Part shown: positions 1-50,334 of the stretch, piece by piece
Layout: every line of letters starts with the position of its first letter
Numbering within the stretch: the stretch's first letter is position 1
Assembly: GCA_030018805.1 (NCBI GenBank)
Contig: JASEHL010000002.1
Span: 1-50,334 of the forward strand
Origin: Patescibacteria group bacterium
Lineage (GTDB): Bacteria; Patescibacteriota; Minisyncoccia; Moranbacterales; UBA11712
Reading direction: 5' to 3'
Length of the DNA stretch: 50,334 nucleotides
The notes under the pieces: model-generated
The model's database searches: none
The model's input: the letters and a program-made list of their open reading frames with translations, nothing else
Told to the model about the DNA's origin: nothing
Made by a program: the position numbers and the translations under genes

Positions 1-113
1 ATTCCGAGAACTCCCGCTGCTTTGTTGGCCGTTACTTCCAGAACGAAGAAATCTATTAATTTGTTAATTTGACGATTAGTAAGTTTAGAGTTTTTAATCA
101 ATCGAGCCGTCAT
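1..113 (-). CDS. Partial CDS (5' end only, continues off window): HTH-type N-terminus resembling IS1595/ISXO2-like transposases (tentative)
   Basis: Reverse-strand ATG at 111-113. Translation is MTARLIKNSKLTNRQINKLIDFFVLEVTANKAAGVLG. Only 37 codons are visible and the similarity is from memory of the family. Confidence 0.3.
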   Translation of the reverse strand, partial: MTARLIKNSKLTNRQINKLIDFFVLEVTANKAAGVLG

Positions 114-184
114 AGATTTAGCATAAATCTCTATGCTGTTCTAGACAAGCTCCAAATTTAATTTCACGCACAGAATAACAAAAA

Positions 185-210
185 GACCGTAATAAATCCG
201 TATTACGGTC
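185..210 (-). terminator. Intrinsic terminator downstream of the 237..1547 gene
   Basis: 10-bp stem gaccgtaata/tattacggtc, followed on the minus strand by a T-run. Confidence 0.6.
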
Positions 211-236
211 CCAAAAGGTTTATATAAAAGCGATAT

Positions 237-1547
237 TTATATCATGCTACTCACTTCTCGTGCAGCGAAAGCCAATATCGACATCCTTATAATCTTTTGA
301 TAACCAATTCTTGAGGCAGGGCGCTGTTCACTTCGCCCGTCGGTATATGCTCCGCCTTTTATAACCTTGAATCCCTTGTTAAAATCTTGCTGAATGTATT
401 TGTCGTTTTCCAGATAAGCGTTGAAATCATCAGCCACCCATTCATAGACATTGCCTGCCATATTCAGAACTCCATAGGGACTCGTGCCAAGTTCAGCGCC
501 GACAGGCGCGGTATATTTATAACCGTCGCTTTCATCAAAGCCATATTCGGTGCCGTCACCGTGGTTATCCCTTGTCGGATCCCAGACATTTCCCCAGGGC
601 CAAATTCTCCCATCTGTTCCGCGAGCCGCTTTTTCCCATTCGGCCTCGGTGGGCAATCTTTTTCCGAGCCACCGGCAATAGGCATCGGCGTCGTTCCAAT
701 CAACTCCTACGACGGGAAGGCTTGGAGAATTGAGATTTTGGTCACTCCAAAGCGCGGGAGCGACATGATTTATCGCGTCGACAAACATTTTATAATCACC
801 ATTGGATACTTCTTTTTTGTCAATATAAAAATTTCCAAGCATTATTTTTCGCTGGGGATATTCCGCCAGATAATTTTCCTTGCCATAACTCCCGTCGTTT
901 TTTTGCCAGGCTTCAATAGCCTGCTGCTGGGTGCTTCCCATGAGAAAAACTCCCGCTGGGATCAATAGCATATCATTTTGAGGCTTCGGGCCGGAATTTG
1001 CTGTTGTTGTTTTGTTGATCAAATTTGATTTTGTAGCCACGCTGGTATTTTTGTTTTTATTCCCGAGAACAACCGCGCTAAAAACTATTAGTAGAACTAT
1101 TAAGAATGGAATAATCAATTTTTCTTTATTGGACAGTTTTTTTCTCCACTGCTCGGATATTTTATATGCATCTTTGCTTGTTTCTTCTTCAGGTGGATCT
1201 TCTTCAGCTTCCCGCGTCTTTGGAACGGCTGATTCTGGAGCGGCTCCACTTTCATTCTTCGAAACCGCGCCATTTATCGAATAGATATTATTTTTATAGG
1301 AAACTATATTATGGCCTATAATGGAATTTATTTTATACCGGTATTGCCTAACGTGATTTTCAGTGTAGTCTTTAGCTCCCGCAGGGTCGAAATAATCATT
1401 AATGTCAGTTAGGGTGGCATTATTTTTACCGCATAAGAAAACAAGCAAGCGGTAAGCATTGCCTGTTAATACCAGCTCTTTACCGTTTTCGTCAAAGACC
1501 TTTTTGCTTTCAGCGTCTAATTTTAAATACTGATGTTTGTATATCAT
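237..1547 (-). CDS. Membrane-anchored fusion protein: OmpR/PhoB-type winged-helix N-domain, one TM helix, C-terminal FGE-sulfatase (SUMF1-like, C-type-lectin fold) domain
   Basis: N-terminus ..LTGNAYRLLVFLCGKNNATLTDINDYF..VRQYRYKINS (trans_reg_C-like). Hydrophobic IIPFLIVLLIVFSAVVL. C-terminus ..VGVDWNDADAYCRWLGKRLPTEAEWEKAARG..GNVYEWVAD..KGGAY.. is typical of FGE-sulfatase domains. Confidence 0.75.
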   Translation of the reverse strand: MIYKHQYLKLDAESKKVFDENGKELVLTGNAYRLLVFLCGKNNATLTDINDYFDPAGAKDYTENHVRQYRYKINSIIGHNIVSYKNNIYSINGAVSKNESGAAPESAVPKTREAEEDPPEEETSKDAYKISEQWRKKLSNKEKLIIPFLIVLLIVFSAVVLGNKNKNTSVATKSNLINKTTTANSGPKPQNDMLLIPAGVFLMGSTQQQAIEAWQKNDGSYGKENYLAEYPQRKIMLGNFYIDKKEVSNGDYKMFVDAINHVAPALWSDQNLNSPSLPVVGVDWNDADAYCRWLGKRLPTEAEWEKAARGTDGRIWPWGNVWDPTRDNHGDGTEYGFDESDGYKYTAPVGAELGTSPYGVLNMAGNVYEWVADDFNAYLENDKYIQQDFNKGFKVIKGGAYTDGRSEQRPASRIGYQKIIRMSILAFAAREVSSMI

Positions 1548-1566
1548 TAAGTAAGAAAATCGGAAC

Positions 1567-2133
1567 TTATCCCTTTCCCCGAATAATTTCTCCCAGCTCC
1601 CGTTCCTCCGACAAACGCTCTTTTTCCTGAAGCTGGACGATTATGTTCTTCACTTTGTTCGGATCCGGTATTTGAAAAAAAGTGAAGCGCTCTTTTTCAC
1701 CGGCCGTTTGCACATAAATGTTCCCGTAGTTGAAAAGTGTCGGAATGACGCCGATTATTTCGGAAGTGACGTCCTGTATTTTCGTGAGTTTGAGTTCGGA
1801 GATGTTTCTCCTGAAAAAACCCCTTTGCTCGATGTTGATGATGCGTTCGTTGGTGACTATCCAGGCGTCGAGATAGAAATCAAGCCAGAGAATGAAAAAA
1901 AAGTTCCAAACGAAAAGAGTTGCCAAGCTTTCTCCGAAAAGAAGAAGATTGAAAAAAGCGCTTTCCTGAAAATTGTTGTTGAAAAAGAGAAAAGCAAAAT
2001 AGATGATGATCAAACCGGCGATGCTGATGATGATGAACAGCAACCGCATGAAAAAAATGAACCAATGCCGGCGTAAAAAGAGTATGATTGCCTCGCCTTC
2101 GTGTTGTCCGGGGAAATTTATTTCTTCGAACAT
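1567..2133 (-). CDS. Membrane protein with bacterial PH domain (bPH_2/YdbT-like, DUF304)
   Basis: Two N-terminal TM helices, then ..WIVTNERIINIEQRGFFRRNISELKLTKIQDV..GNIYVQTAG.. Confidence 0.6.
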   Translation of the reverse strand: MFEEINFPGQHEGEAIILFLRRHWFIFFMRLLFIIISIAGLIIIYFAFLFFNNNFQESAFFNLLLFGESLATLFVWNFFFILWLDFYLDAWIVTNERIINIEQRGFFRRNISELKLTKIQDVTSEIIGVIPTLFNYGNIYVQTAGEKERFTFFQIPDPNKVKNIIVQLQEKERLSEERELGEIIRGKG

Positions 2134-2169
2134 AGCGCTTGCCGGCTTGAGCTAGCCGAAAATACCGGT

Positions 2170-2391
2170 TCAAAAACCGAAATTGTTGATTATTTGATAC
2201 CAATCCACCGAAAAGAAAAAAGATACGTTTGAAATCAGAAGAAAAGTGCTTCCGCCGAGATAAATCAGAAACATAATGACTGCGACGCGCCGGTTAATGC
2301 GGTAGCGAAGCATATGGAAGATAATCGCAAGGCCGATAAGAACATAAACGGCGATTATGAAAATGTAAAGGACTGAAATAAGTGTCGACAT
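2170..2391 (-). CDS. Small two-TM membrane protein, unknown function
   Basis: 73-aa hydrophobic ORF co-oriented with and packed between its neighbours. No recognisable motif. Confidence 0.4.
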   Translation of the reverse strand: MSTLISVLYIFIIAVYVLIGLAIIFHMLRYRINRRVAVIMFLIYLGGSTFLLISNVSFFFSVDWYQIINNFGF

Positions 2392-2411
2392 TTTTTCAGG
2401 TTATGTTTTTT

Positions 2412-3419
2412 TCAAAATAATTTGTCTTGGTCGCGATTATCGGGAATGCCCAAGTGCTTGTAAGCGAGTTCCGTCGCGACACGTCCCCGCGGAGTCCGCG
2501 CCAAAAACCCTATTTGAATGAGATAGGGCTCATATACATCCTCGATTGTTTCAATTTCCTCCATTGTGGCGGTGGCGAGAGTTTGGATTCCAACCGGACC
2601 ACCGCCGAATTTTTTGATGATTGTTTCGAGAATATGCCGGTCGGTCGGCTCGAGCCCAAGTTTGTCGATTTCGAGATTGGCGAACGCTCTTCGGGAAAGT
2701 TCTTCCGTTATTGTATCGCAATTTTCGACCTGCGTGAAATCGCGGACACGCTTCAGGAGGCGGTTGGCAACGCGGGGAGTGCGGCGGCTCGAGCGAGAGA
2801 TTGTTTTCGCGCCGGCGCTGTCGATGGGAATCTCAAGAATCTTCGACGAGCGATGGATTATTTTTTCAATATCCTCGTCTTCATAAAAATCAAGCCGGTG
2901 AATTACGCCGAAACGGTTGCGAAGGGGTGAGGAAATCGAACCGAGGCGGGTGGTCGCGCCGATCAAAGTGAAGCGGGGAAGATCCAGTTGCAGTGTTTTG
3001 GCCGACGGGCCTTTTCCGATGATTATGTCTAGCTTGAAATCTTCCATTGCCGGATAAAGGACTTCCTCGATGAGTTTGTTGAGGCGATGGATTTCATCAA
3101 TGAAAAGAATGTCCCCGTCGGAAAGATTAGTGAGAATCGAGCCGAGATCACCCACTTTTTCAATCGCCGGTCCGGAGGTAGGGCGAATATTCGCTCCCGT
3201 CTCTCTGGCGATTATGTGAGCCAGAGTCGTTTTTCCCAGTCCCGCCGGGCCATAGAGAAGAACATGCTCAATCGGCTCGACACGCTTTTTGGCCGCTTTT
3301 ATAAGAATATTCAGGTTATTTTTGACTTTTTCCTGGCCAACATACTCGGAAAAAGTCTGCGGGCGCAGAGTTATGTCAAGCTTCGAGTCGTCGATTTGTT
3401 CGGTGGAGGAAGTAATCAT
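2412..3419 (-). CDS. ruvB: Holliday junction branch-migration helicase RuvB
   Basis: ..[18 protein letters not shown].., [11 protein letters not shown], ..[16 protein letters not shown]. Full-length collinearity with RuvB. Confidence 0.95.
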
Positions 3420-3451
3420 TTTTTGTGTCTGATGCAGAGTATTTCGTATTT

Positions 3452-3480
3452 AGTATATGCTATTTTTCCCTTCTTGACAA
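3452..3480 (-). promoter_or_regulatory. Sigma-70-type promoter upstream of ruvB
   Basis: Minus strand reads TTGTCA, a 17-nt spacer, then TATACT, about 30 nt upstream of the ruvB ATG. Confidence 0.55.
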
Positions 3481-3540
3481 AAAATTTTGAGTGTGCTAAA
3501 CTGGCCTGTTCCGTGAAAAAGAATTGTTTTCGGCGACATT

Positions 3541-3707
3541 AAAAACCCTCCAATCTGTAGACATAAGGGGAGCTCGTAACTTTCCTACCGGGAACTTTTT
3601 TGCCCAGACATGGATGGCTCGGTTTCGGCTTGGCCACTCCTCGGCACTGTTCCTACCCCCGCGATTCCCTAGTTGCGGGATTTGTCTACAGATTGAAGGG
3701 TTTTTTT
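3541..3707 (-). ncRNA. Unclassified structured RNA candidate (~165 nt, long closing helix; 6S-like in size only)
   Basis: 22-23-bp terminal helix (3541-3563 pairs with 3683-3707). Its single non-Watson-Crick position is C-A on the plus strand but G-U on the minus strand. GC-rich interior with local hairpins (cccgc..gcggg). No ORF. Lies between the pilB-like stop and the ruvB promoter. Confidence 0.35.
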
Positions 3708-6700
3708 ATTCCTCCGTCACTCTTTCCACTTCTTCCATCGTGGTGATACCCTCGAGGACTTTCAAAATTCCGTCCTGTGGCATCGTGATCATTCCCTGCT
3801 CTATCGCCAGCGCTTCCACTTGAGAGATGGTTGGGCTTTCGGTGATTATTTTTTCCATTTCTTTCGTCATTTCCAAAACCTCGCTCACGGTTGTGCGTCC
3901 TTTGTATCCAATATTGTTGCATTTCGGACAGCCCACAGCTTCAAAAACATAATCAACTTTTTTCGGAACCTCGATTTTTGCTTTGGCGGAAATTGATTTC
4001 AAAACTTTTTCAATGCGCGCTTTGAGTTCCGTGTCCGCCTTGGTTTTTCTTTTGCAGTCGGGACAAAGCGTCCGGACCAGTCTTTGCGCCATGAAAGCGT
4101 TTACGGAGGAAGAAATGTCAGTTGGGGCGATGCCCATATTGATGAGGCGCTGAACCGAACCGGCGGCGTTGTTCGTGTGAAGCGTTGAAAGTACCAAATG
4201 TCCGGTAAGAGACGCCTGGACCGCGATTTGGGCGGTTTCAACATCGCGAATTTCGCCGATCATCATAATATCGGGGTTTTGGCGGAGAAGCGCCCGCAGG
4301 GCTTTCGGAAAAGTATAGCCCTTTTTGTCGTCTGTCTGGGTCTGCAGAATTCCTTTGAGACGGTATTCAATCGGATCTTCGACGGTGATTATTTTCACGC
4401 CGGGTTTGTTGAGGAGGGAAAGCAGAGAATAAAGCGTCGTCGTTTTTCCGGATCCGGTCGGTCCGGTATTGAGGATGATTCCATTCGGCTTTTTGATTTG
4501 TGCCAATAAAGCGTCGAGATTTTGTCTTCGGATTCCCAATTCCTCAAGCTTCAAAGACTGGGCGCCCTGGTTCAGCAGGCGCATTACGACTGTTTCGCCG
4601 TATCCTCCCAAAATTATCGAAACGCGGACATCAATTTCACGGTCTTCCACTTCCGAAAGAACGTCTTTTTCCAACTTTATTCCAAAGCGGCTGTCTTTCA
4701 CTCCTTCCTCAACGTCGGTTGCCTTGAAACCGGAAAGAATTTTCACGCTTCCCAAAAGATGCGGATATTCGTTCATCGGGATACGGACCGCGTCCTGCAA
4801 AATCCCGTCAATGCGGTATCTGATTTTCACTTCGTTTTCTTCCGGCTCGATATGGATATCGCCGGCAGAAAGCAAAAGACCCATAGCGATAATGAGAGAA
4901 AGCGTTTCTTCGGGGGAAGAATTTTCCACGACTCCCTGAAATTTTGCGATGGATTTTTTTGCTTCGGATAATTTTTCTTCGAGGCGCCTGTTGATTGTGA
5001 TTGAGCGGAGAAGAAGTTGGGTTATGATTTTTTCATAAAGATCCTCGAGAAATTTTCCTTCCCCGGTTACTCTTTGCACTTCCTCGATAGACGTGATTCC
5101 CTCAAGGGATTTCAAAATTCCGTCCTGGAGCATAGTCACCATTCCCGCCTCAAGGGAAAGAGCGAGGATTTCCGATTCGGGAGCCATCTCCATGATTTTC
5201 TTGGAAATTTCCTCATTGAGAGTGAATATTTCGAAAATCCCGACCCGGCTCTTGTAGCCCAAGCCATTGCATTTCGGACAGCCCTTGGCTCGGTAGAGAA
5301 AATCCACTTCTTTCGGCACGGTGAGTTTCGCTTTGGGAGAGATGACGGCCAATATTTTTTTGACGCTCTCGATTGTCACATCGGCCGGGGAGTATTTTTC
5401 TTTGCAATGGGAGCAAAGACGGCGGACAAGACGCTGGGCGATTATGGCGTTTATTGAAGCGGGTATAAGCGAAGGCTTGATTCCCATATCAACGAGACGC
5501 GGAGTTGTTTCTACGGCGCTGTTGGTGTGAAGAGTGGAAAGAACGAGATGTCCCGTGAGAGACGAATGAACGGCGATCGAGGCGGTTTCGTCGTCGCGGA
5601 TTTCTCCGACCAGAATCACATCAGGATCCTGGCGGACAATGGAGCGAAGCGCGTTGGCGAAAGTGTATCCTCGCGACTTTGAAACTTGAGTTTGGGAAAT
5701 TCCTTTGACTTTGTATTCAATCGGGTCCTCAACCGTGATTATCTTCACTTCCGGGCTGTTGAGCTGGTTGACGATCGCGTAAAGAGTGGTTGTTTTTCCC
5801 GATCCGGTCGGCCCGGTGTTCAAGATCATTCCATTGGGTTTTTTGATTTCTTCGCGCAGCTTGTCATAGGCGAGGCCGCGAAGCCCCAGAGCGTCGAATT
5901 TCAGGGCCACTGATTCTTGGTTGAGAAGGCGCATCACGATATTTTCTCCGAAATTTCCGGGCAGCACCGAAACGCGGACATCAATTTCGTTTTCCTCCAG
6001 TTGAACTGAAAAATGTCCGTCTTGGGCGATGTCGCGGATGTTGATTTTCATCCCGGAGAGGATTTTCACGCGGGACAAGATATAGTGGTAGGCTTGGGCC
6101 GGAAGAACGGTGATGTTTTGCAAAACTCCGTCGAGACGATAGCGGAGCCGGATGCCGTCCTGCTGGGGCTCGAAGTGGATGTCGCTTGCCTCCATCTTGA
6201 TGGCGCCGGCCATAACGATATTGATTACTTCGGTGGTCGGGATTTCATTGATTCTTTTTTTGAGGTTGATAACGTCTTTCAGTTTCTTTTCAAACTCCTC
6301 AAGATCTTTTCCGAAAAGAGAAAGCCGCAGTTCCTCGAGATTTTCAATGAGGGTAATATGCTTGTATTTTTCAATCGTTTTTTTGAGGCCGGTTTGCGAG
6401 CAGAAAAAAAGCCGGAGAACGTAACCCTCTTCTTTCTCGAGCTTTTTGAGATATTCCGCCAAATTCGGATTGGCGACATTCGCGAAAGCAAAAGACACGT
6501 TTCTTCCGGATCTTTGAATGCAGACTAGCTCGTTTTTTTCGGCGTCTTCTCTTGAAATCGTGCGAAGCGTTTCCGGGTCAATCGGAAAGATATTGAGATC
6601 GATGTAAGGCAACTTCAAAGCGGCGGCGATGGCGGCCGCTTGCTGTTCCTCGGACTCGTGTTTCATTTTGGCGAGAATCCGATTGACTTCTTCTTCGTGA

Positions 6701-6750
6701 AAGCCGTGAATTTCGTGGATGTTTTTGTTTGTTTTTGTGTTATCCGGCAT
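3706..6750 (-). CDS. Tandem (double-module) GspE/PilB-family secretion/type IV pilus assembly ATPase
   Basis: Two complete ATPase modules in one 1014-aa chain. Walker A GPTGSGKTTTLYAIV and GPTGSGKTTTLYSLL. Two tetracysteine motifs (CSHC..CPKC and CPDC..CPKC). A T2SSE_N-like N-terminus sits only in front of module 1. Confidence 0.9.
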   Translation of the reverse strand: MPDNTKTNKNIHEIHGFHEEEVNRILAKMKHESEEQQAAAIAAALKLPYIDLNIFPIDPETLRTISREDAEKNELVCIQRSGRNVSFAFANVANPNLAEYLKKLEKEEGYVLRLFFCSQTGLKKTIEKYKHITLIENLEELRLSLFGKDLEEFEKKLKDVINLKKRINEIPTTEVINIVMAGAIKMEASDIHFEPQQDGIRLRYRLDGVLQNITVLPAQAYHYILSRVKILSGMKINIRDIAQDGHFSVQLEENEIDVRVSVLPGNFGENIVMRLLNQESVALKFDALGLRGLAYDKLREEIKKPNGMILNTGPTGSGKTTTLYAIVNQLNSPEVKIITVEDPIEYKVKGISQTQVSKSRGYTFANALRSIVRQDPDVILVGEIRDDETASIAVHSSLTGHLVLSTLHTNSAVETTPRLVDMGIKPSLIPASINAIIAQRLVRRLCSHCKEKYSPADVTIESVKKILAVISPKAKLTVPKEVDFLYRAKGCPKCNGLGYKSRVGIFEIFTLNEEISKKIMEMAPESEILALSLEAGMVTMLQDGILKSLEGITSIEEVQRVTGEGKFLEDLYEKIITQLLLRSITINRRLEEKLSEAKKSIAKFQGVVENSSPEETLSLIIAMGLLLSAGDIHIEPEENEVKIRYRIDGILQDAVRIPMNEYPHLLGSVKILSGFKATDVEEGVKDSRFGIKLEKDVLSEVEDREIDVRVSIILGGYGETVVMRLLNQGAQSLKLEELGIRRQNLDALLAQIKKPNGIILNTGPTGSGKTTTLYSLLSLLNKPGVKIITVEDPIEYRLKGILQTQTDDKKGYTFPKALRALLRQNPDIMMIGEIRDVETAQIAVQASLTGHLVLSTLHTNNAAGSVQRLINMGIAPTDISSSVNAFMAQRLVRTLCPDCKRKTKADTELKARIEKVLKSISAKAKIEVPKKVDYVFEAVGCPKCNNIGYKGRTTVSEVLEMTKEMEKIITESPTISQVEALAIEQGMITMPQDGILKVLEGITTMEEVERVTEE

Positions 6751-6828
6751 ACTGCTATTTTATTTCATTCCGAACAAAAAAACAAACCCTCGCGGGCCGA
6801 TTTGGTCATCCTATGTCATATAAATATG

Positions 6829-7944
6829 TCATTTCATCTTTTCCAGAAATTCCTTTTCCGCTTCAACGATGTTTTTCCCTTCAAAAATCACTTCGAGGTG
6901 CCCGTTTTTGATTTCTCCTCCCATTATTTTTTGGATATCTCTCAAAGATTCGGTTTCCGAGTTTTTGATGAGCGCGACGCTTCGGTCGAGTGATTCGCTG
7001 TAGAGAACGGCGAAGAACCGGCCGGCCGAGAAATTGTCTTTTATCTTTTCCAGAATCACCGGAAGGTCGGTCAGCTTTGAGCGGCTTTGGACGAAATCTT
7101 CAATTGAAACGAGCGACCAGGCCAGTTTCCTGCCTTCATCCCAGTTGAGCCGGGCCATGACGCGCCCCCAAAGTTTCATAAAAGAAAAGGATTGGGTTTT
7201 CAGAAGATGGCGGATGATTTCCTGCTGATCGGCGCCTTTTTCGATGAGCCAGGAAGCGGTAAGGAATGTTTGGGGCGTTGTTTTTTGGTTTTGGAAATTG
7301 GAAGTGGCGGAAACAAGGCCGGTCAAAAAACAGCGGGAGATGTCGGAATTCGTGAATTTTTCCCAGTGGGTTTTGGCGAGTTCGGCGATAATCCCCGAAA
7401 GAGAAGAAGCGGTGATGTCGACGAAGTTGATTTGACCGAAATTTTCATTGGCGCTCGCGTTGTCGATATTCACGATGGGGACTTCAAAAAAAAGGTCGGC
7501 GTTTTTTTCTCTCATCTCGCCGAAGTTTTCAAGATTCTGACAGCCCAAGACCACAAGCAGGTCGTATTTGAATTTTGCCGTAATGAACGAAAAATCCCGC
7601 GGGTCAATGGTTTCTTTTTCGGGCGTGATGTATATGTCGAAAGAATCAAGCTTGTTTTCGGTCCGAAAGTCGATGATTTTGTTCCGGGTCGTGTTGAACG
7701 AAAGGACAAAATCGCGCGCGCCGACGATTTCCCTTTCTTGTTTCTCGGGAGCGGGGAGAAATTTCAATTTTTCTTTTTGGGAATCGCTCTCAAGAATCGT
7801 TGGATTTTTGCCGATGCTTTTCAAGAGATGGAAGAGTCCCCAGCTGGCGGCAATCGCGTCGCCGGAGGCTTTTGGTTTTGTCAGAATCAAAATATTCTCC
7901 GCTGTTCCGATTTGGTTTTTGATTTGGTCTTGGATGGATAGCAT
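6829..7944 (-). CDS. DHH/DHHA1-family phosphoesterase-like protein (NrnA-like) with degenerate catalytic motifs
   Basis: Overall NrnA-like layout (..ILILTKPKASGDAIAAS.., ..VNIDNASANENFG.., ..GGEIKNGH..). The DHH motif reads DNA and motif I lacks the His/Asp pair. Confidence 0.6.
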   Translation of the reverse strand: MLSIQDQIKNQIGTAENILILTKPKASGDAIAASWGLFHLLKSIGKNPTILESDSQKEKLKFLPAPEKQEREIVGARDFVLSFNTTRNKIIDFRTENKLDSFDIYITPEKETIDPRDFSFITAKFKYDLLVVLGCQNLENFGEMREKNADLFFEVPIVNIDNASANENFGQINFVDITASSLSGIIAELAKTHWEKFTNSDISRCFLTGLVSATSNFQNQKTTPQTFLTASWLIEKGADQQEIIRHLLKTQSFSFMKLWGRVMARLNWDEGRKLAWSLVSIEDFVQSRSKLTDLPVILEKIKDNFSAGRFFAVLYSESLDRSVALIKNSETESLRDIQKIMGGEIKNGHLEVIFEGKNIVEAEKEFLEKMK

Positions 7945-8273
7945 GTGACTTATAACTTATAACTTGTAACGCAAGATTGATCATGCTACAAGTTACAGGT
8001 TTTGAGTTTCAAGAGAGCGGTATTTCAAAATAACAAACAAGATGGGAAACGTCAAACTTGCCCCGCACCAGTTCTGCGGTCGAATATTTGCGAGACGTAA
8101 CTGGCGAATAGCCAGATCCCCTTCAACCAGCGTCGCAATTTGCCATTTTCGGAAAACTTTGCTTGTTAAAATTTATGTTTGTGTTGGTAGAATTGATGCG
8201 GGGGTTTTCTTTCTTGCGTGAAACATCGAATCAGGGCCTAAAATGGGCTTGATTCGGATTGTTTCACGAGGGA

Positions 8274-8302
8274 TTGACAAAAGGCCGTTTTGGGAGTAAA
8301 AT
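8274..8302 (+). promoter_or_regulatory. Near-consensus sigma-70 promoter for the 8336 lipoprotein gene
   Basis: TTGACA (8274-8279), 17-nt spacer, TAAAAT (8297-8302). An AAGGAG RBS follows. Confidence 0.6.
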
Positions 8303-8335
8303 TAGGGGTTAAAATAAAAGAAGGAGAGAGGCGAA

Positions 8336-8698
8336 ATGAAAAGCCTTCGGATAGTTCTTCTAACAATTGTTGCAGCCGTGTTTTTTTCCGGTTGTGCGGG
8401 TTCAGCGTATTATGGTCCTTCGCCTGCCCACCAGGTCATAGTGGGGTACGTCGATGTGTTAGTATTTGGTCCGCAAGGCTGGCACATCGAAAGGCGGACG
8501 GTGGTCAGAGAGGTTACCCAATACTGGGTTTGGACTCCCGGACCAGCGCCTTACTGGGAGTGGAGGGGTCCCTATTATCCAGGCTGGACTTGGTACGGCC
8601 ATGAGCATCGGTGGCACTGGCGCGGTCCGCATCATCTTCGCCCGCACCATTCGCCACCCGGACCCCCGTATCATCGTGGCGGTCGCCATCGTCGTTAA
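8336..8698 (+). CDS. Small secreted lipoprotein, W/Y/H/P/R-rich
   Basis: Signal peptide with lipobox ..AVFFSGC. Good RBS. Mature part is rich in WxW/HH/PP. The region is visibly GC-richer than its flanks. Confidence 0.6.
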   Translation: MKSLRIVLLTIVAAVFFSGCAGSAYYGPSPAHQVIVGYVDVLVFGPQGWHIERRTVVREVTQYWVWTPGPAPYWEWRGPYYPGWTWYGHEHRWHWRGPHHLRPHHSPPGPPYHRGGRHRR

Positions 8699-8789
8699 CC
8701 CGCAATTCCGCTCGTTTCGCGAGGGGAGCTGCTAAAAAAGCCGAGAGTGAATTTTCCTCCGGCTTTTTTCTTTGCCAAAAAGAAGCTGA

Positions 8790-8819
8790 TTGACAGATTA
8801 TTATATTTAGCCCTAGAAT
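8790..8819 (+). promoter_or_regulatory. Sigma-70-type promoter for the 8877 gene
   Basis: TTGACA (8790-8795), 18-nt spacer, TAGAAT (8814-8819). Confidence 0.5.
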
Positions 8820-8876
8820 GATATATTCGGCAAATGAAAATATAAGAAATATATTTCAGACAGAAGGAGGTCTGCC

Positions 8877-9107
8877 GTGAAAGCGAAACGATTATTTTTG
8901 TTCTTCCTGTTTCTGCTGTTTGCCGCTTGCGCTGGATTAATGACGCCGCCGTGCTACGAAGTAAAGTACATGATGCATGTCGGCTCCAAAAGGAATCCGC
9001 CCGATGATTGCAGTAGATGTCATTCGCGGTATGCCGTTCGGCATTTCAAGTCGAGGGGGGGATGCCGCGTCAGCCATGATGCAGCAAAGCCACACATTGT
9101 TTGGTAA
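8877..9107 (+). CDS. Small Cys-rich lipoprotein (GTG start)
   Basis: GAAGGAGG RBS 6 nt upstream of the GTG. Signal peptide with lipobox LLFAAC. 76 aa. Confidence 0.45.
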   Translation: MKAKRLFLFFLFLLFAACAGLMTPPCYEVKYMMHVGSKRNPPDDCSRCHSRYAVRHFKSRGGCRVSHDAAKPHIVW

Positions 9108-9312
9108 GTGGGAGGGGCCGCCTCATCCAGTTCCACTGCCGCGTAGCTATGTATTCCCGGTAGATTGCTTTTGATAAACCGGAAAAGCATTATTACAATG
9201 GTTGTCTATTGGGACTGGATCTCTATACCTGGAGTCCAGTTCCTTTTCTTTTCTAAAAGCGGTTTTTGTGAAAGAATATAGTTAAAGCAGTCAGTAATTT
9301 CGAGTTGATAAT

Positions 9313-9834
9313 TTGAATACTTTTGATACAACCAGCCCCAGTCAAACCCGGAAACTTGGCGAAATGCTAGCCAAAAAAATTCGAGGCGGGGAAATCATTT
9401 GTCTCATGGGCGAGCTGGGAAGCGGGAAGACGACTTTCGCGCAGGGCGTATTAAAGGGGCTGGGGGCAAAAGGGCCGTACACGAGTCCGACGTTTGTAGT
9501 AATGAAAAAGTATCACGTAACATGGAACATGGAACATGGAACAAGAACAAAAAATAAAAAGATGTTCCATGACGCCTATCACATAGATTGCTATCGCGTC
9601 AGACCGAAAGATATTCTAAGCCTTGGTTGGGAGGAGATTATCGCTAACAAAAAAAATATTGTGATTGTGGAGTGGGCGGAGAGGATAAGGCGCATAATTC
9701 CGAAAGGAGCGGTGTGGTTAAAGTTTGTGCATTTAGATAACAACAAAAGGAAAATAAGTTTTATAAATCCCAATATCAAAATCCCAATTACAAATAAAAT
9801 CCCAAATCCCAAATCCAAAAGTTTGGACATTTAA
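9313..9834 (+). CDS. tsaE: tRNA t6A37 threonylcarbamoyl-transfer ATPase TsaE
   Basis: ..LMGELGSGKTTFAQGVLKGLG..SPTF.. ..YHIDCYR... Contains an in-frame heptamer-repeat segment and a repeat-encoded C-terminal tail. Confidence 0.8.
   Translation: MNTFDTTSPSQTRKLGEMLAKKIRGGEIICLMGELGSGKTTFAQGVLKGLGAKGPYTSPTFVVMKKYHVTWNMEHGTRTKNKKMFHDAYHIDCYRVRPKDILSLGWEEIIANKKNIVIVEWAERIRRIIPKGAVWLKFVHLDNNKRKISFINPNIKIPITNKIPNPKSKSLDI
9521..9543 (+). repeat. (CATGGAA)x3 heptamer repeat inside tsaE
   Basis: catggaacatggaacatggaaca, translated as ..WNMEHGT.. between conserved TsaE blocks. Confidence 0.9.
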
Positions 9835-9872
9835 CATTTGGGATTTTGTTGGAAATTGGGATTTGGAAATTT
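9765..9872 (+). repeat. AAATCCC-type heptamer arms forming an imperfect inverted repeat across the tsaE stop codon
   Basis: aaaatcccaaatcccaaatccaaaag .. catttgggattttgttggaaattgggatttggaaattt. The left arm encodes the tsaE tail ..IPNPKSKS. Confidence 0.75.
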
Positions 9873-9895
9873 ATAAACTTGCCATCGGCAAATTC

Positions 9896-12541
9896 ATGAA
9901 GAAAAAACTTATATTAATTGACAGCAACGCAATAATACACAGAGCCTATCACGCTATTCCTCCTCTCACAACCAAAAAAGGGGAGCTGGTGAACGCGGTG
10001 TACGGATTCACGTCCGTCCTCTTGAACGTGCTCGCGAAATTCAAGCCCGATTATATCGCCGCCACATTTGACCTCAAGGAACCGACTTTCCGCCACAAGG
10101 AGTTCAAAGACTACAAAGCGACGCGAGTGAAAGCGCCCGATGATTTATACGAGCAAATTCCGCGAGTGAAAGAAATCGTCAAAGCTTTCAATATTCCCAT
10201 CGCCGAAAAAGAAGGATACGAGGCCGATGATCTCATTGCCACCTTCGCGCGAAAAACGGAAAAGCTTCATCCGGATGTCGAGGTTGTCGTCGTGACGGGG
10301 GACCTCGACACCTTGCAGCTTGTGGACGGGCAAACCAAAATTTTCGCGCTTCGAAAAGGAATGAGCGATTCCGTTCTCTATGGGGAGAAGGAAATTTTCG
10401 AACGCTACGGCCTTGCGCCCGAACAAATGATTGACTACAAGGGACTGCGGGGCGATCCGTCGGACAATCTGCCAGGCGTCAGGGGCGTTGGCGAAAAAAC
10501 GGCGACGGAACTTCTCAAAAAATACAAAACCATCGAGAGAGTATACAAGAACCTTTCCAAAATCAAAGAAGGCGTGAGAAAAAAACTTGAAAAAGACAAG
10601 CTGCAAGCGCATTTCAGCAAAAAACTGGCGCGTCTCATTGACGATGTTCCGATGAAATTCGATCTCGAAAGCTGTCTCACCGAAGATTTCAGTCGGGTGA
10701 AAGTCATCAATCTTATGCGCGATCTTGAATTTTTCTCGCTCCTTCGTCGCTTGCCGGGATACGAAGACTACGCCAAGAAAATGGAGGAGGAAAACGGCGG
10801 AGAAGAAGAGGCGGGGAAGGTGGAATGGCAAAAGATCGGGGCGAGTGAGCCGTTTGAATTCAAAAAAACCATCTCGATTGCCTCCGATGGCCAAGGCGTG
10901 GCTGTCAGCAATAATTCGCATTCAGCCGGTTATTTTCCAAAAATCGGTTCAAATCTCAAGAGTATTTTGGAAGACGGGAAAGTCAAAAAAATCGGCTACG
11001 GCCTCAAAAACGAGTGGAAAGTTTTGGCTGAAAAAGGATTAGTCTTGCGGGGGATTTCTTTCGATACCCAGATCGCGGCCTATCTTTTGAGTTCGGGATC
11101 GAATCTGTCCTGGGAAGATTTGGTCATGCAGGAACTCAAGGTGATGATTCAAAAAGACGACAAAAAAGGGAGACAAGCCAGCCTCATTTTCGAGGAAGAC
11201 AAAAGTCAAATCGAAAAGCTATGCCGGAAAACGGCCTACAATTTTGCGCTCAAAAAAGTATTGGAAGAAAAACTCGAAAAAATAAGCCGCGAGCAAATCG
11301 AAGAAGGAAAAGAAAAGACGCTCAAAGACCTTTTCGAAGAAATCGAAATGCCGCTCGCAGTGATTTTGGCGAAAATGGAAAAGGCGGGAGTGAAGATAAA
11401 CAAAACCGTTCTTCGCGGGATTTCCGCGAAACTCGACCAGCGGGTGAAAAGATTGGAAAAGGAAATCAGAAAACTTGCGGGTGAGGAATTCAACGTCAAT
11501 TCCTCCGTTCAGCTTCGCGAAATTCTTTTTGAAAAACTCAAAATTCCGACCAAAGACATCAAAAAAGGAAAAACCGGATTCTCGACCGCTTCTTCCGAAC
11601 TTCAGAAGATAAAAGACGCGCATCCGATAATCGAAAAAATCGAAGAATACCGCGAACTCTTCAAGCTCAAGACAACTTATCTCGACACTCTTCCGGAAAT
11701 GACGGACGAAAATTCAAGAATCCGCACCACTTTCAACCAGGCCGTAACGGCGACCGGACGACTTTCTTCATCCGATCCGAATTTGCAAAATATTCCCATC
11801 AGAACGGAATTGGGCCAAGTCATTCGTACCGCTTTTGAAGCGGAAGAAGATTGCAAATTAGTGAGCGCCGATTATTCGCAGATCGAACTTCGCATCGCGG
11901 CCCATCTTTCGGGTGACGTGCGGATGATCACGACTTTTTTGAACAAGGAGGATATCCATACGGCGACTGCTGCGCGGATAGGGAAAGCCGAACTCGACAA
12001 AGTAACGGACAAAATGCGCCGAGCGGCAAAAGCCCTGAATTTTGGAATTATATACGGCATGAGCACTTTCGGATTCGCGCAATCGGCGGGAGTCAGCCAG
12101 GACGAGGCCAAAGAATTCATTCGGAAATATTTTGAAAACTATCCCCAAGTGGCGCAGTTCCTCGACGAAGTGAAAATTTCTGCGCGCGAAAAAGGATTCG
12201 TTGAAACGGAATTGGGACGGCGGAGGTATATTCCCGAAATAAACGCGACAAACATTCAGCTTCGCAATCAGGCCGAACGGATGGCAATCAACATGCCCAT
12301 TCAGGGTCTTGCGGCAGATATCATAAAACTGGCGATGATTGAAGTGAACAAGCTCATCACGCAAAAATATTCCGCGTCAAAGATGGTTCTCCAAATTCAC
12401 GACGAGCTTCTTTTCGAGGTTCCGGAAAAAGACGCCGAAAAATTCGCGCGCGACATTAAAACCGAGATGGAAAGCGTTTACAAATTGTCGGTCCCTCTCA
12501 TTGCGGACGTGAAGGCGGGGGACAATTGGGGAGAAATATAA
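9896..12541 (+). CDS. polA: DNA polymerase I
   Basis: 5' nuclease domain (LILIDSNAIIHRAYHA..GDPSDNLPGVRGVGEKTA), then the pol domain (..SSSDPNLQNIP.., ..DYSQIELRIAAHLSGD.., ..QIHDELLFEV). The ATG at 9896 is preferred over the TTG at 9863. Confidence 0.95.
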   Translation: MKKKLILIDSNAIIHRAYHAIPPLTTKKGELVNAVYGFTSVLLNVLAKFKPDYIAATFDLKEPTFRHKEFKDYKATRVKAPDDLYEQIPRVKEIVKAFNIPIAEKEGYEADDLIATFARKTEKLHPDVEVVVVTGDLDTLQLVDGQTKIFALRKGMSDSVLYGEKEIFERYGLAPEQMIDYKGLRGDPSDNLPGVRGVGEKTATELLKKYKTIERVYKNLSKIKEGVRKKLEKDKLQAHFSKKLARLIDDVPMKFDLESCLTEDFSRVKVINLMRDLEFFSLLRRLPGYEDYAKKMEEENGGEEEAGKVEWQKIGASEPFEFKKTISIASDGQGVAVSNNSHSAGYFPKIGSNLKSILEDGKVKKIGYGLKNEWKVLAEKGLVLRGISFDTQIAAYLLSSGSNLSWEDLVMQELKVMIQKDDKKGRQASLIFEEDKSQIEKLCRKTAYNFALKKVLEEKLEKISREQIEEGKEKTLKDLFEEIEMPLAVILAKMEKAGVKINKTVLRGISAKLDQRVKRLEKEIRKLAGEEFNVNSSVQLREILFEKLKIPTKDIKKGKTGFSTASSELQKIKDAHPIIEKIEEYRELFKLKTTYLDTLPEMTDENSRIRTTFNQAVTATGRLSSSDPNLQNIPIRTELGQVIRTAFEAEEDCKLVSADYSQIELRIAAHLSGDVRMITTFLNKEDIHTATAARIGKAELDKVTDKMRRAAKALNFGIIYGMSTFGFAQSAGVSQDEAKEFIRKYFENYPQVAQFLDEVKISAREKGFVETELGRRRYIPEINATNIQLRNQAERMAINMPIQGLAADIIKLAMIEVNKLITQKYSASKMVLQIHDELLFEVPEKDAEKFARDIKTEMESVYKLSVPLIADVKAGDNWGEI

Positions 12542-12545
12542 AATA

Positions 12546-12668
12546 AAGTTCAAAATTCAAAGTGCAAAGTGAAAAATTGAGGAGTCGCTTCGCGACAATT
12601 ATTCATGAATAAATCACGAGCGCAGCGAGTACCAAAACTTTTAATTTTGAACTTTTAACTTTTAATTT
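12546..12668 (+). repeat. Inverted heptamer-repeat arms (about 34 nt each, AAAGTGN/AAAATTC type) around a 54-nt core, in the polA-mutM spacer
   Basis: Left arm aaagttcaaaattcaaagtgcaaagtgaaaaatt. Right arm aaaacttttaattttgaacttttaacttttaattt. The core carries the palindromes gtcgcttcgcgac and ttattcatgaataa. Confidence 0.8.
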
Positions 12669-12718
12669 GAGCCCGCCTGCAACGCTTTGCGTAGCAATGC
12701 GGGCAGGCGACAGCGAAC

Positions 12719-13576
12719 ATGCCTGAATTGCCCGAAGTTCAAACAATCGTCGATGACTTGAACCAGAAAATCAAAGGTGATGCGATCGCCGGTTTTTGGA
12801 CGGACTGGAAAAAATCGATAAAATTGCCGGTTGATAAATTTGAGAAAGAGATAAAAAATAAGAAAATTTTGAGCGCCAGCCGAATCGGGAAAAACATTTT
12901 TTTGAATCTTTCCGGCGGGAAGACAATTTACATTCATCTCAAGATGACGGGACACCTTTTGGTTAAAAGTGAAAAGTTAAAAGTGAAAAGTTATGGAAAG
13001 GATTATTTTTCGGAAAAAGTCAATCAATATATCCATCACATTTTCTATCTCAAGTCCGGGCGGACGCTTGAATTTTCAGATCTTCGGAAATTCGGGAAAA
13101 TAATTCTGGCCGACACGGAAAAAATTAGGGAAATCGGGGAAATACAAAAGTTGGGGATAGATGCGATGAGCCGGGATTTCTCCCTGAAGAAGCTGGAAGA
13201 AATTCTTGAAAAGCGAAAAACAAAAATCAAGTTGCTTCTCATGGATCAGGCGAAAATTGCCGGAATCGGAAACATATATGTCGGCGAAATTTTGCATGAA
13301 GCGGGAATCCTCCCCACAAGGCCGGCGGATAAAATCGAAAAAAAAGAAAGAAAAAAGCTTTATCACGCTATTAAGAAGATATTATCCAAAGCAATCGACC
13401 TTCGAGGGACCTCTGACAGCGATTATCGAGACACGTCCGGCGCGCCGGGGAGATTCCAGGAAGTTTTGAAAGTCTACCGGAGGACTTCCAAAAAATGCCC
13501 GCGCTGTGGTACAATGATTCAGAGAGAAAAAATGGGTCAAAGGGGAACTTTCTTTTGCCCAAAATGCCAAAAGTAA
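12719..13576 (+). CDS. mutM: Formamidopyrimidine-DNA glycosylase (Fpg/MutM)
   Basis: MPELPEVQT.. N-terminus, H2TH region and C-terminal zinc finger CPRCG..FFCPKCQ. Confidence 0.9.
   Translation: MPELPEVQTIVDDLNQKIKGDAIAGFWTDWKKSIKLPVDKFEKEIKNKKILSASRIGKNIFLNLSGGKTIYIHLKMTGHLLVKSEKLKVKSYGKDYFSEKVNQYIHHIFYLKSGRTLEFSDLRKFGKIILADTEKIREIGEIQKLGIDAMSRDFSLKKLEEILEKRKTKIKLLLMDQAKIAGIGNIYVGEILHEAGILPTRPADKIEKKERKKLYHAIKKILSKAIDLRGTSDSDYRDTSGAPGRFQEVLKVYRRTSKKCPRCGTMIQREKMGQRGTFFCPKCQK
12963..12993 (+). repeat. (AAAAGTG/AAAAGTT)x4 heptamer repeat inside mutM
   Basis: ttaaaagtgaaaagttaaaagtgaaaagtta encodes ..VKSEKLKVKSY... A near-identical module lies at 17761. Confidence 0.9.
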
Positions 13577-13593
13577 ATTTTTAAAATAAAAAT

Positions 13594-14709
13594 ATGAAAC
13601 TCGTCGAAAAATTCCAAATGATGGAAAAAAGAAACAAGATAATAGCAGTTGTTGCTACCCTAGTTGTTATTTTGGGGCTTGGTTATTGGCTTGGGTTGTT
13701 TGGGAAGGGAAAAGGAAATCCCCTCGATCTCAATTCGATGAAAGGGGATGTTGACATGGGCGCGCCTCTCAATACCGGAGAAGTGAGCCCCTTCACCAAC
13801 ATTCCCTGCGCGAACTGGAACCGCCGTCCGATCGCGGTGATGGAAGCGGCCGACCTCTCCGTCCGTCCCGATAGCGGTTTTTCCGACGCCGACCTCGTTC
13901 TTGAGATGCCGGCTATCACGGCGAGCATCACTCGGCTTATGGCGGTATACGTTTGCAACAATCCTCCCGAAGTTGGTTCGATTCGCTCCTCGCGTCATGA
14001 CTACATTGCCCTCGCCGCCGGATGGGATGCTATTTTCGCTCACTGGGGAGGATCGCATTTCGCCGGAGAGGTGCTTGATAAAAAAGTAATCGACAATTTG
14101 GATCTCAACGGCAGTTTCGGAAACAAGGCTTCCGAGTGCGGGTTCAGAAAAGCGGGGATTCCGGCGCCGGACAATGGATTCGCCCGGTTCGACAAACTCC
14201 TCGAGTGCGCCAAGGCCCGGAACTACCGGATGGAAAACAAATTTACCGGGTACGCCCACCAGGCTGAAGCAGCCGCGGACCAACGGCCGGGCGGCGGCCA
14301 TTTGAGGGTGGGTTTTGCCGGTCCTTACGCGGCTGATTATGACTACGACAAAGCGACCAACACATATCTTCGCAGCTGGAACAAAGTGGCTGACATAGAC
14401 GCAAACAACGGGAAGAGACTCGCTCCGAAAAATGTGGCGGTAGTGATTGCTTCATCGGAGCAGATCGAAGGGCAATATAACAATGTCCAAATCGGAGATC
14501 CGCAGTTTGATAGTGTGAGCGAAGGTGATGCCTACTACTATTTCAACGGGAAAGAAATGAAAGGGCGCTGGAAAAAAGACAAATCAAAATGGGCCTCGAA
14601 ACTTTTCATGTATGACGATAAGGGAGAAGAGGTGAAATTCGTGCCGGGGCAAATCTGGGTTGAAGTTCTCGAGCCAGGGCAGGCGCTGAAGTGGGAATCC
14701 ACTCCATAG
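13594..14709 (+). CDS. DUF3048-domain secreted/membrane-anchored protein (YerB-like)
   Basis: N-terminal TM anchor, then ..PIAVMEAADLSVRPDSGFSDADLVLEMPAITASITRLMAVY.. is typical of DUF3048. Visibly GC-richer than its neighbours. Confidence 0.65.
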   Translation: MKLVEKFQMMEKRNKIIAVVATLVVILGLGYWLGLFGKGKGNPLDLNSMKGDVDMGAPLNTGEVSPFTNIPCANWNRRPIAVMEAADLSVRPDSGFSDADLVLEMPAITASITRLMAVYVCNNPPEVGSIRSSRHDYIALAAGWDAIFAHWGGSHFAGEVLDKKVIDNLDLNGSFGNKASECGFRKAGIPAPDNGFARFDKLLECAKARNYRMENKFTGYAHQAEAAADQRPGGGHLRVGFAGPYAADYDYDKATNTYLRSWNKVADIDANNGKRLAPKNVAVVIASSEQIEGQYNNVQIGDPQFDSVSEGDAYYYFNGKEMKGRWKKDKSKWASKLFMYDDKGEEVKFVPGQIWVEVLEPGQALKWESTP

Positions 14710-14718
14710 AACACATAA

Positions 14719-14815
14719 CATGGAACATGGAACAATCAGGTTGGACGTTGTGCTCCATGCTCCATGCTCCATGCTCCATGCTCCATGCTCCATGCTCCAT
14801 GCTCCATGCTCCATG
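14719..14815 (+). repeat. (CATGGAA)x2, a ~20-nt spacer, then (CTCCATG)x9; the last unit supplies the holA ATG
   Basis: Counted directly: nine consecutive ctccatg units at 14753-14815. The upstream catggaa units are their imperfect reverse complement. Confidence 0.9.
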
Positions 14816-15778
14816 ATTATTTTTTTGTTCGGTGAGGATGAATTTCGCTCGAACCGGAAGCTCGCCGAGATAAAAAATAAATTTCTCCAAAATTACAAAG
14901 AGGGCGGCACCCTTTTTGTTTTTGACTTCGCGGAAAAAGAAGAAAAAATCAGCGAACTGCCAATGAAACTTTCTTCAGGAGGGTTGTTTTCGAACAAAAA
15001 ATTGGCGATCGTGAAAAATATTCTCCAAAACAAAACTGCGGCGGAAAACCAGGAATTTTTGGAATATCTCAAAAAGAAAGATAAAGGAGAGACGAAAGAC
15101 CTCACTCTTGTTTTTTGGGAAAAAGAAAAAATAGACAAAAAATCGAAGCTGGCGAAATTTCTTCTTGAAAAGTCGAAGAAACAGGAGTTTGTTTTTTTGG
15201 AAGGGGCGAAGCTGGGTAGTTGGATAATCGGGGAAACAAGAGAAATCGGGAAAAGCGAAATTTCAATCAGTCGGAATGCCGTTGAAAAACTCCCTGTTTA
15301 TGTCGGGAATAATCTCTCGCTTCTCGCAAAAGAAATTGAAAAACTTGTCGGTTATAAGGGTAAGGGAGAAATTTCCGAAGAGGATGTCGAGCTTCTCGTG
15401 AAATCGAAAATTGACATGGATATTTTTAAAACAATTGATTCGCTCTCCCGCGGAAACAAAAAAACAGCCGTGAAACTTTTGCACAATCATCTCGAAGCCG
15501 GCGAAGATCCTTTCTATCTCCTTTCGATGTATTTTTTTCAGTTCCGAAATCTTCTCAAGGTGAAACCGCTGGTGGAAAAGAATGTGCCCCAGCCTGAAAT
15601 TGCCGCGATGCTCAAGATTCATCCGTTTGTCGCCAAAAAAAGCATTGAGCAGGGACGGAACTTCTCGCTTGGAAAACTCAAAGAGCTATACAGAAAACTT
15701 TGTGACATTGACGCGGAAGCAAAAATGGGAAAAATCGACATCGAACTGGCGCTGGATAAGTTTGTCGCTTCGGTATGA
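14813..15778 (+). CDS. holA: DNA polymerase III delta subunit
   Basis: MIIFLFGEDEF.. start and delta-like length and helical C-terminal half. The longer ORF from 14720 only translates the heptamer repeat. Confidence 0.75.
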   Translation: MIIFLFGEDEFRSNRKLAEIKNKFLQNYKEGGTLFVFDFAEKEEKISELPMKLSSGGLFSNKKLAIVKNILQNKTAAENQEFLEYLKKKDKGETKDLTLVFWEKEKIDKKSKLAKFLLEKSKKQEFVFLEGAKLGSWIIGETREIGKSEISISRNAVEKLPVYVGNNLSLLAKEIEKLVGYKGKGEISEEDVELLVKSKIDMDIFKTIDSLSRGNKKTAVKLLHNHLEAGEDPFYLLSMYFFQFRNLLKVKPLVEKNVPQPEIAAMLKIHPFVAKKSIEQGRNFSLGKLKELYRKLCDIDAEAKMGKIDIELALDKFVASV

Positions 15779-15855
15779 AGGCATGTAACTTTTAACTTGA
15801 AACATGAAACGCAAAAAAAGGGGCACAAGATATACAAGATTAAAGGCGACATAAT

Positions 15856-15884
15856 AAAATTTGGAAACCGGGTTTCCAAATTTT
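15856..15884 (+). terminator. Palindromic hairpin/terminator after holA
   Basis: aaaatttggaaaccgggtttccaaatttt is a perfect palindrome with flanking A/T runs. Confidence 0.5.
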
Positions 15885-15903
15885 AACTCTTAAATTTCGG
15901 AGT

Positions 15904-16365
15904 ATGGAAAATGCCAGAATTTACGAATTAAATGAAGACGTTGAAATAACAGACGAATTGGTCGAAGCGATAAACGATTTTCTTTCGCTTATTTCGTTAA
16001 GTGGTGCTCGGGTGAATGTGGATAGATTGCAAGAACTCATAAAAATGCCGCATCTTGAAATTTTCATGATGGAAATCGATGGTCGGCCGATTGGAATGGG
16101 GACACTACAATATGTGGATTGTTTGACTAAAAAATCCGGATATATTCATGATGTTGGAGTTCATAAGGATTTTCAAGGCAAGGGCTTGGGCAAGAAAATA
16201 ACTAATCATCTGATAGAACGAGCAAAAAAGAAAGGTCTAAAATATCTTGAATTGACCAGCAGTCCCAAAAAGGAAGCGGCGAATAAATTTTATAAGAAAT
16301 TCGGATTCGAGCCGAGGGAAACGAATGTCTACCGACTGAAAATAGAAGATATCGACAAAAAATAA
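15904..16365 (+). CDS. GNAT-family N-acetyltransferase
   Basis: ..VGVHKDFQGKGLGKKITNHLIERAKKKG..NKFYKKFGF is the acetyl-CoA binding motif A. Confidence 0.8.
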   Translation: MENARIYELNEDVEITDELVEAINDFLSLISLSGARVNVDRLQELIKMPHLEIFMMEIDGRPIGMGTLQYVDCLTKKSGYIHDVGVHKDFQGKGLGKKITNHLIERAKKKGLKYLELTSSPKKEAANKFYKKFGFEPRETNVYRLKIEDIDKK

Positions 16366-16446
16366 ACCAAAAGATTTTCTTCATTGCGCTACAACTAGTT
16401 GTAGTTATGTTTCCTAATCTGCGAGATTAGGAAAAGATTAGGAAAA

Positions 16447-16482
16447 CAAAAAACCGCCCCGGTTTGTATCAGGCGGTTTTTT
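16447..16482. terminator. Bidirectional intrinsic terminator between the GNAT gene and rpsT
   Basis: aaaaaaccgcc..ggcggtttttt, with A-run and T-run flanks. Confidence 0.7.
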
Positions 16483-16495
16483 CATTTTGGGAAAG

Positions 16496-16762
16496 TTATT
16501 TCGAAGATTTCTGGATCATTTTCACGAGGCGCGACTTTTTTCTCGCGGCGGTGCGTTTGGCGATGACTCCGACCTTGGCGGCTTTATCGAGGACTTTCTG
16601 GACGGAAGGAAACATTTTTTTGGCCTCCTCGATTTTTCCGGATGCGGCGAGTTCGCCGAGTTTCTTCACCGCGTCGCGGAAAACCTTTTTGATTTTGAGA
16701 TTCTGCGCGGCTCGTTTTTTTGAAGCCCGCAGATACTTCTTTGCACTCTTTTTAATTGGCAC
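16496..16762 (-). CDS. rpsT: 30S ribosomal protein S20
   Basis: (GTG)PIKKSAKKYLRASKKRAAQN.. and a basic 88-aa protein. The GTG at 16762 is preferred over the upstream TTG. Confidence 0.85.
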   Translation of the reverse strand: MPIKKSAKKYLRASKKRAAQNLKIKKVFRDAVKKLGELAASGKIEEAKKMFPSVQKVLDKAAKVGVIAKRTAARKKSRLVKMIQKSSK

Positions 16763-16887
16763 GTTCGTTTCACTCAAGTGCAAAATGCAAAACTAAAAGT
16801 GCAAAATTGCAATTGAAAATTAAAAAATTTACTCTATATTTCTAGCACAGGTAAGTAATTTTGTAAATAATTGCAAGGTATTGTAAA

Positions 16888-16922
16888 AAAATACTAAATA
16901 CAAGATACTATATACTAGATAC
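16888..16922 (+). repeat. AATACTA-type heptamer block, left partner of an inverted pair flanking ruvA
   Basis: aaatactaaatacaagatactatatactagatac. Its reverse complement recurs at 17506-17537. Confidence 0.8.
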
Positions 16923-16929
16923 AAAACGA

Positions 16930-17499
16930 ATGATTGCCAGGATAACGGGTAAAATTGCATACTTAAGGGATAAATACGTTGTTGTTGATGTGAACGGGGT
17001 TGGGTACAGAGTTCATGTTTCAGAATTCACCTTCGGGAAAATCGCCGGAAAAGAAGAAATCGAACTTTATACCCACACTTACGTGAGAGAGGATTCGCTG
17101 GACCTCTATGGTTTTTTGACGCTGGAAGAACTCGAAATGTTCGAGCTGCTTATTTCCATATCGGGGATCGGACCGAAGGCGGGGATCGGGATTCTTTCCA
17201 TCGCGGAGCCAAAAACAATTCGGGCGGCGGTGATATCCGGCGACTCCTCAATTCTCACTCGGGTTTCGGGCGTCGGGAAAAAAACGGCCGAGAGGGTCAT
17301 ACTCGAGCTCAAAAACAGGATTATTGAGCTTCCGGGAGAGGATCAGGGAGCGGCCAAAGCCGACTCGGAGGCGATTGAGGCGCTGACTTCTTTGGGATAC
17401 ACGGCTGGCCAGGCGCGAGAAGCCTTGAAGACGGTTTCAAAAGACGTGAAGGGCGTTTCGGACAGAGTGAGGGCGGCGCTCAAGGGTTTGGGGAAATAG
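16930..17499 (+). CDS. ruvA: Holliday junction DNA-binding protein RuvA
   Basis: MIARITGKI..VVVDVNGVGYRVHV.. and the HhH motifs ..ISGIGPKAG.. and ..VSGVGKKTAERV.. Confidence 0.9.
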   Translation: MIARITGKIAYLRDKYVVVDVNGVGYRVHVSEFTFGKIAGKEEIELYTHTYVREDSLDLYGFLTLEELEMFELLISISGIGPKAGIGILSIAEPKTIRAAVISGDSSILTRVSGVGKKTAERVILELKNRIIELPGEDQGAAKADSEAIEALTSLGYTAGQAREALKTVSKDVKGVSDRVRAALKGLGK

Positions 17500-17505
17500 T
17501 TTTCT

Positions 17506-17537
17506 GTATCTAGTATATAGTATTTAGTATTTGGTAT
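17506..17537 (+). repeat. Right partner (inverted) of the AATACTA-type pair flanking ruvA
   Basis: gtatctagtatatagtatttagtatttggtat. It abuts the ATG of the FemAB-family gene. Confidence 0.8.
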
Positions 17538-18587
17538 ATGGAAAAGAAGTTTTTGGATTTTATTCAACAGAATTCGCCAGATGGCGGTTTTTTGCAATCG
17601 GAACATTGGAAATCGTTTCAAGAAGCATGGGGAAGAAAAACTTATTCTCTGAATATCGCTGACGACACAGGTGATCCGATTATCGCGGCTAATATTATTG
17701 AACATACTTTGCCAGTCGTGGGGAATTATTTTTATGTACCGCGTGGACCGGTCGTGCAAGTTAAAAGTGAAAAATTAAAAGTGAAAAGTTACAGTTCAAA
17801 ATTAAAAGTTTTTTTGGATGATTTAGTTGATTTGGCCAAGAGGTGCAAAATTAGTTGGATTCGAGTGGAGCCAAATTATGAAGGAGATTTAGAAGTTATC
17901 AGAGAAAATATTCCAGACGGACTGAAAGTAAAAAAATCCGCCGTTGATATGCAGCCGAGGGAGATATTGATGATGGATATTTCGAAAGACGAGGAAGAAT
18001 TGCTGGCGGGGATGAAACAGAAGACGCGGTATAATATCAGGTTGGCGGAAAAACGGGGGGTTCGCGTATCACATAACATGGAACACATAACACATAACAT
18101 TAATAAATTTTTAAGATTAATAAAAATTACTGCAAAGAGGGACAAGATAACTGCACATCCGGAAAGTTATTATCGCAAAATGTTTGAAACAATTCCGCCG
18201 GAGGTTTTGAAAATGTATGTCGCCGAATACGAAGGAAAATTTATCTGTGCCAATCTGGTCTTATTTTTCGGAAAAACGGCAACATACTTGCATGGAGCTT
18301 CAGACAATATTCATCGCGATGCGATGGCGCCGTATCTTTTGCAGTGGCGACAGATTTTGGATGCGAGAAAAGCGGGATGCGAGAAATATGATTTCGGAGG
18401 GGTGAAAACACATAACATGGAACATGGAACATGGAACACAAGCAGCTGGGGCGGAATAACAAAATTTAAGCAAGGCTTTGCACCGCATGTCGCGCCGGTT
18501 CAATTTCCCGGGTGTTGTGATATTGTTTTGAATCCTTTCAAATATAATCTCTATCGGATTATGCAGAAATTAAAGAGAATCATTTAG
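17538..18587 (+). CDS. FemAB-family peptidoglycan interpeptide-bridge aminoacyltransferase (lipid II:glycine glycyltransferase-like)
   Basis: ..FLQSEHWKSFQEAWG.., ..KQKTRYNIRLAEKRGV.., ..TATYLHGASD..MAPYLLQW..ARKAGCEKYDFGG... Carries three in-frame heptamer-repeat segments. Confidence 0.75.
   Translation: MEKKFLDFIQQNSPDGGFLQSEHWKSFQEAWGRKTYSLNIADDTGDPIIAANIIEHTLPVVGNYFYVPRGPVVQVKSEKLKVKSYSSKLKVFLDDLVDLAKRCKISWIRVEPNYEGDLEVIRENIPDGLKVKKSAVDMQPREILMMDISKDEEELLAGMKQKTRYNIRLAEKRGVRVSHNMEHITHNINKFLRLIKITAKRDKITAHPESYYRKMFETIPPEVLKMYVAEYEGKFICANLVLFFGKTATYLHGASDNIHRDAMAPYLLQWRQILDARKAGCEKYDFGGVKTHNMEHGTWNTSSWGGITKFKQGFAPHVAPVQFPGCCDIVLNPFKYNLYRIMQKLKRII
17761..17810 (+). repeat. AAAAGTG/AAAATTA heptamer repeat inside the FemAB-family gene
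   Basis: ttaaaagtgaaaaattaaaagtgaaaagttacagttcaaaattaaaagtt encodes ..VKSEKLKVKSYSSKLKV.. Confidence 0.9.
18070..18100 (+). repeat. Degenerate CATGGAA/CATAACA heptamer repeat inside the FemAB-family gene
   Basis: cacataacatggaacacataacacataacat encodes ..HNMEHITHNI.. Confidence 0.8.
18408..18439 (+). repeat. (CATGGAA)x3 heptamer repeat inside the FemAB-family gene
   Basis: acacataacatggaacatggaacatggaacaca encodes ..THNMEHGTWNT.. Confidence 0.9.
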
Positions 18588-18627
18588 GATAATTTACTTT
18601 ATATAAAGCAAATATCATCGAAAAAGA

Positions 18628-18656
18628 TTGACAAAAAATTATTTTAGGCGTATACT
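18628..18656 (+). promoter_or_regulatory. Consensus-like sigma-70 promoter driving the 18825 gene
   Basis: TTGACA (18628-18633), 17-nt spacer, TATACT (18651-18656). Confidence 0.65.
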
Positions 18657-18663
18657 GCACCGT

Positions 18664-18824
18664 TGAGTATGGCTCTTTGATATTCAATGTTTCACAGTCA
18701 ATCATTGCGGTTTTTGGCGAGCTTACCCCGTGCGACTAGCTTTACGGGGTTTTGTAGAAAGTTTTTCAAAAACCGCGATGATTTCATCATCCGGCGCAGT
18801 CAAATACTTTGAAGGAGGCTGACC
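18664..18824 (+). promoter_or_regulatory. Structured ~160-nt 5' leader (riboswitch/attenuator-like; class unknown)
   Basis: Long-range helix atcattgcggtttttgg / caaaaaccgcgatgat encloses a terminator-like hairpin ccccgt..acgggg+TTTT (18726-18753). An alternative hairpin gatgatttcatcatc overlaps the 3' arm. A GAAGGAGG RBS lies at 18811. Confidence 0.45.
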
Positions 18825-19886
18825 ATGTGTGAAAATACGGTCGGCGCGGTGTCGGGCAAAAATGCTGGCGACACTGACAGATTGGCGTTGCTTGCGGATT
18901 TCATTACCAAGTGGCGCAAAGACGTGGTTACTGATGACGAGGTGAAAAGGTTTCTTCAGAGGAAAAATCCCTTTATCGTCCCTCCTCCCGCGGCCAAACC
19001 GCTGAATTTTGAGCAGCTTCTGTCTTGGCTCAAGAAAAACGGACTGGAGTCAAAGTTGCCCGGCGGCCTGGAAAAACAGATTGCGGGTCAGGAGGGATTT
19101 TACCGCCGGTTTTTCGGAGACAATTTCCGCATTGACCGCAAAAAGATCACCGTTGACGCGAGTCGTCTGCCGGCCATCAAAGCCGGCCTGGAAGTGGGAT
19201 GTCTGAACTATGCCCTGGTCAAGGCAACGCCGGAAGTCCTGTCTGAAGCGGAAGCGCGGACGACCGAAGCCGAGTTTTTCTTTGAGCGGCCGATGAAACC
19301 GCTCAAAAACGACGGCTTTCAAATTTGGGCGGAAACCGGCACGGATCGTTGGACTAATCTCACCCTCGCGGAACTTTTGCAGAGAGGCAATCCAGCCGAG
19401 CCGGAAGAATTCGACGCCGAGGCCTTCAAAAAGGACTGGGTGGCGGAGGAAGCGAGAGTCATTTTGCAAAAGGGCCCGGCTCCGAAAGTCCAAGCCGGAG
19501 CGGTGGAAATAATTTTCACCAGCGATGTCGCGGACATCCCCCGCGACCAGAAAATCGTCAACAAAAACGGCGAGATCGCGGAACTGGACGACTGCTCATA
19601 CGTGTCGGCGATTGCCGGCAAAGTCAGAGTCCTTTCTCGAGAGGAGGAGCTCCCTCTGGCGGCCCAGCTCTGGACAAGGGACAAAACTTATCTGGCTCTC
19701 AATACCTGGGAGTGGAGAAGAGATGTTATCCCGCATGAAGACAAGGGTGTGAGTCCGCGTTGCTCGGGTGCCCTCGCCGGGTCCCTCGCCGGCGGGTTCC
19801 TCCTCGGCTCCCCCCTCGCCGCGTACTCCGGCCCCCTTCCCCCGCTCGCGTCTTGCCCTAGCACTTCGGGCTTTTTGTTTTTTTGA
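18825..19886 (+). CDS. GC-rich hypothetical protein; candidate DGR target (C-terminal ..NTWEWRRD.. followed by a low-complexity, adenine-free-encoded tail)
   Basis: Strong RBS and promoter. No family recognised for the first ~300 aa. The WEWxxD block resembles the strand preceding variable regions in FGE/C-type-lectin-fold DGR targets. An RT and an Avd-like gene are adjacent. Confidence 0.5.
   Translation: MCENTVGAVSGKNAGDTDRLALLADFITKWRKDVVTDDEVKRFLQRKNPFIVPPPAAKPLNFEQLLSWLKKNGLESKLPGGLEKQIAGQEGFYRRFFGDNFRIDRKKITVDASRLPAIKAGLEVGCLNYALVKATPEVLSEAEARTTEAEFFFERPMKPLKNDGFQIWAETGTDRWTNLTLAELLQRGNPAEPEEFDAEAFKKDWVAEEARVILQKGPAPKVQAGAVEIIFTSDVADIPRDQKIVNKNGEIAELDDCSYVSAIAGKVRVLSREEELPLAAQLWTRDKTYLALNTWEWRRDVIPHEDKGVSPRCSGALAGSLAGGFLLGSPLAAYSGPLPPLASCPSTSGFLFF
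19753..19859 (+). other. 107-nt tract containing a single adenine (3' end of the 18825 gene)
   Basis: Direct base count. The only A between 19753 and 19859 is at 19825. The tract is C/G/T only, so all three plus frames lack stop codons. Confidence 0.9.
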
Positions 19887-20166
19887 GCCAGCCGCTGATT
19901 TCTTTGCCGACGGAAACGATGATTTCCAGGTGCGCTCCGTACCAGCCGATTGGAATCAGCTTTTTCTCTACGGCTATTCTCAAATATTTTTTGAACAAAT
20001 CAAAACTGGCGCTGGCCAACGGCAGATAAGAATTGTTATAAACGGAAGCCAGAGAATATTTGTGGGTTTCATTCAGAGAACGCAGAATCTCTTTGCCGAA
20101 AAGATTTTTATCCAGTTTCGGGAAATTTCGCACCCGATCATAACAATCACCATATAGTTTTTCCAA
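19858..20166 (-). CDS. Avd-like four-helix-bundle accessory protein (23S rRNA IVS protein family-like)
   Basis: ..RVRNFPKLDKNLFGKEILRSL.. and the C-terminal ..IVSVGKEISGWLKK resemble Avd/S23-IVS four-helix-bundle proteins. It lies next to a DGR-type RT but on the opposite strand. Confidence 0.5.
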   Translation of the reverse strand: MEKLYGDCYDRVRNFPKLDKNLFGKEILRSLNETHKYSLASVYNNSYLPLASASFDLFKKYLRIAVEKKLIPIGWYGAHLEIIVSVGKEISGWLKKTKSPKC

Positions 20167-20293
20167 ATCAGAAAATAATTTGGGCTGGGAATTTTTATGA
20201 ACGACATTATTTTTTCTCGACCCGTCGGGGGGGGGCTTTCATGGCAGAAAAATTCGTCATAATATTTTTTCCGAAATAATTAGCCTGGAAAAC

Positions 20294-21262
20294 TTGTTTT
20301 CAGCCTGGCGGGAATTCAGTTCGGGAAAAATGAAAAAAGCGGATGTGCTGGAGTTCAAATTAAATCTCGAAAACAATTTGTTCGACTTGCATTGGGAATT
20401 GAAAAGCAGAACCTACCGTCATTCCAATTATACCGCATTCAACGTCTGCGATCCAAAATTGCGGAGAATCCACAAAGCAAACGTGCGCGACCGGGTTCTC
20501 CACCACGCGGTTTTCCGGATACTTTATCCAATCTTCGATAAAAACTTCATCTATGATTCATATTCCTGTCGAATTGAAAAAGGAACCCATTGGGCAGTTT
20601 CACGCCTCGAAAAATTCTGCCGCCAATTGAGCCGGAACAACACGCGAAATATATTTGCCTTGAAATGCGACGTCAAAAAATTCTTCGATTCGGTGGATCA
20701 GGAAATTTTATTGAATCTTATAAAGAAAAAAATTCAGAACGAGGACGCGATTTGGCTGGTTGAAAAAATAATTTCTAGTTTCAAGCCCGGCTTGCCTCTC
20801 GGCAATGTTACGAGCCAGTTATTCGCCAATATATATCTCAACGAATTGGATCAATTTGTGAAACACAAACTCAAGGAAAAATATTATTTGCGCTATTGCG
20901 ATGATTGCGTAATTTTAGGAAAAAGTGAAAAGCATTTGGAAAATCTTATTCCACAAATCAGCGGCTTTCTTGAGGAAAAACTAAAGTTGAATCTTCATCC
21001 CAATAAAGTTATTCTTAGAAAATATCGGCAGGGAGTTGATTTTCTGGGATATGTGGTTCTGCCGCATCATCGTGTTTTGCGAACGAAAACAAAGCGGAGA
21101 ATGTTGCGGAAAATCGGAGAGAAGAAATTTCTCTGGCGGCAAGATTTGATTTCCGAAGAATCTTTCAATCAGAGCTTGCAATCTTATCTCGGAATGTTGA
21201 AGCATTGCCGGGGACACAACATCAAAAAACGGATTGGGAAGATCACCGGTTTTGAATTATAA
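20294..21262 (+). CDS. DGR-type reverse transcriptase. The conserved N-terminus continues upstream of the TTG at 20294 in the same frame back to 20201; the upstream ATG at 20197 is out of frame across a G9 run.
   Basis: Collinear with Bordetella bRT as remembered: ..SLENLFSAWREFSSGK.., ..DRVLHHAV..IF.., ..CRIEKGTH.., ..LKCDVKKFFDSVD.., GLPLGNVTSQLFANIYL ([I/L]GxxxSQ), RYCDDCVILG, GVDFLGYVV. Confidence 0.85.
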   Translation: MFSAWREFSSGKMKKADVLEFKLNLENNLFDLHWELKSRTYRHSNYTAFNVCDPKLRRIHKANVRDRVLHHAVFRILYPIFDKNFIYDSYSCRIEKGTHWAVSRLEKFCRQLSRNNTRNIFALKCDVKKFFDSVDQEILLNLIKKKIQNEDAIWLVEKIISSFKPGLPLGNVTSQLFANIYLNELDQFVKHKLKEKYYLRYCDDCVILGKSEKHLENLIPQISGFLEEKLKLNLHPNKVILRKYRQGVDFLGYVVLPHHRVLRTKTKRRMLRKIGEKKFLWRQDLISEESFNQSLQSYLGMLKHCRGHNIKKRIGKITGFEL

Positions 21263-21270
21263 TAAAACCA

Positions 21271-21738
21271 ATGGCCAACCCAGTGAAAAAACGCGTGGGG
21301 ATATTTTCGCTCACTTGCGACGAGGGGTGCAGTATATATCTCACCGAGATATTCAATAAAAAATTGCTTCCCTGGCTTGAAAAAATGGAACTGGCGTATT
21401 TTTTGGCGCTCAAAAACCACACGGAAGCGGAAGATCTGGATATTGCGCTCGTGGAAGGCGTAGTGACGAGCGAAAAAGATCTCGAGCATATCAAGAAAAT
21501 CAGGCAAATATCGAAAATTCTCATCGCAATGGGCACTTGCGCGATAACCGCTCTTCCGTCGGGCCAGCGGAACAATTTCAATATCAACCAGCTCAAGGAA
21601 ATCGAAGGACATCTCGAGAAATACAACTTCCTGCCGAAAGCCCTGGCGCTCAAAAATATCGTGAAAGTAGATGACGAGATCATGGGATGTCCGATCGAGG
21701 AAGAGAAGTTTATTGAGACTTTTGAAAAATATTTATAA
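21271..21738 (+). CDS. [NiFe]-hydrogenase small (delta-type) subunit, single proximal Fe-S cluster
   Basis: Short NuoB/hydrogenase-small fold with Cys ligands ..LTCDEGCS.., ..MGTCA.., ..GCPIEE... It lies directly upstream of the large subunit. Confidence 0.8.
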   Translation: MANPVKKRVGIFSLTCDEGCSIYLTEIFNKKLLPWLEKMELAYFLALKNHTEAEDLDIALVEGVVTSEKDLEHIKKIRQISKILIAMGTCAITALPSGQRNNFNINQLKEIEGHLEKYNFLPKALALKNIVKVDDEIMGCPIEEEKFIETFEKYL

Positions 21739-21742
21739 ATAC

Positions 21743-23038
21743 ATGCATAAATGTAACTTAGACATAGAGATTAACAAATTATCAAAGATCGAAGGCCACG
21801 CGGACCTGGATATCAGGATCCGGAACGGGAAACTCAAAGAAGTGAATCTCAAAGTGATGGAAAACGTGCGGTTTTTCAACGAAGCCGTGAAGGGGATGAA
21901 TTTCAACGCCGTGCCGCAGTTGGTTTCACGGATTTGCGGCACCTGTTCGATTGCCCATCTCACCGGATGCATCGAAGCGGTGGAAAAAACTTTGAGTATT
22001 GTTCCGAGCAGGCAGACTATGATCCTGCGCAAACTCACGGTTTATTCGATGATGATCCGCGACCATGCTTTGCACTTGTATTTTTTCGTTCTGCCCGATA
22101 TGTTCGGTATCGATTCAATTCTTGATTTGCCGGAGGACAAGCATGAAATTATTCATGACGCTCTGGCGGTGAAAGAAGCGGGGAACAATTTATCGGAACT
22201 GGTTGCGGGACGGGCCGTTCACGCCCCGTTCGAGCAAGTCGGAGGGTTCAGTCGCGAAATCGATAAGAAAAAGGTTCCGGCGATGGTCGAAGAATTGAAA
22301 AAAGTCCGGCCGCTCGTGTTGAAACTAATCGATATATTCGCGAAATGCGATTGGGAATTCAAGCGCAAGACGAATTTCGTCGCGCTCGTTACGGATGACT
22401 TTTCGTTCCTTGAAGGCAAAATCAAGAGTTCGACTGGAGAAGTAATCGAAGAAAAAGACTATTGGGATCATCTGTACAATGTCGCCTTGCCGTATTCGCA
22501 GGCAAGCGGGTTTGAGTTTGAGGGAAAGGAATATATGGTCGGGTCTCTCGCGCGTTTGAATCTCAACAGAGAAAATTTGCACGCGGACATGAAAAGGGAC
22601 GCGGCGAAGTACCTCGCGAAATTTCCGTCGGAAAATATCTATGACAACAATCTGGCGCAGGCGATTGAAATTCTGCATTCAATCGACCATTCGATCGAAA
22701 TACTCGAAAATACAAAATTTCAAAAAGAGGATCCGGCAAAACCGGAAAAATTAACAGGGAGAGGGGCGGGCGTGATCGAAGCTCCGCGGGGAACTTTATA
22801 CTACGCGCTTGAAATAGAAGACGGGAAAGTGAAGAGCCTAAAGTTGGTTATTCCAACGGCCCAGAATCTGGTGAATATGAAGAAAGATGTCGAGCAGATC
22901 GTCTCGGGCCTCTGTGCGACCGAAATCGGCAAAGAAGAACTCGAAAAACATATCATACTTGAAGTATCCAAGCTCATCCGCGCCTATGATCCCTGCATGT
23001 CCTGCGCCTCGCACTTTTTGCGAGTGAAGTGGGTGTAG
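21743..23038 (+). CDS. [NiFe]-hydrogenase large (catalytic) subunit
   Basis: N-terminal RICGTCSIAH (RxCGxCxxxH) and C-terminal DPCMSCASH followed by the cleavable FLRVKWV tail. Confidence 0.9.
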   Translation: MHKCNLDIEINKLSKIEGHADLDIRIRNGKLKEVNLKVMENVRFFNEAVKGMNFNAVPQLVSRICGTCSIAHLTGCIEAVEKTLSIVPSRQTMILRKLTVYSMMIRDHALHLYFFVLPDMFGIDSILDLPEDKHEIIHDALAVKEAGNNLSELVAGRAVHAPFEQVGGFSREIDKKKVPAMVEELKKVRPLVLKLIDIFAKCDWEFKRKTNFVALVTDDFSFLEGKIKSSTGEVIEEKDYWDHLYNVALPYSQASGFEFEGKEYMVGSLARLNLNRENLHADMKRDAAKYLAKFPSENIYDNNLAQAIEILHSIDHSIEILENTKFQKEDPAKPEKLTGRGAGVIEAPRGTLYYALEIEDGKVKSLKLVIPTAQNLVNMKKDVEQIVSGLCATEIGKEELEKHIILEVSKLIRAYDPCMSCASHFLRVKWV

Positions 23039-23058
23039 AAATAAATCGCCAATAAACG

Positions 23059-23179
23059 AAATTTTCTTGAAATTTAACTCGGAGCTGATTTTTATACCGA
23101 AAAAACGCTCCATACGCGAATCTACCACGCATTTTTTCGACAAAAATCAGCTCCTCAAACAAAAATTTCTGCGAAAATT
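23059..23179 (+). repeat. Copy A of a ~100-nt long-hairpin element (candidate structured RNA)
   Basis: P1 gaaattt/aaatttc (23069-75/23163-69). P2 gagctgattttt/aaaaatcagctc (23082-93/23143-54). Homologous copies lie at 46765 and 50160. Confidence 0.7.
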
Positions 23180-23202
23180 CCGCTTATTGGCTTTTCGAAA
23201 CC

Positions 23203-23598
23203 CTATACTTTGCCTTTTATCGCTCTTGCTAAATGATCAAAAATTTCATCTTCATTTCCGCTCATCGGCACGCCGATGATTTTTATTTTCTTGAGCTTGC
23301 CGATTTTTTGGAAAAGTTTCAGATTGAAAGCGAGGTCGAAATCGTGTAGGGAATATATTTTGTCGGTCTGGATTTTTTCTAAGTCGTCGATAAGGATGAC
23401 TTTTTCGATGCCCTCGACGGTGTCGATTATAATCAGTTTCCCAGTGATCGGTTCGAGATTTTCCGAAGGATCGGCGATGACGAAATCCATTTCGGGGAAA
23501 GTTTTTCGCAGCTTCGGCGCGAGTTTCAAGGGCAGATTGTCGAAATCAAGCAGAGGGTTGCCGAAAATGTGGATTGTTTTTCTGGGGCTTGTTATCAT
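23203..23598 (-). CDS. Hydrogenase maturation endopeptidase (HycI/HoxW-like)
   Basis: ..IHIFGNPLLDFD..MDFVIADPS..IIIDTV..SLHDFDL.. matches the hydrogenase maturation protease layout. Sits in the hydrogenase cluster. Confidence 0.8.
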   Translation of the reverse strand: MITSPRKTIHIFGNPLLDFDNLPLKLAPKLRKTFPEMDFVIADPSENLEPITGKLIIIDTVEGIEKVILIDDLEKIQTDKIYSLHDFDLAFNLKLFQKIGKLKKIKIIGVPMSGNEDEIFDHLARAIKGKV

Positions 23599-23609
23599 AT
23601 GCTTCAGAT

Positions 23610-24806
23610 ATGAATACCAACACTTTCCGGATAAATTCCAGAAACAAAAAGGTGATGTTGGCCTTAGGGCCGGAATCTTCCGGCAATTTTTCCGTTTTTC
23701 GCGGAGGAAAAATTCATTTTTTCCAAACCGGGCTGGATCTTTTGCATGAGGAAAATTTTGAGAAATTCAAAAAGCTTACACTCGGCTTTTTGCGGCGGGA
23801 TAAGACAAAGCCCGATATCATTCTAACAGATCTGCATCCCGGGTACAGAACAACGATTTGGGGCAGGGAATTAGCGAAAAGATTAAAAATAAAAAACATC
23901 AATATTCAACATCACGTGGCTCACATTTTTTCAGCTATTGGAGATAAAATTATTAAAAATTCTCCGCCAAAGGCGGATCAGCCTGTGGCTGAAAAATTCA
24001 AAATTCAAAATTCATTCTTTGGGATCGCTTGCGATGGTACTGGTTACGGACTCGACGGGAAAATTTGGGGCGGAGAGGTGTTTCAATGTAAAAGCGAAAA
24101 GCGAAAAGCGAAAAGCTGTGAAAGGGTAGGGCACTTGGAGAATCAAATTCTGATTGGAGGGGATTTGGCAGTGCGGGAGCCGGCGAGGATGTTAATTAGT
24201 ATTTTAAGTAAATTTCTCGGTAAAAAGGAAATTTTTGGATTTGTGAAAAAATATTATTCGAAAAACGAGTTTGAAGTTCTTCTTAATCAGCTTCAGAGCA
24301 GATTCAATTGTCAAGAAACTTCGAGCACCGCCCGTGTTTTGGACGCAGTGGCAGTTTTACTCGGATTTTCTGCTAATCGACGAGTTAAGAAGCATGGTCC
24401 TGCGCTAGTACTCGAGAAAAATTCCACGCGCCCTTATAAATTGAACCCGGAAATAATATACGACAATGCAGAAAGAAGCTATATTTTGCTAACTACCATG
24501 CTTTTCGAATTCTTACTTAAAAATTTCAATAGAGACAAGAAGCGGTTGGCTGCCACTGTCCAGTGTTACATAGCCCAGGGTTTGCACGAGATTTCAAAAA
24601 AAATACCCTGCCTCGCCGGCAGGCAGGCAAATACTAAATACCAAATACTAAATACATATTTCTCCGGCGGAATGGCGGACAACAAAATTATGGCGGGATA
24701 TTTTTCATCGCAAGGATTTTATTTGAGCCAGAAAATACCCCGAGGCGATGCGGGGCTTTCCTTTGGACAAGTTGTCTATTACCTCTTAACAAATCCGGGG
24801 AATTAG
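23610..24806 (+). CDS. hypF: HypF-like carbamoyltransferase, C-terminal Kae1/ASKHA-like half only
   Basis: ..LALGPESSGNFSVF.., ..LTDLHPGYRTT.., ..NIQHHVAHIFS.., ..GIACDGTGYGLDGKIWGGEVF.., ..GGDLAVREPARM... No acylphosphatase, zinc-finger or YrdC-like domains. Three heptamer-repeat insertions. Confidence 0.7.
   Translation: MNTNTFRINSRNKKVMLALGPESSGNFSVFRGGKIHFFQTGLDLLHEENFEKFKKLTLGFLRRDKTKPDIILTDLHPGYRTTIWGRELAKRLKIKNINIQHHVAHIFSAIGDKIIKNSPPKADQPVAEKFKIQNSFFGIACDGTGYGLDGKIWGGEVFQCKSEKRKAKSCERVGHLENQILIGGDLAVREPARMLISILSKFLGKKEIFGFVKKYYSKNEFEVLLNQLQSRFNCQETSSTARVLDAVAVLLGFSANRRVKKHGPALVLEKNSTRPYKLNPEIIYDNAERSYILLTTMLFEFLLKNFNRDKKRLAATVQCYIAQGLHEISKKIPCLAGRQANTKYQILNTYFSGGMADNKIMAGYFSSQGFYLSQKIPRGDAGLSFGQVVYYLLTNPGN
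23991..24017 (+). repeat. (AAAATTC)x3 heptamer repeat inside hypF, preceded by two small hairpins
   Basis: gaaaaattcaaaattcaaaattcattc. Upstream lie ccgccaaaggcgg and cagcctgtggctg. Confidence 0.85.
24089..24116 (+). repeat. (AAAAGCG)x4 heptamer repeat inside hypF
   Basis: aaaagcgaaaagcgaaaagcgaaaagc encodes ..KSEKRKAKS.. Confidence 0.9.
24607..24656 (+). repeat. Hairpin plus (AAATACY)x4 heptamer repeat inside hypF
   Basis: cctgcctcgccggcaggcagg, then caaatactaaataccaaatactaaataca, encoding ..NTKYQILNTY.. Confidence 0.9.
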
Positions 24807-25784
24807 TTTTCCTTCCGGTATTTCAATTTTTCTCAAGCTTCCGATTCTAGTTTTCAAATGGACGCCGCGTCCTTGTTCAACCGATCCGATTATTTTTGCC
24901 CCGCGGTTGAATTTCTTGAGACGGGCGATTATTTTTTTCGCATGATATGTCGGAGCAGTGGCGATAAACCTTCCCTCTGAAGGAAGAGTGAATTTATCGA
25001 TTCCTAAAAGATCGGAAAGCGCCATGGCTTCTCTCTTGAAGGGAAGTTTTTCCTCTTCAAGGACTATCTTTACCTTTGATTTTTCCGAAACTTCATTGAG
25101 AACCGCCGCAATCCCGCCGCGGGTCGGGTCTTTCGCGCAAGTCAAAAACTTTGCCACACTATTTATTTCCCGAAAGAGCGGCTGGCAATCACTTTTTATT
25201 CTTGTTTTGTAGTTGAATCTTTCGGCGAGAAGCGCCACCGCGTGCTCGCCCAGATCGCCCGAGCTTATTAACAGATCGCCCGGCCTCGCTCCCGTGTTAC
25301 TCAAGATATGTTTTGCAATCCCTATTCCCGATGTTGTTATTTCAATTTTATCTATTTTTCCCTTCTCGGTTACTTTTGTGTCTCCAGTGACGATCGGCGC
25401 CTTTGTTTCACGCGATATTTCAGCGATGGAGTTCGCTATTTTGCGGAGATGTTCTTTTGGGAAACCTTCTTCGATGACCAAACTCAAAGAAATGCCGATT
25501 GGCGAGGCGCCCATAACGGCTAAGTCGTTGATTGTTCCGCAAATGGCCAGCTTCCCAATGTCCCCGCCCGGGAAAAAAATGGGATCAACGATGAAAGCGT
25601 CGGTCGTGAAAACAAATTTTTTACCCGCTAAGTCAAAAACCGCTCCGTCATCATCGGTATTTTTCCAGCCGGATCGGGAACCCAGGATTTTTGTAATTTC
25701 GCCTATCAGTTCGTTTGATTTTTTTCCTCCCGACCCATGCTCGATCTCAATCACATCTCTGGTTTCTTTGTTTGCTCCGTCCAT
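24786..25784 (-). CDS. hypE: Hydrogenase maturation protein HypE
   Basis: AIR-synthase-like fold, ..IEHGSGGK.. near the N-terminus and the diagnostic C-terminal ..PRIC. Confidence 0.9.
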   Translation of the reverse strand: MDGANKETRDVIEIEHGSGGKKSNELIGEITKILGSRSGWKNTDDDGAVFDLAGKKFVFTTDAFIVDPIFFPGGDIGKLAICGTINDLAVMGASPIGISLSLVIEEGFPKEHLRKIANSIAEISRETKAPIVTGDTKVTEKGKIDKIEITTSGIGIAKHILSNTGARPGDLLISSGDLGEHAVALLAERFNYKTRIKSDCQPLFREINSVAKFLTCAKDPTRGGIAAVLNEVSEKSKVKIVLEEEKLPFKREAMALSDLLGIDKFTLPSEGRFIATAPTYHAKKIIARLKKFNRGAKIIGSVEQGRGVHLKTRIGSLRKIEIPEGKLIPRIC

Positions 25785-26820
25785 ATTTATAATCTATACT
25801 GCATGTTCCTTCCACAGATACCATACAAGGGCCCTGCGGGTTTTGCGGATTGCAGATTTTCGCGAAAAGAGGACAATTTTTTGGATCTCTTAATCCTTGA
25901 AGAACCTCGCCGCACTTGCAAGCGGTCGGCTTGCTTGTTGTTTTTCTTCTGATCTTTTTTAATAAATTTTCAAAAACATATTCGGCGTTCTGCTTTTGAT
26001 ATTTTTTTCTTATCGCGAGTCCCGAACTTTTTATCTTTCCGAGTCCCCGCCAGTTCGCATCAACGACTTCGAAAACCTCGGCAATTATTTTTTGCGCGCG
26101 GGGATTGCCGCCTTTTTTAACGACACGGGCATATTCATTTTGCACTTCGTGTTTTCCATTGAGTATTTGGTCGAGAAGCATAGAAATTGCCCGAAGAACA
26201 TCAATTGCTTCAAAACCTGCAACAACCTGCGGCACCTTTAATTTTTCATACATTTTCGTTCCCGTAATCGCACTCACATGGCCGGGATTAATGAATCCGT
26301 CTATCTTGAGACTTTTCTTTTTCAAAAGCGTCTCCATTGCGGGAAAGAAACGTTTATGCGATGAGTATATCGTCAGTCCTTTTCTCACAGCCCAGGCGGT
26401 CATTGGCGTGGTGGTTTCAAATCCCATGCCGAAAAAAACAAGGTCCGGTTTTCTCTTTTTTATTTCCAGCGCTTCCGCGACGTCATAAACGGCGGAAACA
26501 TCTGTTCCGCCTGCCCGCGCTTTTTCAAGGCTCATCGAGTTTCCAGGGACTTTCAACACGTCCCCGTAGGTCGCGATAGGGATTCCTTCAAGCGCTAATC
26601 CAATGATGTTATCGATATCAGACTGATCCGTCACGCATACAGGACATCCTGGTCCTGCGACAAGTTTGATATTTTTCGGCAGAATATTTTTTATCCCATG
26701 TTGCGCTACGGTTTGCGAATGGGTGCCGCAGAGCTCCATGAAAGTCAGCGGGCGAGAGGCCAGGAGCGCCTTCTTTCGGATATCTTCCAAGATTGTTGTA
26801 TACTGTGATTTTTTCGTCAT
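25747..26820 (-). CDS. hypD: Hydrogenase maturation protein HypD
   Basis: ..MELCGTHS.., ..VAGPGCPVCVT.., ..GFETT.., ..PGHVS.. motifs. Confidence 0.9.
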   Translation of the reverse strand: MTKKSQYTTILEDIRKKALLASRPLTFMELCGTHSQTVAQHGIKNILPKNIKLVAGPGCPVCVTDQSDIDNIIGLALEGIPIATYGDVLKVPGNSMSLEKARAGGTDVSAVYDVAEALEIKKRKPDLVFFGMGFETTTPMTAWAVRKGLTIYSSHKRFFPAMETLLKKKSLKIDGFINPGHVSAITGTKMYEKLKVPQVVAGFEAIDVLRAISMLLDQILNGKHEVQNEYARVVKKGGNPRAQKIIAEVFEVVDANWRGLGKIKSSGLAIRKKYQKQNAEYVFENLLKKIRRKTTSKPTACKCGEVLQGLRDPKNCPLFAKICNPQNPQGPCMVSVEGTCSIDYKYGRSKQRNQRCD

Positions 26821-27011
26821 GGAGCGGGAGGATTTACTCGTGTATCTTCGGGATGCACCAATTCAATGGCAAAACCCGCGTGTACCATGGCATAATCGCC
26901 TATCTTCGCCGGCACTAGCGATATGTTTATTTCTTTCCTAATGCCCCTAAAATCAGCGACTGCTTTTTCGCCTTTCAGTCCAATTATTTTTCCCGGTATG
27001 GCAAGACACAT
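26817..27011 (-). CDS. hypC: Hydrogenase maturation chaperone HypC
   Basis: MCLAIPGKI.. N-terminus. 64 aa. 4-nt overlap with hypD. Confidence 0.85.
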   Translation of the reverse strand: MCLAIPGKIIGLKGEKAVADFRGIRKEINISLVPAKIGDYAMVHAGFAIELVHPEDTRVNPPAP

Positions 27012-27088
27012 AAAATTTGCTACAATTACATTGCGGTGTTACTTAATCCTAACATAGACGCCGATTTTCATAAATATGCGTTAAATCA

Positions 27089-28414
27089 ATGAAAAATCTC
27101 GTCCCTCAATCCCTCAAAAATGTATATCATCTTTTCCAGGCAATTTTTGCCAATGTTTGGTATGGTTTTCCGTCGCGGCGCTTGAAAGTGATTGGCGTGA
27201 CGGGGACAAACGGGAAAACGACAACGGTGCAGATGATCGCGAAGATTTTGGAAGAGGCAGGGTACAAAATTGCCGTTGCCTCAACAATAAATTTTAAGAT
27301 TGGTGAAAAAGAATGGGTGAATAAGAGCAAATTCACGACTCTCTCCAGTTGGGCGCTGCAAAAATTTTTGAGGCGAGCTGTGGCGGCCGGATGCGAATAC
27401 GCGGTTCTCGAAGTGTCTTCGCATTCGCTCGACCAAAACCGGGTTTGGGGAGTGGATTTCGATGTAGCGGTGATCGCGAATATCACGCGCGAGCATCTTG
27501 ATTATCATGAGACGATGGAAGAATACGCGAAGGTGAAGGGGAAATTGTTTGCAATGGCGGCTAAAAATTCAAACGGGGTGGCGGTAATTAATCTAGAGAT
27601 GGATAACGCAGAAAATTTCTTGAAATATACAATAAAAGAGAGATATGGATACGGCATAAAAGTCCAAAGTCCAAAGTCCAAAGTTCAAAGTGACAGTTTA
27701 AAGTTAAAAATTATTGAAGCCGAAAATATTCAATTAAACATACAAAATACTAAATACCAGATACTAAATACCAACTTCCAGCTAAATTTGCCTGGAGAAT
27801 TCAACGTCGAAAACGCTCTGGCGGCGACGTGTGTCGGACTTTCCCAAAATATACCGCTTGAAAAAATTGCCGAGGCGCTGGGAAAGATAAAGAATATACC
27901 GGGCAGGATGGAGCGAATAGGAAATGACAAGGGCTTGGAAATAATCGTCGATTATGCGGTGACGCCGGATTCTCTGGAGAAACTTTATAGTTTAGTTGGG
28001 GAGATGAGGAAGAGAGGGGAGATTAGGGACGGGAGAATCATTGCCGTTTTTGGCGCGTGCGGTGAACGAGACCGGGGCAAGCGGCCAATTATGGGAGAAA
28101 TTGTGGCGAGAGTTGCCGATTACGTGATTATAACCAACGAAGATCCATACGGCGAAGATCCGCAGCAAATTATAGACGAGGTTTTTGAAGGAGTGAAGAA
28201 ACACAAAGAGGAAAATGAAAATGCTTTCCGAATATTGGACCGCCGCGAAGCCATCAAAAAAGCCCTCGAAATGGCAAGAGCAGGTGATATCGTCGTGATC
28301 ACCGGGAAAGGAGCCGAAGAAACGATGGCTGTTGGTAAAGAAAGAATTCCCTGGAACGATCCGGCAGTTATCCGAGAAACATTGCGAGAGCAAGTGTCCC
28401 CAAAAAACCGATAA
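27089..28414 (+). CDS. murE: Mur ligase, MurE-like UDP-MurNAc-tripeptide synthetase with a short N-domain
   Basis: ..VIGVTGTNGKTTT.., ..LEVSSHSLDQNRV..NITREHLDYHETMEEY.., ..GRMERI..IVDYAVTPDSLEKL.., ..FGACGERDRGKRPIMG..NEDPYGEDP.. Confidence 0.8.
   Translation: MKNLVPQSLKNVYHLFQAIFANVWYGFPSRRLKVIGVTGTNGKTTTVQMIAKILEEAGYKIAVASTINFKIGEKEWVNKSKFTTLSSWALQKFLRRAVAAGCEYAVLEVSSHSLDQNRVWGVDFDVAVIANITREHLDYHETMEEYAKVKGKLFAMAAKNSNGVAVINLEMDNAENFLKYTIKERYGYGIKVQSPKSKVQSDSLKLKIIEAENIQLNIQNTKYQILNTNFQLNLPGEFNVENALAATCVGLSQNIPLEKIAEALGKIKNIPGRMERIGNDKGLEIIVDYAVTPDSLEKLYSLVGEMRKRGEIRDGRIIAVFGACGERDRGKRPIMGEIVARVADYVIITNEDPYGEDPQQIIDEVFEGVKKHKEENENAFRILDRREAIKKALEMARAGDIVVITGKGAEETMAVGKERIPWNDPAVIRETLREQVSPKNR
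27658..27712 (+). repeat. (AAAGTCC)x3 and related heptamer repeat inside murE
   Basis: aaaagtccaaagtccaaagtccaaagttcaaagtgacagtttaaagttaaaaatt encodes ..KVQSPKSKVQSDSLKLK.. Confidence 0.9.
27742..27772 (+). repeat. (AAATACY) heptamer repeat inside murE
   Basis: acaaaatactaaataccagatactaaatacc encodes ..NTKYQILNT.., the same peptide as in hypF. Confidence 0.9.
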
Positions 28415-28808
28415 GCGCGCCGACTATCACTTCGCTCAATCGATGGCCGACTCTTTCTTTCAGTCGGGGAAATTTCTTTTTATCTATCGGCAGTTCGTTT
28501 ATGATCATATTCAAATAACGTCCGTGATCTCCCATATACATTCGGAGCCGCAGAGAATCCTCAATAGTCAGAACCGCGAAGAAAACCGCAAGAGCAAAAA
28601 AACTTGAAATGATTCCTTCGTAGTAGCCCATTGTTGTTACTATGGAAACGACAAAAGCGGTATGGGCGCTGGGCATATGACCGTACATCAAGGCGTCATC
28701 CCACCTCAATCCGTGTTTTATTGAGTATATTGTGAATTTTAGGATACGGGTAAAAGCACCCACAAGAAGGGGGATTGCGACGATGGCGTAGTTTTGAAAT
28801 TCCGGCAT
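28368..28808 (-). CDS. DUF212 / divergent PAP2 (acid phosphatase/vanadium haloperoxidase-related) membrane protein
   Basis: ..YGHMPSAHTAFVVS.., ..VGHRLSEVIVGALIG.. Multi-TM. Confidence 0.7.
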   Translation of the reverse strand: MPEFQNYAIVAIPLLVGAFTRILKFTIYSIKHGLRWDDALMYGHMPSAHTAFVVSIVTTMGYYEGIISSFFALAVFFAVLTIEDSLRLRMYMGDHGRYLNMIINELPIDKKKFPRLKERVGHRLSEVIVGALIGFLGTLALAMFLG

Positions 28809-28889
28809 GTATATATTGTAATGTATTTCAAGAAGAAAGGAAATATCGGGTCGCCTATTGTGGATTGAGAATTTGTTTTATGGTATTAT

Positions 28890-29828
28890 TTGGTTATGGA
28901 GGATCCGAGAAAAAATTTCGTTTTGCTTTCCAAAGTTGCCGAGGAAAAAAAATACGCCCAGGAATATCTGGGGCTTTTGGCGCGCCGCGGTGATATTGGC
29001 TCGATTCGAATTGGGAAACGTTGGTACACGAAGAGGGAATGGTTTTCGGAATTTTTAGCTGACGCGGAGGCGAGAAAGGCGGAAGCAAAAACCGCGAAGA
29101 CCGAAGTCAAGCAAGTCAAAGCAGAACCCGTCGAAAAGAGAAAAATTGAAAAAGTTTTTCTGCCGAGAGCCGTGGAATTTGTGCCGCGTGATTTGCCGGA
29201 AAAAATTGTTTTGAAAAAAACATTTCCGCGGATTGAACAGGAATTGCCGGTGATTAACCCCGTTAGAAATCAATCCCGCGATCCCTTGCGGTTAGCAAGG
29301 AGTAAAAACAATCAACGCAATCAGCTGCGGTATTCGGCAAATATTTCTTATGGGGTTAATTTGCGAAAAATTGCGAATCGCGGAAATTTGGAAAATAAAG
29401 GAAACAAGGAGAATTGGGTGAATTGGGAAAATTTGAGAAATCAAAAAAAAGAAGAATTAGGCGAAAGCTTAAAAATTTGGAATGTGGCCAGAGATATTTC
29501 GCCAAGTTTTTTGCCGGAGCGAAAAGAACAATTCCCGCTTTTTCCAAAATTTGCTTTTGCGATGTCAGTGGTGCTATTATTAGTTCTGCTTTTTCAGTTC
29601 GGGATTATTTATAAAAAGGAAATTGCGAGGCTGGCAGGATTTGAATCGGGTGTGGTGGCGGGCGTGGAAAAAAGCAAGTTGAATTTGTCGGTTGTCAAAG
29701 ATTCTTCTCTCGATTATTTGGGAAGCCAAAGCGACAAAACGAAAGAAAGTATCTCGCTATCGCGCGTATTAGTAAGGGCGGCGATGGAGCGAAACAGTGA
29801 ACAAGGACCAACAAACAATGACCAATAG
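28890..29828 (+). CDS. Hypothetical protein with an N-terminal excisionase/MerR-like HTH, a K/E-rich linker and one TM
   Basis: ..LLSKVAEEKKYAQEYLGLLARRGDIGSIRIGKRWYTKREW... Contains a repeat-encoded segment at 29361-29442 (..RGNLENKGNKENWVNWENLRNQ..). Confidence 0.5.
   Translation: MVMEDPRKNFVLLSKVAEEKKYAQEYLGLLARRGDIGSIRIGKRWYTKREWFSEFLADAEARKAEAKTAKTEVKQVKAEPVEKRKIEKVFLPRAVEFVPRDLPEKIVLKKTFPRIEQELPVINPVRNQSRDPLRLARSKNNQRNQLRYSANISYGVNLRKIANRGNLENKGNKENWVNWENLRNQKKEELGESLKIWNVARDISPSFLPERKEQFPLFPKFAFAMSVVLLLVLLFQFGIIYKKEIARLAGFESGVVAGVEKSKLNLSVVKDSSLDYLGSQSDKTKESISLSRVLVRAAMERNSEQGPTNNDQ
29361..29442 (+). repeat. Short-period (7-nt class) repeats inside the 28890 gene
   Basis: ttgcgaaaaattgcgaatcgcggaaatttggaaaataaaggaaacaaggagaattgggtgaattgggaaaatttgagaaatc. 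Confidence 0.7.
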
Positions 29829-29903
29829 TTTTTTAATTAGCTGTTTTCACTGTTCTTTGTTCATTGATCTTTGATCATTAATTAACTATTAAATAACAAT
29901 ATT

Positions 29904-30452
29904 ATGATCATGTGGGTAATATTGGGAATAGTCGCCGTTCTCATCATTTGGGCAATCGCGGTGTATAATGGGCTCATTCGGCTCAAAAACCGGGTTGACG
30001 AAGCCTGGAGCGACATCGATGTTCAGCTCAAGAGAAGGTACGACCTCATTCCGAACTTGGTTTCAACCGTCAAAGGGTACGCCCAGCACGAAAAAGAAGT
30101 TTTCGAAAAAGTGACGGAAGCGCGGACGCGCGCGATGGGAGCGCAATCGGCTGGTGATAAGGCGCAGGCGGAGAATATGTTGAGCCAGACCTTGAAAAGT
30201 CTTTTCGCGGTGGCGGAAAACTATCCCGATCTCAAAGCCAACCAGAATTTTTTGGAGCTGCAGAAAGAGCTTGCCGACACAGAGGACAAGATTCAGGCAT
30301 CTCGCCGGTTCTACAACGGAAATGTCCGTGACTTCAACACCAAAATTCAAGTCTTCCCGAACAATATTTTCGCCGGCATGCTGGGATTTGCGGCGCGGGA
30401 ATTTTTTGAAGCAGCGGAAGGCGAGAAAGAGGCAGTTAAAGTGGAATTCTAG
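29904..30452 (+). CDS. lemA: LemA-family membrane protein
   Basis: ..YNGLIRLKNRVDEAWSDIDVQLKRRYDLIPNLV..ENYPDLKAN..RRFYN.. Confidence 0.85.
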   Translation: MIMWVILGIVAVLIIWAIAVYNGLIRLKNRVDEAWSDIDVQLKRRYDLIPNLVSTVKGYAQHEKEVFEKVTEARTRAMGAQSAGDKAQAENMLSQTLKSLFAVAENYPDLKANQNFLELQKELADTEDKIQASRRFYNGNVRDFNTKIQVFPNNIFAGMLGFAAREFFEAAEGEKEAVKVEF

Positions 30453-30513
30453 TCTTTTCTTATAGTGGAATATATTTTCCGCCAAGCTAGCAATACCTAG
30501 AAAATTTTGTGTT

Positions 30514-31392
30514 ATGGCAACTATTTATACACAAGCAGATAAGAATATAAGATTGACGTGGATTTACATCACGGGTTTTTTAATCTTCGTCATCGCCATT
30601 GGGTATATTTTTGCCGAAGCTATGAATAATTTCGCAATTCTCGTCATTGCCGTTGTTTTCAGCACGCTTATGAGTTTGGCATCTTACTGGTGGAGCGACA
30701 AGATCGTGCTCGCCATGAGTGGAGCAAAAGAAGTCACGCACGAAAACGCGAAAGAGATTTATCATATCGTCGAAAATCTTTGCATTACGGCTGGACTACC
30801 GACTCCAAAAATCTATGTGATAAACGACCCTTCACCGAATGCCTTTGCGACTGGACGTAATCCGAAGCATGCCGTGATTGCTGTCACAACAGGTCTCGCA
30901 GAAAAACTGGAAAAAAAAGAAATGGAAGGAGTCATCGCCCACGAACTTTCGCATATTGGCAATCGGGATATGCTTCTCTCGACAGTCATTGTGGTTTTGG
31001 TCGGATTTATCGCTCTTATGGCCGATTGGTTCCGCCGATGGGCATGGTTTGGTGGTGATGATGACAATGGAAAAAATCCAATATTTTTGGTTATCGCGAT
31101 TATTCTTTCCATTCTCGCGCCGATCGCGGCAATGCTCATCCAACTTGCGATTTCCAGAAAGCGCGAATTTTTGGCCGACGCGGACGGCGCGCTTCTCATG
31201 AGATATCCGGAAGGCCTTGCGAGCGCGCTCGAAAAAATCTCCGCCGACCCGACGCCCATGCGCTCCGCCAACCGCGCGACCGCGCATCTTTTCATAGCCA
31301 ATCCCTTCCGCGGCAAAAAAATATCTTCACTTTTCCAAATCCACCCGCCCATCGAGGAGCGCGTAAAAGCTTTGCGGGGGATGGATGTGTAA
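30514..31392 (+). CDS. htpX: M48-family zinc protease HtpX
   Basis: HELSHIGNRD (HExxH). Four TM segments. ..PNAFATG.. and the C-terminal ..HPPIEERV.. Confidence 0.9.
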   Translation: MATIYTQADKNIRLTWIYITGFLIFVIAIGYIFAEAMNNFAILVIAVVFSTLMSLASYWWSDKIVLAMSGAKEVTHENAKEIYHIVENLCITAGLPTPKIYVINDPSPNAFATGRNPKHAVIAVTTGLAEKLEKKEMEGVIAHELSHIGNRDMLLSTVIVVLVGFIALMADWFRRWAWFGGDDDNGKNPIFLVIAIILSILAPIAAMLIQLAISRKREFLADADGALLMRYPEGLASALEKISADPTPMRSANRATAHLFIANPFRGKKISSLFQIHPPIEERVKALRGMDV

Positions 31393-31427
31393 ATTTAATC
31401 CCAGAGTTCAACTCTGGGATTATTTAA

Positions 31428-31805
31428 ATGCAATTTAAGGTTCCGAAAAATACCCAGAAGTATGAATGGACCCAGCATGCGATCATAAAAATGAAACAAT
31501 ACGGGCTCACGGCCCAGCGGATTTTGCGCGTGGTGAAAAATCCCGAGAGGACGGAAGAGGGAATCGTGAGGAATACGATTGCGGTGATGCAACCTTCATC
31601 ATTCAGTACGAAAAACGGGAAAAGGGTCTGGACGCGTGAGATTTGGGCGATGTACGAAAAAAAAGCTAAAAGTCAAAGGTCAAAAGTCAAAAGCTTGGTA
31701 GGTCAAAAAATAAAAATTATCAGTGCGTGGCGCTATCCGGGTGTGAGCCCGAAAAGAGACCCGATTCCAAACGAGATTTTGCAGGAACTGGAAAGTATGC
31801 TTTAA
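31428..31805 (+). CDS. Hypothetical protein
   Basis: 125-aa ORF in the operon orientation. Carries the in-frame heptamer segment 31666-31694 (..AKSQRSKVKS..). Confidence 0.45.
   Translation: MQFKVPKNTQKYEWTQHAIIKMKQYGLTAQRILRVVKNPERTEEGIVRNTIAVMQPSSFSTKNGKRVWTREIWAMYEKKAKSQRSKVKSLVGQKIKIISAWRYPGVSPKRDPIPNEILQELESML
31666..31694 (+). repeat. (AAAAGTC/AAAGGTC)x4 heptamer repeat
   Basis: ctaaaagtcaaaggtcaaaagtcaaaagc. Confidence 0.85.
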
Positions 31806-31888
31806 TAATATGGAAGAGGAAATAAGACCAAACAGGAAAGTTTGATGAATAAATCAAAAATCTTTGAAACAGAAAGCGGGGTGACAAT

Positions 31889-32233
31889 ATGACCGAAGAA
31901 ACAAAAAAAGCGAGCCCGGAAGATGCGGAGAAAAACAAAGCCTTTGCAATCATCGGATACATTTTTCCGATTCTGTTTTTCATCCCGCTCGTGACGGACG
32001 CGAAAAACAGCCCATTCGCGAAATTCCACGCCAATCAGCAGCTCAATCTCCTTCTTTTCGGAGTGATTGGATGGACGGCGACCGGAATTCTTTCGATTAT
32101 TCTCATCGGTGTCATTCTGATGCCTATCATTGCCATTGCCGGATTGGTATTTATGATTTTGGGAATCGTCAACGCGGCGAAAGGTGAAATGAAAGAGCTG
32201 CCCGTCATCGGCGGATTCAAATTGATAAACTAA
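31889..32233 (+). CDS. DUF4870-like small membrane protein
   Basis: ..AFAIIGYIFPILFFIPLV..FAKFHANQQLNL.. pattern. Three TM segments. Confidence 0.6.
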   Translation: MTEETKKASPEDAEKNKAFAIIGYIFPILFFIPLVTDAKNSPFAKFHANQQLNLLLFGVIGWTATGILSIILIGVILMPIIAIAGLVFMILGIVNAAKGEMKELPVIGGFKLIN

Positions 32234-32413
32234 AAATGCTGTTGCGCAATAGTATTTTCAAAAAACAGGTGATCCTTTCGGGGTTGCCTGTTTTTGGTGT
32301 ATAATAGAATCATGAATCCCGTTGAAAGCTTTTTTGCTTCACGATGCTCAAGCGGGATTCATAGTAAAAAAGAAAAACGCAGAGTATGAATCATATACTT
32401 GACTTCTAATGGG

Positions 32414-33889
32414 ATGAAGCGAACAAAAATTATTGCCACCATAGGTCCGGCATCGGAAAAAGAAGGCGTGCTGACGGAAATGATCAAAAAGGGCATGAAT
32501 GTAGCGCGCCTAAATTTTTCGCATGGGAATTTTTCGTCGCATCGCCGGGCCATAAAGCTAATCAGAAAGATAAGCGAAAAACTCAATGTCCCGATTGGCA
32601 TTATGGCCGATCTTCAAGGGCCGAGAATTCGGGTGAGCAACGCAAAAGAATTCGCGGTCCAAAAAAACGAAACAATCCTGATTGCCGAGTCCCCGCTTCC
32701 GGCGAAGGCGGGCCCAATTGGAAAAATTCTCCGCAGCCTCAAAAGAATCGGCGAAAAAAGAAGTCCGGTAACTTTGAATCTCGATCTCAAGGGCGTGGCA
32801 AAGCTTGTAAAAATCGGATCGGACATTTTGATTGAAGACGGACTGATAAAAATAAGAGTTCTTGGGAGAAAAAATGGCAAGATTATCGGAAAAGTCGTAA
32901 ATGGAGGAGCAATCAAGCCGAGAAAAGGAGTGAATATACCCGGAATTTCGGGTAAATTGGGAGCGATCACGGCTTATGACAAAGAGGTTCTGGACTTCGC
33001 TCTTTCCCAGGACGTGGATTTCGTGGCCATGTCTTTTGTGAGGACGGCTGAAGAGATAAATTATTTGAAAGGGCTGATAAAGAGAAAATCAAGACGAAAA
33101 AACGGACTTGCGCAGATGATTGCCAAGATTGAAAGGAAGGAGGCTATCCGGAATTTCGACAAAATTCTCGCCGCGACTGACGCAGTAATGGTGGCGCGAG
33201 GAGATCTGGGCATTGAAACACCTCAAGCCGACCTTCCCATTTTCCAGAAAGAAATCGTGACCAAGTGCCTGCGCGCCGGAAAGCCGGTCATTGTCGCAAC
33301 CCAAATGCTTGATTCAATGATCCGGAATCCCCGGCCGACCCGGGCGGAAGTGACAGATGTTTCGAACGCTGTCATCGACCACGCTGACGCTCTGATGCTT
33401 TCAGGAGAAACAGCCAACGGAAAATATCCCGTCGAAGCGGTTCAAACGATGAGCGAAATCATCCGGCGGACGGAAAAATCTCCTTTTGACGACCTTGAGC
33501 ATGGATTTTTGGGAGACGAAACATCATCGATCTCGGCGGCGGTAGCCCAATCGGCCCACGAACTTTTGAAAGATTCGGGCGCGAAAGCGATTGTCGTGGC
33601 GTCAATGAGCGGATTCACGGCCCGGATGATCGCTCGGCACCGGCCGGAGCAGAAAATTCTTGTGATGACCAACAACGAAAAAACGCACAACCAATTGGCA
33701 TTGGTTTGGGGAGCGCGAAGCTTTGTTCTTCCGGACTGCAAAGATCTCGATGAACTTATTGACAAATCGATGGAAACAATCCAGAAAAACAAACTACTCA
33801 AAAAGAAAGATAAGGTAGTGATCGTTGCCGGTCGCCCGCACATGAAACGGGAGCATATGAGTTTGGTTAAAGTGGAGGAAATCAAGTAG
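32414..33889 (+). CDS. pyk: Pyruvate kinase
   Basis: MKRTKIIATIGPAS..MNVARLNFSHG.., ..MVARGDLGIE.., ..ATQMLDSM..PTRAEVTDVSNAV.. Confidence 0.9.
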   Translation: MKRTKIIATIGPASEKEGVLTEMIKKGMNVARLNFSHGNFSSHRRAIKLIRKISEKLNVPIGIMADLQGPRIRVSNAKEFAVQKNETILIAESPLPAKAGPIGKILRSLKRIGEKRSPVTLNLDLKGVAKLVKIGSDILIEDGLIKIRVLGRKNGKIIGKVVNGGAIKPRKGVNIPGISGKLGAITAYDKEVLDFALSQDVDFVAMSFVRTAEEINYLKGLIKRKSRRKNGLAQMIAKIERKEAIRNFDKILAATDAVMVARGDLGIETPQADLPIFQKEIVTKCLRAGKPVIVATQMLDSMIRNPRPTRAEVTDVSNAVIDHADALMLSGETANGKYPVEAVQTMSEIIRRTEKSPFDDLEHGFLGDETSSISAAVAQSAHELLKDSGAKAIVVASMSGFTARMIARHRPEQKILVMTNNEKTHNQLALVWGARSFVLPDCKDLDELIDKSMETIQKNKLLKKKDKVVIVAGRPHMKREHMSLVKVEEIK

Positions 33890-33977
33890 AATAATGAATC
33901 AGGAATTGAGAATAATGATAAAAAATTGATAATAATAATTCATGACTCTTGATTCGTAATTCTTTTCAAAAATAAAA

Positions 33978-36407
33978 ATGAAAACAAAACACATTCTTTG
34001 GTTTAAAGAAACTGGAATAAATGACGTCTCTCTCGTCGGCGGAAAAAACGCGTCGCTCGGGGAGATGTACCAGAATCTCAAAAAGAAAGGAATCAAAGTT
34101 CCCGACGGTTTTTCGGTGACGGCCGAAGCCTTCCGCTATTTCATAAAACAGAACGCGATTGACGACGACATAAAAAGAATTTTGAAAGGTCTTGATACGG
34201 GGAATATGAGAAATCTTGCCGAGCGTGGATACCGCGTTCGCCAGGTCATTCTCGGCGCCGAATTCCCGATTGACCTTCGAAATGCTATCATTGAAGCCTA
34301 CGTGAAACTTTCGAAGGTTTACGATCCGAAAAAAAGCTTCCATATTTTCTGGGACAAAAAAGACCACACCAATCATTTCGCGGGAGGGGCGGATGTCGCC
34401 GTAAGATCAAGCGCGACGGCCGAAGATCTCGCTGACGCTTCTTTTGCCGGCCAGCAGGAATCATATCTCAACATCACCGGCGAATACCAGCTTCTTGAAG
34501 CCATCAAAAAATGTTTCGCTTCCCTCTTCACCGACCGGGCGATATCCTACCGGGTGGATAAGGGTTTTGATCACCTCGAAATCGCTCTTTCGGTGGGCGT
34601 ACAAAAGATGGTACGCTCGGATGAAGCTTCAAGCGGTGTGCTTTTTACGATTGACACTGAATCAGGCTTTTCAGACGCGGTTGTCATCAACGGCTCTTGG
34701 GGCTTGGGGGAAAATATCGTCAAGGGAAAAGTGAATCCCGACGAATTCATTGTTCATAAGCCGACTCTTGCCAAAGGATTCAAATCAATTGTCGGAAAAA
34801 AGCTGGGTTCAAAAGAAACAAAACTCGTTTATTCCGTCGGGGGGAGCGCCTCCACCCAAAACGTAGCCGTTTCACAGGAAGACCGAAAGAGTTTTTGCAT
34901 TTCGGACGAAGAGGCGCTGAAGCTGGCGCGATGGGGAACGCAGATCGAAGATCACTACAAGAAACCGATGGACATCGAATGGGCGAAAGACGGAAGGTCT
35001 GGCGAACTATTTGTTGTTCAGGCCCGGCCCGAAACAGTCCAGTCGCAGCGAGAGAAAAACGTGCTTGAAGAATATATTTTGAAGTCGAAAGGAAAAATTT
35101 TGTGCGCCGGCGCGGCGGTTGGTGGAAAAATCGGGCAGGGCAAAGCGAACGTCATCAAGAATGTTGCCCAGATAGCCGATTTCAAAAAAGGTGAAGTGCT
35201 GGTGACGGAAATGACTGACCCGGATTGGGAGCCGATCATGAAAATCGCCGCGGCGATTGTGACGAACAGTGGCGGACGGACATCCCACGCGGCGATTGTT
35301 TCGCGCGAGCTGGGAATTCCTTGTATTGTCGGAACGAGCAATGCCACGCAGAAAATAAAGGACGGAAAATCCGTGACGGTGAGTTGCGCCGAGGGAGAAG
35401 AAGGACATGTTTACGAGGGGATTTTGAAATTTGAGGTGAAGAAAACCAATCTCAAGGGCATCAAAAAATCGAAAACGAAAATCATGATGAACGTGGGAAA
35501 TCCGGATCAGGCTTTCGATCTCTCGTTTATTCCCAACGACGGGGTTGGGCTGGCCCGCGAGGAATTCATCATTACCGAATACATCAAAATCCATCCGATG
35601 GCTTTGGTGCATTTTGAAAAAGTGAAAGACAGGGAAGAAAAAAAGAAAATCAATGACATCACGCAGGGATATAAGAATAAAGAGGAATTTTTCGTCGACA
35701 AATTGGCGGAAGGAATCGGGCGAATCTGCGCCGCTTTCTGGCCGAAAGACGTAATCGTTCGGATGTCCGATTTCAAGACGAACGAATACGCGACTTTGAT
35801 CGGCGGAAAAGCTTTTGAGCCGGCCGAAGAAAATCCAATGATTGGCTGGCGGGGAGCCTCGCGGTATTATGACGAAGATTATAAGGAAGGTTTTCGGCTC
35901 GAGTGCCTGGCGTTCAAAAAAGTGCGGGACGCGATGGGACTCGTGAACATGAAAGCGATGATTCCATTTTGCCGGACAGTCGAGGAAGGAAAAAAAGTTT
36001 TGGCGGAGATGGAAAAACATGGCCTCAAGCGGGGTCATAATGGCTTGCAGGTTTATGTGATGTGCGAAATTCCATCGAACGTGATTCTGGCCAAAGAATT
36101 CGCTCAAATTTTCGACGGCTTTTCCATCGGCTCGAACGATCTCACCCAGCTCACTCTTGGAGTTGACCGCGACAGCGTGAAAGTAGCGCATGTTTATGAC
36201 GAAAGAAACGAAGCGGTGAAAGAGCTTGTCAGGCAAGTTATTTTCAAGGCGCACAAGGCCCGCCGCAAAGTTGGCATCTGCGGCCAGGCCCCGTCGGACT
36301 TTTTGGATTTTGCCAAATTCCTCGTCGAAGAAAAAATTGACTCGATTTCTTTGAACCCCGATACAGTCATCAAGACGATGATCGAGATAGGAAAGATGGA
36401 GAAATAA
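33978..36407 (+). CDS. ppsA: Phosphoenolpyruvate synthase (pyruvate, water dikinase)
   Basis: ..VGGKNASLGEM.., the phosphohistidine swivel ..GGRTSHAAIVSRELGIPCIVG.., and a PEP-utilising C-domain ..GSNDLTQLTLG.. Confidence 0.9.
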   Translation: MKTKHILWFKETGINDVSLVGGKNASLGEMYQNLKKKGIKVPDGFSVTAEAFRYFIKQNAIDDDIKRILKGLDTGNMRNLAERGYRVRQVILGAEFPIDLRNAIIEAYVKLSKVYDPKKSFHIFWDKKDHTNHFAGGADVAVRSSATAEDLADASFAGQQESYLNITGEYQLLEAIKKCFASLFTDRAISYRVDKGFDHLEIALSVGVQKMVRSDEASSGVLFTIDTESGFSDAVVINGSWGLGENIVKGKVNPDEFIVHKPTLAKGFKSIVGKKLGSKETKLVYSVGGSASTQNVAVSQEDRKSFCISDEEALKLARWGTQIEDHYKKPMDIEWAKDGRSGELFVVQARPETVQSQREKNVLEEYILKSKGKILCAGAAVGGKIGQGKANVIKNVAQIADFKKGEVLVTEMTDPDWEPIMKIAAAIVTNSGGRTSHAAIVSRELGIPCIVGTSNATQKIKDGKSVTVSCAEGEEGHVYEGILKFEVKKTNLKGIKKSKTKIMMNVGNPDQAFDLSFIPNDGVGLAREEFIITEYIKIHPMALVHFEKVKDREEKKKINDITQGYKNKEEFFVDKLAEGIGRICAAFWPKDVIVRMSDFKTNEYATLIGGKAFEPAEENPMIGWRGASRYYDEDYKEGFRLECLAFKKVRDAMGLVNMKAMIPFCRTVEEGKKVLAEMEKHGLKRGHNGLQVYVMCEIPSNVILAKEFAQIFDGFSIGSNDLTQLTLGVDRDSVKVAHVYDERNEAVKELVRQVIFKAHKARRKVGICGQAPSDFLDFAKFLVEEKIDSISLNPDTVIKTMIEIGKMEK

Positions 36408-36492
36408 TTTGCTTTTCCCGAACAAATCTTCTTTCTTTCTAGGCGAGCACTGAAAATAATCCAATATTTTCATGGTCTCCGAAAAATTATAA

Positions 36493-36533
36493 AACAATTT
36501 GTGTCATTAATTTTGCTATAGCAATATTATTTA
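36493..36533 (+). repeat. Direct repeat copy 1 (41 nt) upstream of the PaaX/Cas2-fold gene
   Basis: aacaatttgtgtcattaattttgctatagcaat[a]ttattt. The first 33 nt are identical to 37141-37173. Contains a TGnTATAGC extended -10-like box. Confidence 0.85.
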
Positions 36534-36564
36534 CACAAATTACAATTTAGTAATCAAATAAATT

Positions 36565-37140
36565 ATGAGAACCAAAAGGGATGCAACAAAAGCTATATTG
36601 GAGGGGCTATTGTTTAGCGGGATGTTTGTTATTGCGGCTTATTCTTCCCCCTATTTTCTTCCCCGGGTTATGCCGCATATCCTGAAGCATATTAGGTATA
36701 AAATAAAAAGAAGAAAAGAAAGGCAAAAGTTCCTGCGGTCTTTTTATTATTTGAAAAGAGAGGGTTTTATAAACATAGAGAAGGAAGGAAAGCAAATTTA
36801 TATTTCCCTCACCAAAGAAGGGAAAAGAAAGACGGGAAGATACCATATCGATAATCTGGAAATAAAGAAGCCAAAAAAATGGGATCAAAAGTGGCGAATG
36901 CTCATTTTTGATATTGAAGACAGGCATAAGATAAAGCGGGAAGCTTTAAGGGGAAAGCTTAAACAACTGGGTCTTTATAAATTGCAAAAGAGCGTTTGGA
37001 TTTGTCCCCATGATTTTTTTCGTGAGATGGAAACTTTGCGTGATTTTTTTGGATTGAAATATAGGGAAATGAGAATTATTACCGCCTCAATGATAGAAAA
37101 TGACGATGAGATAAAATCATTTTTCGGAATTACAGGATAA
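36565..37140 (+). CDS. PaaX-like regulator: N-terminal wHTH region plus a C-terminal Cas2/VapD-fold domain
   Basis: ..YYLKREGFINIEKEGKQIYISLTKEG.., then ..WRMLIFDIEDRHKIKREALRGKLKQLGLYKLQKSVWICP.. (Cas2/PaaX_C-like beta-alpha-beta-beta-alpha-beta signature). Confidence 0.6.
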   Translation: MRTKRDATKAILEGLLFSGMFVIAAYSSPYFLPRVMPHILKHIRYKIKRRKERQKFLRSFYYLKREGFINIEKEGKQIYISLTKEGKRKTGRYHIDNLEIKKPKKWDQKWRMLIFDIEDRHKIKREALRGKLKQLGLYKLQKSVWICPHDFFREMETLRDFFGLKYREMRIITASMIENDDEIKSFFGITG

Positions 37141-37181
37141 AACAATTTGTGTCATTAATTTTGCTATAGCAATTTTATTTG
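37141..37181 (+). repeat. Direct repeat copy 2, immediately after the PaaX-like stop and upstream of tRNA-Ser
   Basis: aacaatttgtgtcattaattttgctatagcaat[t]ttattt. Confidence 0.85.
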
Positions 37182-37244
37182 TATGATTTATTTTTGTGTT
37201 TCAGGGTTGATTTTGGGGGGTGTTTGTTATAAGCTTAGTTATGC

Positions 37245-37329
37245 GGAAAGATGGCCGAGCGGTCTAAGGCGCACGCTTGGAAAGCGTGTGTGGGGAAACT
37301 CACCGTGGGTTCGAATCCCACTCTTTCCG
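37245..37329 (+). tRNA. tRNA-Ser (anticodon GGA)
   Basis: Acceptor GGAAAGA/TCTTTCC. D-arm TGGCCGAGCGGTCTAAGGCG. Anticodon stem CACGC/GCGTG with loop TTGGAAA. Long variable arm. T-arm GGGTTCGAATCCC. Discriminator G. No encoded CCA. Confidence 0.9.
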
Positions 37330-37340
37330 AAATTTTGGTG

Positions 37341-37389
37341 CGGGGTGAAAATCTTTACCCCGTAGGATTGCGAAGCAATTCCTACGGGG
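37341..37389 (+). terminator. Two overlapping hairpins after the tRNA (terminator/processing signal)
   Basis: cggggtgaaaatctttaccccg and ccccgtaggattgcgaagcaattcctacgggg share the ccccg segment. Confidence 0.5.
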
Positions 37390-37423
37390 TCTCCCCTTCC
37401 GCCAAAAGATAAATTACAAAACA

Positions 37424-38368
37424 ATGCCCATTCTCGTCTCCGGATCTTTGGTCTATGACCACATCATGGACTTTCCGGATCGCTTCAAAAACCATATTTT
37501 GCCGGAGAGCATTCATATCTTGAATGTCTGTTTTACTGTCGATAAACTCGAAAAAAGCAAAGGCGGAACGGCGGGAAACATCGCCTACAATCTCAAGCTG
37601 CTCGGAGCGGATCCAATCGTCGTTTCTTCGGTCGGGAAAGATGGGAGCGAATATCTGAATTATTTCAAAAAACTCCAGATAGCAACGGATTTAATTGGAG
37701 TTCACGAAAAAAAACATTCCGCTTCATGCTATATCACCACCGACCGAGATGACAATCAGATCACCGCTTTTCACAATGGGGCGTTGGAGTCGGCGCCGGA
37801 CATCAAGTTCGAGAAAAGCAAAAAGAAACCGGAATGGGCGATAATTTCCCCGACTCAAAAAAACGTGATGCTCGCGCATTTGTCCCAATGCGCCGATTCG
37901 GGGATAAAAATAATTTTCGATCCCGGTCAGCAGATTCCGGCTTTCTCGAAAGGGGAACTCAAGAAATCAATTTTAGAGTCTCAAGTGCTCATCGGAAACG
38001 ATTATGAAATAAAGATGATCCAAAAAAGAACCGGCTGGAGCGAAAAAGATATTTTGAAAAAGACAAAAATGCTTGTGACGACGTTCGGCGAAAGAGGATC
38101 GCTCGTGAAAACATCCGACAAACAAGAAATACGAGTTGAGGCGGCGAAGCCCAAGAAAATCGTCGACCCGACCGGCGCGGGGGACGCCTATCGGGCAGGA
38201 TTTCTCTTTGGCCTTGAAAAGGGATATAATTTGCGCGGGTGCGCCCGGATCGGGAGCATCGCGGCAAGTTTCGCGATCGAAAAATACGGAACGCAAGAAC
38301 ACCTTTTTTCGCTGGCAGAATTCGAAAAAAGATACAAAAAATCATACAGAGAGGATATTCGACTCTAA
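37424..38368 (+). CDS. PfkB-family carbohydrate/nucleoside kinase (adenosine kinase-like by context)
   Basis: ..GGTAGNIAYNL.. and ..DPTGAGDAYRAGFLFG... Lies directly upstream of ahcY. Confidence 0.75.
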   Translation: MPILVSGSLVYDHIMDFPDRFKNHILPESIHILNVCFTVDKLEKSKGGTAGNIAYNLKLLGADPIVVSSVGKDGSEYLNYFKKLQIATDLIGVHEKKHSASCYITTDRDDNQITAFHNGALESAPDIKFEKSKKKPEWAIISPTQKNVMLAHLSQCADSGIKIIFDPGQQIPAFSKGELKKSILESQVLIGNDYEIKMIQKRTGWSEKDILKKTKMLVTTFGERGSLVKTSDKQEIRVEAAKPKKIVDPTGAGDAYRAGFLFGLEKGYNLRGCARIGSIAASFAIEKYGTQEHLFSLAEFEKRYKKSYREDIRL

Positions 38369-38441
38369 TGAAAGCTGGTTCAATTTTCAATTTCTAATTT
38401 CAATTTTCAAACAATGATTAAATTATTAAATTTTTAACTTC

Positions 38442-39848
38442 ATGAAAACGGACTATAAAGTGAAAGACCTGAAACTCGCCGATTGGGGGAGAAAAGAGAT
38501 TAAAATCGCTGAAAAGGAGATGGTGGGACTGATGGCTATCCGAAAAAAATACGCTCCGAAAAAACCGCTTAAGAATGCGAAAATTGCGGGGTCGCTCCAT
38601 ATGACGATTCAGACGGCCGTGCTCATTGAAACTTTGAGAGAACTTGGCGCCGAAGTGCGCTGGTCGAGTTGCAATATTTTTTCCACGCAAGACCACGCGG
38701 CGGCGGCGGTGGCCGCATCCGGCGTTCCCGTATTCGCCTGGAAGGGCGAAACGCTTGAAGAATATTGGTGGTGCCTTGAAAAAACATTAGACTTCAAAAA
38801 TGAGGAGGGACCAGATCTCATTGTCGATGATGGCGGGGACGCGACGCTGATGGTTCATCTCGGAGCGGAAATTGAAAAAAATCCAAAGATGCTCGAAAAA
38901 AATTATCAGAGTTCGGAAAAAGATTTTCAGGAGCTCATAAAAATATTAAAAAAAGAATACCGAAAAAATCCAAAACGCTGGACCAGCGCCGCGAAGAATA
39001 TCAAAGGCGTTTCCGAAGAAACAACGACCGGCGTACACCGGCTCTATCAGCGCTTTGAGCAAAATAAATTGTTATTTCCCGCCATCAACGTGAATGATTC
39101 CGTGACCAAGAGCAAATTCGACAACATTTATGGATGCCGGCACTCGATCATTGACGGACTCAACCGGGCAATGGACGTGATGCTTTCGGGGAAAACGGCG
39201 GTAGTTTGCGGGTACGGCGAAGTGGGCAAAGGCTGCGTCCAGGCCCTTCGCGGGCAAGGAGCGAGAGTAATCGTCACCGAAATTGACCCGATCTGCGCTC
39301 TTCAGGCGGCGATGGAAGGATACGAGGTGACGGCTATCGAGGATACTTTGGGAAGAGCCGATATCTATATCACCGCGACGGGCAATCGGCACGTCATCAC
39401 GCTCGCGCATATCCGCAAAATGAAGAACCAGGCGGTGGTCGCGAACATTGGCCACTTTGACAATGAAATTCAGGTCGAGCAGTTGAACAAAGCGCCGGAC
39501 ATCAAAAAAGAAAACATCAAACCGCAAGTCGACAAGTACACTTTTCCGGACGGCCGAGAAATATATATCCTCGCCGAAGGGCGTTTGATGAATCTTGGCT
39601 GCGCGACCGGGCATCCAAGTTTTGTGATGAGCAATAGTTTTTCAAACCAAGTGTTTGCTCAAATCGAACTATGGACGAAGAAATATAAAGTCGGAGTCTA
39701 TACCTTGCCCAAACACCTCGACGAGGAAGTGGCCCGACTCCACCTTGGAAAACTCGGAGTGAAACTCACGAAACTAACGAAAGAACAGGCAAAATATCTC
39801 GGCATTCCCGAGAATGGGCCCTACAAGCCAGATTTTTATAGATATTAG
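38442..39848 (+). CDS. ahcY: Adenosylhomocysteinase
   Basis: ..[26 protein letters not shown].., ..[14 protein letters not shown].., ..[11 protein letters not shown].., ..GHFDNEI.. Confidence 0.95.
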
Positions 39849-39874
39849 AAAAATATCAGTAATCAGCCAAATTT

Positions 39875-40255
39875 ATGAAAAAAGGAATGGAGACAGAAGC
39901 CGGAAAAGAGACTGGTGAAAAAGCAGAAGATTATCTTCGTATGCTTCTTGAAGATCTTCTTAGAAGTGAAGATGTTGAATATGACGAATCACTTCTTCAG
40001 AATTTAAAATCGTTTATAAGTTCAGAGCAGGGTATCAAACCAGATCTTTTGAGCAAGGAAGATATCGCTTTATGGTATAAATATGAAAAGGACACGGTTT
40101 CAAATAAGGATTTAGAAGAGCACGCACGTTATGCTAACAGCCTTACAAATAATAGCCAAAAGGAAACTAGTCTGGCGCTGCACCAACTGATAAGAAACAG
40201 AAACATGCTTTTTGTTCGCCACGCGGGCAACTGGACCGAGAATGAAAAAGATTAA
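39875..40255 (+). CDS. Hypothetical protein (acidic, helical)
   Basis: 126-aa ORF with an ATG. No recognisable motif. Confidence 0.4.
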   Translation: MKKGMETEAGKETGEKAEDYLRMLLEDLLRSEDVEYDESLLQNLKSFISSEQGIKPDLLSKEDIALWYKYEKDTVSNKDLEEHARYANSLTNNSQKETSLALHQLIRNRNMLFVRHAGNWTENEKD

Positions 40256-40316
40256 TCAACCTTAACATTTCCTAACGCCTAATATTAGAAAAACACCGGC
40301 ACAAGGAAAAGACATT

Positions 40317-40877
40317 ATGGGTGAGAATAAATACAGAATCTGTCCGGTGGAGAATGCGGGAGTGCTGGACATCAGCCTGCGAAAATGGATTCACAATCCG
40401 CAGAAAATTTTGGCTCCGTTCGTGAAGACTGGAATGACAGTGCTTGATTTCGGAGCGGGACCGGGATTTTTCACATTGGAACTGGCGCGGCTTGTCGGCG
40501 AATCGGGAAAAGTGATCGCGGCGGATCTGCAGGACGGCATGCTTGAAAAAATTTGGGCGAAAATCAAAAATACCGATCTCGGGAAAATCATCACTCTTCA
40601 TAAAGTTGGGGAAGATAAAATCGGCCTTGATGAGAAAGTTGACTTCGCGCTCGTTTTTTATGTCCTCCATGAACTTCCGAATCAGGGAAAATTTCTCGCG
40701 GAACTCAAAACTATCCTCAAACTCGGCGCGAAGGCCTTGATAGTCGAACCAAAATTCCATGTTTCCAGAAAAGCGTTTCAAAATTCCGTGGAACTCATGA
40801 AAAAACTGGGTTTTGAAATAATCGAAACACCAAAAATATTCATGAGCCGGGCGGTGGTAATTACAACTTCTAAATAA
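40317..40877 (+). CDS. Class I SAM-dependent methyltransferase
   Basis: Motif I ..VLDFGAGPGFFTLELA.. and ..VIAADLQ.. Confidence 0.8.
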   Translation: MGENKYRICPVENAGVLDISLRKWIHNPQKILAPFVKTGMTVLDFGAGPGFFTLELARLVGESGKVIAADLQDGMLEKIWAKIKNTDLGKIITLHKVGEDKIGLDEKVDFALVFYVLHELPNQGKFLAELKTILKLGAKALIVEPKFHVSRKAFQNSVELMKKLGFEIIETPKIFMSRAVVITTSK

Positions 40878-41007
40878 GTATTGGTTTAAAGGATATTTTT
40901 ATGCCCGATATAGAAAAGGAAACGCAGGAACCATCGCTGAATAAAATGTCCCAGGTTAGGAGAGATGCGATGGATGCGATTGATAACCAGATACAAGGTA
41001 GATCGTT

Positions 41008-41040
41008 CTAACTCACCCTAACATTGAATGTTAGGGTGGA
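41008..41040 (+). repeat. 33-bp direct repeat copy 1 with a palindromic core (left boundary of the AbiE cassette)
   Basis: ctaactcaccctaacattgaatgttagggtgga. The core ccctaacatt-g-aatgttaggg is a perfect 10+10 palindrome. Copy 2 is at 42722 (32/33 identical). Confidence 0.9.
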
Positions 41041-41133
41041 TTTCTCCTCGCGGCGATGAGTCCCGGGCCGGATTTCGTGATGGCGATCCGGAATTCACTC
41101 ACGTATTCTCGAAAAACCGACCTGTTGACTTGA
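41041..41133 (+). pseudogene. 5'-truncated remnant of a LysE/RhtB-family translocator gene
   Basis: FLLAAMSPGPDFVMAIRNSLTYSRKTDLLT* matches the N-terminal SPGPDF..RNSL..SR motif region of LysE-type exporters. It has no start codon and stops after 30 codons. Confidence 0.55.
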
Positions 41134-41188
41134 AAGGCGATATGATATATAATTCTAATATATGTTAAAAATAACATAATATGGAATT

Positions 41189-41812
41189 ATGAATTATTTG
41201 ACTTTTCAGAAGCGATTCGGGAATTTCCCTCTCGTGGACATACGGGACGTTTTCACGGTTTTCCCCGGTTTCGACCGGCGCAGAATCAGCGAATGGCGGG
41301 AAAAGGGCTATCTCAAAAAGGTTGCCAATAATTTCTATGTCTTTGCGGATCAAGCGCTTGACGAACGGAAGTTGTTTTTCATCGCCAACAAAATCTATGA
41401 ACCTTCATATGTGAGTCTCGAAACCGCTTTGGGCTACCACGGTCTTATTCCGGAAGGAGTTTTCAGTATTTTTTCCGTCTCAACCCTTAAGACCAGGACC
41501 GTAAGCGCGCGTCTCAACGCGATTGAAACTAATTTCTCATATAAGCGGATAAAAAAAGAATTTTTCTTCGGTTATTCTCTGGTGAAAGATGGGGGAGTCT
41601 CTTTTCTCGTGGCTGATCCGGAAAAAGCCGTCCTTGATTTTCTGTATTTGCGCGAGGATCTCAAGACCGAGGGAGATTTTTTCGAACTTCGCCTCAATCC
41701 CGAGTCCGCCGGCAAAGTTTTGAACAGCCGAAAAATGACAAAATATCTCGCAATTTCAAATTCCCGGATCCTGGAAGAAAAAATTAGAATCCTAAGAAAA
41801 GTCTATGCTTGA
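41189..41812 (+). CDS. Type IV TA / abortive-infection antitoxin AbiEi-like (wHTH)
   Basis: N-terminal ..FPLVDIRDVFTVFPGFDRRRISEWREKGYLKKV... 8-nt overlap with the downstream AbiEii gene. Confidence 0.65.
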   Translation: MNYLTFQKRFGNFPLVDIRDVFTVFPGFDRRRISEWREKGYLKKVANNFYVFADQALDERKLFFIANKIYEPSYVSLETALGYHGLIPEGVFSIFSVSTLKTRTVSARLNAIETNFSYKRIKKEFFFGYSLVKDGGVSFLVADPEKAVLDFLYLREDLKTEGDFFELRLNPESAGKVLNSRKMTKYLAISNSRILEEKIRILRKVYA

Positions 41813-42575
41813 TCTTGGAAATATTTTAAGTGAATATCCGGAGGAGTTTCGGGAATTTCCCAGATTCGCCTATAAGGAATATCTGCAGTATAAAATTCTT
41901 TCGATTGTTTTCCGTCACAAGCTTGGCAAAAAGCTGTCTTTTTTGGGCGGAACGGCTCTTCGCATTGTTCATGGCAACCGGCGTTTCTCGGAAGATCTGG
42001 ATTTTGACAATTTCGGCTTGAAGCTCGCGGATTTTTCAAAAATTATTTCAGAAGTCGAAAAAGAACTTGAAAAAGAAGGTTTTCTGGTTGAGACAAGAAT
42101 CGTTGCCAAGGGCGCTTTCCGCTGCTATGTGAGATTTCCCGAAATTTTTCAGCGCTATGGTCTGGCAATCGCAAAGGAAGAAAAAATTTTGATTCAAATC
42201 GACACTGCAGCGCATGGCGTTCGATACGAACCGGATACATACCTTCTCAACAAATTCGATGTTTTTCGCGAAATTCGGGTGACTCCGCCGGATATCATCT
42301 TGAGCCAGAAAATATTCGCGGTATTTAACCGAAAACGCGATCTGGGAAGGGATTATTTTGACGTCGTTTTTCTGCTTTCCAAAACAAAACCGAATTGGAG
42401 ATACCTCAAAGAGAAACTTAGCGTCGGGTCGGCGGCGGAGCTCAAAAAAAAGCTGCTTCGGAAATGCGGGAAGCTTGATTTCAGGATTCTTGCCCGCGAT
42501 GTCGAGCCGTTCCTTTTCAAAAACAGCGACAAGGAAAAGGTGCTGAAATTCACAAAAGTGATTGAGAATCTGTAA
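41805..42575 (+). CDS. AbiEii/AbiGii-family nucleotidyltransferase toxin
   Basis: ..LSFLGGTALRIVHGNRRFSEDLDFDN.. is the signature of AbiEii (DUF1814) NTases. Confidence 0.8.
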   Translation: MLDLGNILSEYPEEFREFPRFAYKEYLQYKILSIVFRHKLGKKLSFLGGTALRIVHGNRRFSEDLDFDNFGLKLADFSKIISEVEKELEKEGFLVETRIVAKGAFRCYVRFPEIFQRYGLAIAKEEKILIQIDTAAHGVRYEPDTYLLNKFDVFREIRVTPPDIILSQKIFAVFNRKRDLGRDYFDVVFLLSKTKPNWRYLKEKLSVGSAAELKKKLLRKCGKLDFRILARDVEPFLFKNSDKEKVLKFTKVIENL

Positions 42576-42676
42576 CTCGAAGCATATTCTCCAAATTCTT
42601 CGGAGGGTTGCTAATCCTTCTTGGTCACATGGAAGTCGCCTTACTACGATATATGGTAGTAAAAAAGGTAAAATTT

Positions 42677-42748
42677 ATGCAAATTCGGAAAGCGAAAATT
42701 GGGGATATAACGATTGAAAAACTAACTCACCCTAACATTGAATGTTAG
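42677..42748 (+). pseudogene. 3'-truncated GNAT-like gene start (23 codons) running into repeat copy 2
   Basis: MQIRKAKIGDITIEKL.. resembles GNAT N-termini. The frame then reads through the repeat (..THPNIEC*). Tentative. Confidence 0.3.
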
Positions 42749-42754
42749 GGTAGA
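42722..42754 (+). repeat. 33-bp direct repeat copy 2 (right boundary of the AbiE cassette)
   Basis: ctaactcaccctaacattgaatgttagggtaga. Confidence 0.9.
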
Positions 42755-42815
42755 TAGAAGTGATTTGAAACTGAACTTAGGTGGTCGCTGGCGAGGAGGT
42801 AGAATATTTAAAATT

Positions 42816-43547
42816 ATGTATAAAAAAAGATTCAAGGGGAAAATGAGTTCGGAGTATAATCTGATCGCACTGGCGGCGCCGCAGTATACGGATTGCGAGA
42901 AGGAAATCGGGGAGATTCTCAAGAAATACTTTCATGGCCAAAGGAGCAACAGATTCGAGATTCTTGAAATTGGTTGCGGAAGCGGGTTTACGTCGGAGAT
43001 CATTTTGAAAGCTGACAGAAGAATTCACCTCACCGCGGTTGATAATGAACCAAAAATGATAGGTCAAGCGAAGCGTAAGCTGGCGAAGTACGCAAAAGCG
43101 AAAAGAGTTAAAATATTCAGAGCTGACGCGCTGGATTTTGTCAAAAGATTGAAATCCGGCAATTTCGATGCCTTTGCCTCCGCGCTCACGATTCACAACT
43201 TCAATTTCAAATACCGACGAAAGTTTCTGCTTGAGGTTTATCGTTCACTGAAGCCCGGTGGGCTGTTCATTAACATGGACCGCTACGCTCATGATGACCC
43301 GAAAGTTTTCAAAGAATGGCTCGAATGGCAGATCGGAATGTATAAAAAAGTATTTTCTGAACTTGGGGAAGATGAACTTATTGAACAATGGGTAAAGCAC
43401 GAAGCATATGACTCACGTCCGGATGTCATCATGAAAATGAAACCGGCACTTTCTGACATGAAAAAAGCGGGATTCAAAAATAGCAAATTTGTTTATAGAA
43501 AAAGAACATATTCTGTTTTAACCGCCAGTCGGGCTGGTGGCGCGTAA
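42816..43547 (+). CDS. Class I SAM-dependent methyltransferase
   Basis: ..ILEIGCGSGFTSEIIL.. and ..LKPGGLFINMD... The ATG at 42816 (or 42843) is preferred over the TTG at 42738, which lies inside the palindromic repeat. Confidence 0.75.
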   Translation: MYKKRFKGKMSSEYNLIALAAPQYTDCEKEIGEILKKYFHGQRSNRFEILEIGCGSGFTSEIILKADRRIHLTAVDNEPKMIGQAKRKLAKYAKAKRVKIFRADALDFVKRLKSGNFDAFASALTIHNFNFKYRRKFLLEVYRSLKPGGLFINMDRYAHDDPKVFKEWLEWQIGMYKKVFSELGEDELIEQWVKHEAYDSRPDVIMKMKPALSDMKKAGFKNSKFVYRKRTYSVLTASRAGGA

Positions 43548-43588
43548 GGTATAAAATTTGTAATATATAAGCGTTAAGCAATAATAAC

Positions 43589-43924
43589 ATGAACAGGAGA
43601 GAAAAAAGCTTTTCGCCTGAAGGTGGATTCTCCGCAGAAGAAAATCGAATAGCCGAAGAATTGGAGAAAATAAATGAGATTATAGGTACAGCTGAAGGCA
43701 TTAAGTATTGGGAACTTACATCGCCTTTTATTGAGAGATTGAGAGACAAATACAAAGAAGGCATCAAAAACTACCTCCTTTATCATATTTTGATCGGAAA
43801 TAGCGGGGAGCCAAGAAAGAAAGCTTTCATGTTTGATTTCGAAGGAGAGGATTCCATTGAGAAATTTATTCGTAAGTGTCACATTGAATTATTACCGCCG
43901 CGGGAAAATGATAAAGCAAAGTAA
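43589..43924 (+). CDS. Hypothetical protein
   Basis: 111-aa ORF with an ATG. No motif recognised. Confidence 0.4.
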   Translation: MNRREKSFSPEGGFSAEENRIAEELEKINEIIGTAEGIKYWELTSPFIERLRDKYKEGIKNYLLYHILIGNSGEPRKKAFMFDFEGEDSIEKFIRKCHIELLPPRENDKAK

Positions 43925-43977
43925 TTATTCCCGAAAATTAATCTCTGGAATCAGATAATTTTTTAAGAAACAATACT

Positions 43978-44238
43978 ATGAACGAAACATTGACCTGCCA
44001 ATCTTGCGGGATGCCGATGAAGAGTCCCGAAGACTTCGGGACGAACGCGGACGGAAGCCCATCGGCCGAGTATTGCCGATATTGCTTCCAAAGCGGCGAG
44101 TTCACGGCCAAGATGGAAATGCCGGAGTATATTGAGATGCAAATCAAGATTGCCGTCGAAAAACTGGGAATGCCCGAGGACAAAGCCCGCGCGATGGCCG
44201 AAAGCACGATTCCGAACCTCAAAAGGTGGAAGAAGTAA
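43978..44238 (+). CDS. Zinc-ribbon domain protein
   Basis: ..CQSCGMPM..FGTNADGS..EYCRYCF is a putative zinc-ribbon family pattern. Confidence 0.6.
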   Translation: MNETLTCQSCGMPMKSPEDFGTNADGSPSAEYCRYCFQSGEFTAKMEMPEYIEMQIKIAVEKLGMPEDKARAMAESTIPNLKRWKK

Positions 44239-44242
44239 TTTT

Positions 44243-44773
44243 ATGGCCGATTATTATATCGATGTCGTTAATGAAAAGGATGAGGTTATCGGAAAAGAAC
44301 TCAAGAGTAAAAAACTCGAGAAGGGATTTATTTCAAGAGTCGTTGCTGTTTATCTCCGGGATTCCGAAGGGAAATTTTTGATGTGCCGGCGAGCGGACGG
44401 GAAAGACGACGCTCCGGGGCTTTGGGACCTGGCGGTTTGCGGGAATGTCGAGAGCGGGGAAGAATATGAGCAAGCGGCGAAGAGAGAGCTCGAAGAGGAG
44501 CTTGGCATAAAATGCGATTTGAAATTGCTTGGAAAATTCTATGAAGAAGTCGAAGCGACGAAAGGCGGGATTCTCAAAGTTTTTTGCGGAATTTTTCTCG
44601 GGCATAGCGACGAAACACCGAAACTGAACCATGAACTCGTCGAATTTCGGAAAATGAGCCTAGATGAAATAGAAAAAGAGCTCCGAGAGAGTCCCAAAAA
44701 ATTCTGCCACGGATTTCGAATCGACTTTGAGTTGGTGAAGGAAAAATTGAGAAACAAAATCGGACAGGGTTGA
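44243..44773 (+). CDS. NUDIX hydrolase
   Basis: Nudix box GNVESGEEYEQAAKRELEEELGI. The ATG at 44243 is preferred over the upstream start that overlaps the previous gene. Confidence 0.8.
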   Translation: MADYYIDVVNEKDEVIGKELKSKKLEKGFISRVVAVYLRDSEGKFLMCRRADGKDDAPGLWDLAVCGNVESGEEYEQAAKRELEEELGIKCDLKLLGKFYEEVEATKGGILKVFCGIFLGHSDETPKLNHELVEFRKMSLDEIEKELRESPKKFCHGFRIDFELVKEKLRNKIGQG

Positions 44774-44805
44774 GTACTAATATTCATAATCAGTGATCAA
44801 AATAT

Positions 44806-45285
44806 ATGACCGAGCTAAATCAAATCTATAAATGCAAAAAGTGCGGGAATATCGTGGAAGTAGTCCACGCGGGAGGCGGAAACATGATCTGCTGCGACCA
44901 GCCGATGGAGCTCTTAGCTGAAAAGATCCAGGATGAGGGTTATGAGAAACATGTTCCGGTGGTTGAAAAAACAGAAAAGGGAGTGAACCCCGTACCACAA
45001 GAAACACCGTATGCAAATTCACCGACAAATGCTAAGCTCCCCAAGGATGTCATTTTAGAAACTGTGGGCAAAAACTTGTGGTACGGGGTGAAAGTGAAAA
45101 TCGGAGCGGTTCCTCATCCGATGCTCGAGGATCACTACATCGAATGGGTCGAGATTTTGGCCGACGGGAAAACATATCGAAAATTTCTGAAACCCGGAGA
45201 CGCTCCCGAGGCGGAATTTTGCGTTGAAGCGGAAAACATCACCGCGAGAGAACACTGCAATCTGCACGGGTTGTGGAAAGTGTGA
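44806..45285 (+). CDS. dfx: Desulfoferrodoxin (2Fe superoxide reductase) carrying a 35-aa in-frame insertion
   Basis: Desulforedoxin domain ..[26 protein letters not shown]... SOR domain EKHVPVVEK..[insert]..[29 protein letters not shown]. Confidence 0.85.
44988..45088 (+). mobile_element. 101-nt MITE-like insertion with 14-bp perfect terminal inverted repeats and a TGAA duplication, inside dfx
   Basis: ccccgtaccacaag (44988-45001) and cttgtggtacgggg (45075-45088). TGAA lies on both flanks. 101 + 4 = 105 nt = 35 codons with no stop. Confidence 0.65.
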
Positions 45286-45353
45286 TGCTAATCCGCAAAT
45301 AAACGCTAATCCGCGAATCGCGAATGATGTTTTTGCTTTTTTGATTGCTTGCT

Positions 45354-45923
45354 ATGTCCCAAAAAAGAAATAAATTGCCAAAAAATGCCAAGCGCGTTTT
45401 CAAGGGCGTTATTTTTGAGGTTTGGCAGTGGAAGCAGAAAATGTTCGACGGGAGCACGGCAATCTATGAAAAGCTTGAGCGCTCGGATTCAGTCGAAATT
45501 ATTCCCGTGGTTGGCGACAAGATACTTATACAAATTCAGCGGCAGCCGGACAGGCCGAAATTTCTTTCTCTTCCCGGTGGCGTATGTGACAAGGGGGAAA
45601 AGCCACCGGCGACGGCGAAAAGGGAGTTGCTGGAAGAGACCGGCTTTTTCTCGAGAGATTGGACCCTTTTGAAAAAATACGAACCCTATTCCAAAATAGT
45701 TTGGAATGTATATACTTATTTGGCCAAGAACTGCGAATATAAAAAAGAGCAGCGTCTTGACGCGGGAGAAAAGATAAAGCTCAAGCTTCTGACATTCGAG
45801 GAATTTTTGATGCTTTCGGATGAGCCGACTTTTCGCCATAAATCCCTGAAAGACATGTTGATTCGTGCCCGATTCAACAAAAAATCCCGAAAAGAATTCA
45901 AAAAACTTTTGTTTGGGAAATGA
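45354..45923 (+). CDS. NUDIX hydrolase (ADP-ribose pyrophosphatase-like)
   Basis: Nudix box ..LPGGVCDKGEKPPATAKRELLEETGF.. Confidence 0.8.
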   Translation: MSQKRNKLPKNAKRVFKGVIFEVWQWKQKMFDGSTAIYEKLERSDSVEIIPVVGDKILIQIQRQPDRPKFLSLPGGVCDKGEKPPATAKRELLEETGFFSRDWTLLKKYEPYSKIVWNVYTYLAKNCEYKKEQRLDAGEKIKLKLLTFEEFLMLSDEPTFRHKSLKDMLIRARFNKKSRKEFKKLLFGK

Positions 45924-45927
45924 AAAA

Positions 45928-45952
45928 GGGCAAGCCTCGGCGAGGCCTGCCC
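45928..45952. terminator. Bidirectional GC-rich hairpin between convergent genes
   Basis: gggcaagcctcg-g-cgaggcctgccc (one mismatch, or a wobble on one strand). Confidence 0.55.
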
Positions 45953-45985
45953 CTGCAGATTAGATCGGAGGAAGTTTTTGATTTT

Positions 45986-46225
45986 TTAGTTTTGGATGCG
46001 TTGTACGTAGTTGCAGACATCGCAACAAAAGAGCAGTAGTTGGCGCACTACACTCGTTTCATCGTAAAATGGTTGAAGTTTTCCGATGAGATGCCTGTGG
46101 CCGTTTGACCTGAAAAAACCGTCGCTTTCGATTTGGTTGCTGATAAGACGCGGCGGAATATCAAGCCTTAAAACGACATCTCCAACGCATTTCGGACAAC
46201 ATTCCAAGTTGCTTTTCTGGTCCAA
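45986..46225 (-). CDS. Small Cys-containing hypothetical protein (zinc-ribbon-like)
   Basis: TTG start 4 nt after AAGGAGG. CPKC...CDVC pairs. 79 aa. Confidence 0.45.
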   Translation of the reverse strand: MDQKSNLECCPKCVGDVVLRLDIPPRLISNQIESDGFFRSNGHRHLIGKLQPFYDETSVVRQLLLFCCDVCNYVQRIQN

Positions 46226-46450
46226 AACAGCCTCCTTTTCCCCGGATCAAAATTTTTTGCAGCCAGTGTGTTAGCCGGCGGAAGTTCTGCCTATATTATA
46301 ATTTATTTACGGTTATCTTGGCAAATTTGAATATTTCCCCCTTTTGGGCTAGAGTGAATATATGCCCGGTAGTGATCCGCCACTATATCGCTAACTGCCG
46401 GGAATGTGCATTTTATTTGATATTTTTTCCCGCCTTTACCAAATTAAGCA

Positions 46451-46741
46451 ATGGGCGGACTGCTACCGGGTATGGCAAACAAAAAGGAAAAACTCCGTTT
46501 GGCTACAATCACGATTCTCGTCGAAGATCGCCAGATGCATTCTCCGGAGGTGAACCGGATTCTCACCGAAAACGGGCATCTTGTGATGGCGCGTCTCGGG
46601 GTGAACGTCCAGCGGCATTGTGTTTCCAACTGCACGGCCATGATTACGGTGGCGCTTGAGGCGACGGCCAGAGATATCACAAAAATCACCAAAGAACGGA
46701 ACAGCCTTTACGGAATCACGGCGAAAGCGTGTGTCATGTAG
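46451..46741 (+). CDS. TM1266-family ACT-like protein (putative iron-only hydrogenase system regulator family)
   Basis: ..ATITILVEDRQMHSPEVNRILTENGHLVMARLGV..AMITVALEATARDITKITKERNSLYGITAK.. follows the TM1266/TIGR03959 pattern as remembered. Confidence 0.55.
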   Translation: MGGLLPGMANKKEKLRLATITILVEDRQMHSPEVNRILTENGHLVMARLGVNVQRHCVSNCTAMITVALEATARDITKITKERNSLYGITAKACVM

Positions 46742-46764
46742 GAATTGAGAAATCAAAAAAATAC

Positions 46765-46888
46765 TGATTTTCTCAAGAATTAACTCGAATGTGGTTTTTA
46801 TACCCAAAAATTTTCCTCGGATCACGAACCACCCAAGCAAATTTTTGGACAAAAATCACATTCTCAAACAAAATTCTTTTCGAAAATC
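46765..46888 (+). repeat. Copy B of the long-hairpin element, immediately upstream of dnaG
   Basis: P1 aagaatt/aattctt (46775-81/46872-78). P2 aatgtggttttt/aaaaatcacatt (46788-99/46851-62). Confidence 0.7.
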
Positions 46889-46928
46889 ACCATTTTTTGA
46901 TTTTTACCTCTTGGATTTCTAAAGCTAA

Positions 46929-48728
46929 ATGTCTGACGTCGAAGAAGTAAAAAACAGAATAAACGTCGTTGATTTGGTTGGCGAGTATATTCGCCTCCAA
47001 AAAGCAGGGAGCAACTGGAGGGCTCTCTGTCCTTTTCATAATGAAAAAACTCCTTCCTTCATGGTGAGCGAAGAGCGCCGAAGCTTTCATTGCTTCGGAT
47101 GTGGAAAGGGCGGAGACATTTTCACTTTTGTGATGGAAATGGAAGGGATTGGTTTTCGGGAAGCTCTCGAGCAATTAGCGCAAAAGGCGGGAATTCAATT
47201 GAAAAGAAATGAGAATTGGGAAGCAAGAGGCGAGAAAGGGGAGAAAAAAAAGAAATTGTATGACATATTGGAATTGGCGGCGAAATGGTATGAAAAAAAT
47301 CTTTGGGAGGGAAAAGGCCGGGATAAAATTTTGAAATATTTGCGCGGACGCGGGCTCCGGGATGAAACGATAAAAAAATTCCGCCTGGGATACGCGCCGG
47401 ACGGATGGAGGAATATGTTAGAGTTTTTGCCGAAGCGAGGGTATAAAGCTGAAGAAATTACAAGAACAGGATTACTAGTTGAAAAAGAATCAGGAATCAG
47501 GAATCAGGAATCAGGGGAAAGATATTATGACAGATTCAGGTATCGAATAATGTTTCCCGTCCAGGACGTGATGGGAAGAGTGGTTGGATTTTCGGCCCGC
47601 GTCGCGCCGGGCGGAGACGAAAAAACGGCCAAATACATCAACACGCCGCAAACGGAGCTTTATGACAAAAGCAAAATTCTCTACGGCCTGCATCTCGCCA
47701 AGACTGAAGTCAGGAAGCAAGACGCCGCTGTTCTGGTCGAAGGAAATACGGACGTCATCGCGTCGCACCAGGCCGGCTTCGGGAACACCGTCGCTGTTTC
47801 CGGAACGGCGCTCACGCCGGAGCAGATAAAAATCGTGAAGCGCTACACCAACAATCTGAAGATGGCATACGACATGGACTCGGCCGGACAGGCGGCGGCG
47901 AAAAGAAGCGCCAAGATTTGTCTCGAAAACGATTTGGATGTTAGAATAGTTTTGTTGCCCTCGGGAAAAGACGCAGCGGACGTTCTGAAAGACGGCAAAG
48001 ACATTTGGAAGAAAGCGCTTGAAAAAGCCCGCAATATCGTCGAATATTATTTCGAAGACGTGTTTTCCCGGCTCAATGCCAAAAATCCGACCGACAAGAA
48101 AAAAATCGCCCGCGAGATCCTCAATGTGGTCAAGGACATTGCCGATCCGGTTGAAAAATCGCATTGGCTGAAAACTCTTTCCCAAAAACTCGATGTTGAA
48201 GAAAAAATTCTTATTGAAGTATTAAACAGAGCGGGAAGGAGCGAAAAAAGTCATCAGGAAGAAAAGCCGGAAGCGGCCGAAAGGGCAGGGAGAGCAAAAA
48301 TTCTGGAAAAAAGAATTATCGGACTTTTAGTCGCTTTTCCGGGGGAAACTGAAAAGGGAAAAGGTTTGGTCCGGGAGAAAGATTTTTCCGGCGGCGGGGA
48401 AAAGAAAATTTTCGGAATAATCGCGAAGGAAAAGAAAAGGCCGGATTTTGAGAAAATAATCAAAACAATTTCCGATTATGAATCCCAAAAGCTCCTTGAA
48501 GAAGCTGTCTTTGAAATTGAGGTTGAAGCGGAGCAAAGGAGCGGGACGGTTTTCGACCCGGCGGACGAGCTCAAAGAAGCGCTGGAACAATTGCGAAAAT
48601 TCAAATCAAAAGAAAAAATCGCCGAAATCACCAAGCAAATCCGGGAAGCGGAGAAAACGGGAAACAAGGAAGCGGTGAAGAAGCTCATGAGAGAATTTCA
48701 GGATTTGTCGGAAGAAATCAAGGGGTAA
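46929..48728 (+). CDS. dnaG: DNA primase
   Basis: Zinc finger ..CPFHNEKTPSFMV..FHCFGCGKGGD.. and TOPRIM ..VLVEGNTDVI..MDSAG... Contains a (GAATCAG)x4 segment. Confidence 0.95.
   Translation: MSDVEEVKNRINVVDLVGEYIRLQKAGSNWRALCPFHNEKTPSFMVSEERRSFHCFGCGKGGDIFTFVMEMEGIGFREALEQLAQKAGIQLKRNENWEARGEKGEKKKKLYDILELAAKWYEKNLWEGKGRDKILKYLRGRGLRDETIKKFRLGYAPDGWRNMLEFLPKRGYKAEEITRTGLLVEKESGIRNQESGERYYDRFRYRIMFPVQDVMGRVVGFSARVAPGGDEKTAKYINTPQTELYDKSKILYGLHLAKTEVRKQDAAVLVEGNTDVIASHQAGFGNTVAVSGTALTPEQIKIVKRYTNNLKMAYDMDSAGQAAAKRSAKICLENDLDVRIVLLPSGKDAADVLKDGKDIWKKALEKARNIVEYYFEDVFSRLNAKNPTDKKKIAREILNVVKDIADPVEKSHWLKTLSQKLDVEEKILIEVLNRAGRSEKSHQEEKPEAAERAGRAKILEKRIIGLLVAFPGETEKGKGLVREKDFSGGGEKKIFGIIAKEKKRPDFEKIIKTISDYESQKLLEEAVFEIEVEAEQRSGTVFDPADELKEALEQLRKFKSKEKIAEITKQIREAEKTGNKEAVKKLMREFQDLSEEIKG
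47487..47514 (+). repeat. (GAATCAG)x4 heptamer repeat inside dnaG
   Basis: gaatcaggaatcaggaatcaggaatcag encodes ..ESGIRNQESG.. Confidence 0.9.
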
Positions 48729-48848
48729 TTCCCGAAGAACTGCTTACAAATTCTATTTTTTTTCAAGGATTAACGTTTTTAGGCGATAGTTTGCGAGGAT
48801 ATATCGTTGTTTGGAACAAAGCTATCAAAAAAATTAAGCAATCACATC

Positions 48849-50138
48849 ATGGCCAGGAAAAAGAAAAAAAAGGTGAAGCCGAAAGCGAAAAAAAAGGAGA
48901 CGAAGAAAAGAAGGAAGAAAGCGGCCAAAAGACCGGCGGAAAGTATGAAAGCGAGAAAGAAAAAAAACGCGCTGAAAAAAAAGAAACTGCGGGCCGGGAA
49001 AAAGAAGGCGGGCAAAAGCGGGTTGAAAAGAAGGGAGAAAGAAGTTTTCGGAAAAGAAAAAAGCCGAGCCGAAGAACTTCTCAAGGTTGGAAAACAAAGA
49101 GGTTTCGTAACGGAAGACGAAATTTTGCAAGCCATTCCCGAGGTTGAGAAAAATTTGAGCGGGCTCGAGGATCTCTATGAGAAACTGGAAAAAGGCGGAA
49201 TCAAAGTCATAAGCTCCGACGAGGTGATCAAGGGAGAAGTCGAGAAGGAAACCGAACTTCGGGAAAAAAAGGTCGAAGAAATTGATATTCCTCTCGACCT
49301 TGACGACGTCTCTTCGGATTCGGTGCAAATGTATCTTCGGGAAATCGGCCGAGTCCCTCTGCTCAAGGCCGAAGAAGAAGTGAGTTTGGCGAAAAGGAAT
49401 GAAAAAGGGGACTTGGCGGCCAAGCAAAAACTGACAGAGGCTAATTTGCGCCTTGTTGTTTCGATTGCCAAAAAATACGTAGGAAGAAGCACAAATCTTT
49501 CGCTGCTCGATCTCATCCAGGAAGGAAACATCGGGCTTTTCCGGGCGGTGGAAAAATTCGACTACCGGAAGGGATACAAATTCTCGACTTACGCCACCTG
49601 GTGGATACGCCAGGCTATCACGCGGGCGCTGGCTGACCAATCACGAACAATCCGCATTCCGGTGCATATGGTTGAAACGATCAACAAATACACCCAAGCC
49701 ACGCGACGTCTGGTTCAGGAGCTTGGCCGCGACCCTCTCCCCGAAGAAATTGCCGCGGAAATGGGAATCGAGGTGGAAAAAGTACGCCACATCATGAAAA
49801 TTTCGCAGGAAACGGTTTCTATTGAAACTCCCGTCGGAGACAGCGAGGATGACAGCATCCTTGGAGATTTTATCGAGGACACGGAAACGGTTATGCCTCA
49901 TCACAGCGCGGCGCGAAAGCTTCTGGCCGATCATGTCGAGCTGGCGCTGAAAGACCTCACGCCCCGCGAACAGAAAATTCTCAAAATTCGGTTTGGTCTT
50001 GAAGACGGAGTGACGCATACACTGGAAGAAGTGGGACACGAATTCGGGGTGACGCGCGAGCGGATCCGGCAGATTGAAGCGAAAGCTCTTGATAAAATCA
50101 GAGAATCAGGCCTCGCGGGGAAGTTGAAGGATTATTAG
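48849..50138 (+). CDS. rpoD: RNA polymerase primary sigma factor (sigma-70 family) with an extremely basic N-terminal extension
   Basis: Region 2 ..[39 protein letters not shown]... Region 4.2 ..[24 protein letters not shown]... N-terminus [24 protein letters not shown]... Confidence 0.9.
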
Positions 50139-50159
50139 GTGGCATCGCAAAAGGAATCC

Positions 50160-50281
50160 AAATTTTCTTGAAATTGAACTCGAAGCTGGTTTTTTGTGGT
50201 AAAAATTTTCTAGGCAAGCGAATCTAAGGCGAAAATTTTTGACAAAAATCAGCTTCTCAAACAACAATTTCTGCAAAAATT
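50160..50281 (+). repeat. Copy C of the long-hairpin element, downstream of rpoD
   Basis: P1 gaaattg/caatttc (50170-76/50265-71). P2 aagctggttttt/aaaaatcagctt (50183-94/50244-55). Confidence 0.7.
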
Positions 50282-50334
50282 AGAATCCTTTTTGCTCCGG
50301 ATGTATTATAAAAACTCGGCCCCTTTAAAGGGGC

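Follow-up and report, generated by a model that had tools for sequence, protein, structure and literature searches.

How do tandem repeats with a unit of seven nucleotides, which is not a multiple of three, come to lie in frame inside the conserved housekeeping genes of a patescibacterium, as well as in the spacers between them? We examined a window of 50,334 nt (the whole stretch of Moranbacterales DNA analysed, from contig JASEHL010000002.1), counting exact tandem runs of at least 18 nt at periods 5–15: eleven runs have period 7, against a mean of 0.02 expected from 200 second-order Markov simulations, and none has a period of 5, 6 or 8–15, bearing out the strict 7-nt unit proposed by a first-pass annotation of the same DNA. 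Tandem Repeats Finder (TRF) recovered every array site listed in that annotation to within a few bases, ~25 arrays in total, with 22 arrays in the window (score at least 36) representing ~17 different units. The arrays, and two modules (M1 and M2) nested among them, are these:

3438–3456 (−), AAATACK-type array of 2.7 units, RuvB/type-II-secretion-ATPase spacer (TRF)
7948–7970 (+), ACTTATA x3.3, spacer upstream of a DHH-family gene (TRF)
9519–9543 (+), AACATGG x3.6, perfect, TsaE loop, in frame, peptide TWNMEHGT (TRF)
9765–9820 (+), AAATCCC-type array encoding the TsaE C-terminal tail, hairpin left arm
9829–9871 (−), AAATCCC-type arm, inverted, TsaE–PolA spacer, hairpin right arm
12545–12575 (+), AAAGTKC array, left arm, PolA–MutM spacer (TRF)
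12636–12665 (−), AAAAGTT array, inverted, right arm, PolA–MutM spacer (TRF)
12962–12993 (+), AAAAGTG/AAAAGTT x4.5, MutM loop, peptide VKSEKLKVKSY (TRF)
14717–14734 (+), AACATGG x2.6, DUF3048–holA spacer, partner of the 14751–14815 array (TRF)
14751–14815 (+), TGCTCCA x9.3, perfect, directly 5' of holA, near-complement of AACATGG (TRF)
16779–16812 (+), TGCAAAA array, degenerate, divergent rpsT–ruvA spacer, overlapping the rpsT start (TRF)
16889–16926 (+), AAATACT/AGATACT array upstream of ruvA (TRF)
17506–17539 (−), AAATACT array, inverted, between ruvA and the FemAB gene
17758–17809 (+), AAAAGTG/T array, FemAB site 1, peptide VKSEKLKVKSY... (TRF)
18070–18099 (+), AACATGG/AACACAT array, FemAB site 2, peptide HNMEHITHN (TRF)
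18414–18438 (+), AACATGG x3.6, perfect, FemAB site 3, peptide NMEHGTWN (TRF)
23964–23992 (+), module M2, HypF-like protein, in frame, PPKADQPVAE, adjoining the AAAATTC array
23993–24014 (+), AAAATTC x3.1, perfect, HypF-like site 1 (TRF)
24090–24116 (+), AAAAGCG x3.9, perfect, HypF-like site 2, KSEKRKAKS (TRF)
24607–24627 (+), module M1, HypF-like protein, in frame and in heptamer phase, 5' of the AAATACT/AAATACC array
24628–24655 (+), AAATACT/AAATACC x4, HypF-like site 3, NTKYQILNT (TRF)
27657–27713 (+), AAAGTCC/AAAGTTC arrays, MurE site 1 (TRF)
27740–27781 (+), AAATACY array, MurE site 2, NTKYQILNT (TRF)
31668–31693 (+), AAAAGTC x3.7, hypothetical protein 31428–31805 (TRF)
38379–38410 (+), TTCAATT x4.7, PfkB/AdoHcy-hydrolase spacer (TRF)
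47487–47515 (+), GAATCAG x4.1, perfect, DnaG, peptide ESGIRNQESG (TRF)

For comparison we used draft metagenome-assembled genomes, over ~20 kb around PolA/DUF3048. PolA relatives place the window in Candidatus Moranbacteria (Patescibacteria/CPR), and the relatives by PolA, DUF3048 and other genes all come from this group or from elsewhere in Patescibacteria. De-duplicated Moranbacteria loci hold 90 exact period-7 arrays in 495 kb, with at most four at each of periods 5, 6 and 8–12, while other Patescibacteria hold 27 in 854 kb and non-CPR loci none in 220 kb; the trait is Moranbacteria clade-wide and not peculiar to one genome. Seventy-six of the 90 arrays (84%) lie inside ORFs of at least 120 aa, and since such ORFs make up 91% of the sequence, genes do not exclude arrays. 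The window's units recur across 26 loci, and units in the clade are A-rich and G-poor (only 8% G on the array sense strand), amounting to dozens of different heptamers. The five or more related families first described survive only in part: unit families do recur, but as a clade-wide vocabulary rather than as five closed sets.

As annotated, the in-gene arrays of the window are all in frame and stop-free. Read cyclically, just 6 of the 76 coding units include a stop codon, where composition predicts 43%; among the non-coding arrays it is 6–9 of 14. The AAAAGTG/T and AAATACT/C alternations sit exactly where a pure unit gives an in-frame TGA or TAA; in the MutM array, the G/T alternation avoids both. 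The in-gene arrays are evidently filtered by translation, and the same avoidance of stops, which shapes the heptamer vocabulary of the clade, points to translation of the array peptides themselves. Their length is constrained as well, as had been proposed: near-identical strains keep copy number, and exact coding arrays peak at 30–32 nt, or four units plus 2–4 nt, a four-unit preference better explained by reading frame (one unit plus three) than by quadruplex formation. The periodicity, by contrast, belongs to the DNA and not to the codons. Three observations indicate a DNA-level origin: units do not diverge even at synonymous positions, spacers contain the same units as genes, and TsaE and FemAB share the block GTATCACrTAACATGGAACA but translate it in different frames.

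Pfam confirms as hosts TsaE, the FemAB-family protein, MurE (Mur ligase middle and C-terminal domains) and DnaG, and a PDB search confirms MutM; the name HypF holds for a C-terminal Kae1-like half only, and of two hypothetical hosts proposed we found one, at 31428–31805, whose L080 orthologue has AAAAGTG/T in place of AAAAGTC. Compared with their orthologues, TsaE, MutM, DnaG, the three FemAB sites and two HypF-like sites carry the arrays as insertions, the inserted positions being gaps in outgroup loci and solved structures: ~15 residues in the TsaE loop compared with 6n9a, ~18 at HypF-like site 1 compared with HypF 4g9i, and 8 for the GAATCAG array of DnaG compared with primase 2au3. Across ~25–40 relatives, the arrays of TsaE (where other heptamers occupy the same loop position), MutM and the three FemAB sites vary in unit and length, and some relatives and all outgroups lack arrays at these loops. 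FemAB site 3 measures 27–30 nt when array-free and 45–48 nt with an array (45 nt in the window), site 2 36 nt without and 42–54 nt with one, and at the MutM site every array begins at the same Lys codon and varies mainly at unit positions 4–7.

MurE departs from this pattern. The annotation had named homologous residues in orthologues at these positions as evidence against insertion, and this partly applies at MurE site 2. Since the MurE array region (186–195 nt) is about as long as that of outgroups (168–180 nt), and solved MurE has residues that align with site 2, the arrays there are a replacement and not an insertion, site 2 taking the place of a beta-hairpin-like segment at unchanged length; its xAATACx unit family, encoding NT.Y.IL, is kept throughout the clade.

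Arrays have two settings: genes, where they occupy a small number of loops that tolerate them, and spacers, where, as the annotation had noticed, they usually form inverted pairs. Hairpin-forming pairs lie at 9765/9829, 12545/12636, 14717/14751 and 16889/17506, and a partial inverted copy lies beside 7948. The inverted arm at 9829–9871 is 81% complementary over 43 nt to 9765–9820, and the resulting TsaE–PolA hairpin folds at −38.1 kcal/mol (z = −5.5); the ACTTATA array at 7948–7970 pairs with its inverted partial copy ~20 nt downstream (−16.9 kcal/mol and z = −3.6 for 7940–8010), and the PolA–MutM spacer arms 12545/12636 fold with z = −2.2. Two AAATACT-type arrays, one at 16889 and an inverted one at 17506, bracket ruvA, with 17506–17539 89% complementary to 16891–16926 (duplex −41.7 kcal/mol); the array upstream of ruvA (16889–16926) keeps its sequence in relatives and has −10-like TATACT motifs. 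The AACATGG array at 14717–14734 is kept at the orthologous DUF3048–holA spacer in relatives L094 and L107, as is the hairpin pair 5' of holA. Probable cases of spacer arrays co-opted for function include this holA hairpin and, upstream of ruvA, the promoter-like array. A placement of the 14751–14815 array inside holA was rejected, as holA orthologues align only from residue ~31; the holA start codon is likely the last ATG of the TGCTCCA array, at 14813. The ORF at 16464–16796(+) is spurious, being antisense of the ribosomal protein S20 gene at 16496–16783(−).

Comparison between loci reveals identical array blocks at non-orthologous sites, read in different frames, and the same loops holding different heptamers across species. 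The 16-mer CACATAACATGGAACA, a junction of two different units of which neither needs patching, occurs three times in the window (the holA spacer and FemAB sites 2 and 3) and again in L107, L091 and L094, whose copies lie either in the holA spacer or at FemAB site 1. The FemAB site 1 block (17758–17809) matches the MutM block at 31 of 32 positions, five genomes share the 21-mer AAAAGTGAAAAGTTAAAAGTG in MutM and L080 has it in a different gene, and even bases flanking the array, GTATCAC, are common to TsaE and FemAB site 2. The identical G/T patching of MutM and FemAB could be convergent; and because units are shared only slightly more often within a genome (13.4% of pairs) than between genomes (10.3%; p ~0.009), the shared vocabulary could partly reflect common constraints—A-rich composition and stop-free units—instead of copying.

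Between strains 99.6–99.9% identical, compared in pairs over 4–13 kb at the level of consensus assemblies, which mask within-population variation, there is one in-register unit swap, accounting for 2 of the 7 differences that ~13.5 kb shows once a single recombinant tract is set aside, with no change in array length or copy number and no difference in the presence or absence of arrays. At 87–94% nucleotide identity the MutM array already differs in unit and length; array birth or a +21-nt expansion was seen in no genome pair compared.

Nested among the arrays are GC-rich palindromic modules of 21–57 nt, including M3/M4 of relatives, although most arrays are without any module. M1 is a 21-nt hairpin, CCTGCCTCGCCGGCAGGCAGG, present at six loci with at most three substitutions; M2 is a 29-nt double hairpin, CCGCCAAAGGCGG-AT-CAGCCTGTGGCTG-A, found in ~15 genomes, with copies at other loci in many Patescibacteria, and in one phage, on contig L115, which encodes a portal protein and terminase. 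Both hairpins have compensatory variants across genomes at different loci, and both recur almost unchanged at loci that have nothing else in common, in the same genome and in different ones, in the manner of MITE- or REP-like elements; M2 is nearly identical between genomes whose genes are only ~70% identical. A segment of ~12 residues with M1 is missing from the L081 HypF-like orthologue, FemAB site 2 measures 75 nt in L088 against 54 nt in L081, and in the window and L093 M2 is flanked on both sides by the same heptamer, as expected anyway inside an array. Near the window's arrays there is no gene for a transposase, a RAYT-like protein or an integrase, nor is any other enzyme there tied to them. 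The window's sole reverse transcriptase (20294–21262), which scores under every curated cut-off, belongs to a variable island and shows no synteny with the arrays of relatives; a diversity-generating retroelement was considered for it and rejected, there being no direct repeat of at least 30 nt in 18600–21400.

To which known kind of repeat do these arrays belong? Rickettsia palindromic elements (RPEs), first named as the closest precedent, give way to the short tandemly repeated repetitive (STRR) heptamers of cyanobacteria and to the general heptamer excess of bacteria (PMC4692102, PMC2670836). STRRs are 7-bp repeats that form hairpins between genes in cyanobacteria (PMC2670836), their families being those of heterocystous cyanobacteria (Mazel et al. 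1990; Vioque 1997, as cited in PMC2858038). They resemble our arrays in the strict 7-bp unit, in having several unit families per genome that are common to related genera and dispersed at many loci, in forming intergenic hairpins, and in being tolerated inside a functional gene (RNase P RNA); a 7-bp excess, dispersed shared unit families and intergenic hairpins are all found here. Several cyanobacterial families are G/C-rich, however, whereas the units here are A-rich and G-poor, and the patescibacterial arrays are short (usually ~4 units) and mostly lie inside protein-coding genes, read in frame. To our knowledge, protein-coding, translated STRR copies have not been reported, and we found none in the literature searched. 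Because all relatives, by PolA, DUF3048 and other genes, belong to Moranbacteria or other Patescibacteria and none to the heterocystous home lineage, we regard the arrays as of the same kind as STRRs, not as members of the cyanobacterial families.

Other systems share narrower features. RPEs are likewise selfish, translated DNA repeats that sit in frame in conserved protein genes, where the protein surface tolerates them; in-frame insertions absent from orthologues occur here in TsaE, MutM, FemAB, DnaG and the HypF-like protein, though not at MurE site 2. But RPEs are palindromes of 100–150 bp with a family consensus, a form taken by none of the window's arrays or modules: the arrays are tandem heptamers of 18–65 nt with variable units, and only the much smaller nested modules are alike. 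The small dispersed repeats (SDRs) of Nostocaceae are reported to be nested in tandem heptamer repeats. Both SDRs (Elhai et al. 2008, cited in PMC5861425) and elements of the REP/REPIN type resemble the modules as dispersed, apparently mobile hairpins of 21–30 nt; their sequence is unlike M1 and M2, which lie in frame inside ORFs, no RAYT-type transposase was seen in the window, and the SDR comparison, drawn from a citing source, serves as a lead only. According to PMC4692102 (citing Mrazek 2007), heptameric repeats are over-represented in many bacteria, with a suggested link to the polymerase footprint. There, as here, period 7 stands out among long repeats; Xanthomonas and Nostoc, for instance, have GGGNATC repeats (Mrazek et al. 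2007; Rehm et al. 2015). Bacterial heptamer repeats (PMC4692102) also share the four-unit preference, the inverted pairs and the occupation of the same intergenic sites in related species with varying length and sequence; they differ from ours, which are only 8% G on the sense strand and lie in ORFs in 84% of cases.

We consider it probable, at roughly 60%, that these are STRR-type DNA-level repeats filtered by translation, made by realignment in 7-nt register and by the copying of blocks between loci. Arrays would be made and reshuffled through realignment within the array, and blocks copied between loci by ectopic gene conversion or some mobilising activity; as growth from one unit to four by single-unit steps would frameshift an essential gene, a multi-unit event or block copying is assumed. 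Survivors in essential genes would be those with a net length change that is a multiple of 3 (typically one unit to four, +21 nt or seven residues), stop-free in all three phases through which a heptamer array cycles, any arising stop being removed by a point variant, and placed in a surface loop or forming a segment that a 7-residue repeat can rebuild. The arrays may in turn act as landing or carrier sites for M1 and M2.

The strongest competitor, though we think it unlikely, is slippage in place by a polymerase with an intrinsic 7-nt step, nothing moving between loci and shared units reflecting common composition and stop avoidance. It accommodates the sequence-independent excess with its dozens of units, the common Lys codon and positional variation of the MutM arrays, the weak unit sharing within a genome and the 14-nt superperiods, which stop avoidance explains, and a polymerase-footprint hypothesis for heptamers exists (PMC4692102). 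Yet it leaves aside the composite CACATAACATGGAACA at three window sites and at non-orthologous sites in L107 and L091, the GTATCAC shared beyond the array, and M1 and M2 clearly present at many unrelated loci, and a single unit cannot expand to four by simple slippage. Those shared blocks would suit a more doubtful proposal, that arrays and modules are one family of miniature SDR- or RPE-like mobile elements inserted by a dedicated enzyme, the heptamers being target duplications, footprints or element parts: M1, at exactly 21 nt, keeps both the reading frame and the heptamer phase, FemAB site 2 differs between L088 and L081 by just such a length, and M2 is conserved beyond its host genes, flanked by the same heptamer and carried by phage. 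Against this stand the lack of transposase, RAYT-like protein or integrase near the window's arrays, the non-syntenic position of the only reverse transcriptase, the many module-free arrays, units too diverse for a single element consensus, and the same presence and absence of arrays in all near-identical strains.

Function as the prime cause, whether as protein- or RNA-binding arrays, promoters, terminators, mRNA-stabilising hairpins or selected flexible hydrophilic linkers, is improbable in spite of the conserved ruvA-upstream array with its TATACT motifs, the holA hairpin pair kept in L094 and L107, the very stable TsaE–PolA hairpin and the constancy of MurE site 2: most in-gene arrays change unit and length or vanish between species with no sign of constraint, unit diversity argues against one binding protein, selection on peptides would not give a 7-nt DNA period with identical synonymous positions, and the same blocks are read in different frames. 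We give hardly any credence to phase-variable contingency loci or to an assembly artefact. Contingency repeats do have units that are not multiples of three, in or beside genes, so that each heptamer gained or lost shifts the frame, and heptanucleotide repeats are reported to drive phase variation of Haemophilus HMW adhesins (PMC8262952); the hosts here, however, are essential housekeeping genes, every in-gene array preserves the reading frame, copy numbers cluster at values that do so, and the near-identical strain pairs show no copy-number polymorphism at the assembly level, which argues against such loci. An artefact is excluded, because dozens of assemblies made independently in different projects have arrays at orthologous sites.

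Translation-filtered, STRR-type repeats made by realignment and block copying would belong to a known kind, the heptamer repeats, of which the cyanobacterial STRRs have long been known. Here such repeats occur in Patescibacteria, mostly in essential genes, where they are read as short extra peptide loops.

Tandem Repeats Finder recovered period-7 arrays in the window at every position where the first-pass annotation had described 7-nt tandem repeats, and a count of exact runs of at least 18 nt gave 11 for period 7 and zero for periods 5, 6 and 8–15; 200 second-order Markov simulations of the window gave an expected mean of 0.02 period-7 runs. Host gene identities were confirmed by Pfam and PDB searches, except that the protein named HypF holds up as its C-terminal, Kae1-like half and not as the rest of the enzyme. 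Arrays within ORFs read without stops, as had been proposed, and yield shared peptides: NMEHGT occurs once in TsaE and at two places in the FemAB-family protein, VKSEKLKVKSY is common to MutM and FemAB, and NTKYQILNT to the HypF-like protein and MurE. A 65-nt TGCTCCA array (14751–14815) previously placed within holA instead lies 5' of the true holA start, orthologues aligning from residue ~31 only and the likely start codon being the last ATG of the array. The AACATGG/TGCTCCA pair 5' of holA is conserved, being present in the related loci L094 and L107 too, as is an array upstream of ruvA that contains TATACT motifs, with an inverted downstream copy in the window, L097 and L102. The ORF at 16464–16796 (+) is spurious, ribosomal protein S20 being encoded there on the minus strand; a non-coding RNA in the conserved stretch 16411–16796 was rejected on the same ground, its Rfam matches being sub-threshold noise. 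At the Rfam gathering threshold, tRNA-Ser was the sole match in the window.

The window is assigned to Candidatus Moranbacteria (Patescibacteria/CPR) by its PolA relatives, the closest of which share 81% identity, and a metagenome scan added 32 loci for comparison. The repeats, first described from this one genome, stand as a trait of the clade rather than of that genome alone.

Exact period-7 arrays per group, counted after removal of near-duplicate loci
Moranbacteria: 495 kb, 90 arrays (18.2 per 100 kb); periods 5, 6 and 8–12, at most 4 each
Other Patescibacteria: 854 kb, 27 arrays
Non-CPR loci: 220 kb, 0 arrays

In other Patescibacteria, too, arrays lie in frame within genes, including PolA at one recurrent loop. 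Because the arrays are present in dozens of independent assemblies, they are not assembly artefacts.

Five sites were compared across all loci, using the DNA that lies between conserved anchor sequences. The MutM loop after GHLLVK holds about four tandem heptamers in nearly all Moranbacteria genomes, with a variable unit: AAAAGTG/T in the window, L080, L094, L095, L090 and L005, and AAATCTC, AAATCCA, AATTTCC, AAAAGTC, AAAAAGG, AAAACGC, AACATGT or AATTTTC elsewhere. The unit likewise differs between relatives in TsaE and at the three FemAB sites, and arrays at the TsaE, MutM and FemAB sites are missing from some relatives and every outgroup. FemAB site 2 measures 36 nt when array-free and 42–54 nt with an array, and site 3 measures 27–30 nt and 45–48 nt, respectively. 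In alignments to solved structures, array peptides fall opposite gaps in MutM (6tc6 and 1tdz), TsaE (6n9a, ~15 residues), DnaG (2au3, 8 residues) and the HypF-like protein (4g9i, 18 and 5 residues). The proposal that the in-gene arrays are in-frame insertions is thus upheld for TsaE, MutM, FemAB, DnaG and the HypF-like protein, by structural gaps and outgroups lacking the arrays, and fails for MurE. There the array region spans 186–195 nt in the clade versus 168–180 nt in outgroups, residues of solved MurE align to site 2, and an xAATACx unit family encoding NT.Y.IL is retained throughout the clade; the MurE array has taken the place of a structural segment and is under constraint. Alignment of the MurE ORF (27089–28414, +) to solved MurE begins at about residue 86, its N-terminal domain seemingly absent, and the start boundary is identical in relatives, indicating either a clade-shortened MurE or a miscalled start.

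Several patterns point to a repeat that originates at the DNA level and is then filtered by translation. Units are unchanged at synonymous positions and are found in spacers as well, and TsaE and FemAB site 2 use different reading frames for one shared block, GTATCACrTAACATGGAACA. Arrays are not excluded from genes, with 84% lying within ORFs that make up 91% of the sequence, which is unusual for a unit length not divisible by three. As seven leaves a remainder of one over three, an array returns to its first reading phase only after 21 nt, having passed through the other two; by this cyclic sense-strand reading, a stop-containing unit is found in only 6 of 76 coding arrays, where composition predicts 43%, and in 6–9 of 14 non-coding arrays. 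The perfect arrays of AACATGG, AAAAGCG, AAAATTC, AAAGTCC and GAATCAG are every one stop-free, and both imperfect families depart from the pure unit exactly at would-be stops: pure AAAAGTG would give TGA and pure AAAAGTT TAA, hence the G/T alternation, and the T/C alternation avoids the TAA of pure AAATACT. The resulting 14-nt superperiods, once considered as proof of copy-paste, are explained by this stop-codon avoidance and were set aside. Exact coding arrays have bimodal lengths, 18–20 nt and 30–32 nt, the latter being four units plus 2–4 nt; a gain of three units (+21 nt, 7 residues) by one unit plus short microhomology would fit the longer class.

Arrays might change by slippage in place or by copying between loci. 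Pairs within one mismatch make up 13.4% of array pairs within genomes and 10.3% between genomes (p ~0.009, permutation test), so the unit families behave as a clade-wide vocabulary, and the idea of private families per genome was dropped given the weak permutation effect. Despite this weak within-genome sharing of units, composite blocks argue for copying between loci. The 16-mer CACATAACATGGAACA, in which two different stop-free units meet, is present at three places in the window (the holA spacer and FemAB sites 2 and 3) and, in L107, L091 and L094, at either FemAB site 1 or the holA spacer; the block in MutM and that at FemAB site 1 agree at 31 of 32 positions; and for the hypothetical protein at 31428–31805 the orthologue in L080 contains the MutM-type block. 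We infer from these comparisons that both processes act, register-7 realignment probably occurring within arrays and blocks probably being transferred between them.

If arrays were phase-variable loci, unit number should differ among close strains. As no relative at strain level turned up for the window (an exact-protein query with its MutM matched no record, and its closest locus, L080, has ~75–83% nucleotide identity), copy-number polymorphism was tested on other near-identical Moranbacteria pairs, and no array changed length in strain pairs 99.6–99.9% identical over 4–13 kb. This constancy, together with the essential nature of the hosts, argues against phase variation, and with the 30–32 nt class it supports the earlier suggestion that in-gene array length is constrained. 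Arrays can nevertheless change at constant length: L085 and L087 differ within the MurE array, where two unit variants are swapped in register; this accounts for two of their seven differences outside one recombinant tract. At greater distance, between L007 and L099 (87–94% nucleotide identity), the MutM array is wholly different in unit and length, with conserved flanks. Separately, L085 3788–3990, in the PolA gene, carries 49 substitutions and two 3-nt indels in ~200 nt relative to L087, in strains otherwise 99.9% identical, and looks like a short recombination tract.

Within or beside the arrays lie small GC-rich palindromes, conserved from genome to genome at loci unrelated to one another.

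Palindromic modules of the window
24607–24627: M1, CCTGCCTCGCCGGCAGGCAGG, 21 nt
23964–23992: M2, CCGCCAAAGGCGG-AT-CAGCCTnTGGCTG-A

In L088, AATTTCC arrays are interrupted by M1, which keeps both phase and frame and adds 21 nt compared with L081. M2 is found in ~15 genomes, with the compensatory hairpin variants CAGCC/GGCTG, CCGCC/GGCGG and GCGCC/GGCGC, and also in two IMG/VR contigs, L116 and the phage contig L115, in which a 29-nt copy with one mismatch to that of the window is intergenic (3799–3827). On the antisense strand the M2 hairpin runs into a stretch of T. The M2-bearing phage contig encodes a lambda-type portal protein, large terminase, tail protein Z and a VapE-like primase; this phage may infect Patescibacteria, or M2 may spread horizontally. 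Three matches to M1 in viral contigs, in 54–69% GC contexts devoid of heptamers, were treated as chance occurrences of a GC-rich palindrome. Larger in-frame palindromic modules, M3 and M4, fill the same loops in relatives (MutM of L035/L084–L087 and L107; TsaE of L007; TsaE of L008, L093 and L088). M3 consists of CCCCCCC-TTGCCAA-GGGGGGG plus flanks and encodes PPPPPPLAKGGNK; M4, of ~57 nt (AAGGTTCGACC...AATTCCTCAAGGTCAAACCTT), is duplicated in L088. The window yielded no transposase.

The window holds further elements.

Other elements of the window
18600–27088: island of ~8.5 kb; in most relatives MurE directly follows FemAB
18825–19886: 353-aa ORF without family match, upstream of the reverse transcriptase; GC-rich, Pro/Gly/Ser-rich tail with 12–15-nt repeats (19765–19808)
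20294–21262 (+): stand-alone reverse transcriptase, 322 aa, Pfam RVT_1
23040–23200, 46745–46925 and 50140–50300: ~140-nt intergenic element, one long hairpin each
41189–42575: AbiEi/AbiEii toxin–antitoxin pair, between near-identical 24-nt palindromes (ACCCTAACATTGAATGTTAGGGTG) at 41015–41038 and 42728–42751
36489–36532 and 37137–37180: 44-nt direct repeat, 98% identical, partly palindromic
36565–37140: 191-aa PaaX-like ORF bracketed by the 44-nt repeat, just upstream of tRNA-Ser
3706–6750 (-): type II/IV secretion ATPase gene, 1014 aa, internal duplication at an offset of 1350 nt

Besides the two ORFs listed, the island encodes NiFe-hydrogenase small and large subunits, the HypF C-terminal half, HypE and HypD, and its hydrogenase part is common to only some relatives (L081, L088, L095 and L107). 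The reverse transcriptase is group-II-intron-like or defence-RT-like, scoring below all curated cut-offs; as a diversity-generating retroelement or array writer it was rejected, with no more than a generic family assignment, a place in a variable island and no template/variable repeat pair. The ~140-nt element, MITE-like and palindromic, has no relation to the heptamers; across its three copies it preserves 17 predicted pairs through two-sided changes. In L092/L093 the start of the 24-nt palindrome that brackets AbiEi/AbiEii, ACCCTAACATTGAATG, adjoins a 13-nt indel. Through its duplication (repeat families D3, D8 and D11, 72–78% identical) the ATPase gene codes for a fusion of two PilB-like ATPase modules.

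Tandem heptamers in cyanobacteria have been on record since 1990, and in 2007 such repeats were reportedly flagged as oddly over-represented across many bacteria; we know of no explanation to date for either their origin or the 7-nt unit. The cyanobacterial STRR class, rather than the Rickettsia palindromic elements first suggested, is the closest known kind, since STRRs of heterocystous cyanobacteria have 7-bp units in several families and form hairpins between genes (PMC2670836). An STRR inside the RNase P RNA gene is announced by the title of Vioque 1997 (in PMC2858038). PMC4692102 attributes to Mrazek et al. 2007 the finding that heptameric repeats are generally in excess, together with a slippage hypothesis built on the polymerase footprint. 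Here, by contrast, the phylum is another, the units are A-rich and G-poor and, as the main difference, translated in-frame copies predominate, in essential genes and at recurrent loops. The nested modules are the feature closest to Rickettsia palindromic elements or cyanobacterial SDRs. Our search of the open-access literature found no paper tying heptamer repeats to CPR/Patescibacteria.

We put at roughly 15% the probability of the broadest reading: that in Patescibacteria, and most strongly in Moranbacteria, an active, sequence-independent process, linked to tiny palindromes (M1, M2) that are carried by phages as well, writes DNA in steps of 7 nt or 21 nt (three units), repeatedly inserting or overwriting 7-residue peptides in loops of essential proteins. 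Such loop writing could be the same process as that behind cyanobacterial STRR/SDR repeats, in which case a 35-year-old question would become testable by comparative genomics over two phyla. Dense heptamer repeats are now known from a second phylum, one that is unrelated and has tiny genomes, where essential, well-understood proteins serve as the read-out, the TsaE, MutM, FemAB and PolA loops being rewritten per species with the reading-frame and stop-codon filters directly visible. This offers a clean comparative system for step size, donor sites, rates and the search for the genes responsible. Short, lineage-specific K/N/S/Q-rich inserts derived from DNA repeats, not protein evolution, are to be expected in the annotation and alignment of CPR proteins; the active writing process, if real, would amount to natural loop diversification in minimal genomes.

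Follow-up and report, generated by a model that had tools for sequence, protein, structure and literature searches.

Can a diversity-generating retroelement (DGR), a system for targeted hypermutation, exist without a template? The locus described here appeared to pose this question. An earlier, sequence-only reading of a 50,334-nt stretch of DNA (the whole stretch analysed, hereafter the 50-kb window) had found a DGR-type reverse transcriptase (RT), an antiparallel Avd-like gene and a GC-rich candidate target gene, with no template repeat (TR) on either strand. The three open reading frames are placed as that reading had them, with the target at 18825..19886, the Avd-like gene at 19858..20166 and the RT at 20294..21262. 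Sequence comparisons assign the region to a DGR of a Moranbacteria-like bacterium, of a family that is common in Patescibacteria and whose other members come from genomes labelled Moranbacteria or Paceibacterota. It is a decayed copy of an already known type of element, and most likely a dead, decaying DGR and not a novel template-less system. Very probably, the template copy and its RNA scaffold were lost by a deletion of ~430 bp between the two repeats, of which the present element would be the remnant.

Results

Reverse transcriptase and Avd-like protein

The features of the locus are collected in Table 1. The RT frame from 20294 to 21262 matches RVT_1 (E=3e-22) and aligns over its full length with PDB 8ub7_A (a 328-aa chain; E=9e-50), which we take from the aligned sequence to be the Bordetella phage bRT; the next-best matches are retron-type and group II RTs, at E=7e-23 or worse. 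It carries LGNVTSQLFANIY, a motif of the IGxxxSQ type, and YCDD, and is 69-79% identical to the RTs of family loci with canonical pairs of TR and variable region (VR). The NCBIfam retron, Drt and Abi models all score far under their cut-offs and, given also that 8ub7_A ranks first, a retron, group II, Abi or UG identity was rejected. These comparisons agree with the earlier assignment and place the RT in the DGR clade. It belongs to a very large clade of Patescibacteria RTs (at least 7988 matches at E<1e-30). The proposed frame stands; its start does not, as the frame is open from 20201 and the true start is an ATG at 20197 in another frame.

The small antiparallel frame of 102 aa, read earlier as Avd-like, can be identified as an Avd-like accessory gene. 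Its matches cover positions 8-106 of the 107 of the Pfam bAvd-like profile PF22296 and the full length of the NCBIfam DGR Avd profile NF033474, both below the curated cut-offs. PF22296 is matched by 11/11 Avd copies of the family (best E=9e-9), and the Avd of the window is 68-89% identical to those of loci with canonical TR/VR pairs; neither a single-sequence nor a profile search of the PDB gave a match for it. The RT and avd genes of the window are both intact ORFs, which fits a recent deletion but also continued use.

Table 1. Features of the DGR remnant, in coordinates of the 50-kb window
Feature	Coordinates	Strand	Basis or remark
Promoter-like site of target, TTGACA-17-TATACT	18628..18656	+	11/12 consensus positions; consensus match only
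Target 5' leader	18657..18824	+	17-nt inverted repeat, 18700-18716 / 18767-18783, flanking a terminator-like hairpin
Body of DGR target (variable protein) gene	18825..19752	+	~40 homologues; GC 0.55
Sole remaining repeat, VR-type 5' flank and body	19753..19858	+	VR profile and alignment; 1 adenine in 106 nt
1-nt insertion in C run, relative to all family VRs and TRs	19830..19843	+	MAFFT column present only in the window
Segment identical between VR and TR in relatives, CCGnTTGCGTCTCGCCCTA	19841..19860	+	Upstream VR-type, downstream TR-type
TR-type 3' flank, GC-ACTTCGGGCTTTTTGTTTTTTTGAGCCAGCC	19861..19895	+	Antisense of Avd C-terminal codons KTKSPKC*; matches relatives' TR flanks
Avd-like accessory gene, 102 aa, intact	19858..20166	-	bAvd-like E=6e-6; DivGenRetAVD E=2e-7
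Conserved RT start: ATG, peptide MNDIIFSRPVGGG, G9 tract 20227-20235	20197..20235	+	Remaining RT in +1 frame
DGR-clade RT reading frame	20201..21262	+	No internal stop; YCDD motif intact

The target gene

The third frame had been proposed as a DGR target with a C-terminal variable region, and this proposal is borne out by a VR profile match (E=4e-10) and by an alignment of ~40 homologues of 45-70% identity. These end in ..NTWEWRRD..H.DK..P..SVA.A.S.G.EF.L.S..A..S....RLRLAL, in which fixed columns alternate with variable ones over the last ~35 codons. The body has no match in Pfam, nor in the PDB by sequence. It is GC-richer than its surroundings, as had been noticed (0.55, against 0.40 in the RT and 0.45 in the rest of the window), but the target is equally GC-high in all family loci; this is a family trait, and a foreign origin was rejected. 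The near-consensus promoter ascribed to the gene was also found, in a region that shows homology to the syntenic loci L026/L027. DNA homology to these loci extends to 18827, though they carry another target gene. The inverted repeat in the leader (I11) is 94% complementary; Rfam has no family for the leader and, in the whole 50-kb window, finds one tRNA and nothing else.

The end of the target gene is damaged. The inserted nucleotide in the C run shifts the frame, and in the protein alignment PLPPLASCPSTSGFLFF stands in place of the conserved RLRLAL end; the gene is also stop-less, having a TR-type end without the VR stop codon. Thus the ~45-aa tail after NTWEWRRD, which had been singled out earlier, does hold a variable region at the C-terminus, but it is frameshifted relative to the family. 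An AF2 model of a canonical family member, P0011, reached a pLDDT of 89 and a pTM of 0.80, with 84-95 at the C-terminus, as against a pLDDT of 25-44 in the last 30 residues of the window target, whose model has a poor C-terminus and no fold match. Foldseek of the P0011 model against the PDB gave weak matches (best E=0.4), several of them C-type lectin domains with a TM of 0.25-0.47. The family had no match in BFVD (with the P0011 model), in Pfam, or in the PDB by profile. The C-type-lectin/FGE fold suggested by the earlier reading is thus a candidate assignment.

Canonical relatives

At least eight related lineages have the target with its VR, a ~430-nt spacer, the TR, avd on the minus strand and the RT, in this order. 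Canonical VR/TR pairs were found in L001, L005, L007, L008, L010/L016, L012, L018, L019 and L020; they differ almost only at TR adenines, with 0-2 other mismatches per pair, the two repeats lying about 430 nt apart and the TR adjoining the avd stop. (A candidate second target site in L018, at 8911-8961, was rejected as an A-rich chance match.) In an intact cassette, the VR ends in CTA-TAA/TGA/TAG and is followed by one or two GC hairpins of 6-9 bp (more closely, CTA-TAA/TGA, then ACTTCGGG, then a hairpin), a terminator, a promoter, a ~180-nt structured RNA domain and the TR, then by a short 3' segment, avd and the RT on the plus strand. The RNA domain shows compensatory pairs in three hairpins and in a 15-bp long-range helix, for which the short segment 3' of the TR, overlapping the avd end on the other strand, pairs back to the domain.

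These loci also put the layout of the window into perspective. The avd gene does overlap the target by 29 nt, and 30 nt do separate its start (20166) from the ATG at 20197. However, the antiparallel avd and the short gap, which had been called odd, are typical of the family, as avd lies on the opposite strand in every complete locus and its gap to the RT is short, about 30 nt where measured.

A single repeat with two kinds of flank

The reported lack of a TR within the 50-kb window holds up. A scan for adenine-tolerant repeat pairs over all window positions in both orientations gave 0 pairs, and a scan of the target tail against the whole window gave 0 matches; a generic repeat finder, run on 18000-22000, returned short chance repeats only. 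The VR profile matches the window at 19751-19873, whereas the TR profile of the family matches it only at 19843-19875, that is, over the last 33 nt, at the 3' end of this same repeat.

In a MAFFT alignment with seven VR/TR pairs from relatives, the repeat of the window is VR-type at every variable column and in its 5' flank. Its 3' flank, CTA-GC-ACTTCGGGCTTTTTG, is TR-type and leads directly into avd. The stretch 19861..19895 matches the TR flanks of L001, L005, L012, L019 and others. It does not match the VR flanks of these loci, where a stop codon and GC hairpins are found; in relatives, the corresponding stretch provides the 3' strand for the long-range helix of the DGR RNA. The repeat thus ends in the TR-type dinucleotide (CTA-GC) and has no hairpin (fold z=+0.6).

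What separates VR from TR in relatives is missing. Window positions 19760-19870 align by blastn to both the VR and the TR of L020, and positions 7037-7352 of L020 have no counterpart in the window. A profile of the family spacer finds nothing elsewhere in the 50 kb, the VR-flank hairpins of relatives are absent from the window, and the invariant 20-mer of the RNA domain, ACAAAACCCGAAGTTCAGCG, found in 11 canonical locus records, has 0 window matches at up to 3 mismatches. If the repeat arose by deletion, the junction must lie inside the ~19-nt segment common to VR and TR (19841..19860).

Other collapsed loci

The same layout occurs in two other lineages. One, the L013 lineage, comprises Ga0172370_10000259 and four other assemblies, identical over 680 nt and derived from different samples; the other, L025 (JAPLXD010000015.1), is a collapsed locus of a different target/Avd module. 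Like the window, both have only one repeat, which is preceded by the target body and followed by the TR flank and avd, and their RT and avd genes are intact. In the window, the stop codon is gone, the frame is shifted and hardly any adenine is left; L013, by contrast, retains a stop in frame (CTC-TAG) and its RGRLAL end is intact, and L025 retains a TR-type, adenine-rich repeat. In an NJ tree of RT and Avd, the window, L013 and the canonical L012 formed a clade in 199/200 replicates, the window and L013 being sisters in only 48/200. Their repeats agree at 5/26 variable columns as against 54/73 other columns, which indicates that the two collapses were independent.

Discussion

Our results suggest that the apparent anomaly of this locus, a seemingly template-free DGR, is a product of decay whose origin can be read from its flanks. 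We infer that VR and TR, as direct repeats about 430 nt apart, recombined or slipped within the ~19-nt identical segment at their 3' ends. Such a deletion would have removed the stop codon and hairpins of the VR, the terminator, the promoter and body of the TR, and the RNA domain. Of the cassette there would remain avd and the RT and, before them, the target body with a VR-type repeat that passes into the 3' flank of the TR. The overlap of avd with the target and the lack of a TR, which the sequence-only reading took as an odd architecture, would instead result from this deletion, which fused the target to the TR 3' flank. As the TR's own downstream flank now stands at the end of the target, the local TR locus appears to have been emptied, and since L026/L027 hold a complete cassette (with another target/Avd module) at the equivalent chromosomal site, the TR-less state is likely to be derived. 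With no template RNA and no recognition hairpin on the VR side, cDNA would most likely be neither made nor accepted, and the variable region would thereby be frozen. Homing of the Bordetella phage DGR reportedly depends on a hairpin or cruciform flanking the VR and, by analogy, we would expect recipient-side signals to be required in this family also. The IMH region at the VR end has been reported to determine in which direction information is transferred (PMC3240598).

An assembly artefact is an improbable explanation of this layout. The genome would then have the full VR-spacer-TR arrangement, the assembler having jumped from the VR to the TR flank through their common 3' segment; a hypervariable VR population would fragment the assembly graph and facilitate such a jump. 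VR and TR are indeed repeats, the collapsed layout of the window was read from one contig, the target protein is found on a single contig only, and the identical 3' stretch is long in some relatives (the last ~55 nt in L018). However, the window is VR-type to about 19843 and TR-type from 19861, so that the common stretch is at most about 19 nt, which is probably below the k-mer lengths that assemblers commonly apply to final contigs. Moreover, five independent assemblies, made with two pipelines, contain the L013 layout, which indicates that the collapsed configuration exists in nature.

It is improbable, too, that the element still works with a template RNA (TR and RNA domain) encoded outside the window, an alternative already raised by the sequence-only reading. 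The template search covered the 50-kb window, and this explanation concerns the genome beyond it. Remote targets, and TRs at a distance from the RT, occur in other DGRs, and the intact RT and avd would be expected of a working element. Nevertheless, the fusion of the TR 3' flank to the target points to a local TR that was destroyed, not moved. The recipient side seems to be disabled too, by the TR-type (IMH*-like) dinucleotide and the loss of the flanking hairpin, the target is frameshifted, and no VR change was seen across five samples of the collapsed L013 lineage.

A simple crossover between VR and TR gives no account of one property of the repeat, its near freedom from adenine and richness in C. 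The single adenine falls within a stretch that coincides exactly with the limits of canonical VRs, between flanks of 18-29% A. Adenine is kept at 2/26 family TR-adenine positions, compared to 42% in canonical VRs (P about 1e-4), and 10/24 substitutions are to C, compared to 12/103 in relatives. The fused repeat might have acted as template and recipient at once, adenine-specific mutagenesis removing its adenines as a one-way ratchet; adenine is also low in L013 (6/26), and TR self-mutagenesis occurs in engineered DGR systems (10.1101/2025.03.24.644984). If true, this would be a natural case of a DGR destroying its own template. We consider it the least probable of the explanations, and very improbable, as the promoter and ~180-nt RNA domain found around the TR in every canonical relative are gone, a ratchet should yield the usual G>T>C spectrum and not one dominated by C, a single converted tract in L018 is already down to about 2/16 adenines, and the repeat of the collapsed L025 is of TR type and still fully A-rich.

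Deletion between the repeats appears to be a recurrent route of DGR death: among the roughly one dozen distinct lineages with an RT that were examined, at least three show it independently. In the literature searched, we found no description of recombination between VR and TR as direct repeats in natural genomes; in an engineered system, TR and VR are reported to undergo homologous recombination (10.1101/2025.03.24.644984).

The DGR of the window resembles that of Bordetella phage BPP-1 (mtd-VR, avd, TR, brt) in its RT, which aligns end-to-end with bRT and shares the IGxxxSQ and YxDD motifs, and in having an Avd-like accessory protein. Its relatives share with BPP-1 a target 3' VR that differs from the TR almost only at adenines and is followed by GC hairpins. 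The family differs from BPP-1 in the position of avd, on the opposite strand between TR and RT, and in a conserved structured RNA upstream of the TR that base-pairs with a short stretch immediately 3' of the TR; in BPP-1, the template lies between an upstream segment derived from avd and a downstream spacer (10.1101/2023.10.23.563531). The window copy departs further, as it lacks the TR, the RNA domain and the VR hairpin. In host group, small genome context and a target without a recognisable domain, its VR being of unassigned class, it is like the 'CPR set' of Wu et al. 2018 (PMC5758913). Published CPR sets list putatively functional DGRs with TR/VR pairs (PMC5758913), and the window copy would fail such a filter. 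For DGR finders, a practical rule follows: where RT, Avd and target occur without a TR, the sequence 3' of the VR should be compared with the TR flanks of relatives.

Two features of the intact family may be worth testing by DGR specialists, namely, the structured RNA domain upstream of the TR and the poly-G tract at the RT start. This conserved tract varies in length between samples.

The absence of a template repeat (TR) from this diversity-generating retroelement (DGR) is explained by a deletion, and the element belongs to a known kind of system but has decayed. The sequence-only reading had described three ORFs, a reverse transcriptase (RT), an antiparallel Avd-like gene and a target; all are present as stated and their identification was correct. 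A profile search matched the RT to RVT_1 (E=3e-22), and its whole length aligned with PDB chain 8ub7_A (328 aa; E=9e-50), which we take, from the aligned chain sequence (HRNLIDQITTWENLLDAY...IGSLTSQLFANVY...YMDD), to be the Bordetella phage bRT. This full-length match lay far ahead of the next PDB matches, which were retron-type and group II RTs (7e-23 or worse), and bears out the assignment to the DGR type. The 102-aa minus-strand ORF was matched end to end by the bAvd-like family of Pfam (E=6e-6) and DGR Avd of NCBIfam (E=2e-7), both with scores below the curated cut-offs. Both RT and avd are intact ORFs.

No TR had been noticed in the window, and a repeat scan of the 50 kb that tolerated mismatches only at adenines of one partner also gave zero pairs, both for the target tail against the window and for all positions against one another in either orientation. 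Loci were then fetched around target homologues and around RT relatives (L-numbers below). Across them, tblastn detected a single conserved cassette of target (+), a gap of ~430 nt, avd (-) and RT (+); hence the opposite strand of avd and its close spacing to the RT, both previously considered odd, are the norm of the family. A canonical TR lies inside the target-avd gap in L001, L005, L007, L008, L010/L016, L012, L018, L019 and L020. These TRs are ~115 nt, differ from the matching target end at 12-18 TR adenines and at 0-2 other positions, and overlap the avd stop with their 3' ends.

Coordinates of features in the window and in related loci
Locus	Position	Feature
Window	18628-18656	promoter-like site before target
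Window	18700-18783	target leader with inverted repeat
Window	about 18725-18753	7-bp hairpin, then TTTT
Window	18825-19886 (+)	target
Window	18827 and ~20212	limits corresponding to the module of L026/L027
Window	19753-19858	single repeat
Window	19830-19843	interval with extra C
Window	19841-19860	identical 3' segment of VR and TR
Window	19858-20166 (-)	avd
Window	20197-20260	RT start with poly-G tract
Window	20294-21262 (+)	RT
Window	21271-23038	hydrogenase-like region
Window	21671-23038	ORF after small subunit
L001	7788-7826	RT start
L018	6818-6855	RT start
L020	7789-7827	RT start
L013/L021-L024		RT start
L001	7172-7488	RNA domain and TR
L005	2053-2367	RNA domain and TR
L012	5976-6291	RNA domain and TR
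L020	7037-7352	no counterpart in window
L020	7837-8532	RT with internal deletion
L003	7111-7746	C-terminal RT fragment
L025 (JAPLXD010000015.1)	128-876	target body fused to repeat abutting avd
L026	2405-3918	unrelated target, TR and different Avd type between target start codon and RT start
L027	2278-3867	as L026

Junction between the variable and template repeats

The single window repeat was aligned with seven pairs of variable repeat (VR) and TR. Its 5' flank is of the VR type (GAGTCCGCGTTGCTCG, within the target body) and its variable columns are non-adenine; past the shared CGTCTTGCCCTA, the window reads GC-ACTTCGGGCTTTTTGTTTTTTTGAGCCAGCC, the sequence that in the relatives flanks the TR and not the VR. 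A VR profile matched positions 19751-19873 (E=4e-10) and a TR profile only 19843-19875. Moreover, window 19015-19870 aligns to the target and VR of L020 and window 19760-20642 to its TR, avd and RT, so that one window repeat stands for two in L020. The simplest reading of this junction is a deletion between the direct repeats VR and TR, which would have been joined within the ~19 nt that are identical at their 3' ends. The target has lost the VR stop codon and carries a TR-type CTA-GCA, and an extra C shifts its frame to an end of ...PLPPLASCPSTSGFLFF instead of ...RLRLAL. AlphaFold pLDDT over the last 30 residues was 25-44 for the window target versus 84-95 for a canonical member.

The repeat contains 1 adenine in 106 nt, with flanks of 18-29% A, and adenine is kept at 2 of the 26 family TR-adenine columns, compared with 42% in canonical VRs (P about 1e-4). 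Substitutions comprise 10 C, 7 T and 7 G in the window repeat, and 60 G, 31 T and 12 C in the relatives. Removal of adenines by a self-templating ratchet would account for their loss, and self-mutagenesis of the TR is known from engineered DGR systems (10.1101/2025.03.24.644984). However, we regard a ratchet as of low probability: it would require the RNA domain, which is deleted in the window; L018 shows that conversion of a single tract can leave nearly as few adenines; and the C excess, itself unexplained, is left so. The repeat is 51% C, with the AAY codons of the family TR reading CTC about six times. It contains a 15-nt periodic direct repeat and encodes a tail of almost only Gly, Ala, Leu, Ser and Pro.

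Collapsed and decayed relatives

The L013 lineage (Ga0172370_10000259 and four other assemblies) has a layout collapsed as in the window. Its target protein occurs on eight contigs that stem from several samples and from two assembly pipelines, and the five fetched loci do not differ over 680 nt covering the target end, the repeat and avd, indicating that the configuration exists in nature and that the L013 VR is not changing. That the window was collapsed during assembly is unlikely, since a false join would have had only about 19 nt to work with. The window and L013 share the base at 5 of 26 variable columns and at 54 of 73 other columns; their VRs therefore diversified separately, and we infer that the two collapses are independent. 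A third collapsed locus, L025, shares synteny with the window on its RT side and has another target/Avd module; its repeat is adenine-rich and of the TR type. Its target and avd stop codons overlap by 4 nt; the collapse lies near a contig end and may be an assembly effect.

The upstream flank (S20, RuvA, FemAB and leader) is common to the window, L026 and L027, as is the RT downstream of the cassette, which is followed in L026 by the hydrogenase small subunit. Both of these Moranbacteria loci, L026 and L027, carry a complete cassette of the L025 target/Avd module. This synteny suggests that the target-TR-avd module was exchanged as a unit, one end of which lies beside the poly-G tract.

Other states of decay are present in the family. 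The L020 RT has an internal deletion of ~90 aa beside an intact VR/TR pair; L003 and L004 have a truncated RT without avd or TR, the L003 fragment lying directly 3' of the target; and L009, L011, L014 and L015 are orphan targets with no RT or avd in the flanks retrieved (at most 5 kb per side, and less at contig ends). Beyond the window element, there is some value in the repeated occurrence of this route of decay and in the features of the family seen alongside.

Template RNA and present activity

Spacers of eight canonical loci were aligned (L001, L005, L012 and five others for the RNA domain and TR). They run from the VR end CGTCTCGCCCTA, a stop codon and ACTTCGGG through one or two perfect GC hairpins, then a terminator, a promoter of the TGnTAgAAT type and a highly conserved segment of ~180 nt, to the TR. 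RNAalifold predicted three local hairpins with compensatory changes and a long-range helix of 15 bp that pairs AACAAAACCCGAAGU, within the 5' segment, with ACUUCGGGC-UUUUGUU directly 3' of the TR; this helix is invariant, and thus without covariation support, and its 3' strand is antisense to the Avd C-terminal codons KTKSPKC*. The family template RNA appears to begin at this promoter, with the ~180-nt segment as a putative structured domain upstream of the TR. The spacer profile matched nothing significant in the window (best E of about 0.03, one such match being the repeat end itself), and an invariant 20-mer, ACAAAACCCGAAGTTCAGCG, found in 11 canonical locus records, has no counterpart in the window even when as many as 3 mismatches are allowed.

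In the Bordetella system, cDNA synthesis requires structured RNA segments that flank the template (10.1101/2023.10.23.563531), and the direction of transfer is set by the VR-side IMH (PMC3240598). By analogy, with both sets of signals lost, the window element is most likely inactive and its VR frozen; the intact RT and avd fit a recent event. In the Bordetella IMH study, a hairpin flanking the VR was reportedly also needed for homing.

Target gene and leader

The ~40 target homologues (330-360 aa) share a conserved body, and in their last ~35 residues fixed and free positions alternate up to the terminal RLRLAL. The target is GC-richer than its neighbors, as had been observed, and is preceded by the expected promoter-like site (11 of 12 consensus positions). 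The high GC is not peculiar to the window: in every family locus compared, the target body exceeds the rest of the locus by 3 to 10 points (2 in L020) and the RT by 7 to 20 points. Neither sequence nor profile searches of Pfam and PDB matched the target, and Foldseek with a confident family model gave weak matches only (E=0.4 or worse), several of them C-type lectin domains.

In the target leader, the two 17-nt arms of an inverted repeat (94% complementary, 50 nt apart) enclose the small hairpin, and the leader could serve as an attenuator or as a regulatory RNA. It gave no match in Rfam and is conserved in L026 and L027 ahead of a different target gene.

Poly-G tract and genes downstream

The RT start comprises a conserved ATG, the peptide MN[DN]I...GGG and a tract of G9-G11. 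After the tract, the RT of the window and of most relatives continues in the +1 frame, those of L010 and (computed from tract length) L021 at offset 2, and those of L018 and L020 in frame with the start. One lineage of five assemblies identical over 680 nt has tracts of G10, G11, G10, G10 and G11, and among proteins of the wider RT clade, many have been called in frame across the GGG and many only from after the tract. This pattern suggests that the DGR RT may undergo slipped-strand phase variation or programmed slippage, with the caveat of homopolymer assembly error. No mention of a poly-G tract at the RT start was found in the DGR literature searched.

A hydrogenase small-subunit-like gene (Oxidored_q6) lies directly 3' of the RT, starting only 8 nt after its stop. 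The ORF that follows is taken to be the large subunit, since the L025 gene at the same position is annotated NiFeSe_Hases. The same adjacency of RT and hydrogenase occurs in L025, L026 and the P0045 contig.

Follow-up and report, generated by a model that had tools for sequence, protein, structure and literature searches.

The 50,334-nt stretch of DNA analysed here (the window) contains a 107-nt tract with a single adenine. Judging from its alignment with homologous genes, this tract is the 3'-terminal variable repeat (VR) of a target gene that belongs to a diversity-generating retroelement (DGR). It is probable that the DGR was deprived of a separate, protected template repeat (TR), and that the adenines of the VR were lost by repeated adenine mutagenesis to an A-free end state. 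The hypermutation element appears to be spent, with no further diversification possible.

Table 1. Features of the DGR-derived locus, with positions in the window.
Feature	Position	Strand	Basis or remark
DGR target gene, 353-aa ORF	18825..19886	+	homology; body intact, C-terminus aberrant
Merged VR/TR repeat unit, single copy (TGC TCG ... GCC CTA)	19762..19860	+	homologous to the VR and TR of relatives
Spurious overlapping ORF	19768..20157	+	past the tract, antisense of avd
C5 run	19839..19843	+	one C above the family register
avd (accessory variability determinant)	19858..20166	-	Pfam bAvd, NCBIfam DivGenRetAVD, conserved position
TR-type 3' flank, antisense of the avd 3' end	19860..19939	+	flank comparison with eight relatives
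Poly-G(9) tract	20227..20235	+	between conserved ATG (20197) and RT body
DGR reverse transcriptase (RT), listed ORF	20294..21262	+	motifs, PDB search, relatives

The adenine-poor tract and the target gene

By direct count, the plus strand contains 54 C, 29 G, 23 T and one A between positions 19753 and 19859. The lone A is at 19825; 72 A-free nucleotides precede it (19753-19824) and 34 follow it (19826-19859), and the next-longest A-free run across the 50,334-nt window is 41 nt. The window-wide mean is 31.7 A per 107 nt, and the A content of the target gene outside the tract is 25.8%; from the composition of this remaining part of the gene, the probability of at most one A in 107 nt is approximately 5e-13. 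An earlier note on this DNA had reported the single A and the ordinary A content of the rest of the gene, and our recount agrees with both. A scan of A frequency of the kind that it proposed, run over the window and 165 kb of related loci, detected no second 107-nt span with one A or fewer, and the tract is unique in the window. The only comparable tract that is poor in a single base, a T-poor one at 48851-48943, encodes the Lys-rich N-terminus of a sigma-70 gene and was dismissed as unrelated, and not a partner.

All three plus-strand frames are open across the tract, and the ORF listing agrees with the earlier remark that this gave rise to the overlapping ORF at 19768-20157, which exists because the A-free tract contains no stop codons. 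The three minus-strand frames are open as well, since stop codons each also need a T. The same read-through peptide is carried by P0058, a protein from another fused locus. The tract folded no better than shuffled sequences on either strand (z-scores of -1.0 and -0.4) and had no match in Rfam, and a structured RNA or G-rich element was therefore rejected as its identity.

The target gene can be assigned by homology to a small CPR/Patescibacteria family. Its body is 59-68% identical to the homologues; the best non-self match of the window target is at 63% identity, and no close relative of the lineage was found. The tract aligns exactly onto the C-terminal VR segment of approximately 50 homologues and thus lies where a DGR variable region had been expected in the earlier note. 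The C-terminus of these homologues follows the pattern SVAxAxSxGxEFxLxSxxADxSxxxxRLRLAL*, and the window target ends in ...PLPPLASCPSTSGFLFF where the family consensus has ...RLRLAL. Translation of the gene reproduced the previously described tail of residues from A-free codons. Adenines are kept at two consensus TR-A sites of the repeat unit, 19825 (TAC) and 19860 (the terminal CTA), the latter at a position that is outside the mutagenised zone in the relatives. Because of the extra C in the C5 run, the reading frame misses the conserved R(S)RLAL codons (19844-19861) and runs into a TGA at 19884-19886; taking one C out of the run restores ...GPLPRSRLAL. With both a frameshift and residues from A-free codons, the C-terminus of the target protein is probably impaired.

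No domain was identified in the target protein with Pfam or NCBIfam. The AF2 model of a homologue, P0011 (pLDDT 85, pTM 0.80), retrieved nothing with an E-value below 6 in a Foldseek search against the PDB, and a C-type lectin (CLec) fold is not demonstrable from this model. A first impression of an FGE/CLec-like "WEW...GF" module at the end of the target was abandoned, as there was neither a Pfam/NCBIfam match nor a fold match.

The reverse transcriptase locus and the single repeat copy

The avd gene is convergent with the target gene, and its stop codon overlaps the last repeat codon. The avd protein matches Pfam bAvd (E 6e-6, profile positions 8-106 of 107) and NCBIfam DivGenRetAVD (E 2e-7), in both cases below the curated cut-off; it has no match by sequence in the PDB, and it is found at the same position in 18 related loci with 69-89% identity. 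The poly-G tract is conserved with a length of 8-10 G in all family loci, and the body of the window RT is in the +1 frame relative to the ATG at 20197. The conserved N-terminal motif of the RT, NIFSEIISLENLF, extends upstream in frame to approximately 20236, without a canonical start codon. The RT contains the motifs LGNVTSQLFAN and YCDD, and the comparison with relatives revealed no internal stops (aa 1-314). Its best match in the PDB is 8ub7_A (328 aa, bRT-like, IGSLTSQLFAN/RYMDD), with an E-value of 5.8e-46 over aa 2-309, followed by retron and group II RTs at 1e-21. NCBIfam has no model for DGR-RTs, and the models for group II, retron and Drt enzymes scored far below their cut-offs for the window RT. 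The I/LGxxxSQ motif, the match to 8ub7_A and the adjoining avd gene bear out the earlier assignment of this RT to the DGR family.

The layout in the family is target gene with VR, hairpin, a structured RNA of approximately 190 nt, TR, avd on the minus strand, poly-G and RT. The canonical relatives have an A-rich TR located 408-452 nt downstream of the VR, and the canonical pairs (L004, L006, L008, L011, L013, L014, L021, L024 and L026) contain 0-4 non-A mismatches each. The mismatches between the repeats in ungapped VR/TR pairs are placed almost entirely at TR adenines. This comparison with orthologous loci, which had been suggested earlier, revealed that the TRs of the relatives are A-rich at the former A sites of the tract. 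The VR of the relatives is followed by ...TTCGGGTTCAGATTTCCCGCCGCAGGCGGG..., a GC hairpin. The RNA domain of approximately 190 nt located 5' of the TR includes the motif AACAAAACCCGAAGTTCAGCGCG, is nearly invariant in 11 of 11 canonical loci, is supported by covariation (13 pairs with compensatory changes) and contributes the 5' strand to a 15-bp clamp helix around the TR. The VR of L016 differs from that of L011/L018, which belong to the same lineage but come from other samples, while the flanks are identical; such VR differences between samples of one lineage indicate that the family is active.

No second copy of the repeat (TR) was identified in the 50-kb window by ungapped 40-mer identity, by a scan of both strands that allowed mismatches only at a target A, or by repeat finding. 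A TR/VR pair with mismatches at TR adenines is thus absent from the window locus, and the converse search, in which the minus strand of the tract took the role of the TR, gave only chance-level matches in the window. The 5' flank of the repeat is of the VR type, with 37-46 of 60 positions matching the VR flanks of the relatives and 0-5 of 60 their TR flanks. The 3' flank (19860-19939) matches the TR flanks at 55-71 of 80 positions and the VR flanks at 1-20 of 80 positions in seven of eight relatives, the remaining one being L006 with 49 of 80. The earlier note had supposed that the TR was either lost or equal to the VR, which agrees with the lack of a second copy and with the combination of a VR-type 5' flank and a TR-type 3' flank; an A-bearing TR, which it regarded as the opposing case, was not found in the window by any of the three scans.

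The fusion deleted the spacer of approximately 430 nt, and with it the hairpin of the target and the structured RNA domain of approximately 190 nt, both of which are part of this spacer. Positions 19863-19879 (ACTTCGGGCTTTTTGTT) correspond to the surviving 3' strand of the long-range RNA helix of the family, for which no partner strand was found anywhere in the window, and blastn searches for a displaced spacer or 5' RNA domain within the window or L002 yielded only chance matches. The 3' flank in the window is IMH*-like and lacks the GC-rich hairpin/cruciform seen after the VR of the relatives. Such a GC hairpin after the VR is needed in the target of the BPP-1 phage DGR (PMC3240598). On the basis of these comparisons, we classify the window locus as a DGR derivative, that is, an incomplete DGR. 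The assembler may instead have merged two identical repeats into an apparent VR/TR fusion, in which case the TR would be eroded but still present.

Adenine loss, decay states and competing explanations

Relative to the family TR consensus, which stands in for the ancestral TR of the window lineage itself, 26 of 28 A sites and 8 of 68 non-A sites are changed (Fisher p = 2.6e-14). Measured against this consensus, the TRs of the relatives show 6-18 changed non-A sites, and because the non-A sites in the window changed only at the level of an ordinary TR, the loss is adenine-specific and confined to the repeat. In the nine canonical pairs, 79 of 222 TR adenines are kept (~36%; 0.14-0.54 per pair), which is in line with the earlier statement that a near-total loss of A is atypical of a canonical DGR. 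The VRs with the lowest retention are those of L026 (4/28, 0.14), L013 (0.24) and L021, in which retention is almost nil over the 5' two thirds. A beta-binomial fit gives a probability of 1.4e-3 per lineage that at most 1 of 27 As is kept in a single round, or approximately 0.06 over ~45 lineages. In the absence of selection, the bRT of BPP-1 misincorporates at only 31-51% of the As in each pass (PMC12875486), and with this rate the probability of the retention in the window in one pass is below 4e-7.

The 26 former A sites in the window were replaced by C at 12 sites and by G and T at seven sites each, as compared to 77 G, 43 T and 16 C in the canonical VRs (chi-square p = 8e-5). The window contains three Pro codons, versus none among 340 decodable codons at 11 AAY-derived positions in 38 homologue VRs. 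Iteration alone does not predict this C-rich outcome, which would require either that there was no protein-level selection or that the window RT has a different bias. A context-dependent bias of bRT (ACC to CCC; PMC12875486) was considered for the C excess and rejected, as it might cover CCC but not the five CTC/CTT codons.

Several relatives have eroded or merged repeats. The TR of L022/L023, identical in sequence in two samples, carries non-A bases (T, C or G) at several positions at which A persists in its VR, as well as a deletion of 1 nt. In L001, the TR is identical to the VR over approximately 115 nt and is A-poor, with 11 of 28 As kept. Other VR/TR fusions were identified in L002/L003/L015 and in L025; the fused repeat contains seven As in L002, where it is identical in three assemblies, and 19 As in L025. 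The RT tree places the window, L002 and the canonical L014 in one clade, and since L014 pairs with L002 inside this clade, the fusions in the window and L002 arose independently and a shared ancestry was rejected. Both kinds of eroded TR, as from mis-homing and as from gene conversion, occur among the relatives. There are also truncated RTs (L001, L004), orphan targets (L010, L012, L017, L029) and a deleted cassette (L027). The A-free state is found in one and the fused state in three of ~45 lineages, and the two coincide in the window locus, which is expected if A exhaustion makes the repeats identical. No further A-free case was found among 59 family proteins from database searches. As far as can be read from these sequences, the window is the sole A-free case, and the eroded, identical and fused repeats in the relatives are intermediate states of decay.

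The loss of the protected template would have involved several rounds (~3-9) of adenine-specific misincorporation by the RT, with no A-rich master copy for reset; an A-free sequence is the absorbing end state because non-A bases are copied faithfully. In the most likely order of events, the TR would have been eroded first, either because mutagenised cDNA homed into it by mistake or because gene conversion carried VR sequence into it, and the eroded TR would then have been used to rewrite the VR. Once the TR had no As left, the TR and VR would be identical direct repeats of approximately 110 nt, which may have collapsed by deletion or, conceivably, by the assembler. Erosion of the TR before the merger is at least as likely as a fusion that came first, after which a transcript of the target, the repeat, the antisense avd and the RT would have templated its own repeated homing until the repeat was A-free. 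Homing from its own transcript, which we consider unlikely, requires the single-copy architecture that is seen here, and both the RT ORF (aa 1-314) and avd are intact. The TR-type 3' flank, where priming would be expected by analogy with the BPP-1 spacer (PMC5703328), has been kept, BPP-1 targets without the hairpin retain ~0.1% activity (PMC3240598), and in DGRec no IMH (initiation-of-mutagenic-homing) element is needed for cDNA to recombine into the DNA that templated it (bioRxiv 10.1101/2025.03.24.644984). However, the promoter-proximal RNA domain of ~190 nt with the 5' clamp strand was deleted by the fusion, the surviving 3' clamp strand is partnerless in the window, and the hairpin of the VR is gone. 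Furthermore, L002 and L025 kept their 7 and 19 As, respectively, and fusion alone is therefore not the cause of the A loss. The self-mutagenesis proposed in the earlier note thus stands with respect to the single copy and the adenine-specific loss, but not with respect to own-transcript homing, given the missing hairpin and RNA domain and the As in the other fused loci, or to the order of events. It is unlikely that the locus represents a DGR with one repeat serving as both template and target, in which the mRNA of the gene hypermutated itself to A exhaustion without the 5' RNA domain and the hairpin; if true, this would be a natural "autodiversifying gene" with an inbuilt stopping point.

A rather improbable alternative is that one ordinary homing event replaced nearly all As and that this variant was frozen, without any iteration, by a later deletion between the VR and a still intact TR whose crossover fell in their identical 3' end, as in L002. 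Retention does vary per event, as the low values for L026, L013 and the 5' two thirds of L021 show, and the fitted probability of 1.4e-3 per lineage rises to ~0.06 over ~45 lineages. Deletions of this kind are proven by L002, in which the product is fully VR-like. Yet this would place two independent rare events in one locus (~1.4e-3 times 3/45), the C-, Pro- and Leu-rich outcome is unlike every single-round VR observed (p = 8e-5; Pro at 0/340 codons), and the only DGR RT that has been measured misincorporates at 31-51% per pass (PMC12875486). It is extremely improbable that the tract is a compositional or assembly accident, or that an A-free sequence was selected because it encodes a hydrophobic C-terminal tail, forms a structured or GC-rich element or gives the avd strand a signal that lacks T. 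A-free codons do provide a Gly/Ala/Leu/Pro-rich hydrophobic tail that could in principle be an anchor, the tract is located directly 3' of avd on the minus strand, and mutagenesis alone leaves the C excess unexplained. These explanations, some of which the earlier note had listed as alternatives, are contradicted by changes that fall at the TR-A sites and spare the non-A sites (p = 2.6e-14). In addition, the boundaries of the tract are those of the repeat unit, the folding scores (-1.0 and -0.4 against shuffles) and the lack of an Rfam match give no sign of a structured element, such a tail is absent from all other members of the family, and an assembly chimera of VR variants would retain approximately one third of the As.

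Relation to known DGRs and implications

Like the canonical DGRs (mtd-avd-TR-brt in Bordetella phage BPP-1; the CPR/Patescibacteria DGR clade), the window locus contains an RT with I/LGxxxSQ and Y(M/C)DD motifs, a predicted Avd-like four-helix protein and a VR at the 3' end of the target gene, and the TRs of the relatives are rich in AAC and mismatched at A only, with a GC hairpin following the VR. In contrast to these, a separate TR and the hairpin are missing from the window, and hardly any mutable A remains. Other differences from the canonical DGRs are features of the whole family: avd lies between TR and RT on the other strand, and its stop codon overlaps the last repeat codon; the TR is preceded by the RNA domain of ~190 nt and spanned by a clamp helix; poly-G comes before the RT; and the target fold has no match in the PDB.

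DGRs depend on an invariant master template, and its protection and the failure thereof have so far been addressed only in engineered constructs. Doulatov and colleagues reportedly engineered TR self-mutagenesis in 2004 by a swap of IMH for IMH*. TR self-mutagenesis, along with homologous recombination between TR and VR, also occurs with DGRec in E. coli (bioRxiv 10.1101/2025.03.24.644984). The window locus resembles these two systems in that mutagenised cDNA would have been written into the template DNA, depriving the template of its As. They are laboratory constructs followed for hours to days, whereas the family presents a natural end state with intermediates (the TRs of L022 and L001), as read from sequence only. 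Metagenome surveys report DGR loci that do not diversify (Roux et al., bioRxiv 10.1101/2020.04.01.020958; Wu et al. 2018, PMC5758913), and the relatives with truncated RTs, orphan targets and deleted cassettes are similar to such remnants. Unlike for the window locus, inactivity was inferred in the surveys from missing parts or a lack of variation. Because the survey pipelines demand a TR/VR pair, fused or A-free loci would go unreported, and our literature search found no description of a natural A-exhausted VR/TR or VR-TR fusion.

The graded series from intact TR to partly eroded TR, TR identical to VR, fusion and A-free copy looks like a natural record of template failure. Extinct DGRs could be sought through A-free tracts at the 3' ends of genes beside RTs, and if the tract is an unselected outcome, it provides a glimpse of the raw substitution spectrum of the RT. 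For mechanistic work, the DGR RNA of this family has the advantage of being compact and well conserved, with its 5' domain, a clamp helix around the TR and antisense avd in the spacer. These results suggest that the mutational "fuel" of a DGR is finite and can be burnt, and that in streamlined CPR genomes, DGRs repeatedly decay through erosion of the TR and through recombination between VR and TR.

The adenine-poor tract and its gene neighbourhood

The 107-nt tract at the 3' end of the target gene contains 54 C, 29 G, 23 T and, by direct count, a single A at 19825, as the earlier note had claimed. The mean across the window is 31.7 A per 107 nt and the next-longest A-free run is 41 nt; no other 107-nt span with at most one A is present in the window or in approximately 165 kb of related loci. 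Since the rest of the gene contains 25.8% A, the probability of the tract by composition alone is about 5e-13. All stop codons contain both A and T, and the tract is therefore open in all six frames, which accounts for the overlapping ORF, as the note had argued from the three plus-strand frames. Neither strand of the tract folded better than shuffled sequences.

Table: Features in the window
Feature	Position	Strand	Remarks
Target gene ORF	18825-19886	+	353 aa, 3' end within the tract
Adenine-poor tract	19753-19859		
Merged repeat unit	19762-19860		
Overlapping ORF	19768-20157		
avd-like ORF	19858-20166	-	Pfam bAvd E 6e-6; NCBIfam DivGenRetAVD E 2e-7
3' strand of 15-bp helix	19863-19879		
Poly-G tract	20227-20235		inside 20197-20293, between conserved ATG and RT body
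RT ORF	20294-21262	+	LGNVTSQLFAN and YCDD motifs
T-poor tract	48851-48943		3 T in 107 nt, including a 69-nt T-free run
7-nt tandem arrays (examples)	9519-9543, 12962-12993, 14751-14815, 16889-16926, 17506-17539, 18414-18438, 24090-24116, 27659-27691, 47487-47515		
FemAB-like gene arrays	18066-18107, 18405-18446		read HNMEH.../MEHGTWN
~130-nt element	23049-23179, 46755-46888, 50150-50281		intergenic, 64-84% identity

The note had also placed the tract next to a diversity-generating retroelement (DGR), and both a DGR-type reverse transcriptase (RT) and an ORF similar to the accessory variability determinant (avd) were identified. The closest solved relative of the RT is 8ub7_A (E 5.8e-46), a 328-aa RT with the motifs IGSLTSQLFAN and RYMDD, compared with only 1e-21 for retron and group II RTs. 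We take 8ub7_A to be the BPP-1 bRT because the RT-dead mutant of that enzyme carries a YMDD to SMAA change (PMC5703328). The avd profile matches fall under the curated cut-offs, yet cover the whole profile. Compared with the relatives, the RT is intact over residues 1-314, and avd is likewise intact.

A poly-G tract of 8-10 G is conserved at the same place in every family locus (L001-L023). Relative to the upstream ATG, the RT body is out of frame in 9 of 12 distinct loci, the window among them, and in frame in L001, L018 and L021; L011 (10 G) and L018 (8 G) represent one lineage. The minus strand encodes the PPP of an N-terminal avd extension in L001, and removal of one G from the window would place the RT ATG and an avd ATG both in frame. 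Possible readings are a switch for the entire DGR, operating by phase variation or slippage, and a sequencing error in the homopolymer.

Other repeats in the window include over 20 short tandem arrays of various 7-nt units (among them AACATGG, AAAAGTG, TGCTCCA in 9 copies, AAATACT, AAAGTCC and GAATCAG), mostly at gene boundaries and some within ORFs, which recall the cyanobacterial heptameric STRR repeats. The three-copy ~130-nt element reads ...TTTTCTTGAAATTTAACTCG...GACAAAAATCAGCT.CTCAAACAA...TTCTGC.AAAATT. The T-poor tract codes for the N-terminal extension, rich in Lys, Glu and Ala, of a sigma-70 family gene, and was rejected as a DGR-related feature since it is ordinary, unrelated coding sequence.

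Merger of the variable and template repeats

The target protein has approximately 50 homologues of 340-360 aa with 40-70% identity in CPR/Patescibacteria MAGs (Moranbacteria, Paceibacterota) and metagenomes. No Pfam domain was found in these homologues, and no NCBIfam domain in the target family (P0001-P0059). Their C-termini all read SVAxAxSxGxEFxLxSxxADxSxxxxRLRLAL*, with hypervariable x positions; the window protein aligns over this segment as SGALAGSLAGGFLLGSPLAAYSGPLP and then diverges from the family. The tract is the variable repeat (VR) of a DGR target gene. Locus L016 differs from L011/L018 in the VR only, and the family thus diversifies in nature. The AF2 model of one member, P0011 (pLDDT 85, pTM 0.80), gave no match to the PDB with Foldseek (best E 6.7), and its fold may differ from the C-type lectin and Ig folds usual in variable proteins.

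In the canonical loci (L004/5/7, L006, L008, L009/20, L011/18, L013, L014, L021, L022/23, L024 and L026), the order downstream of the VR is one or two GC hairpins with a terminator-like stem, a -10-like TAnAAT box, a conserved ~190-nt block, an AAC-rich template repeat (TR) on the VR strand at a distance of 408-452 nt from the VR, then minus-strand avd, the poly-G tract and the RT. The position of avd on the opposite strand between TR and RT is shared by the whole family, so that the template-RNA “spacer” is the antisense of avd, whose TAG stop codon overlaps CTA, the final codon of the TR. In nine TR/VR pairs, TR adenines account for nearly every mismatch within the repeat, the non-A mismatches numbering 0-4 per 93 nt. 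These TRs contain 21-28 As per 93 nt, of which 14-54% are kept in the VRs (79 of 222 in the pooled pairs, the others being replaced by G79, T48 and C16).

The ~190-nt domain lies directly 5' of the TR, and itself follows the -10-like box, in all 11 aligned canonical loci (L013:2104-2292, L021:4697-4885, L006:2046-2234 and eight others; mean column identity 82%), and matched no Rfam family. RNAalifold predicts several hairpins, compensatory changes at 13 of 67 predicted pairs, and a 15-bp long-range helix in which AACAAAACCCGAAGT of the domain pairs with ACTTCGGGCTTTTTGTT immediately 3' of the TR, so that the TR is looped out. The domain is probably the DGR RNA scaffold of the family. It is absent from the window, which retains the 3' strand of the helix alone, with no pairing partner.

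No second copy of the repeat was found in the window, in line with one part of the mechanism in the earlier note, namely that the TR had been lost or equalled the VR. The 60 nt on the 5' side match the sequence upstream of the relatives' VRs at 37-46 positions and that upstream of their TRs at 0-5. The 80 nt on the 3' side match TR flanks at 55-71 positions and VR flanks at 1-20 in seven of eight relatives (49 in L006). The canonical spacer, with hairpins, promoter and the 190-nt block, is absent. Because a single copy has a VR-type 5' flank and a TR-type 3' flank and the spacer is gone, these alignments identify it as a merger of VR and TR. Loci L002/L003/L015 are also fused, with a fully VR-like product that contains 7 As, and so is L025 (a 920-nt contig), whose repeat, with 19 As, resembles a VR in its 5' half and an AAC-rich TR in its 3' half. 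The RT tree places the window in one clade with L002 and the canonical L014, the latter two being paired, and the fusions in the window and L002 are therefore independent.

Adenine-specific loss and its possible routes

Aligned to the consensus of nine TRs after removal of one C from the C5 run at 19839-19843, the window differs at 26 of 28 A sites (C12, G7, T7) versus 8 of 68 non-A sites (Fisher p = 2.6e-14); the relatives' TRs differ from this consensus at 6-18 non-A sites. The repeat keeps the A at 19825 (in TAC) and that at 19860, in the terminal CTA which is unmutagenised in relatives. The A-free zone starts 9 nt ahead of the TR/VR homology and stops exactly at its last codon. This site pattern fits adenine-specific DGR mutagenesis. 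Compositional drift, a GC island or an assembly chimera of VR variants is inconsistent with it, as is a deaminase, which would yield A to G only.

Several rounds of mutagenesis are favoured over one. At the pooled retention of 0.36, the probability of keeping at most 1 of 27 As is about 1e-4 and approximately three passes are implied. For bRT, the one DGR RT with measured rates, each pass brings misincorporation at 31% (in vivo) to 51% (in vitro) of the As in the template (PMC12875486), rates that give P < 4e-7 and 5-9 passes. One extreme round followed by a deletion of the L002 type is unlikely: when variation from event to event is included in a beta-binomial fit, the probability of such low retention is 1.4e-3 per lineage, rising to about 0.06 over ~45 lineages, and the single A-free lineage is also one of the three fused lineages (p ~0.07 if the states are independent).

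Replacements at the former A sites are C-rich, unlike those in canonical VRs (chi-square p = 8e-5). In the window, the 11 AAY codons of the consensus correspond to CTC/CTT (5), GGC/GGG (3), CCC (2) and TAC (1), and a third CCC replaces an adjoining AGC codon. At these positions in 38 homologue VRs, none of 340 decodable codons encodes Pro and CT dinucleotides make up 5%; functional VRs favour D, Y, G, S, H and N. The spectrum may be an unselected outcome, since a TR is untranslated or the gene is no longer under selection. In raw bRT cDNA the A-to-C class is enriched in AC/ACC contexts (PMC12875486), but this bias was rejected as the source of the C excess as it leaves the CTC codons unexplained. 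With the additional C at 19839-19843, the reading frame misses the conserved R(S)RLAL codons and meets a nearby TGA; lacking that C, the target ORF would run approximately 100 codons into the antisense of avd, like the product P0058 in L025.

Two relatives suggest how a template may lose adenines. In L022/L023, several As of the VR (L022:1310-1440) correspond to T, C or G in the TR (L022:1767-1895), which also has a 1-nt deletion; this TR is identical in two samples and the locus is otherwise canonical. This reversal of the canonical pattern indicates that the TR itself underwent A-specific change. The TR of L001 (L001:5357-5452) equals its VR over ~115 nt, including eight retained As, keeps 11 of 28 consensus As, and looks like a product of VR-to-TR gene conversion. 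Both TR self-mutagenesis and TR-VR recombination occur in engineered systems (bioRxiv 10.1101/2025.03.24.644984). We propose that A loss would reach the template by either route and be returned to the VR by homing. A TR without As would then be copied exactly, leaving perfect direct repeats of ~110 nt, 430 nt apart, prone to deletion or to collapse by the assembler. The other part of the mechanism in the earlier note, homing from the element's own transcript after fusion, is rather unlikely. BPP-1 targets without a hairpin keep ~0.1% activity and cDNA recombines into homologous DNA without the initiation-of-mutagenic-homing (IMH) element, but the VR hairpin needed for efficient BPP-1 targeting (PMC3240598) is deleted, the RNA domain is gone with the 5' strand of its helix, and the fused L002 and L025 still carry As. 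Because its template is A-free, the window element cannot diversify anything.

Decay of DGRs in the family

The RTs of L001 and L004 are truncated, the latter with an interrupted reading frame (L004:5882-6835) despite a canonical TR/VR pair. In L027 (3551-4250), a deletion starts just past the terminator and promoter that follow the VR and reaches into the RT body, and neither TR nor avd is present. Targets without a nearby DGR were found in L010, L012, L017 and L029. The window locus is derived from a DGR and resembles one in how it works, but lacks two defining features, the TR/VR pair and the IMH with hairpin, and was for this reason filed as a decayed DGR derivative. Neither a natural VR/TR exhausted of adenines nor a VR-TR fusion was described in the literature searched. 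The A-free end state is one case, known from its sequence, for which the relatives supply a coherent series of intermediates. Survey pipelines demand a TR/VR pair and would overlook such loci.
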